NCBI GenBank assembly: GCA_004431415.1
Contig: QPMI01000695.1
Location: 21,198-85,197, forward strand
Source of the DNA: Cyanophora paradoxa CCMP329
Lineage: Eukaryota; Plantae; Glaucophyta
Reading direction: 5' to 3'
Length of the DNA stretch: 64,000 nt
The translations under genes were made by a program, and so were the position numbers. The notes under the pieces were generated by a model that was not told the origin of the DNA, searched no databases, and saw nothing but the letters and a program-made list of their open reading frames with translations. Positions 1 to 64,000 of this stretch are shown piece after piece. Each line of letters begins with the position of its first letter. Within the stretch, counting starts at the first letter, position 1.

Positions 1-51
1 TCCCTTCGCCGATCGTGTACCCCCGTCAGGCCCGACCCCCGGGCGGACGCG

Positions 52-2441
52 GTGGCGGCGATCGTGTACGCCGTCCTGAAGGAGGAGCTGCAGGACCGGG
101 CGGGACACGGGCCGGGGCAGGACCGGCCCCGCCTCGGCATCCTCCTCGTCGAGCCCTGCGCCCCGCCCCCGGAGCCCCCGCCCCCGCCAACTCAGCCGTC
201 GGCCCCGCTGGACGCCTCTGCTCCCGCCCCCGCCGCCCCTTTGGACCCCCATGCCCCCGCCCCCGCCGCGCCCGCCCGCCCCGCCTCCCCCGACGGGCCT
301 GGGGCCCGCGCCGCCTGGAGCGAGCCTTCTCCGACGCCCGCTCCTTCCCCGACGAGCCCGCCCTCTTCCGGGGTACCCGATTTCTCTTCCCTTCCACCGT
401 ACCCCGTCCTTAAAGCAGCGCACCAGGGTTCGCGGAGTTGGTGCGGGGGATGAACCCGGACGTGCTTTTGGGGTACAGGGCGCAGGGCGGCTGGCTGGGG
501 TACCTCCTAGAGCGCGCCCCGGCCCTCGGTGGCGCCTCCTTCGCCTTCGAAGGGCCTCTCGACCGGCCTCCACGTCTCCGGCCGGTCCGCCCCTCTCTGC
601 CCTCCTCCCTTCCCCTTCTCCCTGGTCTGATCGCCCACAGGCACGTGCTGAACGTGCGGCGGCTGATGCGGGGGGGGGGGGGGGGGGGGGGGGAGAACGT
701 CGCCTGGCACCCCCTCAAGGTACCCCCCCCCCCCCCCCCCCCGCGCCGCCTGAGGGCTCCCCTCAGACGCGGCTGCCGCACCACCCCTTTTCGGTGCTGA
801 CGCGGTGGCGGCGGGGCGCGCCGGGGGCGCCCCCGGGCCCCGCGGCGGGGCGCCCCGCCCCGCTGGCGCGCACCTTCAGCATCGACTTCTTGGCCGCCCT
901 CGCCTGCGGCTCCCAGGTCCCACGCGGTCCCCAAGGCGAACTGGGGAGCTAGGGAGCGTTATTGGGAGCGGGCCCCGGGTCCTCTCTCTCTCCGCGTTAT
1001 TGTCACTTCAGCTCATTCAGAGCAAACTATTTGCTTTAATTACGACAAATTGGAAAATACCCTTCGTCGTCGTCGCCTTATTGTCTCGTTGTCTTCTCGT
1101 CTTAGTCTCTCTTACTCTCCCTCCTCAGGTGATGGAGCCATGGCGCCTCGACTTCCAGGCGCCCCTGCACCCGCGCCATGGCCCGCCCGCCCCCTCCCTC
1201 TGGACCTCTAACCCGTGCCTGAGCCCCGCCCCCGCAGGTGGAGCGGGCGATGAAGGATGCGGGGGGCGGTGCGGGGCGATGGGAGCGGGCCCTGCCCCGA
1301 GGTTGAGGTTGGGGGCGCGGGCAGTTCGGCCCGAAGATGCCTCTCGGGGCGCATGCATATGCATGTGCCCTGCGCCGAGATCGCCGACGACATCGTCGAG
1401 GCCCGCCGCCCCGCCCGTCTGCTGCACCTCGGATCTCACCTGCAGGCGGAACGAACGGACCCGCCGCTAGATTGGTTGGATCGCCGTATTCAACGTCCAG
1501 TCGATGTCGGGGCCGCGCAGGCGGGGCAGGAGACGCTGACGTGGGCGACCGTGTTGGTGGAGTCGGGCCGCTGGGACGCCCGCGTCGTCTACGGCGACAC
1601 CGACAGGCGCGCCCGCCCGCCCGCCACGGCTCTGGGTCTCCGCTCGGCACCCGCGCCGGCCCTTCCGACCGTCGGGGCCGCCGCAGCATGTTCGTGGTGG
1701 TGCCGGGGGCGAGCCGGGAGGAGGCCCTCCGCTGGGGGGCCGAGATCGCCGCCGCCGTCACTTGGCAAGCTCTGGGGCCCGAGGACCCGGGGGACGCCGC
1801 CCGGGATCCCAGAGTCTAAATCTGAGTCATGGATCCGACCCGACCCCCCCGCTGCGGATCATGGAGAAGGCGATCCGGCCGCTCGTCTCCGACCCCGACC
1901 TCTCCCGCGTCGAAGGCAGGCCGCCCCCAAAATCCACGCCCTCCGTTTCTGCGCCTGACGGGGCGGGGCAGCGGTACCTAGCCTGTGCAAGCAGTGGACG
2001 AAGATCCTCACCGGCCGCGTCACCTCCAGGCCCGCCCCGCCCCGCCCCTCCCTCGAGCTGATCGCCGCGCAGGGTCTGATCTTCGCCGGCGAGGTCCGCC
2101 TCGGCACCTGCAGGTGCGCGGGCCCTCTGCTCCTCCACTTGCTTCCTCCGACCTCGCCTCCCTCCCGCGCGCAGCGGGTGGGGCCCGCTGCCGCCGCCGG
2201 CCGCCGTCACCGCCCGCCCCGTCAAAGGGGACCCCCCGCGCCGAGCCCCGGTGCACCGCCCCGCCCCCACTTCCGCCTTGGCGACCACGCGCGGCCTCAA
2301 GCTCCGCCCTTCGGCTCTTCGGCAGTGGTGTGTGCATCGCACCCGGCCCGTGGAAGCCCCGCCCCCCCGCCCCGCCCCGAGCACGTCGTCCCGTACACGT
2401 ACCCTCCTGGCCGCCGGGGCCAGGGCGACGCGAGGCCCTGA
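52..2441 (+). pseudogene. REV3: Degenerate, intron-containing DNA polymerase zeta catalytic subunit (REV3-like, family B) fragments
   Basis: Colinear REV3-like peptides in shifting frames: NPDVLLGYRAQGGWLGYLLERA, RHVLNVRRLMR, ENVAWH, ARTFSIDF...GSQ, VMEP..LDFQAPLHP (degenerate DFQSLYP), SGRM..PCAEIADDIVE, WDARVVYGDTD, SMFVVVPGASREEA, IMEKAIRPL, LIFAGEVRLG. Frameshifts and missing internal segments; boundaries approximate. Confidence 0.8.
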
Positions 2442-4997
2442 TCATGAGCGGACGCCGCAAAGCCTCCGCTCGTGGCGGGCGGCTCTCCGTCGAGCGTGCT
2501 CGCGGGCTTTTAGGCCGCCGCGGGGGCGGGCCGCCCGCTCTGGCCAGCGTGCGAAAGCCCCCTCTTGCCAGCGTGCGGGAGCGTCAATCGGGGTACGCGC
2601 AGTTCTACTGCTCGCACCCGGCCCCCTCCCCCCGCCCTGTCCCCCCTCGCCCCTCTAATCGCGTACCCCAGGACGCAGAAGAGCGCGTGGAACGGCTTCG
2701 GGTCTGCGGCGCGCCCCTCTCTCATCTCATCTGAGCCCTCTCCGGGCGAGGGTACGCGTGCAGGAGCTGCCGCCCTGGGAGCGCGTGGCGGAGTACGGCG
2801 ATAAACGCGGTACGGGTTAGGTCGCATGGCGGGGAGCGCGTGGGAGGTCGGGGGGCGGGGCGGGCCCGTGCCTGCCGCCCCCTGCCCCGCCCCGCCCGGC
2901 GGCCCCGCGCCTTTCTTACCTGCGCCTGCGACCCCTGCCCCCCGCCTCAGCCTGCGGAGGGTTGCGTGGTGGAGGGGGTGCAGGTACCCCCCGGGGCCGC
3001 CTTCCGAGGCGGGGTGGGGGGGAGGGTGGAGAGATCGAGGGGACCGGTTCTTCGACCGTTCGGTTCCTCACAGGCAGCGCCCGGCGAGAGCTTAATATCC
3101 CAGCCCCGAACTCGAACCGCGTTTGGCTGAACCGTACCCCTATGAACACAGGTCCGGGGTACGCCCCTACGGGTACCCCGATCCAGGAGGTCCAGCTCGT
3201 CAAGCTCTTCTCGTGAAGATCCGGGCGGGTCGAATCCGTCTGGGGCGCTCTAAACTCCGAACTCAGGCCTCCATCGCCGAGGGGCCCCTGGCCCGCCTCT
3301 CCGGGTGCTCGCGGTACGCCCCGCCTCTCGTGCTCCCGGCCCCAGTGCCTCTCGCCGCAGCCGCCTGCGCATCGAGGAGAGCCGGAGGGGGGGCACGGTC
3401 GCCTTCGAATACGCCGGTGCTCGTGCCGATCACAGCTTTCCTCTCAGGTTTCAGATGCGTGCTGACCCCAGACCAGACCCGCTCCTTGACGGCTCCGACG
3501 GGTCCGACCTCGGCCCCCGCGACCCGCGCGGGCGCACGGTGCACCTTTACCCTTCCAGCGCCGGCTCTGCCCAGGCCCTGGACGCCCGGCCCCCTAGCCT
3601 GCTGCGCATGCGGGTGCGGGGCAGATGGGGCTGGGGGGCGCTGTCGTCGCGTTCCTGGAGCGCGCACGCGGGCCCCGCGCTTTCCGAGCGCTCGCTCGAG
3701 GTGGGGGCGGACCTCTCTGACCTGCGAAGCGCCGCTCGGCTCTGACCCTCGCCCCCGCAGCGCGCCGGCGCCGGCGACCTCGGCGTGCGGGCCGCCGGAG
3801 CCGATCCCCCCGAAATCGAAGAGGAGGCATTTCCCCCCCTTCAGTGAGGCGCCTTCGCCCCCTCTCCGCCGTCCGCGCCGTCGCGCCCGCCCCCGCCGGC
3901 CCCCGCCCCGCCCCGCCCCGCCCCGCCCCGTTGCTGCTGGCGACGAGGGCGACGCCGGCCCTCGCGCGTGCCGCCCCGCGGCTGACGGCGAGCTCGAGGG
4001 CGGGGCGGGCGGGGCTCCGGGCGCTCAGGTGGGGCTCATCCCCGTCCGCGGCCCCGTCCGCCCTAACCCCCGCTGCGGGGCGCGCGCGGAGGTGCCGGCG
4101 CGGCACCGGGGCAGCAGTGCTCCCCGACCCCCTCCGGCCACCCTGAGCGTGCGGGAGGTGCCGGCGAGGTGCCACCCCGGGAGCCGATCCCCGAGTTCGA
4201 CGACGCGCCGTCGTCCCGCCGCCGTCCGCGCCGTCGTCCCCGCCCCTGCCGCGCCGCTGGAGGCGACGAGGGCGACGCATGCACGGCGGGCGCCGGCGCG
4301 CCGCTCCCCGCCTCGCCAACGCCGGACCGTGGCCTGCAGCTGTCCGGCCCCCCGAACAGCAGGCGGGGTCCGCGTGCGCGAGGGTCGCAGCGACCTTCAC
4401 CGCCGTCTCAGCTCTGCGGCCGACAGATCTGGAGCGCCGTCAGCGGGCGGACGCCCCCCGCTTCCCCTTCTCGCGGCCCGCCGGCTCGCATCCGCCCCAC
4501 CGCACGCTCCGCCCAGGAGACCGCCGTGGAGCGCCGGAGCGCCGCGCCATGCCGCCGAGCCGCAGCGGCCGCCCGAGATCTAGACCCCGCGGCGCGACGC
4601 GGCCTAGCCCAGTTCGGGGACGGTCCGATTCGTCCTCCCCGACGGCTCCAAGGGCTCCCGACGCGCGCCTCGTGCGGCAGGCCGCCGACGCAGCAGGACG
4701 GGGCAGGACGCGGCAGGACAGGCCGCCGGGTGCTGCCACTCGGGATCCTACGCCGGCAGGGACCCCGTCCGGGCCCTCGGGGGCGTCCTCCCGCCCTCCA
4801 CGCTCTTCCAGCTCCGGCGCCGGGCGCGCCGGGGACATCGGACTCCTCCCGGTGCGCCTGCCCCGGCGCCGCTCCGCGCCCGCCCCCTCGCCCCATCCCG
4901 CCGGCCGCGCGCAGGACCCCTCGACGACGGCCCCGCCGCCTGCGCGCCGTCGCCCAGCGCCTCGGCCGCCGGCGCCCCCAGCATCGGTATCGCCGGC

Positions 4998-5212
4998 TAT
5001 CCCGGGACTTTTGTGCCACCGAGTCAATGACTCGAAAAATGACTCGAACCCGAGTCATTGACTCGAAACCCGAGTCACTCCGGAAATGACTCGAAATCCG
5101 AGTCAGCCCGAGTCAGCCCGAGTCATTTCGAGTCACTCCGAGTCGGTGAAAATTTGTTCGAGTCAGCCCGAGTCAGCCCGGGTCAGCCCGAGTCACTCCG
5201 AGTCACTCGAAT
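4998..5212 (+). mobile_element. Probable left end of a TIR DNA element with GAGTC/GACTC subterminal repeats
   Basis: TATCCCGGGACTTTTG at 4998 matches the TIR of the 18567-27102 element (TACCCCGGCACTTTTG) at 14/16 and is followed by many GAGTCA/TGACTC motifs. Matching right end not found. Confidence 0.5.
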
Positions 5213-5449
5213 TCGAATATTTATTAACTATAAAATTAAATATATATATTTATAAATCGAGAGCCCCGCATGCGCACGCCCTGGCAGTGCTGGCACTGCG
5301 GCATGCGCACGGCCGCCGAGCTAGCGCTGGGCAGCCTGGGCTCGACCACGCCGCCATACGTATACACCGGCGCCACGTTACATATATATCATAGTATAAT
5401 TAAAGACGTTGCGCATGCCGCGATGCGCGCGCCCCGGGCCCCGCCCTGG
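5183..5449 (+). repeat. 267-bp direct repeat, left copy
   Basis: Appears identical to 42109-42375 (offset 36926); TCAGCCCGAGTC...CCCGCCCTGG. Confidence 0.95.
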
Positions 5450-6180
5450 AGAGACTCTACGGGCACTCCGTGCTAGCCAGCTGTCAACAACAGCTGTGCC
5501 AGCCGAGGCCGTAGGAGTGCGGCGCGTCTACGCGGTGGTGCAGCAGCAGCGGTTCATCCGGCCAGCTAGCGACTACGGGGGAGGGACAACAGCCTCAGAT
5601 CGTGAGGTGCGCACCGGCGCAAGCCGCCCGGGCACGTCGCCCGTGGTCGGTCCGGTGCGCAACGGGCAACTTGTCTCTTGGACCATCGCCGGCCCAGCGA
5701 AGCCAGCGGACGAGCGATCAGTGCTCAGAGGACACTGCGCGAGCAGTGGGAGCCCGCGAATTGCGCACCGCATCGCGGCCGCGATCATCGGATCTTCGTA
5801 AGCTCCAGGCAGCTACGGTCGAAAGAGGCTTGCGGGGGCGTTTCGGCAACCCCGTAGGTCCGCCTTTCATCGTAGTAAAGAGACGTCGTCAGGGGTCGTT
5901 TCGGCTGCCCCGCGCGTACGCTCTCGAGCCTTCCGGCGACCCAGCGTCAGCAGGCGGTCGCCAGCCCAACTCGCCACCAGACGAGCGCGCGCGTGCGGGG
6001 ACGCCACCCACGGGTCGTACGCAGTGTTCGGTGGACGTGGGTGCACGCGGAGCTCGGCGGACGGAGTAACGGCGGCAACTTGCGGAGGCCCGCTCACGAC
6101 CTCGACCAAGCCCGCCACGACGCCCGCTTCAGCGCCGCGCATCCCTCGGCCTTTCGAAGGGGGAGACTCTGCCAAAATTT

Positions 6181-9100
6181 TTGGCTCAGCTCGTCGCCGG
6201 CTCGCCAGCGATCAGCCGACAGTCGCCCCGTACCAGCCCGCGGACAGCTTCCAGCACCGCGAGCTACAGCCTCGCCCCTGACCGTCCCTTCTTTCTCCCC
6301 TTCAACTACTACCTCTCTACGATGCACTCGAGCTCCGGATCCGGGCGGCTCGGGCGGCCGCCACCGGTGACGACGGCGGGCATGTCCCACATCGCGGCCA
6401 TCACCAACCGGAAGGCGGCGGAGCAGCAGACCTACAACCAGCGGATGCAGTACACGGAGCCGCCGGTGCCGGTCACGCTCGCCAAGGGCGCCGTCGTCAT
6501 GAGCTTCGGCACCCCGCTGACGATGTCGAACGTCAAGCAAACGCTCGACCAGTTCACGAAGGTGGCGCACACCAAGAACTACTTCGCAGACATCCCCACC
6601 ACGCCGGAAGAACGCCGCATGGTCAACTACACTCTCACGGAGTTCTCCCAGCTACTCTCGGCCCGGGACAAGGCCGACTTCCTTCAGCACCTGCACCGCC
6701 AAGAGCAGCACGACGCGGCGCTGGCCAAACTGGCGGCGGACGTCGCCGCGCAGGAGCGGGCATTGGCAGGCATCCCGTTGGCGGACGTCCTCCGGCGGAC
6801 GCAGGAGCAGAACCGACTCGACGAGCTGCAGCGGACACTGCAGGCAGCGCAGCGGCGGGCCCCACAACCACCGTTGCGTCACGTCGGCGACCTCGCCCGC
6901 TGGCTCCACGCTCGCATCGACCCCGTCGACAAGGCTCGCATCATCGGCTTCACGCGCGAGATGTACATGGGCCTGCGGCCCAGCCACCAATTCGAGGCTA
7001 CGGTGGAGGCGATCGAGCTCAGCGGCAGGACCCCGACCCCAGCAGTCGTCCTGGCGGCGCTGGAGGAGCAGATCCTTCTCCGCCAGCAACAGCACGTCGA
7101 CGCCTGGGAGATGTTCGGCACCGAGGCCCATCACCGGCGCAAGAACTTCGCGACAATGGTCGACAAAGTGATGCCCCAGCTTTGGGAGCTCCGTCGGCAG
7201 CTCGAGACCGACATGCCGGGCAACACCGAGCTCCAGACTTCCTCCTTCCTCGCGTCCGCCCCGGCGATCTTCCTGCAGCCGCCGATCCACAGCAACAGCT
7301 GGGACATCAACCTGGGGGAGGAGGACGCGAAGTCGTCCACGGCGCACGCGATCCGGATGGCGGCAGCGGCATCGGCTGAGGAGGGCGCAGCGTCCAACAC
7401 TGAGGAGATGTCGGCACTCTTCGGAGCCAGCGGAGGCGACTCGTTCGACACGACACCGACCAAGCGGCCTCGCCACGAGCTCAGCGGCTCTCCGACGATT
7501 GACCGGCAGCTTTCGACGGCGAGCCCGGCGACACGGTTGGCGTCGGACGTCGCAGCGGCATCGTTTACGCTCGGGACCGACCGTGAGCTCCGTCGCCTCT
7601 CCGATCAGCAGGCGGCGCTGCAGCAGCAGCTGTTGCAGCAGCAGCAGCAACAGGCGCAGCAGTTCCTGACCCTCCAGCAGCAGCAGCAGCAGCAGCAGGC
7701 GGCGACGCACGCGCACATCATGGCGGTGCAGGCGACGCAGCTCACCACGGCACAGCAGATCGGCTCAGCCTTCAACGCGGCACCGTACGCCCCGCGGCCC
7801 CAGGGCCCGACCGCCCCCAGCGGCGCGACGCCGCCCCCGTTCCAGCCCCCGCTCGGCGGCGCGCGGGACGGAGCGCGGGCGCAGCCGCAGGGCAAGGTTT
7901 GCGGCCTCCTCTGCCACCGTGGATCTCGGCGGGGCCAAGTCTGCGGCGTGAACCACGCCAAGCAGAACGCGGTCTGGCGCTCGGCGATCCAGCTCCACGA
8001 TCTGGCGCACCCGGGGCGCACGGTGAACGCGACGGCGGCGGGAATCCTGCAGCGGAACCCGGTGCCGGAGTGCCCGGGTGAGGACTGCCGGCGGTGCTAC
8101 ACTATCTTCCCCCAGCTGTACGACACGCGGGACCTCCCGCCCCACCGGCACGACGAGAGCGAGGAGTGCCCGGTGCTGCGAGCCCTGCGGAACATGGCGC
8201 CCCTGCCCCACCTTCCGCAGCTGCCAGTCGGCTGGCGCGAACACCTGATCCAGGCGGGCGTCATCCAGGAGTCGCGGATCCCGACGGCGCAGCCCCCGCG
8301 CTTCCAGCCCCAGCCCATGCTCCCGGCGCCGGTGCCGGCAGCAGCGAACCCGTGGACGGCCAACTCCTACCCCCCCGCAGCGTACCCGGCCGGCTACGGC
8401 GTGCAGTACCCCCCGCTCGGCCAGGCGCCGGCGTCGGCACCGACCCCGCCGCCGCCCGCGAAGCCCCCTCAGACCTGCCACATCTGCAAGCAACCCGGCC
8501 ACTTCGCTCACGAGTGCCAGCAGTCGAGGCAGCAGGCGGCGCCGGCGGGCCGCGGAGGCGGCCGCCGGGAGAACTTCCGCTCGGTCCCGCCCCCGCAGCA
8601 GTACCACCCCCAGCAGCCGGCACAGGTGAACTACGCGGCGACGGGAGCCAACGCGTCCCCCGTGGCACCGGCGGGCTACATCCCGGTGGCACCGGCTGCA
8701 CCGGCAGCGGCACCCGTGGACGCCAACTCGCCGCAGTTCTTCGCGGAGGTCATGGCGATCATGCAGCAGAAGCTCGCAGTGCGGGCGGCGCAGACGAACG
8801 CGGTGGCGGTCAGCAACGCCGATCTCGACGCTATGGTGGAGGCTGAGATGGACGCCTTGCTGGCGGCACGGGCGGCGCAGACGCGACCGGCCAACCGCCC
8901 GGACTCCTACTCCCTGGACGCCCTCCGCTTCGGCGACGAGGCACGCGGCTACCGCGCGGGCGCGCCGGAAGACGCAGGGCGCACGGAGTGGAGGTCGGGC
9001 GCTACGACCCCGTCGACGACGTGGGCCACCCCGGCGGGCTCGGAGCACGGCAGCGCCTCGGTGACGACATCCCCGCAGCCGGCAGCGACGGCCCCTAGCA

Positions 9101-12100
9101 TCACCGCGACGGCGGGGGTGGACTCGGGCGCACCGCCAGCCGAGCGACGGCAGCGGTCGGCTCTCCTGGCGCTTATCACCGAGGGCGCGCGTGCACGGCT
9201 GGCGGACATGGCACTGGAGCGGGAGACGGTGATGACCATGCCGGAGGAGGAGCGCGAGGCGCACCAGCAGCTCCGTGAGGAGGACGACGATCCGGGGGAG
9301 GCGGCGACGGACTCGGAGACGGACAGCCTCGACGGCGAGCCCCTCCGTCTCCGCGGCGGCGGCTACTCCGACGGGGACGCTGACGCTGACACCGACGCCG
9401 ACGAGATGGTGCTCGACGGCGGTGGGAACGCTGACTCTGACGGCGAGGAGCTCGACGGCGAGCCTCTGCGCCTTCGCGGCGGCGGCTATCCCGACGGGGA
9501 CGAGGACGGCGACACGTACTCTGACGTGGAGGAGTTCGGAGCCGACGGCGGGCTGACGGAACCAGAGTACGCCGGGGCGACGGAGGGCCTCGGCATCGGC
9601 GACAGCTTGGGAGGGCCGGCAGCTCCACTGAGGCTCCGCGGAGGAGGCGGCGCGACGCGGAGGGTGCCCGACGGCGGCGCGGAGGCCTTCAACTCGGACG
9701 ATGTGCAGGATGTTCTTGACCCGGTTCCCCCCCTGGTACAGCTGGGGCCGATGGGCTCACCGGCCCCACTACCGGAGCCGGTCGCGACGCTGGAACCGGC
9801 GGAACTGGATCTCCTCGGCGTCGTGGTCAGTCCGACGATCCTTGCGAACCAGACGGAGCCGGCAGCGGCCGCGGAGCCGGAGGACACCCCGGAGTCCCGG
9901 TGCAGCACCGACGACGACTACACTCATTGGCCGGAGGGTTACAACTACGACAGCGACGGCAGCGTCAAGTACCCGACCAACGCGCTGGACATCGAGCTGG
10001 CCGACGCCCGCGAGGAAGCGGAGAGCCGGGGAATCACGGTCAGCCAACTCTTGGACGAGAGGATGGCGGAGCTGGAGGCGTCCCACCGCTACGGTGCCGC
10101 GGTCGCAGTGTCGACGAACATCGCGGTCGTGGAGACGCCGCCGGCCTTCGTCGCCTACATCGACGACCTCATCGCGCGCAAAACGGCGGGGCCGTACACG
10201 TCGATGGCGAGCGCAAGGCGCACAGTGGATGCGGGGCGAACACCGGACGCGGAGGAGGAGCTGCGGACAACAGACCAACCAGGGCTGTTGCTCGCACGAC
10301 GGGCGATCGCTGCGATGGCGGCGAACCGGGGCGTCGACTACGCGACGATGCAGATGGAGCTGCGCGGCCGCGGAAACGCCATGCGGGAGGCGCTCCGGGC
10401 GCAAGTCAGCGCAGACCTTCAGCGGCTGTGGGACTCGGGGGTGCGGAATCCTTACGGCGAGGACGCAACAACACCGGGAACTAGCTCGATGGATGTGACA
10501 CCTGACCACAGGACGGTGAGGGGGGCCGACGTGGAGCACCCGACAGCCGAGGACGACCCCGGCGGGTCGACGGCGGCGATGGTCGCCGCCGCTATTGCTG
10601 AACGGATCGCAAACCGCGACTGCGTCGCAAGCCTCATGCCCACGGCATCCGGCTCGAGGACGACGCGGGCGGCACCGACGGCGGCCCGTCGGACTCCTCT
10701 CGGGGCGAGCAGCAGCTTCGCACGACGGGCAATCATGGCACGGTTCAGATCCCGCGACGTCAGCTTTGCGGAGGTGCAGCAGGAGGTGCGGGAGAACCCG
10801 ACGCTCCGGGCAGCAATCGTGGCCTACATCCATGCGGCCATCACGGACCCCGACGAACTCTGGATCGTCGCTCAGGACGCGTTCGAGTGGCGCGTCGCGG
10901 AGACGGCGGCAGACCGCAACAGCGACCGTCGATCCGTGATGCAGACTATTCGCGACGACCCTGCGGCTCGGGAGGTGATGGTGGCGTCCATTACTCAAGA
11001 CCTTGCGCAGTGGCGGCGGGAGGCCGAGACAGCAGCGATGGAGGCCACGATGGAGAGCTGCACCACTATGCCGATGCATTACCTCTCCTGCGACCTCTCA
11101 CTGGCCTATTTCACGCCCAACGCGGCAGAACAGCAGCTTCAGATGATCCCCCCCGACTCTCAGGACCATCAGCCTACAATGACGCCGATGTTCCCCGAAC
11201 GTGAACACCGCTGGGAGGCGTTCGACCGAGCAGTCGCCGACCTCCAAGAGATCCGACGGGCGAGGCCCCTCGACGCGCACTGCGACGGCACGACCGACCT
11301 GACGGCGGCCCTGTCCAACATAGATCTGGTCGGCCCGGAAGGGGTCCGGCAAGCGGATCTGGGCTCGGGTGCGGACCTGACGATCTCCACGGACACGGTG
11401 ACGCCAGCACAGCCCACCCCGGCGGCGCGGCGCCGCCGGCGCCAGCGCAGGCGCGCAGCGCGGGGCGGACGATGCAAGCCAGACGGCGCTCGGGCATCGC
11501 CCCCTGAGGACGACGGCGACGATCCAGACGAGGCGCACGCAGCGGGCGGGAACGGGACTGAACGGACCTCTCGCACGGCAACGCAAGCGTGGAGCGCGAC
11601 GGCGAGCTCGACGACCACGACGGTGACGCGGCCGACGAACCAGACTCAAGGCCCGAGAGCAACGATCGCCAAGTCGCAAGGGCGGCCCTGGCTGTACGGA
11701 CTGACGGTCACGGACGGCAAGGCGACGGTGGGCCTGCGCCAGCTGTCAGGATACTCGAACCTCTCGACGGCGACGACGGGCGTACTGCGCCTGCGGGGCG
11801 GGACACGCCGGCGACAGAAGCCGGCGGAGGAGGCGCCAGCTACGACTCTGACGGCGGAGACCGCGGCGACGGCGACGCCGATGACGGGCGGAGTCCCGAG
11901 TGTGATGTTCACGGCGCCGACGGCGCCGGCTGCGACTCTGACGGCGGAGGCCGCGGCGACGGCGACACCGATGGCGGGCGGAGGCCCGGGTGTGATGTTC
12001 ACGGCGCCGACAGCGCCGGCTACGACTCTGACGGCGGAGGCCGCGGCGACAGCGACGCCGATGACGGGCGGAGTCCCGGGTGTGATGTTCACGGCGCCGA

Positions 12101-15100
12101 CAGCGCCGGCTACGACTCTGACGGCGGAGGCCGCGGCGACGGCGACGCCGATGGCGGGCGGAGGCCCGGGTGTGATGTTCACGGCGCCGACGGCGCCAGC
12201 TACGACTCTGACGGCGGAGGACGCGGCGGTGGCGACGCCGATGACGGGCGGAGGCCCGGATGTGACGTTCACGGCGCCCCCGGCGCCGGCTACGACTCTG
12301 ACGGCGGAGGCCGCGGCGACGGCAATGCCGATGGCGGGCGGAGGCCCGGATGTGAGGTTCACGGCGCCCACGGCGCCGGCTACGACTCCGACGGCGGAGG
12401 ACGCGGCGATGGCGATGCTGATGGCGGGCGGAGGACCGAATGTGACGGTGGACGCCGCACTGATGGCGACCCTGACGGCGGACGCCGCACTGACGGTGAC
12501 GGCGATGCCGGACGGACACTACATGGTGCGGCCCACGAACAGGCCGACAGCACCAGCAACGTACGTGACGCGCTCGGCGCTGGCGACGATCATGGAGACG
12601 GTGCCCATGATGACGGCGGCAATGGAGACTTCGGCGACACTGACGGCGGGCGTCGGCCCGGGCACGGAGACTCTCATCGGGAGCCGGCCGGCCCCGGGGG
12701 CGATGACAGACGCGGGCGCTGAGGAGCCGACGGCAACGGTCACGGGCGAGCACTCGCGCACGACGCCGGTCGAGCGGTCGGCGCCGGAGACGGCAGCGAC
12801 GCTGGCGACGGGTGTGGGCTTACCGACGGGCGTCGGCCCGAGGCCCACACGGGAACAGCGGGACACGATGGAGCAACTGACGGGAGACGACCACGAGGAG
12901 GCGAGGCCGGAATCACCGGAGCGCATGGAGCCGATGGAGTTCGACGACGCTGCAGCACTGCACAACGCTCAGACAGGCAATGCGGGCTACGGGATCAATG
13001 TTGTCGACGTGCATGACTGGCATCCTCCGCCACCTGCGCGACGGCACGATGGGTCTGGGGACATACCGACGCCTCAGACTCAGATCATCGCGCTGGCACA
13101 GATGGCGGCGGACGCGGAGCAGGTGCCGCAGAACGCGCCTCGGCGGCGGCACATCACGGAGACCATTGTCAGAGCCATGTCGCAGAGGTATGACAGCAAC
13201 CTCACGCTCCAAGTGGCCATGACCGTCGACGACGTCGACCTTGTGGGCCACCTGCTGGCGACGAACACGAGCACGCTCTTGGAACCGGGGGCAACGATGC
13301 TCGAGGCGGGGAGCGTCGCGATGTGGGGCAACACCTCCGACGTTGCACGCTGGCTCTTGCTGCGACGCGACGCGGCGCGGCTGGGAGTCGACGTCGGGCA
13401 GGTGGCTCTACAGCAGTACTCAGAGCGGAAGGCGGTCCTGGATTCACTAATCAGCACGGGCGAGTTCGTACGGTACCGGCCAACCGATGAACCGGACCGG
13501 AACGCGCCGAGTGACGACGGCGGACTGGCCGCAGTCGACGCTATCCAGGACATCATCGATCGCAACATGCAGAAGGGGGTGAGCCCGGCGAACACGTTGC
13601 AGCAGCGGGCGGAGCAGCAGATCGCGCGGGACCGGCATGTCGCGTTCGGCTTGGACCTCGCTCAGCACTTGAGGGCGATGTGGCGGCCGGAGGAGATGGT
13701 GCAGGCGAACGACCCGACGGGCCCAGTTGGCGAACCACCACCACCTCGATTCGGGCTCCAATCATCGCTCTCGCTCGACGACGCCCAGCAGGGCACGCAG
13801 GAGGGGGCGTGGAGGCGGCAGGCGATGCTGCGGATCGCGTACCTGACGCGAACGACGGCGGGATGGGAGGAGATGACGGATGTAGACCGCTTTGACGGCT
13901 TGAAGGAGGAGGCAATCAAGCGGAGCTTGACAGAAGCACAGACTGCGGAGGCGCTGATGAACGACTGGCGTGAGCTGCTGAACCTTACCGTCCACATGGG
14001 ATACCTACGGCAGGAACTCATCGACGGTTGGGAACAGTGGATTTCACCAAACAACCAGTACGTTTACCTGCGGAACATGATCCAACGGCTCGACGGGAAG
14101 CGAGCGCGGGACCCGACGGCAACGTGGTACACGCTGTTCCGGGACCTAGCGGCGAAGGCGCTGGGGCTCCTGCCTGAGGGGAAGCCGACGTTCTCGCAAG
14201 CCCGAGCTACACCGTCCCAACGGGCTCACACGGAGGTGGTGACGAAGCTGCAGAGGACGACGCTCAGGGGCGCTCAGCAAGACGAGTACTCCCTGCCGCA
14301 CCCGGCGGCGTGGAAATACACGTCGCGGCTGCTCATGCACCCTGAATGTCTACGCACGTCGTTAGGACCGTTCACCTCAGCTCCGCTGGCACGCTCGGAG
14401 ATGTATGACGACATCAACGACCCGTACAAGATGCGCCAGGAGTTCCCGCGACGCTCGTACGCTACATTCCTCCAACGCCAGTCTCCGAACGCGTGGGATG
14501 CAATGTCGAAGCGGATGGTATCATACGCGTGGCGGCCCCGCGACGACCGGGCGGAGGAACTCCACATCTACTCGCCGGTTGAGGTGCAGGCGGCGAAGCT
14601 ACAGCAGAACATGCCCCACTTCCGACGTGCATGGGAACTGTTGGTGATGCTCGGTTTCTACGGGTACAAGGACCCGTTCTACGACCACGGCCTGTACGAC
14701 GACACGGCGGAGCCACATATCTACCAGGAGTCTCAGGCAGCGGCTGCATCAGCACGGGAGCTTCCGTGCCTCGGCCAGGACAGCGTTCTGGCACTGTTCG
14801 ACGTCGACCCGCTGGATTACGCCTTCTTCACACAGGCCGAGTACTGCCTCATCCCCGCCCTGATCGTCACGGCGATTGAGCTGGGGCGGCACCTGGCGCA
14901 CGCGTTCGCCACGCGAGGATGGAGGGCACCGATCACGGTCGACACGCAACTCGTGGAGCAGGCATGCGCGGCAAAGACGATGGAGGAGGCGAACCGCTAC
15001 CTCATTCTGGCAGCGCGTAGCATCGAGACGCCGCCGGCCGTGGAGACCTGCCCGGACTTGCCGGGCGCCTTGCTCATGCGATGCCGGGCCCAGGCTTGCG

Positions 15101-15549
15101 CACTGACGCACGTCATGGCGTTGGGACATACGGGCTACGACTTCACTCGCGACCTGTTGGACGGTGGATACCAGCCACAGTGGCTTCAGAGCTTCTTTAG
15201 CTTTGGCGAGATCCTGGACCTGAACCTCCCCAGTGCCTACACCATGACCTACGCGGTCAAGCTCGGCGAACAGTTCCTGAACATGGTCGCGAGGGGCAGA
15301 GTCATCAACGGTGACTACGTGCGGGGGCTGGAGGTGCCCCGCACTGCCGACCCGGAGGATCTGACGCTGTTCACGGAGACGGCCATCGGCTCACCACCAC
15401 TCCGCTGGAATGAAGCGTTCACTCAGTACCTGGAGCAGACCGACAGCATGCAGAACTTCATCGAGATGGTCGCGAGTCTCCTCTACGACACCTCCATGGC
15501 CATCGATCTTCCCCTCCCCATCGTCGACGACGACATGATGCAGGCGTAA
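6181..15549 (+). CDS. gag: ORF1: 3122-aa Gag-like polyprotein with CCHC zinc knuckle, four LRLRGG motifs, Thr/Ala repeat and long unassigned C-terminal region
   Basis: Uninterrupted 9.4-kb ORF (first ATG 6322); CHICKQPGHFAHEC at 8476-8517; second Cys/His cluster around 7900-8170; LRLRGG at 9343, 9466, 9628 and 11785. Confidence 0.85.
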   Translation: MAQLVAGSPAISRQSPRTSPRTASSTASYSLAPDRPFFLPFNYYLSTMHSSSGSGRLGRPPPVTTAGMSHIAAITNRKAAEQQTYNQRMQYTEPPVPVTLAKGAVVMSFGTPLTMSNVKQTLDQFTKVAHTKNYFADIPTTPEERRMVNYTLTEFSQLLSARDKADFLQHLHRQEQHDAALAKLAADVAAQERALAGIPLADVLRRTQEQNRLDELQRTLQAAQRRAPQPPLRHVGDLARWLHARIDPVDKARIIGFTREMYMGLRPSHQFEATVEAIELSGRTPTPAVVLAALEEQILLRQQQHVDAWEMFGTEAHHRRKNFATMVDKVMPQLWELRRQLETDMPGNTELQTSSFLASAPAIFLQPPIHSNSWDINLGEEDAKSSTAHAIRMAAAASAEEGAASNTEEMSALFGASGGDSFDTTPTKRPRHELSGSPTIDRQLSTASPATRLASDVAAASFTLGTDRELRRLSDQQAALQQQLLQQQQQQAQQFLTLQQQQQQQQAATHAHIMAVQATQLTTAQQIGSAFNAAPYAPRPQGPTAPSGATPPPFQPPLGGARDGARAQPQGKVCGLLCHRGSRRGQVCGVNHAKQNAVWRSAIQLHDLAHPGRTVNATAAGILQRNPVPECPGEDCRRCYTIFPQLYDTRDLPPHRHDESEECPVLRALRNMAPLPHLPQLPVGWREHLIQAGVIQESRIPTAQPPRFQPQPMLPAPVPAAANPWTANSYPPAAYPAGYGVQYPPLGQAPASAPTPPPPAKPPQTCHICKQPGHFAHECQQSRQQAAPAGRGGGRRENFRSVPPPQQYHPQQPAQVNYAATGANASPVAPAGYIPVAPAAPAAAPVDANSPQFFAEVMAIMQQKLAVRAAQTNAVAVSNADLDAMVEAEMDALLAARAAQTRPANRPDSYSLDALRFGDEARGYRAGAPEDAGRTEWRSGATTPSTTWATPAGSEHGSASVTTSPQPAATAPSITATAGVDSGAPPAERRQRSALLALITEGARARLADMALERETVMTMPEEEREAHQQLREEDDDPGEAATDSETDSLDGEPLRLRGGGYSDGDADADTDADEMVLDGGGNADSDGEELDGEPLRLRGGGYPDGDEDGDTYSDVEEFGADGGLTEPEYAGATEGLGIGDSLGGPAAPLRLRGGGGATRRVPDGGAEAFNSDDVQDVLDPVPPLVQLGPMGSPAPLPEPVATLEPAELDLLGVVVSPTILANQTEPAAAAEPEDTPESRCSTDDDYTHWPEGYNYDSDGSVKYPTNALDIELADAREEAESRGITVSQLLDERMAELEASHRYGAAVAVSTNIAVVETPPAFVAYIDDLIARKTAGPYTSMASARRTVDAGRTPDAEEELRTTDQPGLLLARRAIAAMAANRGVDYATMQMELRGRGNAMREALRAQVSADLQRLWDSGVRNPYGEDATTPGTSSMDVTPDHRTVRGADVEHPTAEDDPGGSTAAMVAAAIAERIANRDCVASLMPTASGSRTTRAAPTAARRTPLGASSSFARRAIMARFRSRDVSFAEVQQEVRENPTLRAAIVAYIHAAITDPDELWIVAQDAFEWRVAETAADRNSDRRSVMQTIRDDPAAREVMVASITQDLAQWRREAETAAMEATMESCTTMPMHYLSCDLSLAYFTPNAAEQQLQMIPPDSQDHQPTMTPMFPEREHRWEAFDRAVADLQEIRRARPLDAHCDGTTDLTAALSNIDLVGPEGVRQADLGSGADLTISTDTVTPAQPTPAARRRRRQRRRAARGGRCKPDGARASPPEDDGDDPDEAHAAGGNGTERTSRTATQAWSATASSTTTTVTRPTNQTQGPRATIAKSQGRPWLYGLTVTDGKATVGLRQLSGYSNLSTATTGVLRLRGGTRRRQKPAEEAPATTLTAETAATATPMTGGVPSVMFTAPTAPAATLTAEAAATATPMAGGGPGVMFTAPTAPATTLTAEAAATATPMTGGVPGVMFTAPTAPATTLTAEAAATATPMAGGGPGVMFTAPTAPATTLTAEDAAVATPMTGGGPDVTFTAPPAPATTLTAEAAATAMPMAGGGPDVRFTAPTAPATTPTAEDAAMAMLMAGGGPNVTVDAALMATLTADAALTVTAMPDGHYMVRPTNRPTAPATYVTRSALATIMETVPMMTAAMETSATLTAGVGPGTETLIGSRPAPGAMTDAGAEEPTATVTGEHSRTTPVERSAPETAATLATGVGLPTGVGPRPTREQRDTMEQLTGDDHEEARPESPERMEPMEFDDAAALHNAQTGNAGYGINVVDVHDWHPPPPARRHDGSGDIPTPQTQIIALAQMAADAEQVPQNAPRRRHITETIVRAMSQRYDSNLTLQVAMTVDDVDLVGHLLATNTSTLLEPGATMLEAGSVAMWGNTSDVARWLLLRRDAARLGVDVGQVALQQYSERKAVLDSLISTGEFVRYRPTDEPDRNAPSDDGGLAAVDAIQDIIDRNMQKGVSPANTLQQRAEQQIARDRHVAFGLDLAQHLRAMWRPEEMVQANDPTGPVGEPPPPRFGLQSSLSLDDAQQGTQEGAWRRQAMLRIAYLTRTTAGWEEMTDVDRFDGLKEEAIKRSLTEAQTAEALMNDWRELLNLTVHMGYLRQELIDGWEQWISPNNQYVYLRNMIQRLDGKRARDPTATWYTLFRDLAAKALGLLPEGKPTFSQARATPSQRAHTEVVTKLQRTTLRGAQQDEYSLPHPAAWKYTSRLLMHPECLRTSLGPFTSAPLARSEMYDDINDPYKMRQEFPRRSYATFLQRQSPNAWDAMSKRMVSYAWRPRDDRAEELHIYSPVEVQAAKLQQNMPHFRRAWELLVMLGFYGYKDPFYDHGLYDDTAEPHIYQESQAAAASARELPCLGQDSVLALFDVDPLDYAFFTQAEYCLIPALIVTAIELGRHLAHAFATRGWRAPITVDTQLVEQACAAKTMEEANRYLILAARSIETPPAVETCPDLPGALLMRCRAQACALTHVMALGHTGYDFTRDLLDGGYQPQWLQSFFSFGEILDLNLPSAYTMTYAVKLGEQFLNMVARGRVINGDYVRGLEVPRTADPEDLTLFTETAIGSPPLRWNEAFTQYLEQTDSMQNFIEMVASLLYDTSMAIDLPLPIVDDDMMQA
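11833..12450 (+). repeat. 90-bp (30-aa) coding tandem repeat, about 7 copies
   Basis: Unit TAPTAPATTLTAEAAATATPM(T/A)GG(V/G)PGVMF repeated in frame within ORF1. Confidence 0.9.
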
Positions 15550-15838
15550 GGAGCTGTTTCGCATGTCGCAGACGGCCCCGGACGGACCTCGACGGGCCGA
15601 AAACGGCGCGACCTTTCGGACATCCCGCTAGTTCGCGAGCTTTAACAATGGATGGAATTTGAATTTCGAACACGGCGGCTATCAGCCGGCTGAGTTCGAG
15701 TTCGAGCTGGCTAGACCAATTTCTATATCCCCCCAAGCCATCTCCCCCCCCCTACCAAGCCACGGCCAGCTGCAGCTAGATTGCCAGACTTGCGCGGGAA
15801 AAGCAAAAGCGCTTATAGCTTAGCGTTCGGCGATCGAG

Positions 15839-18800
15839 ATGCCGCTCTCTGTGCTGTCTGCCAAGGTCGGCTCAGCGTTCGGTTCCATTAGAGCGTGGCT
15901 GGGCGGCGCCAGCGATGGCAGGCCGCGGCACGGCCAGATTGGCGGCAGCACCTGCGGCAGCCAGGACGACCTCGGCGAGGACGTGAATCCAGACGACTTT
16001 GGCGACGCAGCTTTGAGCGAGCAAGTCGTTCAGCCTGCGCATGCAGCGCCAGCTGCGCATGCGACGGCCGCGGTCGCGCTGGCGCCTCCCGCGGCGGAGC
16101 CGGCGGGCGGGAGCGACTCCCCACAAGTCTCGCCAGTACGCTCAGAGCTCGAGCAGAGCCCCGGCAGCGGCTGCTGTGAGACGCCAGGGACGCCTTTGGG
16201 TGGGGGTACGCCTGTACAGCCGTGTACGCCGCCAGTCGCAGCTGCCTCATCAGCGACCCCCGTGTACACGCCTGATCGCCCGCGTCGCAAGCGGGTAGTG
16301 GAGGCGCTGGAGGCGGAGGCACGCCGCCTCGTGAGCATCATCGGGCCACACGCAGTGCGCGTTATTATATATATATATATACATAAAAAGAGCTACCGAG
16401 AATCGTACTTTATAGGCTACAAAATCGTTGGAGAAGAGCACCTTTCTGAACCACCGTCCGCAGGCCCAACGAGCCCTGGAAACGAGCAAATCGGGTCAGC
16501 TGCAAGTGAAGAAGGCGATGAGCATCGCCTGCAGGAAGCTGCGGGACACCTTCCCCGACTGCGAGATTCTAGAGTGGAAGGACCGCCACTGCATCTCGGA
16601 CGTGCGCCCTTTCTCGAATGTTTTAACCCCCCATCCCGTTCTAAACCGACCCCGGGCAGGCGACGTACTTTGAGTTCACGAAGCTCCTGAAGAAGGCCCT
16701 GAAGAAGCACTTCGTGGGGCTGCGAGCCTTCCTCCCGTCGAAGCACTGCATCACGAAGCTACGGGGCAAGGTCAACGATGACCTCGAGAAGGCGCGGCGC
16801 GCGCGCGGGGCGGGGGTGAGGGACGAGGCTCACCGAGCGGTGCAGATCGTGCAGATCGTCGAAACAGCGGCGGGCGTCGGCGACGAGGAGAACAAGGGCA
16901 AGCCGGGCGTCATGCTCGAGCTCTTTGTGCCTCCGTCGAGCGCAGCGCCGGCGGCGGGCGGAGAGGCGGCAGCGCCGGCGGCGGGCGGAGAGGCGGCAGC
17001 GCCGGCGGCGGGCGGAGAGGCGGCAGCGCCGCCGCCCCGCAGAGCTGTCACGCCGACGCCCGCCCTGTCGGCCCTCATCAGCGCTTTCGTCCCGCTGCAC
17101 AAGCACAGGGGGAAGAAGATCAGACCTCGAGTCCGCCTGGCGGGCGACGGGACGATCGCGTTCCGCGGGAAGAGCGTCTCCACGACCGACGGCATGACCT
17201 GCATCGTGGCAATCGTCGACGGCTACTACGTCATCGAGGAGGACGGGACGCAGGCGTACCACGCGCTGAAGGGCGTTCAGAGCAGCTACGCCATCCTGCC
17301 CCTAATGCTCTTCGGCGGTAGCGACAGCGAGGAGAACCTGCGCCCACGCATCAAGCCCCTCGCCGACATGGTCGAGTACCTGAACGAGAACCCGCTCACC
17401 CTGATCCCCGGGTACGAGCACGACAAGCCCGTCGAGGTCGAATTCTTGGTGACGGGCGACTACAAGTTCCTGCGCGTCCTCCTCGGCTTCGACCTGTGCC
17501 CGCACTGCGATTCTGTCCACCGACGCGGGTCAGTTCGCCGAGTCACACGCGCTGAGATTCGGCATGGGGCTCACGTTGCTGCAGGTCCGAGTGCTCGGCG
17601 GTCGAAGTCGTGCGCGCAGCAGGGCCGCGGGATCGGGACGGCCTCCCTCCAGCCAGCGAACAGAGAATCCGCACCCCCGAGCACGACGCCAACGCCCTCC
17701 TGCAGCCGCTCCCGAACAGCATGCTGCCCGTCGCTGCCGTCGAGGTGAGAAGCCCGCGACACCTCGCCTCAGCAGACGCCAACGCGCACCTCAGGTCCGG
17801 CTCGACGACGCCCTGCACGGCATCAAGAGCTGGGTGGCCGGGTTCTTCGTCTACTTCTTCCTCGCCCTCGCCTGTGGTGCCTCCGAGGACCAGCAGAAGC
17901 GCATCGAAGACCTGCAGCGTCATCTTCGCGATAAATACGCGCGGAACATCAAGTTCGAGAAGACCGAGAACGGGGCCACGTACAAGTTCTTCCAGAAGAT
18001 CTCCGCCAACACCGCCAAGAAGATCCTGGAGGACCCCGAGGCGCCCGACACCCTCTTCAGCATCTGCTTCGGCGACAGTAAGGAGAGCTGGAGCGAGAAG
18101 ACGAGGGGCATGCACGAGATTTGGCAGCTCCGCCAGATAATCTACCAGTACGAGCGGAACATGAAGCCCGACGAGGAGGCGCGGCAGCAAGTTATCGAGG
18201 CCGTCGCCGAGCTCCAGGGCCTGATGGAGACACACTTCCCGTTATGGAAGATCTTCACACGCTACATGCACTCGACGCTTGCGCACCTCGCGTTCTGGGC
18301 GCGCGTCGACAACACGAACGCGCCCGGCCGTTGGAGCTGCGAGGTCATCGAGTCCTACATGGGCCTCCTTCGGCGCCTGCGACACACCGTCACGTCTCTC
18401 GGTGGCGGGTGGAACAAGGACCTCGACATGCTCAAGCAGATCATGACGCACCAGCGGCGGCGCCTGGCGCTGTGGATGCGGAACATGACGGAGGCGAGCG
18501 TCGGCGGGAAGGACGCTGCCCACGCCGAGTACGACGCGCCCGTCGCCGCCAAGGCCTGGCCAGATGTACCCCGGCACTTTTGGCTCACCCACGCATTGCG
18601 TCGAAATTTGAGTCATTTTTCGACGCAGTGCTCCGAAATTTCACGCAATGCTTGAAAATGCGTCGGGGTTTCAAGCAGCGCTTGAAACCCCACGCAGTGC
18701 GACGCAGCTGCCCGAAACTTCGAAGCACCGCGACTGCGCCAAATTCCCACTGCGTCTGGCTGCGTCGAGCGATGCAGCCTGGCAGCGCTAGCAGGCGTAT

Positions 18801-21800
18801 CCTATAGCTAGTACTAGTAGCTCGTAACCCATGCGGATTGCGGATTCAATGATTAATATTGCAGCGCGCGCGCTCGGGATCCACTGGGGCAGATCCGAGT
18901 GCGCGGGCGGATTGCAGCGCGCGCGCGGCTGTACCAGTACCGCAGTACTAGTATATCCGTACGTGCATGCTTAGTTTGCTCGCGCTTCTGGGCCGCTGGG
19001 CCGCGGCCGGGCCACAGCGGCGACAGGCCCGTGGCCAGCTATTGTGAATCTGTGGCATGCGCTGTTCATAAAAAGATGATGAACTGGAAGTATACAGGCT
19101 GTCCGGGATCCGAAATCTATCCCACGCACCAGCCCCTGAAGCCCGAATCCGAGCGCTAGCTAGTTGCCGAGAAAACGAAAACTAACTGCAATCAGCTGCC
19201 GAACAGCGGGTAGTGCTGCTGTCCTGCCTGCAGCATCGTCCGCCGGCGGCACAGGCAGAATGCGCCCTCGCCGCACTCGCTGCGGCAAGTCACCGCGCTC
19301 GCTGCGCTCAGAATAAGCGGACTCCTAGCTTAAAGAGAGAAGTGGGAAGCAAGGGGACGTCTGCGCACCGAGGAGAGGGTAGCAGTCCCGCTTCCTCCGC
19401 ATCCAGCATCCCTTGCCCGTGCCCGACTCCGTTTGACCTGTTTGAAATTGTGGAGTAAGGGAGACCAGGATGCGCTGCGGTGGAGAGCCCAGCGCCGACG
19501 CACCGAGATTGCATTGCGTCCCGTGCTGGAGGCCGCAGCCAGTTCTTGCCCTGCGTGCTCTTCAAAGTGCAAGGCCGGAATTCGGGGTACACAGCTGTTG
19601 GGCGAAAGCGGCAGCGACACCAACAGCGATATCGATCGAGGATGCTTGAGGACGCCCTTCGGCTCAGCTTTCCGAGGAAGCCTGAGCGGTCCCATGCTCC
19701 TTCGCAGCTCGCTCGGCCGCGGTGCCGAGCACGTTGGCGGAAGCTCGCAGATGCGGCGCGCGGCCCTTTCGTTAGCTATAGCTAGGCGCATGTGGCCCGT
19801 GTTCTCGCAGCTGCATGTCTATGCCCTGGCGTGGCCGTGTTTCCGTGCGGCGCCGCGTTCACGGCCTGCCTTCCTCCCACAAACCGACGACGTGCGTCTA
19901 TGCCGTGCCCTCCGCGTTCCACGCGTGACGTACAGCTCACTCGATTTCGCAGGGATCGCCGGCGGTGAGCCCCGTCGGCCCAGTTGGTTGGCCCTGCGCC
20001 CAAGCCGAGCCAAGGTGCGGCTACCGCCTGGACGGGGTGCGGGATCAGACGGGCTGCATCCCGTTTCTCGCTGTTGATCTCTCCTTCGTAGCGGGCGATG
20101 GCGTGCCGGCAAGCTGCTGGGCGGCGATCGCGCCCTGCCGAGCGCGTCGCCATCGCCGGGGGTGGGCCACCGGACTATAGCTTTGCGTCAGCGGCGCGCG
20201 AACGCATGTCTCACGATTCTTGCTTGCGTTCCAGGCGCTGGATCGCGCGCGCCGTCTCCAGGCTCCGAATTCTGGACCCCTCTTCCACAGCTTGGTGAGG
20301 CTCAGGCCTAGACGAGGTGAGTTGAGCGGTCTGTGTGCGTACGCGTCGCTGACAAGGCGCTCCTGTCGCGCAGGATGATCGAGTCCCGGGGCGATGGTCG
20401 GAGGGAGCGGAGGGCGGCAGCATGGATTGCACGGCGGGGCGTAGGATCGGCGGGCGGCGGCCCGGGCGCACGCCTCGCGCGCCGCCGGCTGCCCGCCCGC
20501 CCCGGCCCGCCCCGCGCCGTCGCTTCGCCCGCCCCGGCGCCTTCGCCCCGCTCCGCCCCGTCGCTTTCGCCCCGCCCCGCAGAGTCGGTGCGCCGTGCTG
20601 AGCGCCCTGCCCGGCACAGCCCGGCCTGCCTGCTGCTGACGCCCTCGCAGCTCTCGAGGATTTTGAATTTTCGGGGCGTCCCGCTGCCGCGGGAGAGGAT
20701 CTTCGAGCGCCCCGCCGCCCCGCCGTCCTCAGGGGACAGCGCCGGGGGTCGCTGAAGCTCGCAGGGCGGGGCGGAGGCGCGGCGAGCGGAGGCGCGGCTC
20801 GCCGCACGGGGTGGAGGCGCGGCGGGCGGCGGCGCGGCTCACCTGGCGGGGCGGAGGCGCGGCGGGCGGCGGCACGGCTCGCCGGGAGGGGCGGCGGCGC
20901 GGCGGGCGGCGCGCAGCTCGCCGGGCGGGTGAGGGTGCGGCGGGCGGCGGCGAAGCTCGGCGGGCAGGGCGGAGGCGCGGCGGGCGGCGGCACGGCTCGC
21001 CGGGAGGGCGGCGGCGCGGCGGGCGGCGCGCAGCTCGCCGGGCGGGGCGAGGGTGCGGCGGGCGGCGGCGAAGCTCGGCGGGCGGGGCGCGGGAGCGGCG
21101 GGCGGCGGCGCGGCTCGCCAGGCGGGGCGGAGGCGCGGCGGGCGGCGCCGCGGCTCGCGGGGCGGGGCGGAGGCGCAGCGTGCTGCGGCCCGGCTCGCCG
21201 CACGGGGTGGAGGCGCGGCTGGCGGCGGCGCGGCTCGCCAGGGGGGCGGAGGCGCAGCAGGCGGACAGGACGGCAGGCGCGGCGGGCGGCGGCGTGGCTC
21301 GCGGGGCGCCGCGGTGGCGCGACGCGGCTTCGATTCGTGATCACTGATCATGAGCGTGATGATCTCTTGTCATTCAATTTAAACAGATCCGAGGCTGCGC
21401 TGCCCTGCAACTTGGCACAAATGAAGTGTTGGCAATTGGGGCCCACTATTGCTTGGCGAGGCACCAGCACCTTTTCAGCGCTTGCCACTATTAAAATCAA
21501 ATCTAGCGCCTTTGATATAGTCCAGGTACGCTTCTCCAGTCAGTGAAAAGGCCGGGATCTCAGAGTCTTTTCCTGGCTTCATGATCAATTCTCATGATCA
21601 TCATGAACACTGCATGCATGGGTGCTCAGATCCTCACTGCGAGCCAAATTGAAACTCGGGGCCCATATTGCATACGCCCGCGAGCATGCTGTTGGGGGTT
21701 CTCGAGGGCGCTGGATTTGATTATGAAGTTGGTTTAAGACAGATCCGAGGCTGCGGTGCCCTGCAACTTGGCACAAATGAAGTGTTGGCAATTGGGGCCC

Positions 21801-24800
21801 ACTATTGCTTGGCGAGGCACCAGCACCTTTTCAGCGCTTGCCACTATAAAAATCAAATCTAGCGCCTTTGATATAGCCTAGGTACGCTTCTCCAGTCAGT
21901 GAAAAGGCCGGGATCTTTTCCTGGCTTCATGATCAATTTTCATGATCATCATGAACACTGCATGCATGGGTGCTCAGATCCTCACTGCGAGCCAAATTGA
22001 AACTCGGGGCCCATATTGCATACGCCCGCGAGCATGCTGTTGGGGGTTCTCGAGGCTGGATTTGATTATGAAGTCGGTTGAAGACAGATCCGAGGCTGCG
22101 CTGCCCTGCAACTTGGCACAAATGAAGTGTTGGCAATTGGGGTCCACTATTGCTTGGCGAGGCACCAGCACCTTTTCAGCGCTTGCCACTATTAAAATCA
22201 AATCTAGCGCCTTTGATATAGTCCAGGTACGCTTCTCCAGTCAGTGAAAAGGCCGGGATCTTTTCCTGGCTTCATGATCAATTCTCATGATCATCATGAA
22301 CACTGCATGCATGGGTGCTCAGATTATCACTGCGAGCCAAATCGAAACTCGGGGCCCATATTGCATACGCCCGTGAGTATGCAGATGGGGGTTCTCGAGG
22401 GCGCTGGATTTGATTATGAAGTCGGTTTAAGACAGATCCGAGGCTGCGGTGCCCTGCAACTTGGCACAAATGAAGTGTTGGCAATTGGGGCCCACTATTG
22501 CTTGGCGAGGTACAAGCACCTTTTCAGCGCTTGCCACTATAAAAATCAAATCTAGCGCCTTTGATATAGCCTAGGTACGCTTCTCCAGTCAGTCAAAAGG
22601 TCGGGATCTTTGCAAAGCCTCATGATCAGTGATCATGATCATCATGAACACTGCATGCATGGGTGCTCAGATTATCACTGCGAGCCAAATCGAAACTCGG
22701 GGCCCATATTGCATACGCCCGTGAGTATGCAGATGGGGGTTCTCGAGGGCGCTGGATTTGATTATGAAGTCGGTTTAAGACAGATCCGAGGCTGCGGTGC
22801 CCTGCAACTTGGCACAAATGAAGTGTTGGCAATTGGGGCCCACTATTGCTTGGCGAGGTACAAGCACCTTTTCAGCGCTTGCCACTATAAAAATCAAATC
22901 TAGCGCCTTTGATATAGCCTAGGTACGCTTCTCCAGTCAGTCAAAAGGTCGGGATCTTTGCAAAGCCTCATGATCAGTGATCATGATCATCATGAACACT
23001 GCATGCATCATGGGCATGGGTGCTCAGATTATCACTGCGAGCCAAATCGAAACTCGGGGCCCATATTGCATACGCCCGTGAGTATGCAGATGGGGGTTCT
23101 CGAGGGCGTTGGATTTGATTATGAAGTCGGTTTAAGACAGATCCGAGGCTGCGGTGCCCTGCAACTTGGCACAAATGAAGTGTTGGCAATTGGGGCCCAC
23201 TATTGCAAATTGCTTGGCGAGGTACAAGCATCTTTTCAGCGCTTGCCACTATCAAAATCAAATCTAGCGCCTTTGATATAGCCAAGGTACGCTTCTCCAG
23301 TCAGTCAAAAGGTCGGGATCTTTGCAAAGCCTCATGATCGTGATCAGTGATCATGATCATCATGAGCACTACACCGCCCGGCGACCCGCGCCACCGCCCG
23401 CCGCGCCTCCGCCCCGCCCCGCGAGCCGCGCCGCCACCCCTGAGCCCCCGCCCCGTCCGACGAGCCGCGTCGCCGCCCGACGCGTTTCCGCCCCGCCCCG
23501 CGAGCCGCGGCGCCGCCCGCCGCGCCTCCGCCCGCCCCGCGAGCCGCGGCGCCGCCCGCCGCGCCCGCGCCCCGCCCGGCGACCCGCGCCTCCGCCCGCC
23601 GCGCCTCCGACCTGCCCGGCGAGCCGCGCCTCCGCCCGCCGCGCCTCCGCCCCGCCCCGCGAGCCGCGGCGCCGCCCGCCGCGCCTCCGACCTGCCCGGC
23701 GAGCCGCGCCTCCGCCCGCCGCGCCTCCGCCCCGCCCCGCGAGCCGCGCCTCCGCCCGCCGCGCCTCCGCCCCGCCCGCGAGCCGCGCCTCCGCCCGCCG
23801 CGCCCCGCCCCGCCCGGCGAGCCGCGCCGCCCCCGACACGCCTCCGCCCTGCCCGGCGAGCCGCGCCTCCGCCCGCCGCGCCTCCGCCCGCCCCGCGAGC
23901 CGTGTCTCCGCCCGCCGCGCCGCCGCCCCGCCCTGCGAGCTGCGCCGCAACCCGCTGAGCCCCGCCCTGCCCGGCGAGCCGAGTCGCTGCCCGACGCGCC
24001 TCCGCCCCGTCCGGCGAGCCGCGTCGCCGCCCGCCGAGCCTCCGCCCCGCCCCGCGAGCCGTGTCTCCGCCCGCCGCGCCGCCGCCCCGCCCTGCGAGCT
24101 GCGCCGCAACCCGCTGAGCCCCCGCCCTGCCCGGCGAGCCGAGTCGCTGCCCGACGCGCCTCCGCCCCGTCCGGCGAGCCGCGTCGCCGCCCGCCGAGCC
24201 TCCGTCCCGCCCCGCGAGCTGCGCCGCCGCCCGCCGCGCCCCCGCCCGCCCAGTGAGCCGCGCCGCCACCCTGCCCGGAGAGCCGCGCTCGCCGCGTCTC
24301 CTACCTGGCCGGAGGGAGCCGTGCCACCGCCCGCTGTCTCGCTGAACCCGCCAGGCAAGTTTAGCGGGGGGAGAGAGGGGGGGGGGAGGGAGACAGGACG
24401 GGCAGCTGGCGGCGCGCGAGGCGCGCGCCCCGGGCGGCGGGCGATCGGACCTACAGGACGTGGCGGCTGGTGCCAAGGAGGCGGTAGCTGCGGCGACGGG
24501 GAAGCCTCGGCAGCTGCGGCGGCGGGCTCGGCGACGTGCGAGGCGTGCGCCCCGGGCCGCCGCCCGCCGATCCTACGTCCCGCCGTGCGATCCCTGCTGC
24601 CGCCCTCCGCGCTACTGAACGCGAAGCTATGGTCTGGAAGCGCACCCGCGGCCATGGCGATGGCAGGGCGCGTTCGCCGCCAGCGGCGTGCCGGCACTCC
24701 ATCGCCCGCTACGAAGGAGAGATCAACAGCGAGAAGCGTGCGGCAGTTCGCCTGTCCCCCCGTTCCCGGCCAGGCGGCCGCCGCACCTTGGCTCGGCTTG

Positions 24801-27495
24801 GGCGCGGGGCCAACCAACTGGGCCGACGGGGCTCACCGCCGGCGATCCCTGCGAAATCGAGTGAGCTGTACGACACGCGGGGAACGCGGAGGGCACGGCA
24901 TAGACGCACGTCGTCGGTTTGTGGGAGGAAGGCAGGCCGTCAACGCAGCGCCGCACGGAAACACGGCCACGCCAGGGAATAGACCCAGCTGCGAGAGCAC
25001 GGACCACACGCGCCTAGCTATAGCTAACTTAAGGGCCGCGCGCCGCGTCTGCGAGCTTCCGAAGTTCCGCCAACGTGCGCGGAACCAAGCGAGCTGCGAA
25101 GGAGCCGGGACCGCTTCAGGCGCCCTCGAAAAGCTGAGCCGAGGGGCGTCAGGCGCCCTCGCTGTTTGGTCTCGCAAGGCGGGGTGCCGCTTTCGCCGAA
25201 CAGCTGTGTACCCCAAATACGCTGCCTTGGAACGCTTTGAAGAGCACGCAGCTGCAGGGCAAGAACTGGCCGCGGCTTCCAGCACGGGACGCGATGGACT
25301 CTCGGTTCGTCGGCGCTGGGCTCTCCACCGCAGCGCATCCGGTCCTTACTCCGCATTTCAAACAGGTCAAACGGAGTCCGCACAGCTGCCGCGAACTTGA
25401 CGAGCCTCGAGCGCGAACGACGCTCGAAGGTGCCTACTTGCATCCTCTCGCGTCCCCCGCCTGTCGCCGGCCTGATTTCAAACGCAGAGCGCTGCCCCAG
25501 CGCGGCGGGCGCCCGCTCGTGGCGGAGAGCGCTCGTGCACGCGTCGTTCTTGCCTCTTCAAGCGCCCTTGATCTGCATTCTTAGCCCGGCCGCCGCCGCC
25601 AAGTGTTCCTGCTTTTGGTCGGCTCGCGCAGAAAGGAGAAGGCGGCTGCCGATGCGAAGCAAGGTGCTTTTTCGTTTCATCTCCTTTGCCCCAATCCCTC
25701 ATTCCGCTTGCGGTCCAGGGAACGGGGTGACTGGTCCGCGCGAGCAGAGCACCACCATCCAGTTCGCCTAGCGTCTTCTCCCGCAGGCCAGGTGCTCGCT
25801 CTTGTTTCCGCTACTCTCGCGTCGATGTTTTTGTGACGCCGGCCGCGTGCGCAGCGGAGCGGGTGCCGTTCTCGGACGCGTGGCTGCTGGACGCCCTCGG
25901 AGTTCATGCGCTTGCGGCCGCTGTGGCGCAGATGCGGCGGGTGCGGTCGTTTGACGGCGCGCATTCTTCTCTTCTTTCGGTTGACGCTCCGAGCGCAGCG
26001 AGCGCTGCGCCGTCGCGGCGACCGCGTTCCGGGCGCTCTCAAACTCGGTGTGGGCGCTCGGCGACAGGTGCGGTCTGTTTATTGGCGCGCGTTCTATCTT
26101 CTTTTGATTGACATTCCTCTCCGTGCGCAGCGAGCGCTCTGCCTTCGACGTCGGGCACGGGCAAGGGATGCTGGAAGCGGGGACGGGCCTGCTGCTCTCT
26201 CCTTGCTGCGGTGCGCAGACGTCCCCTTGCTTCCCACTTCTCTCTTTATGGTAGGAGCCCGCTTATCCTGATGCGCGCAGCGCAGCGAGCGCGGCGACGT
26301 TCCGCAGCGAGTGCGGCGAGGGCGCATTCTGCCTGGGCCGGAGGCGGGCTGCTGGCGACCGGCTGGGCATGCGCAGGCAGCGGACGATGCCGCAGGCAGG
26401 ACAGCGCTAGCAGCACTACCTGCTGTTCGGCAGCTGATTGCAGTTAGTTTTCCTTTTCTCGGCAACTAGCGCGGGGGGACGACGCCGCTTGCAGGTCATT
26501 GCGTATTGTGTAAACCCCTCACAGCCTGAGTTGCAGGCGGGGCAGATTGGGGCAGATGAGCTCGAGGGCGCCCGCGCACGATCGGCCACGAGGCCGCTAG
26601 CTGTTTCACAGTGGGCGCACATGTACATCTACACGAGGCGCCGCGCGGGCTCGGGATTGGCCCAAAAGCCGCTGAGCTGTATGCGCATGCGCACATGTAC
26701 TACGGTACGACCTAGGGGCGCCGGCGCCACGCGTGCCCCGTCGAGCTTGACGACCGACTCTAGATCTCTCTCTCGGCGAGCTCGAGCGCTAGCCGCGTCG
26801 AGCTCAGGCCCATAGCAACGAGCTCGACGACCGTCGACCGGCCGGCGCCACGCTGCTGGCTATAGCTACGTATACGTACGCCGCGGCGCCGGCGCATGCG
26901 CAGTGCGTCCAGCTGCGTCGAGCGACGCAGTGCGTCGAACTTCGAGTGCGTCGAGCGACGCAGTTTCGTGAAACTTGGCGCACTGCTTGAAACTGCGTGG
27001 AGATTTCGAGCAGTGCTTCATTTCCGACGCAATGCTTGAAATTCCCACGCAATGCTTGAAATTTCCGACGCAATGCGTGGGTGAGCCAAAAGTGCCGGGG
27101 TACCAGATGGGCCCTTCATCCCCCGACCTGCGGCCCGTCCCCACCGGTCAGCGGCTATGCAGGGCGAAGGGGCGGCGGCGGCGCCGCCAGGGGGCGAGGA
27201 GGTGGCAGTGGTGCCCCTGCCTGCGGACGAGGAGGAGATCGACGAGGATATCGAGCTGCAGGAGGGGGATCCGGTGCCGGAGGACGAGGTGCCCGAGGAG
27301 AGCGGGGACGAGGAGGAGGAGGAGGAGGAGACCGCCGAGTACGACGCCGAGGCAGAGGAGGAGGCGGAGGAGGAGATGGAGGCGGAGGATGAGGGCGCCA
27401 ACATGCTCGATTTCGATGATAGGGCCCTAGCGGAGGTTCTAGCAGACGATCTAGCGGAGGGGGAAATAGACGAAATGGATTTGGACCAGACATAG
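15839..27495 (+). CDS. RAG1/Transib-clade DDE transposase, multi-exon, interrupted by an 8.5-kb TIR insertion
   Basis: Motifs in order: ISD|ATYFEF..FLPSKHCITKLR, RLAGDG (D 17146), QSSYAILPLMLFGGSDSEENL, TGDYKFLRVLLG..CPHC (D 17458), LDDALH, YMHSTLAH, GRWSCEVIES (E 18350), paralleling RAG1 D600, D708, DALH, YFHKTLAH and GAWASEGNES. Removing 18567-27109 rejoins the frame to the acidic tail ORF 27157-27495. Confidence 0.85.
20760..21330 (+). repeat. ~40-bp GC-rich minisatellite (G-rich strand)
   Basis: Repeats of GCGGAGGCGCGGCGGGCGGCGGCGCGGCTCGCCGG-like unit. Confidence 0.85.
21376..23345 (+). repeat. ~348-bp tandem satellite, about 5.6 copies
   Basis: CAGATCCGAGGCTGCG recurs near 21385, 21740, 22085, 22433, 22781 and 23138; units are joined by TCATGA/TGATCA-rich tracts. 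Confidence 0.92.
23370..24300 (-). repeat. ~40-bp GC-rich minisatellite, inverted relative to 20760-21330
   Basis: Reverse-complement units (CCGCCCGCCGCGCCTCCGC...). Confidence 0.85.
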
Positions 27496-27499
27496 CGCA

Positions 27500-29531
27500 C
27501 CTTGTAACCTAGATAGTGCGATTCTCAGTAGCAGCTTCACGACTTTGCCCTCTTGCGCGCCGCCACCGCGGCCGCGAGCTGTGCCGCGCGATCCTTCCTG
27601 CTGCAGGATTAGGCGAGCAAGTAGCCGAGCGGGGGCGAGGGGAGGGGCGCACTTGGGGACCGAGGCGGATGCGGCGGGGGCAGGTAGGGCGGCAGCGGCC
27701 GGTGGGGCAGCAGCAGCAGGGGCCGACAGGGCGGCGACCGGCGGGGCGGGGCGGGCGGGCGGCGGCGGCGGGGGCCGGCGGGGCGGCGACGGCGGGGGCC
27801 GGCAGGGCGGCGGCAGCGGGGCCGGCAGGGCGGCGGCGGCGGGGCCGGCAGGGCGGCGGCGGCAGGTTCTGAAGGGGCTGCTTCGGGGACAGGCGGCGCC
27901 TTGGCGACGGTGTTGGCGCCGGCGCGGCACCGGCGCGGGCGCTTCACAGGGACAGCCGCGAGGGGCCCCGCGAGGCTGGCGATGCGCTCGCCGTCGGGCC
28001 GTACTCGTAGCTCGGAAGCTCGAGCGTGACGTGCCCACCTTTCCTGCCGAGCGCTTCGTGGCCACGATCCGACCGGGACCTGCCGCGCCCAAGGAGCAGA
28101 GCTTCGTAAGCGAGCGGCGCGGCGAGGGCGGGCCGGGCGCACGCTCGTCGAACTGGACGACGTCATGGGAGCCCGTGTGGCGCGGCACGATTAAGCCGCC
28201 GTACGCCTTCTCGACGGTGACGGTCTTCATCTCGCTGTGCTTCCGGATCGCCTTCCCGTCCGCGTCCCGCTTGCAGACGCGCTTGGACGCTTGCGCCACG
28301 CCGGAGGGACCGAGAACAGCTGCAAAGAGGTCGGAAAAAGAACAGCGAGCGGGATAAAGGAAGCGGCTTCCACCAGTAGTGGTCTCGCGGTCCGGAAGCT
28401 CGATAACGAAGCGATTCGCCGCCGGCAGCTTGTCAACCGGGATCGGCTGGCCCGTCTTCGGGTCGATGGGCGTGGCGACGTGCGCGACCTGCGCCATGAT
28501 GTTCTCCTGCGATGCGCACCGTTAGAGGATAGGAAAATGAACTTCGAACGATTCATAAGAGCCGCAGACCAACATTGCCGGCCCGGCCACCGGGATCTTG
28601 ACGTTGACAAGCTGCGTCCCGGTCTTCCGGCGCTTGAGGGCGTTCGCGGCGGCGTCCTGAAGGTAGCCAATCGCCTCCACGCGCTCCTCCGGCCTCGACA
28701 GCGGCCGGAGGAAGCACGCCATCTTCTTCTTCGCCACTCGCTTGAGCCTCGCGTTGAAGGCGAGGGCGACGTCGAACTGGAAGGAGCCGTCGCCCGGGAA
28801 CGTCATGATTTGCTTACAGACGTAGATGTGGGGATCGGCGTGGTTGAGGGCTTTGTACTCGTCCGCGGCCACCACCTTCGCGAGTGCGTGAACCTGCGCG
28901 CACGGGCATCGGACGCTGGAACGGGGCGCGGGCGCGGCGGGCGGACCGTCACGTTCGAGTAGTAGATGAGGTGGTTTGCGATGGCCACGGCTGCCTGCTC
29001 CCCGTCTGCCTTGATGATCACGCTGCCGAGCCCGCAGTCCTTCACATCGGAGTCCTCCGGGCGCACGAAGCGCCGAAGGATGACGCCGTTGACGAAGTAG
29101 TTGAAGTCGCCGCGCTTCGCCTTCGTCTGTGTTGGGAACTCGCCCTCGACTCGCGCCAAAATCGTTTCACCTGGGCGCGGGAAATGGAAGGGCTTCGGGC
29201 GAACGACGCTGAGTTCTGGACACAGCTGGGTGTCTGAGCTAACTGAACAGATGATGAAGTCGCCAAGGCGAACGTGGTAGGCGCGGCCGCTGGTGTCCAG
29301 GCAGCGGACCGTTGCCGCGGGGTGCTCGCCCTTGAGGATGTCGAGGTCAGGGAGCTTGGGCTCCTTCGCCTTGCGCGCCTGCTGAGTGATCTTGTTGACA
29401 CGCTTCATGTTGCCCTTGCCGGCCCACGAGCTGCTGCTGTCGGGTCGCTTGCCGTGCCAGCGGTGCCGACGTCGGGCCTCGTCGAAGCCGTCATCCCAGA
29501 GGCTGGGTTCCTTTCGCTTTGACTGCTTCAT
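27500..29531 (-). CDS. Multi-exon gene convergent with the transposase; N-terminal BAH-like domain; 3' end uncertain
   Basis: ORFs 28803-29531, 28522-28875 and 27451-28497 are linked by short GT-AG introns. VRLGDFIIC..ILARVE..RFVRPED..LIYYSN..KVV..Y..IYVC follows the BAH motif order. Confidence 0.6.
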
Positions 29532-29740
29532 GCACGGTGGCGTGCAGGAATGCTCGCGCTCGGGCGTGCGCGATGGCGGGAAGCTAGCTAGTCCGGCCTA
29601 GCCGAGGGAAGCTGACTAGCAAGCCGGCCTGCTGACCGTTACTGTGACCGTTGTGGCCGCGTGTGTACGCCACTGTGTACGAGGCCAAGTTCGAGCTCAA
29701 GTTTGCGCTGGGCTAATTTCATTGGCGGAAGAAGTTAACA

Positions 29741-30688
29741 ATGGGCGGGGCGTGACGCAAACTCCGTTCAGTTTGAAACGAGGGCCGACGAATGCAGCTG
29801 CTGCGGACGTACATGCAACAACGCATGCTTCGGGCTCGGCATCTCTCGACAGCGAAGGGCGTCGAGTGCCGTCAGCGTGCCATCGTTCATCTCCCCTACT
29901 CCACGGCGTTGATTCGCTTGCGCTACGACAACATGATCCTGAGGGACACCGTCGCGACCATCGCGGTCGAGCTTCACGCCCAGTGCAACGTGAATTGGGC
30001 CTACCCCAATGTCCTCTTCACGTGGTCGCCGCAACAGCCATCGGTCCGGATGACACTTCACTTCGAAGACACGAAGTATGCGGCCCCGTTCGAGTGCTCT
30101 ACGATTCAGATCGGGCCGCAAGGTGAACACCTGACACTCGACGCGGCTGCGGTGGCGGCAACACTTGACCAGGCGCTGTTCAAGCAAATCGTCTTCCGAC
30201 GACTCCGTCAGGAGCTCACGCGACCGATCGAGCAGGCAGCACTGTCTCTGGAGTGGTCGGCGGGGCAAACGATGTCGATCATCACTCGGTTGGCAGCGTG
30301 GATTCTCAAACTCGCCAGCACGACGTTCTAGCGCTACACGCTGGCACGGATCATGGGCCACCCCACGCAGCTCTGGACACTGATCCGCACGCTCTACCGG
30401 GCTCAGCTCGCACCGGACAAGGGGCCGCGTTACGCGAGTCGCTTCCCAGTAGTCCCCAATCGGTGTCTCCCAGTGGTGATGTGGGAGGATCGGGATGTCT
30501 GGCACAAGCAGAAGCCGGCGCCGCACGCGCATCTGCAGCGTCACGACCCGCAGCACCCGCCGGCGTCTTGGCGGTACTAGGCGGATCTCAACGACTTTGG
30601 TCTTCCGAAGCACTGGGAGGGCGCGTTTCCGGAGCGCGAACTTCACTCGGCCCTCGATTGGATCTGGCGCGTACAAGGCCACGACAAT
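29741..30688 (+). pseudogene. 5' part of retroelement ORF2 with in-frame stops
   Basis: ORFs 29792-30331 and 30353-30580 are in the same frame as 30689, have coding-like GC3 bias and are separated only by TAG codons; two TGA codons follow ATG 29741. Confidence 0.7.
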
Positions 30689-33600
30689 ATGCTGACGGAG
30701 CGTCGGACGCCGCCGCCGGCAGACGACGGATCGACTTGCTCGTCCGAGAATCGGGTCACGGGCCACACGGGGGAGCCGCCGGAGGTACTACAGGGCGGCT
30801 CCGCTCGAGTACCTCCGGCCTGGCCGGGGGTGCGGCGCTTCGTGAACCGCCCGATCCTTGCGACGGACATGCTCACTCGCGGCGGACCGTTGGCACAAGT
30901 GGTGGGCAAGGCGGCGCTTCACGGCGAACTGGCCCTCACAAACGACGACATCGCGATCCGCAACGAGACGTACGTCCCGCGTCGTCCGCGAACCGAGGAG
31001 GTGGATATCGGCAATCTGTCTGACGCGCCGGAGCCGGTGCGGGGCTACTACGGCGTGGCGCTATACGTGGACCTGCGGGACCGCGCGGAGCCGACAACGG
31101 GGGTCGTGGAGGCTACGCAAGGACGCCGTCGGGTGGCACCAGCTTTCGGGGCAGTCAACATCTTCCGGGGCGCTCTGGCGGCAGCGACGCGCACGACAGC
31201 TCCGGAGGGCCCCGACACCACTCCAGCCTCGTCGACAACACCGTCGACGACACGGCAGACGTCCCCTGCGGCGCCCGCAGCGGGCCCGTCGGCAGACGAC
31301 CCCTGGCAGCGCTACTCGGTCCAGATCCAGAGGGCGACAACGGCTCCGGCGCGGCTCCACGCGCTCGCGGACGAGAAGGCGGGCCTGGACGCGGCCAAGA
31401 GTCGACCTGAGTTTCGCGCCATCGTCCGGGCGACGGACGTATGGACGAAACCGAGTCACCCGCGCACAGGCGAGCTCCTCCCAACGACGTCGAGCAGTGT
31501 CACCTACGAACGCGACGACGACGTCCACGCTGTCATGCTGATGGCTGCGGATCTTCCGGAAGACTTCGCTCGGAGCGCGCGGAGCCGAGATCCGAACTCC
31601 ACGCGCATCGATCAGCATCTGGGCGTCAGCCACGTCCCTGACCCGCGAAGGGAACGGAGGGGACTGACAGTCCTCTCGACGGCGATCATGGCGACGGCCC
31701 TGCGGGGGCAAGCGCTGGTTCCCAACCTCACCGAGTTCCTCGTGGCGTTGTTCGGTATGCCGCAGGAGCAGGCGAGACCGGAGGAGCCGGAGACCGTGCC
31801 AGGCCTCAGCGTCGTCGACGCGCTCTTTCTCCGCGACCCGAAGCTCCGGCGCTTCTTCACGTCCGCTGATGCACTCCGCGCCGTCGTCATGCGCGAGGGC
31901 ATGATCCTCTTCAACCTGGGCACACTCTTGTGTCGGACGATCGACTTCCTCCAGGACTTCCGACGTCCAGAAATCATGTCGCGATACGACTGGCCAACCA
32001 GGCTCGCGTTCGACGAGCTCGGCCAGCCCCCAGCCCCGGATGCCGTGCACCAAGTCGCGCCGTTCCACTTCGGCAACATCACGGTGCACCGGATCCCGAC
32101 GGAGCTCTGCGCGGAGTTCCCCGAGGAGGGCCCCCAGCTCCCGGCGACCGTACAGCCGTGGTCCCCGCCGCCCAGGGAGCAGTGGATCAGGACCCCGGAG
32201 GGGACAGTCAAGCCGTTCGCCAAAGCCGTCATCTACCTGCGACGCGCGGACAACACGGAGGACCCTCGAGCGGTGGCGCTCCAACACCATGAGATCGTCC
32301 AGAACCTCCTCGGCCTCCGCGGCGAACCGGGCACAGCACCCTTGTCCACGTACGGGCACTACATTGGGCCGCACGCGCTGGTGACGAAGCTCGGTCGCTC
32401 CCCTGACCTCGACGAGACTCGGAGATTCTACGCGGCCGCGGGGGTCGACTACGACTCCCTCAGCTCCTCTCGCCCGCTCCCGGCCCGCCCGGACGTCTAC
32501 GGCATCTTCCCGCTGACCGACGACGGAGTGAGCATGCAGTATGCAACGGCCTTCTTCGTGGCAATGGGGGCGAACTTGCACGCGAGCGACCCGACGTCGT
32601 TCGAGGCCCTTCATCCCACGATCTCTCGACTGGTGCAGGAGACCTGTTGTATGGGGCCGGGTGGCGGCCAACCAGCGTTCATGACGGCGTCCGAGGAGCC
32701 GAGGACGACGAGGATGAGTGACGGCGCATACTTCGTGTCGACCGAACTGCAGAGTCAGCTGGCGTCTCTCGACCTGCAGGCCCCGTCACCAGCGCAGCTC
32801 GCAGCGTGCATCCGGGCGGGAATCCTCCACGGCACGCAGTTCTGGCGTAGCATCCGCTTCCACCGCTGCCCGCGAGGAGAGGAGCCGTCGCTGGACAATC
32901 TCTGGGCGGTCCCAATCCCCAAGGCGTTCACCATTGGAGAAGCCGACGGGAGACCTCGACTCTACGTTGACGAGAGCACCCTCCGCGAGCACGTTGCAAG
33001 CTTCGGGCTGGACGTCGCCTACGTGTGGCTATCAGCACACCGGGCACTTACGCACAGCACGGACTCGAACAATCTGCGGGACCCGCTCCGTCGACGCTAC
33101 GTGGAGGCACTGCTGCAGAGCAGGGCGTACTCGACGGCGTCGGGACACACGGCCTGGGAGACGCTGGAGGCGTGGCTCCGGACCGTCTTCGGCGACTACA
33201 CGCTGCGCATCACGGTGGCGGGGCCGCTGGAATACGACGCGGTGACGAACTCGGTCTCTGAATCGGTTGACATCACGACAACATTCCAAACGGCGGACCC
33301 GCTGACGTACTGGCGCGACGAGTCGCCGAAGCGCAAAGGGGACGTGTTCCTCTGCTACGACGCCGGTCTACACTGGGATGAGAGAACCCGCTTTCATCAC
33401 TGGAACAGCGTGAACAACAAGCGCGTGTGGGTGGCACTTCCCCCGCGCCCAGGCGGTGGCCCGTCGGGCGGACGGCCCCCGGGGCCGCCGGGAAGCGGTG
33501 GCGGTGGAGGTCGTGACGGCGCTGGCGGCAAGCGCAAGGGCGACGGTGGCAAGGGCAAGGGCCCCCCCGCAGCCTCAACGTCAACTAGCTCGTCGGCTAG

Positions 33601-36052
33601 CGTCTCTTTCCCGTCGGCGAACTCGTCGGCGACGACGTCGTCCAAGAAGCCGCGCACGTGCATGGGGCGCAAGAAGCTGCGACGGCTGGAGGCGGCCAGC
33701 GCCAGGGCCACGCGAGGCGATGCGTCCACGGTGGCGGTGACCACGGAGACTGTGACGCTGAGCACGGCTCCGGGGACCACGACGGCACCGTCAGAGTCGG
33801 CTGCAGCCGACGGTACGGCGTCAGCGTCGTCGGAGTACGAGACAGCAGCGTCGGACATCTCGGAAGGCGACAACGGGGAGCCGGTTCGGATCGCACGAGC
33901 AGCGCTCGCCCCAGGATTTGGACTCTCGGGCGCGATCAAGCGCTACCTGCACACGATGGTGTTCAACGAGTTCCGCTACGTCGTTTTCCTCAAGACGGCG
34001 TACACGTGGATGGATCACCACGCGGTACCACCGCTTCAGTTCCTGGCGGGCTGCGGCGAGCGGGAGGAGAGGGGCAGAACACGCGGCGCGTGGTACGACC
34101 GGGACTTCGTCGCGGAAGTCGACAACACGGACTGGGGGCAGTTCAAGGCGTCGCATGAATTCGTCATCAATCGCATGACCTCGCTGGCCAGCTACATCAT
34201 GCGAACGACGGCGCGCTGGGCGTGCGGCAACAAGTCCGACGAGGCGGCGGCGGCCATGGAGATTCACCGCCAAGCAACGTTCTACCTCACGGTAGTCAGC
34301 AACGCGTGCGGACGGACGACGCGGGACACTCTCCGGGCGAATGCAGTCCCACCGCTCGATCCCCGAGCAATGCATCCTGACCTGCCGAAAGAGACGGCCC
34401 TCACGGTTCCCGACACGGTCACGTGGTACACCCGCCTCACGGGGGTGAACCGCGATGTCTTCGACTCGACCGTCTCCGAACTGGCCAAGTTCGTCAACGA
34501 CTTCAACAACACCTCCCAATCCTTCGAGCTGCCATGTGACAAGCGTCGCCCCCTCCACGTTCCCATCGAGGATCACGCTGCCGTTAACGTCATCTACGCA
34601 AACCGCACGACGCTGGACGACGACCGTCGGTTCAACGACCTGCGTCACGACGCCAGGCGCAGCAAGCACATCAACTCCAACCTGAGGCAGCTGCGGGTGG
34701 AGGCGGCAACGCGGGTCGCGGAGGCCAAGGGCATCACGTTGGAGGCGGCGGACGCGTCGCTCGCGAGCATCGATGTCGACGGTATCCTTCGCATGCTGGT
34801 GACCGTCGCGGCGTTCGAGAAGCCCTACCTTCACATGCGCTTCGGCGAAGGCCCACGGAAGCAGCGGACGGTGCTGCAGAAGTCGGGAGTCGGAGCTTTC
34901 GGGAAGCACCGCGACACCCCGCTCGTGATGTCGGCGTGGCAGCCGTCGCGGAGCCGCACGCTGGCGGAGGAGCGACGCGCACGGAAGCGCGACAGGCGGG
35001 GTCACGACGGACCCGGACCGCCGACAGAGCAGGAGGCCGAGGTGAGATCCTCAGACGGTGACGACGGTGACGACGCGGCGGGGCAGTCGACGAGCACGGC
35101 AGTGCAACGGGCACTGAGGCGGAAGCTCCACGTCCTCCGTCTCTCACGTGGCACCGACGCCATCTCCAGGCAGATGCGGGTCGATCGCAACATGCTCACG
35201 TCCAGCACGGACCCTCACTTCGTCTTCCAGCCCGCGGGTCTCCCGCTGCTATCTCGGGTGTTGGCAACGCGCACCGACTCGACGGGCCGGCCGCTTACGG
35301 AGATCCCGTCGACGTTCATGATCCTCGCGCAAGAACTGGCCAAGCAGGTGTTGGACGCTGTCGGAGGCGACGTCGGTGAGCAGCTCGCAGCACAGGTCCT
35401 CAAGACCGCAGCCGCGCGCCAGGAGCAGTCGTGGATGGACAGGCTGAGGGCGACTCGACTCGTCGTCGAGGGGAGAATCGCGGCGCTGGGCACGAACGGG
35501 TGGGCACAGGAGAGCAAGCCGGTGCAGATCTTGATCGACTCCGGGGCGGAGCTGGACGTGGCGAGCGCCGACGTCGTGGAGCACCTCCCGGGCTTCCGGT
35601 ACCTCGACGAGCGCGTCCCGTTGGTCGGGTTCCAGACCAACATCACGACGTACGGACGGACCGCGCACGTGGTGCTGCAGATCGGGCCCGTACGCATCGC
35701 GCGTACGCTCGTCGTCACGACGGCGAACTCGATGGGGGACGTCAAGATGCTCCTGGGACTCTCGACGCTCATCGCGCTCCGGGCACAGATCAGCTGCGCC
35801 CCGGAGAAGTGGGGCATGCACGTCACATCGCCTGACGACCAAGAACTCCACTTCGTCCCTTTTCAGCCTCGGACCGAGAGGGAGGGACCCTTCCGGTCCG
35901 CTTACTACGTCCCACCACCGTCCACCGCGGCGAAGCCATGGTACGCGGCTACGTGCCCGACATGCACGGCTTGCTCCCTGTGGACAAAGATGAAGTTCGC
36001 ATCACGGCGGCACCGGAGTACGATGGTGGCCCGCCGCCAGACTCGTCAGTGA
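30689..36052 (+). CDS. ORF2: large unassigned region, OTU-like domain and retropepsin aspartic protease
   Basis: 1787-aa ORF; ILIDSGAELD and MLLGL protease motifs near 35530-35760; OTU-like motifs at 32990-33379. Confidence 0.85.
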   Translation: MLTERRTPPPADDGSTCSSENRVTGHTGEPPEVLQGGSARVPPAWPGVRRFVNRPILATDMLTRGGPLAQVVGKAALHGELALTNDDIAIRNETYVPRRPRTEEVDIGNLSDAPEPVRGYYGVALYVDLRDRAEPTTGVVEATQGRRRVAPAFGAVNIFRGALAAATRTTAPEGPDTTPASSTTPSTTRQTSPAAPAAGPSADDPWQRYSVQIQRATTAPARLHALADEKAGLDAAKSRPEFRAIVRATDVWTKPSHPRTGELLPTTSSSVTYERDDDVHAVMLMAADLPEDFARSARSRDPNSTRIDQHLGVSHVPDPRRERRGLTVLSTAIMATALRGQALVPNLTEFLVALFGMPQEQARPEEPETVPGLSVVDALFLRDPKLRRFFTSADALRAVVMREGMILFNLGTLLCRTIDFLQDFRRPEIMSRYDWPTRLAFDELGQPPAPDAVHQVAPFHFGNITVHRIPTELCAEFPEEGPQLPATVQPWSPPPREQWIRTPEGTVKPFAKAVIYLRRADNTEDPRAVALQHHEIVQNLLGLRGEPGTAPLSTYGHYIGPHALVTKLGRSPDLDETRRFYAAAGVDYDSLSSSRPLPARPDVYGIFPLTDDGVSMQYATAFFVAMGANLHASDPTSFEALHPTISRLVQETCCMGPGGGQPAFMTASEEPRTTRMSDGAYFVSTELQSQLASLDLQAPSPAQLAACIRAGILHGTQFWRSIRFHRCPRGEEPSLDNLWAVPIPKAFTIGEADGRPRLYVDESTLREHVASFGLDVAYVWLSAHRALTHSTDSNNLRDPLRRRYVEALLQSRAYSTASGHTAWETLEAWLRTVFGDYTLRITVAGPLEYDAVTNSVSESVDITTTFQTADPLTYWRDESPKRKGDVFLCYDAGLHWDERTRFHHWNSVNNKRVWVALPPRPGGGPSGGRPPGPPGSGGGGGRDGAGGKRKGDGGKGKGPPAASTSTSSSASVSFPSANSSATTSSKKPRTCMGRKKLRRLEAASARATRGDASTVAVTTETVTLSTAPGTTTAPSESAAADGTASASSEYETAASDISEGDNGEPVRIARAALAPGFGLSGAIKRYLHTMVFNEFRYVVFLKTAYTWMDHHAVPPLQFLAGCGEREERGRTRGAWYDRDFVAEVDNTDWGQFKASHEFVINRMTSLASYIMRTTARWACGNKSDEAAAAMEIHRQATFYLTVVSNACGRTTRDTLRANAVPPLDPRAMHPDLPKETALTVPDTVTWYTRLTGVNRDVFDSTVSELAKFVNDFNNTSQSFELPCDKRRPLHVPIEDHAAVNVIYANRTTLDDDRRFNDLRHDARRSKHINSNLRQLRVEAATRVAEAKGITLEAADASLASIDVDGILRMLVTVAAFEKPYLHMRFGEGPRKQRTVLQKSGVGAFGKHRDTPLVMSAWQPSRSRTLAEERRARKRDRRGHDGPGPPTEQEAEVRSSDGDDGDDAAGQSTSTAVQRALRRKLHVLRLSRGTDAISRQMRVDRNMLTSSTDPHFVFQPAGLPLLSRVLATRTDSTGRPLTEIPSTFMILAQELAKQVLDAVGGDVGEQLAAQVLKTAAARQEQSWMDRLRATRLVVEGRIAALGTNGWAQESKPVQILIDSGAELDVASADVVEHLPGFRYLDERVPLVGFQTNITTYGRTAHVVLQIGPVRIARTLVVTTANSMGDVKMLLGLSTLIALRAQISCAPEKWGMHVTSPDDQELHFVPFQPRTEREGPFRSAYYVPPPSTAAKPWYAATCPTCTACSLWTKMKFASRRHRSTMVARRQTRQ
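35857..35900 (+). promoter_or_regulatory. Putative programmed -1 ribosomal frameshift signal between protease and RT
   Basis: In-frame slippery heptamer C CCT TTT (35857-35863), 6-nt spacer, 13-bp stem-loop 35870-35900; the -1 frame is open from there into the RT ORF. Confidence 0.65.
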
Positions 36053-37800
36053 TCTTGCAGGGCGACGAGACGCCCTTCCTCCCCCCCTCCTTCACCACCC
36101 CCGCTCAACTCTGGCGCCACGCCTCCCGCACAGTCCGCCACCTCACCGTCCACATCTGCAACCCCTCCCGCAAACCTCTCGAACTCGCCGAGGGCACCAT
36201 CGTCGGCTACGCGGAGTTCGGCCGCTGGCCGGAGGGCGATTTCACTCCCGACGCGACCCCCTTCCCTGCAGGCCCGTCGTCAACATGGACCAACGACCAG
36301 CGCCGCGCGGCCGCCCGTCGAATCCTTCAGGCAGCCAAACCCGTCGTTGTCACGCGACGAGTCGGCCCCAAGCACTTCCGACGCGTCGCGCGCCAGACGT
36401 GGCCGTCGTGTTTCACGCGCACCAACCTCGACGACGTCGGGGAGGACCCCACTCCGCTGACAGCCGAGGAGGTCGTCGAGCTCGATAAGGCTCTCGACAA
36501 ATGGTCCACGTTGATGGCCAACCGCACCGACACCGACGCCGAGGCGGCGCGCGTTCACATCGCCGACTTGCGACTGTTAGTCAAGCATTGGCGAGACAAA
36601 CACGCAACGGCTGCAGACGGCAACACGACCAGTGGAGCCGCCGTCGCGGTGCGTCAGACGGCGTTCAGCACAGGCGCGATGGACCCCCCGACGTCCGACA
36701 AGCCGCCCGACGAGAAGCCGCCGGAGCAAGTCTGGAAGGAGGCGTTGGCTTCGTTACTGGGCCAGCTGCCGGAGACGCAGAAGCTGCACCTGCAGCGACT
36801 CGCGACGCTCCTCAACAAGAACCAACGCTCGTTTACCAACAGGCTCGACCCGCGCGACCTCCTCAAGTTCGAACATTCGCTGACGCTGTTGCCGGATGTC
36901 AACAAGACGCATCTCCCTCTCTACACGCATCCGCGTCGCATGTCGCCAACAGCGGAGGAGGCGACACGCAAGGAGATCGAGAAGCTGCTCCGGGACGACC
37001 TCATCGAGCCGTCACAGGCGGGTTACGGCTCGCCCGTGGTGCTGGCGCCGAAGAAGGACGGCACGCTGCGGTTCTGCATCGATTACCGCAAGCTCAACTT
37101 GCTGACGGAGCGTGACGTCTTCCCCCTACCTCGCATCGACGATCAGCTGGAGCGTCTGCGCCACGCGCGCGTGTTCTCGACCTGCGACGCGACGTCGGGC
37201 TTCTGGCAGCTGCCGTTGTCGGAGGAGTCGCGCAAGTACACCACGTTCCTCGTTCCATGGGGATGCTACCAATGGAAAGTGACCCCGTTCGGTGTGATGA
37301 ATGGACCGTCGGCGTTCTGTCGGGCGATCTCGTCCATCATGGGACCGCTCCTGTCGACTTGCGTTGTGGCGTACGTCGACGACCTCACCATCTTCTCCTC
37401 AACGGTCGATCAGCACCTCCTCGACCTCGAGGCGTTCTTCGCAGCTGTGGAACGCGGCAACTTGAAGCTCAAGCCTAGCAAGTGCCGCTTCATGGTGCGC
37501 GAGATCGAGCTCCTGGGGCACCGCGTCTCCGGCGACGGCGTGCGCAAGGACAAGAAGAAGATGGACATGATCGCCAAGTGGCCGGAGCCCAACAACGTCG
37601 ACAACCTCCACTCCTTCGTCGGCTTGACGGGCTACTACCGGCGCTTCGTCCGCAACTACGCGCGCATCGCCCAGCCGCTCTACGACATCTTGAAGCGACG
37701 GGGTTCGGCGCAGTCGTTCGCCGAGGCGTGGACCGACGCCTGCCGCGAGGCCTTCAAGGAGCTGCAACGGATCCTCATCGAAGACGTCGCCCTCCCTTCC
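35938..37800 (+). CDS. pol: Pol part 1: dUTPase-fold-like spacer and Ty3/gypsy reverse transcriptase
   Basis: SPVVLAPKKDGTLRFCIDYRKLN, FPLPRIDD, DATSGFWQ, TPFGVMNGP, YVDD, KPSKC, LLGH, FVGLTGYYRRFV. Frame breaks (+1) near 37800. Confidence 0.95.
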
Positions 37801-40800
37801 CCACTTCAACGACCCGACCCGGCCGTTCATCATCACGACGGACTGGAGCAAGCAGGCGATGGGCGCCATCCTGCACCAGGCCGACGCGGCCTCGAACGTC
37901 CGGCCCCTCACCTTCAGCAGCCGTACCTGCAGCGACTCAGAGCGGAACTACGGCGCGGTTGAAGGCGAGGCGATGACGCTGCTGTGGGCCCTCAAGCAGT
38001 GGCACCACTACTTCGAGTGCAACCAGCCGTTCGAGATCCACACGGATCACGAACCGCTGCTGTCACTGCGGAACACCGACCTCCGCCAGCCAGCGAACCG
38101 CTACCTGGCGAAGGTGGCCATGTACTTGCAAGGCTACAACTACACCATCAAGCACTGCAAGGGCACGAGCAACAGCGCACCGGACGCTCTGACGCGGGCG
38201 CCACTGTCCCATCCCGTCTACAACGGCGAGGCAGACGGCTCGGAGAACGCCCCGGGAGCGGCGGCGGGGGCCAAGGGCTTCGCTGTCCCCGTTCCTGGAG
38301 ACCCCGACGAGCCGATCGGCATGTACTTCGTCCGGCCGCTCCGGACTGACCCGGCGCTCGAGGCGGTGCGAATGGCACGGACGACACCGGAGGGTGAGGC
38401 GGCTCTGCAGCCACCGCGGCGCCAACCCCGCGAGCTCCTCAACCTCGGCGACACGCTGGGCCCGGCCTGGCAGTCAACGGCTCTGAGACGGCGAACGGCG
38501 GGCCCGTCGGCGGCCAACGCGATCGACGTCGACGCCTGGCTGAACATCAACTTCCCGGACGGACCGCCGGAGCCGAAGCGAGCACGACCGGCTTCAGCAG
38601 ACGCCGAGGAGGCGGTGCAGCAGACACGGCGGCGCGAGCAGCACAACCTGGCGTCGTCTCTCGGACCGGCTTGGCGGACGGCACCCGGACCCCGCCCCCG
38701 GACGCGGCGAGCCCAGCTCCCGGCGCCCCCATCCGAGGCGTCGACAGCGATGAGCTCGTTGGTCAACGGCGCCCTGTACGGCAACGAGGAGGCTGCGCGG
38801 CGCATGGCGGACCCGCTACCGCTCTCGGAGGCGGAGCTCCACGACTTCGACCCGGAGAACCCGCGGCCTCGGCGTGACTCCGACGTCGACGGCGACCACC
38901 CGAACCTCACTCCGCAAGTCTTCGACAGGGATGGCGGCCCGCGCTCTCCAACGGAGAAACGGGCCCAGCGGCGCGCGCGCAAGGCGTACTTGTACGGCGG
39001 CAAGACGCTCGAGGGCAAGCCGAGGCCAGCGCTGGCGACGGAGGAGGAGCGCGCTAGCTACGCGGCGTCACAGCTGCAACGCAAGCGCCTCCGAGGCTGG
39101 AAGTCGCGACAAGGGCGGTACTCGATCGCCCCATCTTCAATCCCGGAGTACGCGGCAGCGGATGCGGACGCGGCCGCCGACGAGGGCGTCGGCTCATCTG
39201 GACCCCCCCAAGCGGAGCAGCAGCCTCGCAGACCCCGCAAGCGCGGGCAGTGGAAACAGCTCCCACAGGAGGCGCGCGACGGGGCGGCGTCAGTCCGCAG
39301 CGACGCGGAGGCGGGCGCAGTCCGGGTTACACCGGGCTTCGTGGCACCTCTGTACGGCCCGACGGGCGACCGCGTTCGACCAATCGACGTGACGCTCGAT
39401 GTGCCTGTCATGGACACGTGGGCGGAGGGCGCCCGGCGCAGTGTCGACCCGCCAATCCCGGACAGGCTACGCCGACACGTCTCCGACGCGACGGCGATGA
39501 CGCTGGAGCAGCGGAACGACCCGTGGTGTCAACGCGTGCGGGACTTCATCCTGCAAGGGGTGAACCCGGCACGCTGCCGCTCGCACAAGGGGCTGGACCT
39601 CGTGGAAGATCAGATCACGTGCGAACACTGCTTGCGAGCCAAGTCGGGCCTCGAACGCGAGATGAAGGGCTACGAGATCGTGGATGGCGTCGTTCGACGG
39701 CTGCCGCCCAGGCCGGGCATGCGCTCCCTGATCGTGGTACCTGAGACGATGCGGGAGGCGATCCTCGAAGCGTTCCACGATGACTGGGCGCATCGCGGCG
39801 CTGACATCGTGACGCGGCGCATCATCACGCGCTTCTGGTGGGACGGTATGACGTCAGCGGTGCACCGTTTCGTACGGACCTGTAAGCACTGCCAATCGGC
39901 ACGGGCGAAGCGTCAGCCGAAGGTCCTTTGCAAGATCATTGAATCTGGCTACGCGAACGACTTGCACCAGGCCGACATCGCGCACCTCGACTTGTCCATT
40001 GACGGCCATGTTGGCGTGTTTCTCGACATCGATGCGTACACCAAGTGGCCGGAGGCGATCCCGATCAAGGACGAGAAGGCGAGCACGATGCGCCGCTGCG
40101 GCGAGAAGATCTACGGCGCGACGGGCATCATCCAGCGCTACTTGATCGACAACGGGTCACAGCTCAAGCAGTCGGAGTGGTACAACTTTTGGAAGAGCAA
40201 GGGCACGCGCATCATCAGGGCGCCAGCATTCCACCAGTCGTCGAACGGCGGCGCCGAGCGTCTCGGACAAACCTTCAAGCGCCTGGTGTACGGACTCTGC
40301 AAGGCAGCGGGGAAACCGCACAACCACTGGTCGAACTACGTGCATCAGGCGCTGCTGGCCATGCGGACGGGCGTTCACGCGGCAACGGGCTTCCCGCCAG
40401 CGGTACTGCACTTCGGGCGGGACCTCGCGCTCCCGGGTGACCTTCGCTTCGATCCCGACGAGCGCCAGCGGCCACTCGATCCGACGTTCCTCAACGAACG
40501 TCTGCTCGACTACGCGCGCGCGGCGGAGAGTCGGGAGGCGGCGGTCGCGGCGCACCGACGGGCGTACAACAAGCGGATCCTGCGCTCGCATGGCGGCCGC
40601 CCGTTGAGCCGCTCGTTCAAGCCGGGGGAGAAAGTGCTCTGCTGGTTCGAAGGCCTCAAGCGGGGAATCCACACGGGCTGGACGGGCCCGTTCGTCGTCT
40701 TGCGGAAGCTCTCCGGAGGCCACATCTACGAGGTCAAGGCGCTGGAGGGCGCAGAGCGGCACCGAAGGACGCGGGCGATCGCTGTCCACCTCGACCTGAT

Positions 40801-40948
40801 GATCCCTTACCGTGACCGGCCTGAACATGTAACGCGGCGTCAACGTGTTGGGAGACCTCCGAAGGCGGCGCAACAGTCGGCGGCCCCCGAGGCACCTCCG
40901 GGGTCGGCGGCTGACGCGCCTGGAGTAGCTCCGATGTCTGATGCGTGA
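37800..40948 (+). CDS. pol: Pol part 2: RNase H, long spacer, integrase (HHCC, DDE, GPF)
   Basis: TTDWSKQAMGAIL, ERNYGAVEGEA, HTDHEPL, PDALTR; FHDDWAHRG..CKHCQ; ADIAH, IDNGSQL, SNGGAER; WTGPFVV. Confidence 0.95.
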
Positions 40949-41700
40949 ACAACGTGGAATCGTTGACAGTCCGAAATCGTCATTGTCAGTCCGGTAAGCC
41001 ACGTCACGCCTAACGGGCTCGTGCGCTAAAGAAAAGCCATAGTGGCACGCGAGCCATAGCGGCATCAAACGCCATCGTGGCACGCAAGCCATAGCGGCAG
41101 AGTCACAGCGACTCGAGAGCCATAGCGGCCAAACCCGGCGCGGCATCGTGCCCCGGACAACCTCTTTGTCGTTGTCAAAATGCCGCTGCTCTTCTCTTTT
41201 CGCCGGCGCATAAAGCTCTGCGCTGCGTTGCGATGCGAGCGCAACTGCTCACTTACTTGCGCCACGCGCGATCCAGATCCTCCACGGGATCCATTCTCCC
41301 CGGCTTCCCCTCGCCGCGCGACCAGCGGCGGGGTCCCATCTTCACGGCACCTTCTCGCCGCACGGAGGCGGCGGGAACTTCGCACACGGGGCGATGGGAT
41401 TTTCGCTGTTGTTGGCGGCACGGCAGAGGTTTTTCGCCCGGTTTTCCTCTGGCCGTTAGTGACCCTCGGGGGCAGCATCTGGGCCCGGGCCCCTCACATT
41501 TTTGCCCCCGAGCGGCAGTCGGCGCGGTCTCTCACATGACCGGTTTCTGTTGTTCAGACTCAGGCAGAATTCCTGTACTGTGGTCTCGAGCCGATTGGAC
41601 TTTAGTCTATATTAGTCTGTATCTTTATCTATGGATTTCTGACCGGCGGGCGCGTAGGCTAGATAGGCGTCCCGGTCCTTTACATTTATGCTCCTCATTC

Positions 41701-42001
41701 CACGAGCCTACTGTCTCGTGAAATAGTAACATCCCTCGGCATTGTACCACGAGCCTACTGTCTCGTGAAATAGTAACATCCCCTGGTCCTGTATCATGAG
41801 CCTAGCGTCTCGTGAAATAGTAACATGCTGGTAGGCGGCAGACAATTTTTCTGTATTCCCCTGACGACTCTCTTTCTCTCTCTCTTGTACCCTCTTCTTT
41901 GTACCCAGCACTGATCGCTCTCTTGTATTCCTCCACTTGTCACTTGTTTCTTCTCTTATTGTTCCAGTGCGCGAGGACGCGCACTCGTGAAATAGTAACA
42001 T
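41701..42001 (+). repeat. 47-bp hairpin-containing repeat in the retroelement 3' non-coding region
   Basis: Units start at 41701, 41748 and 41795 (CACGAG-N8-CTCGTG then AAATAGTAACAT); fourth core TCGTGAAATAGTAACAT at 41985. Confidence 0.85.
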
Positions 42002-42108
42002 ATTGCAGCAGTGATATACTGTCCAAGTCCCTGTAGCCCTGTACCCCTGTAGCTCAGTCTGCCTGTACCCCCAATACACCACCTTGCCAGCTATCTAGCC
42101 TGGCAATA

Positions 42109-42375
42109 TCAGCCCGAGTCACTCCGAGTCACTCGAATTCGAATATTTATTAACTATAAAATTAAATATATATATTTATAAATCGAGAGCCCCGCATGCG
42201 CACGCCCTGGCAGTGCTGGCACTGCGGCATGCGCACGGCCGCCGAGCTAGCGCTGGGCAGCCTGGGCTCGACCACGCCGCCATACGTATACACCGGCGCC
42301 ACGTTACATATATATCATAGTATAATTAAAGACGTTGCGCATGCCGCGATGCGCGCGCCCCGGGCCCCGCCCTGG
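42109..42375 (+). repeat. 267-bp direct repeat, right copy
   Basis: Matches 5183-5449. Confidence 0.95.
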
Positions 42376-44057
42376 CTCGGATCGTGCGGCCGCCGGGCCG
42401 CGGGCCGGGCGCCGTCCAGACGGTCCTGGACCTGGCTCGCCTGCCCGGCCGGTGCAATGCATGCGCCGGGTTATTCACGACGAGCTGCGTAATAGCCTGC
42501 AATCCGCCAACGAGAGAAAAACATTATAAGCCACTGAAAACAGACTGCATATAGCTAAGTATATCTGGGGATTCCGGTACCCCGGAAAATTGCGCGAAGG
42601 CCCGCGAGCGAGTAAGCCGGCGCAGTGGGGCTTCCCCAACGAGGGTGCCTGCTAGCACTGCACGTGGCCGGTCCCAAAACTCGCGGCGCCGACGCCCAAC
42701 GACCAGCACGGCCCGAACGCGCAAAGTAGGTCCGCCGGGCGGGCAACGACAGCCGCAGCGACACCACAGACATCTCGAAGAGCAGCTGCGCCCCTGTTGG
42801 CGCCGCGACTCGCGCCAGCTCCCGCGGTAACGTGTTTAAACGGGCCGGTCCCCGCCGCCTTCTCCTGCCACTCCGAGCGCGCCGAGAGACGCCCCACAAC
42901 ATCTAGAGCCAACATACGCCCGTTTAAGCTCCCGTCCTCGCTCCGCCCGCCTTCCCGCCAACGCATGCCACCCGCGCATGCGCGGCTCGCCTGAGCCCAC
43001 GCCCACAGCGCACGACGCACAACTCGACTCGACTCCGCGCAGTCGGACGCGTGGCTCCGCCAACGCACCCGGCTCCGCTGCCGCCGATCATGCGGGACCC
43101 TCCCCGCGCCCGTCGCTCACGCCCTCCGCCCGCGCCCCTCCTCTATGAACTCTGACGCCGGACCCGTACGGCCACAGAGCACGCCGGCGCCGGCGGCCCG
43201 TGCGCGGGCCGCCCGCGCCAGCACGACACTCAAGAACCACGGGGCCGCGTCCCCCCGCTCACTTGGCTCTCCGTGACGCGTGCGCGACGCTCGCAGGCCT
43301 CTGGCGGGACGCGGAGCAAGCGCCCCAAGACGCGGCAGTGGACAGAGCCCCGAGCTGTGATGCCGCCTCTGCTGGCGCCGCTGGCGCCTATGCAAATCGT
43401 TCCCCTGGCGCCGCTGGCGCCGGCATGCAAGCCGACGTCCCCTACGTCTACCCGGGCGCATGAGCACTCAAACGCTCGCCCAGCTACCACCGCGGGGTCT
43501 GAGCCAGACGGCGCTCGCCTGCCTCAGGGCCCGGCCTCGCCGGGACCCGCCCTCGTGGGGTCCGAGCCTGATGGCGCTCGCCCACTATCGGACCCGGAAT
43601 CCCCGGGCTCCGTCGAAGACTTCCCAGCGGCGGGCAGTGCGTCCCCGGCGGTCGCTGCCAGGCCCCGCGCCGCCCGCCCCTCATGCCCGCCGGCCCCTCC
43701 CCCACGAGGCGACCGGTCCCCTGCACACCCCCCGCGATGCAAGCCTCCTATACGGTCGGCGAGCTTGAGGGGCGCCTGCGATATCGATATACACACGAAT
43801 AAGTCGGCCCCCGTCTGCTTTAGGAGGCCCTTAAAAGCTTGGCCCCCTAGTGGAGCGATTCGAAAGATTTTAACTGCACGAGGGAGCTGGGCACCCTCGC
43901 TCGAGCTCGAACTTGCATGCAAATCTCTCAGAGTCTAAACGTTTAACAAGAGAACCAGGACAGGGTCCGCGTACGGTATATATATACTGCATGCGTACAA
44001 GCGCATAGCTAGCTATATAGGCCCTTGAGCTCATGATCATTTGCATATATATAGCTA

Positions 44058-45410
44058 TAGGGGGCGGCCCCGACTCGGTGGCCCTCGAGGCCACCAAGAA
44101 CAGCAAGAAGATCTCGATCCCGGGAGCACCGCATCAACTACCCCGACGGGGTGGCCGCGCGTCCTACCGCCCCGGCCACTCGACGGGGGCGCGCCGGCTC
44201 AACCGCCTCAGCGCCCTTAACGAGGACAAGACCCCCGAGGAGGCCGCCCAGCTCGCGGCGGACATCGCCGCCCAGTCCCACAAGCGCGCGATCGAGCGCT
44301 TCGGCCCCGACGCCGTCAAGAAGCGCGAGGGCGGTGCCGCCGCCCCGCCCCGCCGCCGCGGCCGCCGCGGCCGCCCCCGCTGCTGCCGCCAACGCCGCCA
44401 CCGCTGCCGCTGCTGCCGCCGCCGCCGCTGCCGCCGCCGTCGCCGCCGCCGCCGCCCCGGCACCGGCCGCCGCCCCGCGCCCGCCCCGGGCCCGGCCCCG
44501 CCCCGGCCCTGGGCCGGCCACCATCTCGCTTACCAACTACCAGGCGGCCCAGCGCGTGCTCGCCGAGCTCACCTGGGCCCTCGGGGCCCCGCCGCCATCG
44601 AGGCCCTCCTGGCCGGCCGCCGGGCGGCCGCCGCCGACAACGCGGCAGCGTAGAAATTTCCTCTCTCGGCACTTTTACCCTTTCGGCCCCCGATTTCTTT
44701 CTCTTTCCTCTCTCTACAATCTGCGGTAGCATGACTGCCGAAGAAAGGGGCCTTGTGACAAGCCCGCCGCCCTCCTCTCTGAGTTAGATAGCTCCATGAA
44801 GCAATGACACCCCCCTACCCGCCCTCGCATTAAGCCTTGCCCGCCTACGGGTTCGCCCCACCTCCCTAAGCATCTCTCCGGCCCGGACGCTTGCGACAGA
44901 CTAGCTCCACGGCCTGCGCCCCCGCCACGCCCCTCTGTCCCCTGACCCTCCTAGGGTGCCCACCCCGCCCGCCACCGCCCGTCCCCGCGGCCGCGGCATA
45001 CCCGATAAAGCCCCTACCCGGCCCACACCCACCCCGCGCCCCACACGCAATAAAAATCGGGGGGCGCGCCCGCTACCCTAGCCCGCGCCGCTCCCCTCCC
45101 CCCCTCCCTCCCCGCCCCGCTCTCCCCTGACTGATAAGCTTGGCCCCCATGGCGCCACGACTCCCAACTGTACGTCTACACTCACACCTACGACCCCCTC
45201 CCACGCCTCCCCCCACAAGTCTTATACATACTCTTCTTCTTCTCCACAAGAGAAACGCTCAGCTGTAGCGTCGAGGCGCCTATCCCTGTGTTCCGGCCTC
45301 AGGTTATGCTCTGACCCAGAGTTCGGCCTATTCCGAACCGGTAGTGCGTACGATGATGTTACTGAACAAATACAATCGCCACCGCCCTTGATATGGGCTT
45401 TGTGAAAAAA
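44058..45410 (+). mobile_element. 5'-truncated poly(A) retroposon, copy 1
   Basis: ORF tail RLNRLSALNEDK...GRRAAAADNAAA* (stop 44653) homologous to 60160-60579; conserved block 45266-45352; terminal hairpin plus A-run; possible TSD AGCTA. Confidence 0.7.
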
Positions 45411-45599
45411 AGCTAACTATATCTGGGGGCTAGCGCTTGACTGCGAAATCGCGCCTAGCTGCCTAGCAGATAAAGCTGCACGTCGCCTTCTGCCCCTCGC
45501 CCCTGCTGCTCAGAAGCCTCTCCACTCCGGACCAGGCGCTATGTGGGGATTCCATCGGCACTTGCAGCAGCACGTTCCCGCACTCGCCGCGCTGCGCGC

Positions 45600-48500
45600 G
45601 CCACGGTGAGCGGGCGGATCAAACGAAGATTAGCGAGCAGCGAGCGGCAAGCGGGCGGCTGTGCACCGTGCCGAGGAGAGGGAGCAGCAGACCGGCTCGC
45701 CCCGCGTCCGGCGTCCCTCGACCGCGATGGCGACGGCGCAGCGCTCGCTGCGCTCGGGGTATAAATCTAAAGAAGAGAAGAATGCGCGCCGGCAAACGAC
45801 CGCACCTGCCACATCTGCGCCCCAGAGGCCGCAAACACATAAACTCCGAGGGCGTCCAGCAGCCACGCGTCCGAGAACGGCACCCGCTGCGCTGCGCACG
45901 CGGCCGGCGTCACAACAACATCGAAGCGAAAACATCTGAAACAAGAGCGAGCAACTGGCCTGCGGGAGAAGACGGTAGGCGAACTGGATGGTGGTGCTCT
46001 GCTCGCGCGGGCCAGTCACCCCGTTCCCTGGCCCGCCAGCGGAATGATGGATTGGAGCAAAGGAGATGAAACGAAAAGCACCTTGCTTCGCCTCGGCAGC
46101 CGCCCTCTCCTTTCTGCGCGTGCCTGTCAACCGCAAGAGCACTCACCAGCGGCGACCGGGCTGCGAATGCAGATCAAAGGCGCTTGAAGAGGCAAGAACG
46201 ACGCGTTCACGAGCGTTCTCCGCCACGAGCAGGGGCCCTCTGCGCTGGCGCAGCGCTCTGCGTTTGAAATCCGGCCGGCGACAGGCGGGGGACGCGAGAG
46301 GATGCAAGTAGGCACCTTCGAGCGTCGTTCGCGCTCGAGGCTCGTCAAGTTCGCGGCAGCTGTGCGGACTCCGTTTGACCTGTTTGAAATGCGGAGTAAG
46401 GACCGGATGCGCTGCGGTGGAGAGCCCAGCGCCGACGAACCGAGAGTCCATCGCGTCCCGTGCTGGAAGCCGCGGCCAATTCTTACCCTGCAGCTGCGTG
46501 CTCTTCAAGTGCAAGGCCGCGGATTTGGGGTACACAGCTGTTGGGTGAAAGCGGCACCCCGCCTTGCGAGACCAAACAGCGAGGGCGCCTGACGCCCCTC
46601 GGCTCAGCTTTTCGAGGCGCCTGAAGCGGTCCCGGCTCCTTCGCAGCTCGCTTGGTTCCGCGCACGTTGGCGGAACTTCGGAAGCTCGCAGACGCAGCGC
46701 GCGGCCCTTTAGTTAGCTATAGCTAGGAGCATGTGGCCCGTGCTCTCGCAGCTGGGTCTATTCCCTGGCGTGGCCGTGTTTCCGTGCGGCGCTGCGTTGA
46801 CGGCCTGCCTTCCTCCCACAAACCGACGACGTGCGTCTATGCCGTGCCTTCCGCGTCCCCGCGTGTCGTACAGCTCACTCGATTACGCAGGATCGCCGGC
46901 GGTGAGCCCCGTCAGCCCAGTTGGTTGGCCCCGCGCCCAAGCCGAGCCAAGGTGCGGCTGCCGCCTGGACGGGGTGCGGGAACAGACGGGCTGCCGCCCG
47001 TTTCTCGCTGTTGATCTCTCCTTCGTAGCGGGTGATGGCGTGCGGGCGCACCGCTGGCGGCGAGCGCGCCCTGCCGAGCGCGTCGCCGAGCGCGCCGGGT
47101 GTGCCGCCAGACCATAGCTTTGCGTTCAGCGGCGCGCAAACGCATGGCTCACGACTCTTGCTTGCGTTCCAGGCGCTGGGTCGCGCGCGCCGTCTCCAGG
47201 CTCCGAATTCTGGACCCCTCTTCCACAGCCTGGTGAGCCTCAGGCCTAGACGAGGCGAGTTGAGCGGCCTGTGTGCGCACGCGTCGCTGACAAGGCGCTC
47301 CTGTCGCGCAGGATGATCGAGTCCCGGGGCGATGGTCGGAGGGAGCGGAGGGCGGCAGCATGGATTGCACGGCGGGGCGTAGGATTGGCGGGCAGCGGCC
47401 CGGGGCGCACGCCTCGCGCGCCGCCGGCTGCCCGCCCGCCCCGGCCCGCCCCGGCGCCGTCGCTTCGCCCCGCCCCGTCGCTTTCGCCCTGCCCCGCAGA
47501 GACGGTGCGCCGTGCCGAGCGCCCTGCCCGGCCCAGCCCGGCCTGCCTGCTGCTGACGCCCTCGCTGCTATCGCGGGGTTAACGCCGGGACAACGTCCTC
47601 AGGGGACAGCGCCGGGGGTCTCGGAAGCTCAGCAGGAGGCGGCGCGGCTCACCTGGCGGGGCGGAGGCGCGGCGGGCGGCGTCACGGCTCGCCGGGAGGG
47701 GCGGCGACGCGGCGGGCGGCGTGCAGCTCGCCGGGCGGTTCGAGGGTGCGGCGGGCGGCGGCGAAGCTCGGCAGGCGGGGCGCAGGAGCGGCGGGCGGCG
47801 GCGCAGCTCGGCGGGTGGGGCGGAGGCGCGGCGGGCGGCGGTGCGGCTCGGCGGGCGGGGCGGAGGCGCGGCGGGCGACGGCGCGGCTCGCCGGGCGGGC
47901 GGAGGCGCGGCGGGCGGCGGCGCGGCTCGCTGGGCGGCGCGGCGGGCGGCGGCGCGGCTCGGCGGGCGGGGCGGAGGCGCGGCGGGCGGCGGCGCGGCTC
48001 GGCGGGCGGGGCGGTAACGCGGCGCGCGGCGGCGCGGCTCGGCGGGCGGCGGCACGGCTCGCCGGGAGGGGCGGAGGCGCGGCGGGCGGCGCGCAGCTCG
48101 CCGGGCGGTTCGAGGGTGCGGCGGGCGGTGGCGAAGCTCGGCGGGCGGGGCGCAGGAGCGGCGGGCGGCGGCGCGGCTCGGCGGGCGCGGCGGAGGCGCG
48201 GCGGGCGGCGGCGCGGCTCGCCGGGCGGCGGCGGACGAGCGGCGGGCGGTTGCGCGGCTCGCCGGGCGGCGGCAGACGAGCGGCGGGCGGCTGCGCGGCT
48301 TGCCGGGCGGCGGCGGACGAGCGGCGGGTGGCGGCACGGCTCGCCGGGTGTGGCGGAGGCGCGGCGGGCGGCCACGCGGCCAGACTGGCAGGGCGGGGGC
48401 TCGGCGGGCGGCGGCGCGGCTCGCCGGGCGGGACGGAGGAGCGGTGGGCGGCTGCGCGGCTCGGCAGGCTGGACGGAGAATCGGTTGCAGGGCAGCGCAG

Positions 48501-48850
48501 CCTCGGATCTGTCTTAAACCGACTTCATAATCAAATCTAGCGCCCTTGAGAACCCCCAACAGCATGCTCGTGGGCGTATGCAATATATGGGCGCCGAGTT
48601 TCAATTTGGCTCGCAGTGAGGATCTGAGCACCCATGCATGCATTGCAATTGTTCATGATGATCATGATCACTGATCATGAGGCTTTGCGAAGATCCGGAC
48701 CTTTTGACTGACTGGAGAGGTGTACCTAGGCTATATCAAAGGCGCTAGATTTGATTTTGATGGTGGCAAGCGCTGAAAAGGTGCTTGTACCTCGCCAAGC
48801 AATAGTGGGCCCCAATTGCCAACACTTCATTTGTGCCAAGTTGCAGGGCA
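45600..48850. repeat. Dispersed copy of the foldback element interior (arm, GC minisatellite, one inverted satellite monomer)
   Basis: 45.6-47.6 kb matches 24.4-26.1 kb inverted and 19.4-20.7 kb direct; 47640-48470 is the 40-bp minisatellite; 48480-48850 is the reverse complement of the 348-bp unit. Confidence 0.85.
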
Positions 48851-48949
48851 GCCAGTGCGCGTCTTGGCATGGCCCATCCACACGCGTACGCCGAGCGCGG
48901 CGTCCGGCGCCGCGGCCAGCGAGGAGCCGCGGGCCCGGAATCTCCCCTG

Positions 48950-51900
48950 CACAGGGAAACATAACCGGTAACTAGCTAGCTAGTAGCTAGTTACGTATCG
49001 AGTACTTTTTCTCCGCTACTCGGTACAGACTCGTTAGCTAGCGAGTCGATAACGAGTAGTTACCTAGTGCGTAGCGAGAGCGTATGTAGTGCGCATAGCT
49101 AGCACGTTATCTAGCGCGTGCACCTAGCCAACCAGCTTCCTGCCACCCGCCATGCCGCCAGCAGCTTCACCTCGAACATGCTTCATTCACACAATCTGCT
49201 ACCACTATACTATGCTATGCGAAGCTAAGCGAGCTAAACTAGCTAACTACGCTATGGTGCCTAAGGCTGCACTAAGACTAGACCGAAGGCTGCACTAAGA
49301 CTAACCCTAGACTGCACTAAGACTATGCCTGCGTCACCCGGCTCCGCCGCCCGCCGGCTCCACTAGGACTTGCGCTACGCCACGGCTCCGCCGCCCGGCC
49401 GCTATGCCGGCGCCACGAACTCGCCGCCGCCGCCACTTTCCACCCCAAGCGAGCTGCAAGGGATGTGAACATCATGCCAATCTCATCGTGGCAGTCGCCC
49501 GGGGCGACCTGGAGATCTAGAGCGGAAGCGGAAGCGCTAAGCGGACCAGGAGAGCGGTAGCTAGATCTAGAGATGGCGAAGACATGCAGAGCGGTAGCTG
49601 CGGGCAAGCCGCACCTACTTGAATGGCGACGCCTGCGAGGACGCCTGCGACAATGTATAAGCGACATGGTGCCATACAACAGCCGTGGATCCTGCCAGAG
49701 CACGCGATGCGCGACGGTATGCAGATCGGACCTTTCGGGGCTTCGGACTTCGCTTCTGGGCGCTCGGGACCGCCGATGACTGCTCATCTGGGAACTCTAC
49801 TCAGTTTAATGAAGTCTGGGTCCCGATGGGCGACGGGGGCGGGCTGCGCTGGAGCTGTCCGTTACCACGAGCTTACCAGCGTCCCAGAGTCACTAGCCGT
49901 TCCCTGCGCGTCAGAAAGGCAGAGCAGCGCTCGGAGAAGCTGCTCGGGCGCCGCTCGGGCGCTGCTCGGGTTTCGAGCTGTAGCACCGTTTGGAAGTTTT
50001 GTACCCGCCAATCAAAGAGGACTGCAGCCAGGCCGCGCCCGCCACGATGACGCAGCCGACCGAGAAGCGCAAAGCGAGAAAGAAGAATGCCGCGAGGCAA
50101 GCGCAATTCACTAGCCGGACACCGATGCTCACAAATTAGTCGGACACCGATGCTCGCTAGTCGGAATCCGGAACGGCGCGGTCGCGGCATCGTGCCGCTC
50201 GACAAATTCCTCGCCGGCGTCGACTTCCCCGCCTTCTTCCACGACACCCGCGAAAGTGCCGCCTCCGCTGGGAGCTCCCCGCCGGCGACCCGGCCGCCGA
50301 GCGCGCCCGCGCCGGCCTCGTCCATATCGTCCACCTCGTCGACCGCGAGGCGAGCGCGTGTGCTTCCCTTCACTCGCCGCGCCCCGCCCACAGCTTACGC
50401 GCCCTCTTCAGATCGCAGACAAGGCGGGAGTGTGCGCGCCCTGCGGGCCGGCGAGGCGTCGCTGGGGCACGCCCCCGAGCGGCGCGCCCCCCGAGCCGAC
50501 GCCGCGCCGCGAGCTCGGAGGGCGGAGGAGGGCGGCGGCGCGGCTCGCCGCACGGAGCGGAGGCGCGGCGGGCGGCGGCGTGGCTCGCCGCACGGGGCGG
50601 GGGCGCGGCGGGCGGTGGCGGCGTGGCGCGGCTCGCCGGAAGGGGCGGAGGCGCGGCGGGCGGCGGCGCGGCTCGCCGCACGGAGCGGAGGCGCGGCGGG
50701 CGGAGGCGCGGAGGGCGGCGGCGCGGCTCGCCGCACGGGGCGGGGGCGCGGCGGGCGGTGGCGGCGTGGCGCGGCTCGCCGGAAGGGGCGGAGGCGCGGC
50801 GGGCGGCGGCGCGGCTCGCCGGAAGGGGCGGAGGCGCGGCGGGCGGCGGCGCGGCTCGCCGGAAGGGGCGGAGACGCGGCGGGCGGCGGCGCGGCTCGCC
50901 GGGCGGGGCGGAGGCGCGGCGGGCGGCGCGCGGCTCGCCGGGCGGGTCCCGGCGGGGCGCGGCGGGCGGCGGCGCGGCTCGCCGGACGGGGCCCGGCGGG
51001 GCGCGGGGGGCGGCGGCGCGGCTCATCGGACGGGGCGGAGGCTCGGCGGGAAGCGGCGCGGCGCCGGCTCGCCGGACGGGGACTGGCGCGGCGGAGGCCG
51101 GCCCGGCGGGGGCGCGTCGGGCTGTGGCGCGGCTCGCTGGACAGGGGGGAGGCTCGGCGGGCTCGCCGGCTCCGGGCGGGGCGGGACCGCCGGCTCCGGG
51201 CGGGGCGGGACCGCCGGCGGGCAGCCATCGGCTCGCGGGGCGCCGGTGCGCTGGCAGCCGTCGGCTCGCGGGGCTCCGGCGCAGGGGTGGCAGGGGGACG
51301 GGTGGCAGGGGGGCGGGCGTTTGAGGGGCCCCACCCCTGCCGGCCCGGCCCGACCGGCGGCTGCTGCCTTGTATAGCATGTGAAGCACTCAAATGGCTTT
51401 CGTTTGTCGCTTTCCCGGCCCCAGCAGAGCCTGTGCCGCGCGCCTGGGTGCCGCGCCTTCGCCGGGACCCCTTGGCTGATGGTCACGCCGGTCGATCGCG
51501 ACGACAGAGCGAGCCAGCAGAGCTTCATCTCGATATAATGAGTGAGATTCTTAAAGAATGATATCTTAAGAGTGTGTGCACCGATTTTCGCGGCGAGCGC
51601 GAACGTTCCGGACGATCCACGTTATCATGAGTCTTTAGACCAGAGTACTAGACCTGACTTCTCTAAGTTCATCATAAATTCTACCTCAACATCGATCAGC
51701 GCTGCTCATCGTCCGGAACGTTCGGCGAAGCTTGTATTTGAATACAAATGACATGTTTAGATCACGTACATCTTGATCCCAAAGCGGGAAGTCGCTGGGA
51801 ATACTGAGTCTTTGATCATGAGCAGCCGGGCAAGCTCGAGCCGCAGGCTTCCCCCCCGTGCACGCGGGCCCGGCCCATTACTCTTGAGTGAAAAACTGGT

Positions 51901-52697
51901 GCTAGTGCGGGTTTCCCTTCCGTCTGAGGCCTGAGCAAGGTCCGCGGCCCGACCGCCGCGGCGGTACGCCGTGATCATGATAACCGGAGGGCACCTAGGC
52001 GTACTTCGCCGCGTGCCGCGGGTGGAGCTCTGAGCGGGCCCGGGGGCGCGTCCTGAGGGCGTACATATATATATACGTCCTAAAGAAGGAAAACATGCGA
52101 CTGCACGCGGCTAGAGCCTCGGGGAATCCCAGCAGCTAAAGTCGCCCGGCGCCGGCAGGCTGCGCCGCGCAGCGTCTTCAATTTAAGTCTCGGCGCCCGG
52201 CCGGCGCCGGCACTATTTTGGACGAATTCGAATTACTGAGGTATTACCGCGGTAACACCGAGGCATTACCGACGACCCGAGGTATTGCCAAGGCAATCTC
52301 AGAGGCATTGCCGAGGCAATATCGTAGCGCGTACTGGCAATATCGTAGCGCGTACTGCCAGGCTGGCAATACCGTAGTACCGAAGTGCGCCCGGAGGTCG
52401 CTTTCCCGTCTCATGCATATGATCATTCAAAAATGATTGCTCATAGCCGTGCGCATGCTGCCGGGCTAAGCCTTGAAGCTAAAGTTATATAGTACAGCTA
52501 GCGCTATAGCTAGCGCTCGTCGGCGTCCGCGCGGCTATACTATGATAGCTACGGGTATGTCTATTGTCTTAGCAAGCTAGCTAGCTAGTCCTTAACGAGT
52601 CGAACGCGTTTTTTTGCATAGCGAGTTTGTTAACGAGTCCGTAATGAGTCCGTAACGAACAGTCGACTCGGTAAATCGCCGGTTACGTTTCCCTGTG
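48950..52697. mobile_element. Non-autonomous CAC-terminal TIR element (CACTA/Chapaev/Transib-type ends)
   Basis: TIR CACAGGGAAAC(A/G)TAACCGG (19 bp, 1 mismatch); 3-bp TSD CTG at 48947-48949 and 52698-52700; contains the 40-bp minisatellite at 50520-51100. Confidence 0.8.
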
Positions 52698-53799
52698 CTG
52701 GAGAACCCTCTGGGCCGCCGCGCTCCTTTGCGCTTCCCCTATTCCCGCGCGTGAGGATGCGCGGAGGTCGCTAGGATGATTCTTTCACAGCGGTTCAAGA
52801 ACCGTGAAGAATTTCCACCCGCGCGCACTTACCAGCTGCAGAAAGAGCCGAGTCTAGGAGCCAAAAACCGTCGAACCGTCAAATTGACGTAAACGCCGAG
52901 TCGAAAACAATGCAAAAACAAATCACGTATCCCAAGTTCAAACCCCCAAGTTCGACCCCAGGGATAAATCGACGCAGCGAAGCTAGGAATCCTTCAGCGC
53001 GCAGCCGCTCCTTAACAAGCGCAGAACGCGCGGTGAGCTTAGTAGCATCGTAAAGAGCTCGTCAAGCTGCGTAGGATGGAACTCGTCAATCCATGATTCT
53101 TACTCTCGATCGCGACGCTCAGCCAACCAAATTCGCTCGCCTGGCGATCGCGAATCGGGGAAAAAACTGGACTTAGCGCGCGGAGCTGCTGGCCATCGCC
53201 ATGGCGGCTGGGCGCGAGGCAGGTGCAAGCCGCATGCGGCTGCATGTCCGACGTACTACTATTAGGCTAGTATTAGCAGCCTGCAGCAAGCGGAGCAACG
53301 CGCCAGAAGAGCGCGGAGCGCCGCGGCCCGCGGCGCGGATCGGACGCCGCGGCCGGCCGCGTGAAGCGGAGCAACGCGCAAAGCGGTCATGATCATCGGA
53401 TCACCGGCACGGTTAGCAGTGTTAGCAGCAAGCAGCGCAACGCGCCAGAAGAGCGCGGAGCCGCGCTGAGCGCCAGAACGTGGAGCAACGCGCAACGCGG
53501 AGCCGGCACGGCACGGGGACGGCGGCAGGCGGCGGCTACTGGTGGTGGTGCGGCGGCGATGCGGCTGGTGGTGCTGCTGCGGTGCTGCGCGGTGGCCGCC
53601 GCGCCGCGCCTGCCGGCGGCCTTCTTCCGGCAATCGCATTCTGTCCACAACCTAGATGGCACAACCTGGATGTCCTTTGCACTGCGCACTGATGACCGTG
53701 CAGGGTGCCGCGGCCGGAGGCGTGATGCCTCGCCTCGCCCTGTCCCGCCGCGTCGTTTATGCCACCTCTGATGCCACCTCGGCGGCGCAGGTCGCGTGT

Positions 53800-54540
53800 C
53801 GGCGCGGGGCGGCGCGGGCGGCCGCCCGGCGGCGCGGAGCGGCGCGGAGCGGCGCGGAGCGGCGCGGGGCGGGGCGGGGCGGCGCGGGGCGGCCGCCCAG
53901 GCGGCGCGGCCGCCGCGTTCACGCGCGCATCGCGCTCATGCCGCATCTGCAGAGCGGCGCGGCCCAGTGGGGACGGGACGGCGCGGCGCGGAGCTGGCGG
54001 CCGCCCAGGCGGCGCGAGGCGGCGGGCGGCGGCGAGGATCGCCGCCCGGGCGGCGCGGGGCGCCGGCGGCGCTGGACATGGCGGCCGCCCGGGCGGCGCG
54101 GGGCGGCGCGGGGCGACACGGGGCGGTGCGGGGCGGCGGCGGCCGCCCGGGCGGTGGGGTGCGGCGGGTGACAGTGCGGGGCGGCGCTGGTGGCCGCCCG
54201 GGCGGCGCGAGGCGGCGGGCGGCGGCGAGGATCGCCGCCCGGCGGCGCGGGGCGGCGCTGGACATGGCGGCCGCCGGGCGGCGCGGGGCGGCGCGGGGTG
54301 ACACGGGGCGGCGCGGGGCGGCGGCGGCCGCCCGGGCGGCGGGGTGCGGCGGGTGACAGTGCGGGGCGGCGCTGGTGGCCGCCCGGGCGGCGCGGGGTGG
54401 CGCTGGCGGCCGTCCGGGCGGCGCGGGGCGGCGCTGGGCGGCGCTGGTGGCGCCCCGGGCGGCGGGGGCGGGCGGCGGCGTGGGCGGCGCTGGCGGCCGC
54501 CCGGGCGGCCCCGCGCCGCCTGGGCTGCCGGGGCGGCGCT
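53800..54540 (+). repeat. GC-rich degenerate tandem repeat
   Basis: Recurrent GGCCGCCCGGGCGGCGCGGGGCGGCGCTGG units. Confidence 0.75.
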
Positions 54541-57379
54541 GTGCTCTTTCAGGGCTTTTGAAAGGTTTAGTTTAGTGAAAATATAATGTGATTTGCAGCG
54601 CACGCGCTGTATGTGTGTGTTTGGCTCTTGAAACAGTTCTGGCTCAGAGGCCCAGTGACAGTACCAGTGGCAGGAGACCAAGAGCCGCGCGCGGCCCCTG
54701 CAGCCTCTAATGCTCCAAAATGTATCAGTTATGTACTATTACTGATAGAAACTGCAGGCAAAAGCGCGCGCGCCGCCTCCGAAGACTTGCCAAAAAACCG
54801 CATCAAAATATTTTAAAACAGCCTAGCTGACTTGCAAAAATCGACCCGTCATTTCGGAATTGAAGAAGGTCAAGAAGTTGGCAACTCAGTGACTTGGCAA
54901 GTGTGGCGGCAGCTATAACTAACTAGTAAGCATGATAACATTAAATAAGGCCATATACAGCTAGCCTGCAGCTTCCACGTCGCGAACTCGCTTACCCCGC
55001 ACCTCATGTCACTGATCATGAGTCACTGGATCAGCACGTCGCGGGAACGTCGCGGAGCTCATTCCCGGAGCGTTCGCGCGGTGTAAAATTGAGTTCTCTC
55101 TTCAATGCAAGCCCTCGGAGGGCTCGCAACGGACAAGGCATTGAATGACGGCGTGCGCAGTGGACGGGGTGCCGGCCCCGCGGACCAGCTTCCTCGGCTT
55201 GCTGGGCGCGGCGCCGCGTGCTCCAAGGCTCGGGCAAGCTATAATATGCTCATATGCATGCTCAGATCTGCTGCAGTACGCGTACGCGTGCCAGGATGCA
55301 GAGCCCTGATCCCAAAAGAACAAACCAAGCCCCAAGCTGCGAGCTGAGACTGGATGTGAGAGTGTGTTCTTCGCTTAAACATGAACAGATCACAGAATCC
55401 TAGGCTAGGCCGAACAGCGCCCGCACAGAAAGAAAGCGGCGTTTTGAAGTAGGACGCGACCTGCCAGACGGCAGCAGATCTAGAGCGGCCTGGCTGCGGT
55501 AGTTGCGCTCCAGTGATATTGAAAGCCACGCTATCTAGCGCTAGCAATGCGAGGCAAGCAGCAGCTAGAAGCGGCAGGGTTCGAGAAGCACCGGCCGGCC
55601 GGCCGGCGGAGCGAGGCGGCCGGGCTGCTCGTCGATGCAGCAGCTCCGCCGAAACAGCACAACCGCTTTCAAATCATCAGAACAGCACTGGCACAGCACC
55701 GTCTGGCTGCGTACGATCATAGTCAGCAGGCGGCGACAGAGCGGACAACCGGAAAAAGGAAACCGAACGGACCGCGGCATTGCTGCACCGCTCAGAAAGC
55801 TCTGCTATAGCATGCCGCCGCCAGCCGTGCGCGCTGCAATCGGTGCAGGCCATGCGTCAGTCGGACGGTCAAGAGCATGCAAGCGGGCGGCGGACCATGA
55901 AGGCGGGCGGCCGAGAAGACAGAATCTGCTTCTACCGACGACACGGCTTGCATGTCGGCTGGTCTGCATGATCTGCGCTTCGTTAAAAGAGTGGGGCGGC
56001 GGCGGCGGCGATAGCACCACACCTAATCGGCAGTGGCGGCAGCGGCGCAGTACTCTGCCCTGCTGTACAGTGTCATTAGATGCGTTTCAGCCAGCAGGAG
56101 CGCTTGCCTGCGGCCGGAATTGGCTCAGTGCAATGTGACCGTTAGCGGCAACCTTGAAAAACAGCACCTGCCTGCGCTGCTCGACAGCCATTAGCCCACA
56201 GACGGACTGCCTGTACTCTCCGGCGACCTGGCTGCTGTTCGGAGTGCGTCAAACGAGTGGGACGACGCGCAGTTCGCACGGACTGCACCTGCATCGCTTC
56301 GGGGGGGCGCGCTTGGCATCAGAGACACCTGTATTGATCGATATGACTCCATTGCTGCAGCGGGAGCGCCTAGCTACGGCCCAGGCCGCGACTTCGGGCC
56401 GACGCTGTTTTTGGTGGCCGATCCTGGTTTCGGTGCCGGAAGTAACTCGGTACCTTCGCCGGCTGTACCCCGCTTTGTACTTTCGAGGTCCCTACGAGTT
56501 TTTTCACGGTACTTGCGGAGGTTTACGGGTGGAAATTCCTGCCGGTTCCTAAATCGCTGTGTTTGTCTAAATGGGCTGTAAACATGCAGCGTGATGGTCG
56601 CTTTCGGCACAGCGGGGCAGTTTTTTGCACGCGCCGTCCCGCGGAGCGGCGCTGGGGGCTGCGCGGCCTCTATACGCATCTCTAATCGCCTCTATACGCA
56701 TCTCTCATCTCTACGCAAGAGGGCGCGCGGCGCCGGCGATCCGCGACTCGGTGACTCAGTGATGAACATGATAATCATGATCATGATTTGCATGATATGA
56801 CTCGGACGGTTTTTACTCGACCTGCGCATTTTACATTTTGCGAAACACCATAAATATTCAAAAGGGTGAAGATGGGGGTTTTCGAGGGTGCCGGAGACGA
56901 TGGGCGTGTTTCCGCGGCCAGCCGATTAAAGCCTGAACCGGTATTCAAGATTCGCTGTGACGAGGGGGCCCTTTTCCTCCCAGCATCATTCCGCACCGCC
57001 CATTCGCAGCCAGCTTCCACAACTCCGAATACAAGTCATTCAGATGCAGATACAATTTATATAAGCTGCATGATTAATAGCCCGCTCGGAGCCTCCGAGC
57101 GCGGGCGGCGGCCGCCGGGCGCCGCCCACCGGCAGCGCGAACTGGCATGGGGCGGCTACGCTGGCGGCAGCGCGCGAATTTCAAACTCGGGCGGCGGCGC
57201 TACAGCTGCGCGAACTCGCGAGCTCGGCCGCGGGCGGCGGCGCTGGTACCGGTGCACGTGGCGGGCACTGGCGGCGCGCGGCGGCACGTCGCCGGGCTCA
57301 TCGAAGTTTCTTTCATTCATGAACCGATGTACAGTAGCGCTAGCGCTAGCGCTCATATGATAATATGTGGCCGATCATC

Positions 57380-57625
57380 GGATCATATCCCGGGCATTAG
57401 GTCCGAGCTAATGCGGTTTAGCCCGGATCGTGGCTCAGCTTCGATCATATATCCGTTTTAGCCCGGGCATTAGGTCCGATCTAAGCCGTTTTAGGTCCGA
57501 TGAAATCCGTATTAGGTCCGACCCAATCCGTTTTAGGTCCGACCTAACCCGGGCATTACGTCCGACCTTATATTAGCCCGACTTTAGCCCGGTTTTAGCC
57601 CGCTTTTAGGTCAGTTGCTACCCCC
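57380..57625. repeat. TAGGTCCGA/TTTAGCCCG short-motif cluster, likely subterminal repeats of a DNA element
   Basis: Multiple TTAGGTCCGA and TTTAGCCCG copies ending abruptly before the GT34 gene; partner end not found. Confidence 0.5.
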
Positions 57626-57755
57626 CTTTTACTAGTGTCAGAGAAGACGCGCGCGGCCAGCGTCGGCCTTCGCGGGCGGCCCCGAGGAGTCTCCGATCGT
57701 TGAAACAGACAGTAGCAGTAGCTCAGCGCAGGCAGCAGCGAGCGAGGCGGCTGAG

Positions 57756-58475
57756 GTGGATCCCGGCGCCGGCGAGTCCGCAACAGCCCAGAGCGGTGCA
57801 CGTGACGAAGCGCCCGCGAAGCCAGGCTCAAAGGAGAAGGGCGAAACTCCGTCGGGACACGCGGCAGCGGAGCCCGTCAAGCGCGCGGCGGCCAGGAACG
57901 AGATTGTCGCGGGGACGAAGCCGATTGCCCTGGCGATGGCCTTCAACCTGAAGCCGAAGCCGCACCTCATCCCGATAGCGCAGCGCTCCGTGCAGAACAA
58001 GGAGGTGCGCCGCGCCGCCCCGCGCCCTGCCGCGCCTTGCCGCGGGCGCCCCCCGCGTCACGCGCGCCCGGCCAGCTGTACGCGCGGCTGCGGGGGTACT
58101 CGTTCATCCTCGCCCCGCCCGACGAGATCGACACGAAGCGGTGCGGGGGGGAAGGGGCCTCCGCCACCGCGTCGCCGCCTGAAGCCGCGCCCGCCCTGGC
58201 ATGATGGACGCCCTCGCAGGCCCCCGGCCTGGCACAAGGTGCTGGAGGTCAGGAGGTGAGCAAGGGGCGCCCCCGCCGCCGCGTACCCCCCGCTCACTTC
58301 CCCCGCCCCTTCCAGGAACCTCGACCACTTCGAGTGGGTCTGCTGGTTGACGGTGCGCGTGGGTCCCCCCGGCCCCACCCCCCTGCTCTCCACCCCCCCT
58401 CCCCCTCTCAGACGCGCTCGGCCAGTGGACACCGTCATCTCCAACTTCGAGATCAAGATCGAGGACCTGGGCGAG

Positions 58476-58510
<35 letters not shown>

Positions 58511-59815
58511 TCCCAGCTCCCCAGCCTTCCTCTCCCCTCCGCCTCCCTGATTCGCTTGCGCTGCAGTCGGGGACGGGAGGCGGGAGCTGGTCGTGGCGAA
58601 GACCTACGAGTCTTTCGACATCGGCGAGGAGAGTGCGCGCCCCGCCCCACGCGCCCCGGCCCCCGCCTCGGCTCTAGAGCCCCGGGTGGCGCTGGGGCCT
58701 GGGCGAGCGCCGCGAGCCCTCAGAGCTAGAGCCCAGAGCCCTGGGCCCTCCCGCCTGCAGCTTTCGCCCGCTCCGCCCTCGCGCCGGCGTCCGACGCTGG
58801 CCCCGGCGCAGCCAAGCGGCAGGAGCACCGCCTCAACAGCGGTGCCGGCCCCCGCCGCGCCCCGCGGGCCGGGGGCGGCGCCATCTGAGGGGGGGCGGGG
58901 GCAGGGGTCTACTGCATGCGGAACTCGAGCTGGTCGCGCATGTTCCTCGACCGCGTCTACGCGGAGGTCCTCCCGCCCCCCCCCCGCCCCGCCCCGGCCC
59001 CGCGCCGCCAGCCCGCCCGCGCGCCGCCCAGCCGGGCCCTCGCGGGGCGCGCAGGAGAAGCTGGTCAAGCACCCGAACTGGGAGCAGCGCGCCATGCAGG
59101 TCCTCCTCCGGTGCGCCCTGCGCGCGGCCCGGCAGCGCCGCCGCCGCGGGGCCCCGCTGAGGGCGGGGCGGGGGCGCGGCAGCGACAACCCGGAGTGGCT
59201 GGAGCACGTGCTCTACCGCGACGAGCACGAGATGAACGTCCACAACTGTGCGCGGCGCCCCCGGGGGCCCCTCGCGCCCGCCCGGCTCGGCTGAGGGGCG
59301 GGCCCGGGGCGCAGAACTGCCAGCCGAAGAAGTGCGAGATGGACATCCGCGAGCGCCTCGACGCCCTCCTCGAGCAGGCCCGCCCCCGGCCCCGGCCCCG
59401 GCCCCGGCCCCAGCCCCCTCAGCTGCCCCGCAGGAGCGCAAGGGGCACCCCGCGGAGGTCGCCGCCTCCGTCGCCGGCCTCAACCTCATCGCCGCCGTGC
59501 CCGGCCCCGCCCCCTCCCCCTTCTCCCGCCCGCCCCGCGCCGCCCCCTGACGCTGGGGCAGACGTACCCCGAGCTGACGATCGAGGAGCTGCGGAAGGAG
59601 GCGGAGGCGCGGGGCCGGGCCGAGCGCGACCGCAAGGAGGCCCGCCCCCCCGGCGCCGCCCCCGGGGCCGGGGCCGCCCCCTCCTCACCCTCCCCGCGCA
59701 GGCCGAGGAGCGGGCCAAGGTGGGGAAGGAGGTGAAGGAGAAGGAGGGGAAGCAGGGGAGGAGGCGGGCCCTCGCCCTCGCCCCGCCCCCCGACGACCAC
59801 AGCGTCTGCTTCTAG
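57756..59815 (+). CDS. GT34 (GMA12/MNN10-type) glycosyltransferase, multi-exon; start not resolved
   Basis: Exon peptides QNKE|LYARLRGY, PAWHKV, HFEWVCW, VISNFEIKIEDL, VYCMRNSSWSRMFLDRV and NWEQRAM follow the GT34 motif order; short C-rich introns. Confidence 0.75.
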
Positions 59816-60159
59816 CTGTGGCCAGGCAGTAGGGTTGGTTGAAGAAGAAGACTGTACCCCGGACTGTGTCTTGAATTAGATTACCGCTTCGAATCCCCCC
59901 AAAAATTTTAGAGGCTGATAGTCGCGTGCACGTGGGGGAAGGGGAAGGGGGTCCTTCCCGGGCCCCAATTAAGGATATCGATAACAAGGTAATCGCAAAT
60001 TAATGACGCTGTACGAAATAACTGTTCATTGGTAATCGAAACGGTCTAAAAAATACAAGTATACGTAAACGAGGTAAACGCATACTATAGCTATACAAGT
60101 TTACGCAAACGCAGTAAACGTACGTAAAAATACAAGTATACGTATATGCCATGATGAAA

Positions 60160-61180
60160 CCCGCCGGCTCAACCGCCTCAGCGCCCTCAATGAGGGCAAG
60201 ACTAACGAGGAGGCAGCCAAGATCGCGGCGGAGATCGCCGCCAAGTCCCGCAAGCGCGCGGCCGAGCGCCTCGGGCCCGACGCGCGCAAGAAGGACAAGG
60301 GCGGCGCCGCCGCCCCCGCCGCCCGGCTGCCCCCGCGCCCCACCCCGCCGCCGCCGCCGTCGCGGCAGCCGCCGCCGCCGCCCCGCGCCGATCGCCGCCC
60401 CCGCGCCCGCCCGGGCCCGGCCCCCGCCCCGGCCCGCCCCGGCCAACATCACGCTCGCCAACTACCAGGCCACCCAGAAGCTCCTCACCGAGCTCACGGC
60501 GGCCATCGGCGGCCCCGCCGCCGTAGAGGCCTACCTCGCCGGCCGCCGCGCCGCGGCGGCGGACAACGCAGCGGCGTAGACTCTCTAGGACCCTCCTAGA
60601 GCTGGGGCCCCCGGCCACCCCTTTCTTTCTTTTTTTCCTTTAGTCACTTCTTCTTACCTGACTCAGTGAGCGGCCTCAAGGCCTTGCTCCCCTCACGGGC
60701 GAGACACACAGCTGTCATGTATGCTCTGTGAAGCAATGCCAGGCGCGCGCTCACGACCCCCGATCAGGCCACCCTCGCCACTCGCCCCGCACCTTAGCCC
60801 CGGCCCCGCTGGGCCCCCACCTAGCCCGTGCTCACCCCTCCCTTACGTACCTAGCCCCATCCCGGCCCCCCGGGACACCCGCCCCGCGCCTCTCACGCCC
60901 AAAGATAGGGGGATGTGCAACCGCCCTAGGCCTGTACTACCCCCCACCCCCCCCAACCGACTACGCACCGCCGACGCGAGCCCAAGAAGGACACCCCGCC
61001 CAAGCTCTCCCCCCACACTGAACGCTTATAGTTAGCGTCGAAGCGCCTATCCCTGTGTAGCGGCCACAGGTTATGAGCTGACCCAGAGTTCGGCCTATTC
61101 CGAACCGGTAGTGCATACGTTGAAGTCAGTGGTCTGAGAATAAAACCAGCGCCCAAGAATTGGGCTATCCTGAAAAAAAA
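60160..61180 (+). mobile_element. 5'-truncated poly(A) retroposon, copy 2
   Basis: 14-bp TSD ATGCCATGATGAAA at 60146-60159 and 61181-61194; A8 tail; ORF tail ends at 60579; conserved block 61033-61119. Confidence 0.85.
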
Positions 61181-61330
61181 ATGCCATGATGAAAATAGAT
61201 GTTCAGGTATATAAATGTGGTCGATATATATCACTAGTTATTCAATAGTAGTAGTTTAAGAAACGCTAATCAATATAAGCTATCGGGCGCCTGAGCCCGG
61301 GGTCGGGGGCGGAGCCAGCCAGCCACCCGG

Positions 61331-63510
61331 CTAGCCGCGCTGGGCTTGGAGCTCGAAGGGGGCCGGCTCGGGGAAGAAGGCGGCGAGCCAGGCGCGGAGG
61401 GGGGCCTCCAGGGCCCGCGCCTTGTCCGGCGCCAGGTCGTCGTTCACGCAGAAGAAGGCGGGGAGCGTCGCCGCGACCGGGACGAGCTTCGTCGCAAGCT
61501 GCGCAGTGAATTGTGTGAGCTCAGAGCTCAAAGTAAGCTGAAGCTTGAGCGTAAGCTTGAGTGAGCTTAGCTAAGTCACCAGCCGCGCAGTCATGTAAGT
61601 TCTAGCTCTTCCCCCCTCCTTGACAAGAGGGCGGGTGGGAAGGGAGGGAGGGAGGGAGGGAGGGAGGGAGGACCGTGGTGCCACGGTGGTGTCAATGGGG
61701 AGGACGGCCTTGAGCGCGGTGAAGGAGGCGTGGAAGCGGTCCGCCTCCAGCGTGGGGAGCTGGGCCCCCGGCCCGGCGGCGTCGGCGGCACCCCGCCCGG
61801 CGGCACGTACGGCGGCGCGGCCGGCCACTCCCGCTCGGGCGCCCCGTGCGCCGCCAAGCGCGGCGCCGGCGCCAGCGCGTCCTCCAGCCGGGTGCACGTT
61901 CGGCTATGGTGGGGGGGTCGGGGCGGGGGGAGAAGCGGCGCACGGGGACGGAGGGCTCGGGCCCGGAGCGGGGCCACTGATCCTCGCGGGCCGGAAGAGA
62001 CAGACGGAAGAACCGTCGCCTGGAAGCGCCGGAAGAGCGGGGCGCCGGAAGAGCGGCCGCCTGCCCCGCCGCTCCACCAGACAACAACTTAAGGAGCGGG
62101 GGGGGGGGGGGGGGGGGGGGGGGGGGAGGAGATGAAGAAGGGACGCACCTCGCCACGAAGGTCGGCTGCGTACCGAAGGAGGGCCGCCAGGGCTTCTGTC
62201 GCGGTCTTCTCCTTCTCCTTGTCCCGGAGGAGGCCGCGGGGGCCGGGAGGAGGGCCCTCAGCTGCACCGGCAGCGCCTCCAACTCGCCCCTGTCGAGCGC
62301 CCCGTCCCCGTCCCGGTCCCTGGGGTACCGTGTTCAACGGGAGGGGGCGGAAGGAGCGCGGGAGGGGTACAGGGCACCATAAATAGGCGGCGGAGGCGCG
62401 CAGGGACTCCTCGGCGTACCGCTCGACGAGGAGATGCGGCGCCAGGAAGAACACGTGCGCGTCCTGCGGGGGGTGCATGCAAGGGCGTTGGAAGGGGGGA
62501 GGGGATGGGAGGGGTACGGGGAAGCGCACCTCCTTGGAGCGGAAGCGGCGGCGGGCCTGGGCGCGGAAGGCGTCGGGCCACGTCTCCGCCACCTGCCCGG
62601 GGGCGGGGCGAACGGAGGAGGTCATTATAAGCCACGGAGGCTGGGCGGGGCGCCACGGGACCACCAGCGCCGTCGCGCCCACCTGCGCAGCCGTCGGCGC
62701 GGGCCGGGACGGGACGGGGCCGGGGGCGGGCCTCGAGGAGGGGGAGGCGGTTGAGGGCCCGGCCGCCTCCTCCGCCTCCGCGCTGCCGCCCGTCAGGGCG
62801 GGAGGCGTGAGGGCGCGCTGGTCGCGTGGCCCGGCAGAGCGCGTGCAGCCAGCTTGGGCCGGCCGGCGTCGTGGCGGGCGGCGCTGAGGATGCCCGGCAC
62901 GGTGACGGTCCAGTCCCCCGCGGCCCGCTCCTCGAGCCTGCGCCCGCCCGTGAGGGCCGCCCCCGGCCCCGGGCGGGGCGGGGGCGGGGCGCGCGGGGCC
63001 GGAGGACGAGGGAGAGGCGGCCGGCGCGGCTCGAGAGGGCGTGATGCGCGCCGCGATCTCGCCGACGTCCAGCTGGCCCCGGGCCGCCCCGCCACCTCGA
63101 CCCTCTGCGCCCGGCGCGCTCGGCCCGACCCGCCGTGCCCGCTCAGAGCGGCGCTCGGGCGCGCACGACGGCCGCCCCGAGAAGTCGTTCGCGCTCAGCC
63201 AGTGCTGGAAGGGCGCGGTGGCGACTTCCCGGCCGCGCGTCCTCAGCACGCAGGACGGGATGGGCGCGCCCGCCTCGTCTGCGGGGCGCGTCGGGGCGGA
63301 GGGCGGGGGAGCGGGCGCCGGGGAGCCGGCGGGCCGTGCAGGCCGCCTCGAGGGCGCTGGGCCACGGCGGCGGCGTCGGGCGCGGCACGCGCGGCGCGTC
63401 GATGTCCACGCGGAAGGGCACGATCTTGGACTGCGCGGGGCGCGCTCGGCGGGGGCGACGCGGCCCGGGCCGGCACACCGACCTGGTTGCCCCCGATGAA
63501 GAAGGCCTAG
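61331..63510 (-). CDS. Stealth-family (GNPTAB-like hexose-1-phosphate transferase) gene, 3' exons
   Basis: CR4-like FFCVNDD...WLAAFFPEPAPFE and CR3-like ETWPDAFRAQARRRFRSKE|DAHVFF..H; short introns; CR1/CR2 not seen, so 5' limit uncertain. Confidence 0.7.
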
Positions 63511-64000
63511 GGCTCTGCCGCGTTGCAGGGCTCGTCAGCTCGCAAGGCGCGTGGCAGTGGTCGCGGGGCAGTGCCGACCTCCGGTCTGCCCGTGGATGTG
63601 CTCCGTGAGGAGCGTGGCCCGCAGGCGGGTGCCGCAGCTCAGGATGCGCTCCCCCGCGACCGCGTACATGTGCGATGGCGCAGATGCGTGCGTCGAGCGC
63701 TGATCGCTGATCTCGGGCGCCGTGGAGCATGCGCGTCGGACCATAGCTAGATCAAGCTGGCTAGGCAGGCGGCCCTAACCCAACCAGCTACGGCGGGTCA
63801 GGGGCGAGACCAAGACCACGAGCCGTTTTACCCGTGTATAGCCGTTCCCTGCCGTACCCTTCCGACTCATCTACGGTGATCTACCGTACGATATCGATGA
63901 TCGACGAGTCATCGTGTCCGACGTGACGCGTACGACGGTCGTCACGACGACGCCGCCCGGCCGCACGCGCGCGGCCGCTGTCGGCCGTTTTAATTTCTGA

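Follow-up and report, generated by a model that had tools for sequence, protein, structure and literature searches.

The window analysed here is a stretch of 64,000 nucleotides from Cyanophora paradoxa, and the element that it carries is, judging from its sequence, a retrotransposon of Ty3/gypsy type, ~23 kb long and broken in this copy, and its copies of LRLRGG are to be read as ubiquitin C-terminal tails (Table 1). By its predicted domains the element belongs to Ty3/gypsy, namely by the order protease, reverse transcriptase (RT), RNase H and integrase, by the similarity of the RT and by the H2C2, DDE and GPY/F features of the integrase; the closest PDB matches of the RT were the Ty3 RT/RNase H and the Ty3-G Gag-Pol (E 2e-57 and 4e-56, from a similarity search and not from a tree). 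The usual aspartic protease that the original prediction had placed in ORF2 was found at the end of that frame (DSGA, with a Pfam match under the cut-off), and a capsid domain was matched neither in Pfam nor in PDB. The frame breaks between RT and RNase H near 37790-37800, with which mutation and assembly error are alike compatible, and some 500 charged residues without a domain match lie between RNase H and integrase (38200-39700). The two direct repeats that we take as candidate LTRs showed no TG...CA ends, target-site duplication or purine tract. A 10-bp GAGTCA/TGACTC array (5010-5205) reaches into the start of the 5' repeat, of which the 3' repeat keeps the final units only. No tRNA genes were found within the 64-kb window and no transmembrane-like segment within the element (no window of residues above 1.6).

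Table 1. Predicted features of the retroelement and of its nested insertion (positions in the window)
Feature	Position	Strand	Evidence or remark
5' direct repeat, candidate LTR, 267 bp	5183..5449	+	100% identity to 42109-42375
First part of giant polyprotein frame (ORF1: Gag region, ubiquitin-tail motifs, repeats, conserved domains without family)	6322..15544	+	ORF scan
CCHC zinc knuckle, nucleocapsid-like	8473..8523	+	Pfam zf-CCHC E 0.0017, under curated cut-off
LRLRGG motif 1	9343..9360	+	aa 1092; acidic context; next residue Gly
LRLRGG motif 2	9466..9483	+	aa 1133; local duplicate of motif 1
LRLRGG motif 3	9628..9645	+	aa 1187
Decayed ubiquitin ending in LRLRGG motif 4	11605..11802	+	matches ubiquitin 10-76, one-residue gap
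LRLRGG motif 4	11785..11802	+	aa 1906; ends the decayed ubiquitin
90-bp tandem repeat, 30-aa Thr/Ala-rich units	11832..12445	+	directly after motif 4
Nested insertion, DNA-transposon-like, high depth, 14.2 kb	15545..29780	.	AGG at both flanks; outside the retroelement proper
Polyprotein frame continued	29784..30580	+	94% identity to P0001 aa 275-539; TAG at 30329 and 30578 in the window copy
ORF2: conserved domains without family, then aspartic protease	30581..36052	+	ORF scan, Pfam, alignment to P0001/P0002
OTU-like segment	32990..33379	+	catalytic Cys absent; no Cys or His conserved
Best-conserved block without family, invariant Cys (34307) in SNACG	34085..34432	+	63/100 identical to P0002 in aa 1201-1300
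Retroviral-type aspartic protease, DSGA at 35537	35516..35770	+	Pfam gag-asp_proteas E 8e-4, under curated cut-off
Candidate -1 frameshift signal after protease: C CCT TTT heptamer, 6-nt spacer, hairpin	35857..35900	+	sequence, folding
Reverse transcriptase, YVDD at 37372	37048..37527	+	Pfam RVT_1 E 2e-32
RNase H	37811..38137	+	Pfam; frame differs from RT
Integrase: H2C2 zinc finger, rve core, GPF motif at 40679	39737..40693	+	Pfam and motif inspection
3' direct repeat, candidate LTR, 267 bp	42109..42375	+	pairs with 5183-5449

The two separate ORFs of the original prediction both exist, ORF1 being open over 3,159 codons from stop to stop (6070-15549), but on sequence grounds they are a single Gag-to-protease frame of ~5,160 residues that is interrupted by an insertion and by two TAG codons. 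This is so because a second protein record from Cyanophora paradoxa (P0001), 95% identical to the window element and with its gene model beginning at the methionine at 6382, runs unbroken past the end of ORF1, across 29784-30580 and on into ORF2, and has sense codons (Lys and Tyr) at both of the TAG sites. The possibility that TAG is reassigned was ruled out by these two residues of the sibling together with the 3,159 open codons. Once the insertion is removed, the span from repeat to repeat is 22,954 bp, with ~5,160 codons between the first ATG and the stop after the protease.

Sequencing depth of the contig jumps over ~15545-29780, and contigs start at 15545 and one exits at 29780. The nested insertion ends in CGT...ACG and appears to hold a second element of ~8.5 kb, with high-depth contigs connecting 18559 with 27103. 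Frames in 16645-18655 look transposase-like by eye (GDYKFL...CPHC), with no match to a Pfam family. Within 17063-17790, a contig from a run presumed to be RNA skips five stretches of 56-62 bases with ends CT..AC, as minus-strand GT-AG introns would have, and these are antisense to the plus-strand transposase-like frame. A tandem unit of 348 bp, in 5.5 copies, as well as 40-bp GC-rich arrays are common to the insertion and, in inverted orientation, to a region near 45700-48850 (arrays at 21378-23323, 20757-21264, 23374-24271, 47627-48850 and 50530-51081).

A further protein of the same species, P0002 (3,935 amino acids), was the sole additional protein that the full HMMER search returned, the query being the OTU-like segment, which is itself poorly conserved. 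P0002 is colinear with the window element from ORF1 residue ~1000 to the protease, at ~27-36% identity and at 55% around the protease, and P0003 is 96% identical to P0002. From this colinearity we infer that P0002 and P0003, known as protein records alone, represent a sister retroelement family. The families found are thus two, both from one species; viral contigs and prokaryote genomes yielded no relatives outside it, and neither did a search of long proteins that covered 430-2,000 amino acids. The best 80 of 540 RT-related metagenome loci (30 of 64 parts scanned) were 37-47% identical and mostly short; most of them lacked the upstream region, and among them we found one LRLRGG (in an open stretch of 10 amino acids) and one RLRGG (in one of 68). 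Between the two families ~2,300 residues (12700-15544 and 29784-34660) are conserved at 20-63% per 100 residues without any Pfam match.

After the protease P0002 departs from the frame where a -1 shift would be needed in the window element too, and this agreement suggests that the shift is programmed. The hairpin behind the heptamer is not significant taken by itself (z -1.38; 18 of 200 shuffles were as stable). Such a shift past the protease would extend the polyprotein by RT, RNase H and integrase to ~6,800 residues. The position of the shift after the protease, and not between Gag and protease, would mean that the protease is made at Gag levels.

Examination of ORF1 yielded exactly four LRLRGG motifs, as had been predicted, compared to a mean of 0.0003 in residue-shuffled versions of the frame (20,000 shuffles). 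Over the six frames of the window 0.14 occurrences were expected and five observed, one of them antisense. The four motifs are encoded with differing synonymous codons. Motifs 1-3 are part of local acidic duplications (9328-9403 and 9451-9526 share 82% DNA identity), and therefore do not have three independent origins. All the motifs sit at domain borders, either behind the Gag region or immediately ahead of the repeat array. The residue that follows GG is G, G, G and T in the window and G and A in P0002, and in no case Pro. Proline directly after GG blocks cleavage. Right behind motif 4 both families show a basic cluster (11803-11820; TRRRQK in the window, AGKRTR in the sister), where a cut would leave the new N-terminus.

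LRLRGG is the only hexapeptide that occurs at least twice in both ORF1 and P0002. In P0002 it is found at residue 110, corresponding to window motifs 1-3, and at residue 747, corresponding to motif 4 and again ahead of a repeat array, which the sister family has as an array of its own at the matching position; P0003 keeps the counterpart of motif 4. The gene model of P0001 omits ORF1 residues ~185-2965 (a false intron or a deletion) and with them LRLRGG. At motif 4 the heptapeptide VLRLRGG is exact between the families, with only 15 and 8 identities in the 50 residues on either side. Around motifs 1-3, 25 of the 50 flanking residues on each side are identical, and the conservation of these motifs is less special because the surrounding block is ~50% identical.

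The sequence in front of motif 4 is, by its colinear similarity to ubiquitin ending in LRLRGG, ubiquitin-derived, and its hydrophobic core is not intact. The alignment of ORF1 residues 1846-1911 with ubiquitin 10-76 needs a gap of one residue, and all of the 60 PDB matches listed of 91 for this segment were ubiquitin, with single-unit E-values of only 0.1-1. To score the body apart from the tail, we used an ungapped profile of ubiquitin 10-68 built on the 92 different ubiquitins encoded at 121 loci of viral contigs, under which residues 1846-1904 scored 24.2, the top of 10,621 windows and in register with the tail (runner-up 7.3; mean of all windows -51.7, sd 15.2). The anchored score was reached by none of 3,000 shuffles and the score of a local alignment by 8 of 5,000, motif 4 being one of six motifs tested. 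Identity to ubiquitin is 13/59 in the body and 7/7 in the tail. At what we take to be the 12 core positions of ubiquitin, two residues are kept and eight are Thr, compared to Thr at six of the 47 other positions (Fisher p 4e-4), and because of these eight threonines the remnant probably does not fold. G47 and K48 are still present in it, and positions 44 and 70 are still hydrophobic. Without its tail the remnant was missed by phmmer, by an HMM of ubiquitin 1-69 and by unanchored alignment of the whole protein, and even with the tail it has no match in Pfam.

At the corresponding place in P0002 a ubiquitin remnant was not significant (2,606 of 5,000 shuffles). Ubiquitin bodies were also sought ahead of motifs 1-3 and of the two P0002 motifs, and were rejected as not significant (431 to 3,196 of 5,000 shuffles). 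A weak ubiquitin-like stretch at 9058-9234 (ORF1 residues 997-1055 against ubiquitin 12-67; 8 of 200 shuffles) lies ~35 residues before motif 1.

The original prediction had paired these sites with an OTU protease of the element's own at 32990-33379, and here our results differ from it. The position at which the cysteine loop of an OTU is expected reads ASFGLDVA in the window copy, and no Cys is found there in P0001 or P0002. The single Cys of the segment stands six residues ahead of the HW and is an Arg in the 95%-identical sibling; the HW itself is present in the window and in P0001, and its His is missing in P0002, so that no Cys or His is common to the three homologues. Conservation of the segment is also a little below that of its neighbours (identity to P0001 in 89 of 100 residues, compared to 93-99). 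Pfam gave no OTU match, the PDB searches gave one unrelated row each and the atlas no usable match. An AlphaFold model from the three sequences (pLDDT 39.7) was too poor to judge the fold, and a fold search with that model reached a top Z of 5.5 with generic, unrelated helices. An active OTU at this place is thus not supported, given the absence of the catalytic Cys, of the His in P0002 and of any Cys or His common to all three. When co-conservation of LRLRGG and the OTU, which had been set beforehand as the test, was examined in the sister family, LRLRGG was kept and the catalytic residues of the OTU were absent and not conserved. A self-contained system of sites plus their own OTU is not what this element has; the other part of the prediction, that of selected ubiquitin-type sites which may be cut by the host, gains support from their retention in a sister family of ~30% identity and from the decayed ubiquitin.

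The tail is exact behind a ruined body, is kept in a distant family and is repeated, and these three facts together point to selection acting on the tail, for which the simplest use would be that of a cut site. We consider it somewhat probable that a captured ubiquitin lost its fold and kept its tail as a putative cut site for host deubiquitinases. According to this model, an ancestor of the element would have captured a ubiquitin sequence in frame, the ubiquitin body would have decayed without closing the frame or altering the tail, and the upstream tail would have been multiplied by local duplication. A host enzyme that reads RxRGG without folded ubiquitin (one like ZUFSP or Mug105, or a relaxed USP or UCH) would then cut after GG, giving a Gag piece of ~1,010 residues, two short acidic pieces (41 and 54), one of ~720 and one of ~3,340 that ends in the aspartic protease, and this cutting would be independent of the element's own aspartic protease. 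Host hydrolases are described to cut pestivirus polyproteins at ubiquitin inserts (PMC8310069). ZUFSP and Mug105 cut the bare peptide substrate RLRGG-AMC well (PMC5824887), as does a VTD from a helitron (PMC9741609). According to the former report, typical deubiquitinases do not cut RLRGG-AMC and require intact ubiquitin (PMC5824887), and the reading of the tails as host cut sites is weakened because such enzymes need folded ubiquitin and the remnant probably cannot fold. Glaucophytes are not among the groups named for ZUFSP-type enzymes in the available part of that text (PMC5824887). In its wider form the proposal falls a little short of an even chance: the element would have made ubiquitin into a fold-free protease tag, with the core dismantled and the tail multiplied, a host deubiquitinase that reads bare RxRGG would mature the polyprotein of 5,000-7,000 residues, and the host may process proteins of its own likewise.

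The tails could instead be kept uncut, as binding or decoy signals for proteins of the ubiquitin system, an explanation that we regard as unlikely. In its favour, conservation shows selection on residues and not cleavage, typical deubiquitinases are described as requiring a folded ubiquitin (PMC5824887), the remnant has kept G47, K48 and the hydrophobic residues at 44 and 70 while losing its core, and the ubiquitin-pathway domains of the planarian element Burro are thought to meddle with the host (PMC6431247). The stretch that is exactly kept is, however, the part of ubiquitin that fills the active-site tunnel of deubiquitinases (PMC5824887), and the motifs coincide with domain borders, those behind the Gag region and immediately before the repeat array.

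A somewhat smaller chance is given to an enzyme of the element itself, an unrecognised cysteine protease other than an OTU, lying within the ~2,300 conserved residues and cutting the tails. Coronavirus papain-like proteases cut LxGG. That conserved region holds five or more Cys and many His common to both families, and the best candidate is its best-conserved block, with the invariant SNACG, which presumably resembles a UCH-type protease. The catalytic His of UCH enzymes follows the Cys by ~70-75 residues, and the SNACG block has no conserved His at that distance, nor an oxyanion Gln six residues ahead of its Cys. As a UCH-type protease the block was rejected, having no Pfam or PDB match, a model pLDDT of 34 and only unnamed atlas matches of low recognition. 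Transposons do often carry deubiquitinase domains (PMC2836005, PMC9741609), which speaks for this explanation in general.

Hardly better or worse placed is the explanation that the motifs are functionless leftovers of a captured ubiquitin, multiplied by local duplication, which fits with the facts that motif 4 terminates a ubiquitin remnant, that motifs 1-3 come from local duplication and that the window copy is broken. Against this, the tail is exact at all of its positions where the body has decayed, it is unchanged, too, in a family with 16-30% identity in the flanks, the codons of the motifs differ synonymously, and the decay is far older than the breakage of the window copy, which is still 95% identical to its sibling. 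That 32990-33379 is an OTU protease dead in the window copy and active in the family, where it would cut the tails, is very improbable despite a loose visual likeness (a helix led by Trp and an HW at the end) and the OTU domains known in Ginger1 and Helitron transposons (PMC2836005, PMC9741609), given that the catalytic-loop Cys is found in none of the three homologues, that they have no Cys or His in common, the His being lost in P0002, and that the neighbouring stretches are slightly better conserved.

Returning to the cut-site reading, if the tails are cut then an LTR retrotransposon cedes part of its maturation to the ubiquitin system of its host, and provides a natural substrate that is cleaved at a bare LRLRGG inside the chain, a site that typical deubiquitinases reportedly leave uncut. 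Both stages stand together in the element, one tail still following a ubiquitin remnant and others having none. It is also a giant gypsy element from outside animals and land plants, with ~2,300 conserved residues that match nothing. A full-text literature search, thin on subscription journals and Repbase reports and confined to articles without their supplements, found neither LRLRGG sites in a retrotransposon polyprotein nor giant gypsy elements of Cyanophora.

Among known systems, the closest in architecture is Burro/GYPSM1, a giant gypsy-like element of planarians, with which the window element shares an internal region of more than 20 kb (PMC6431247). Burro has one huge ORF of 4,873-5,140 amino acids, compared to ~5,160 in the window, in both cases with numerous further domains placed between Gag and protease, and in both a part of the ubiquitin family is among those domains (PMC6431247). 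Ubiquitin-like domains in giant gypsy elements are already in print (PMC6431247); what the present analysis adds is the decayed ubiquitin before motif 4. In Burro a Ubi2/SUMO-like domain can be recognised, alongside apoptosis domains and env, and the available text names no LRLRGG site or cleavage (PMC6431247); the window element differs in its four bare tails, its decayed ubiquitin, its domains without a family, its short repeats of 267 bp and its lack of a transmembrane-like segment, and Pfam matched in it none of the MATH, BIR, BCL2, ankyrin, SUMO-like or env domains of the Burro type. 

Mobile elements have also been linked to the ubiquitin system by OTU and Ulp1 domains in Ginger1, Helitron and Mutator and by VTD in Helentrons (PMC2836005, PMC9741609). 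Those transposons encode the enzyme. In the window element it is the substrate motif that is encoded, and the analysis detected no enzyme there. Non-canonical ubiquitin fusions of protists include internal, partial and degenerate moieties in algal proteins, among them a leftover tail of ~10 residues (PMC6332867), and an LRGGG motif occurs in two algal Omp85 proteins (PMC2222254). Unlike the window element the fusions are host genes, and the available text of their report does not contain the string 'transpos' (PMC6332867).

The nearest parallel in function would be the ubiquitin insertions of cytopathogenic pestiviruses (BVDV Osloss, CP1 and CP Rit), in which a captured ubiquitin in a polyprotein is a processing signal for host hydrolases (PMC8310069), and by analogy the window element likely works as these inserts do. 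The pestivirus inserts are near-complete and recent ubiquitin (PMC8310069). In the window it is an LTR retrotransposon that carries the sequence, the ubiquitin body has decayed, and the tail, which is old, occurs several times.
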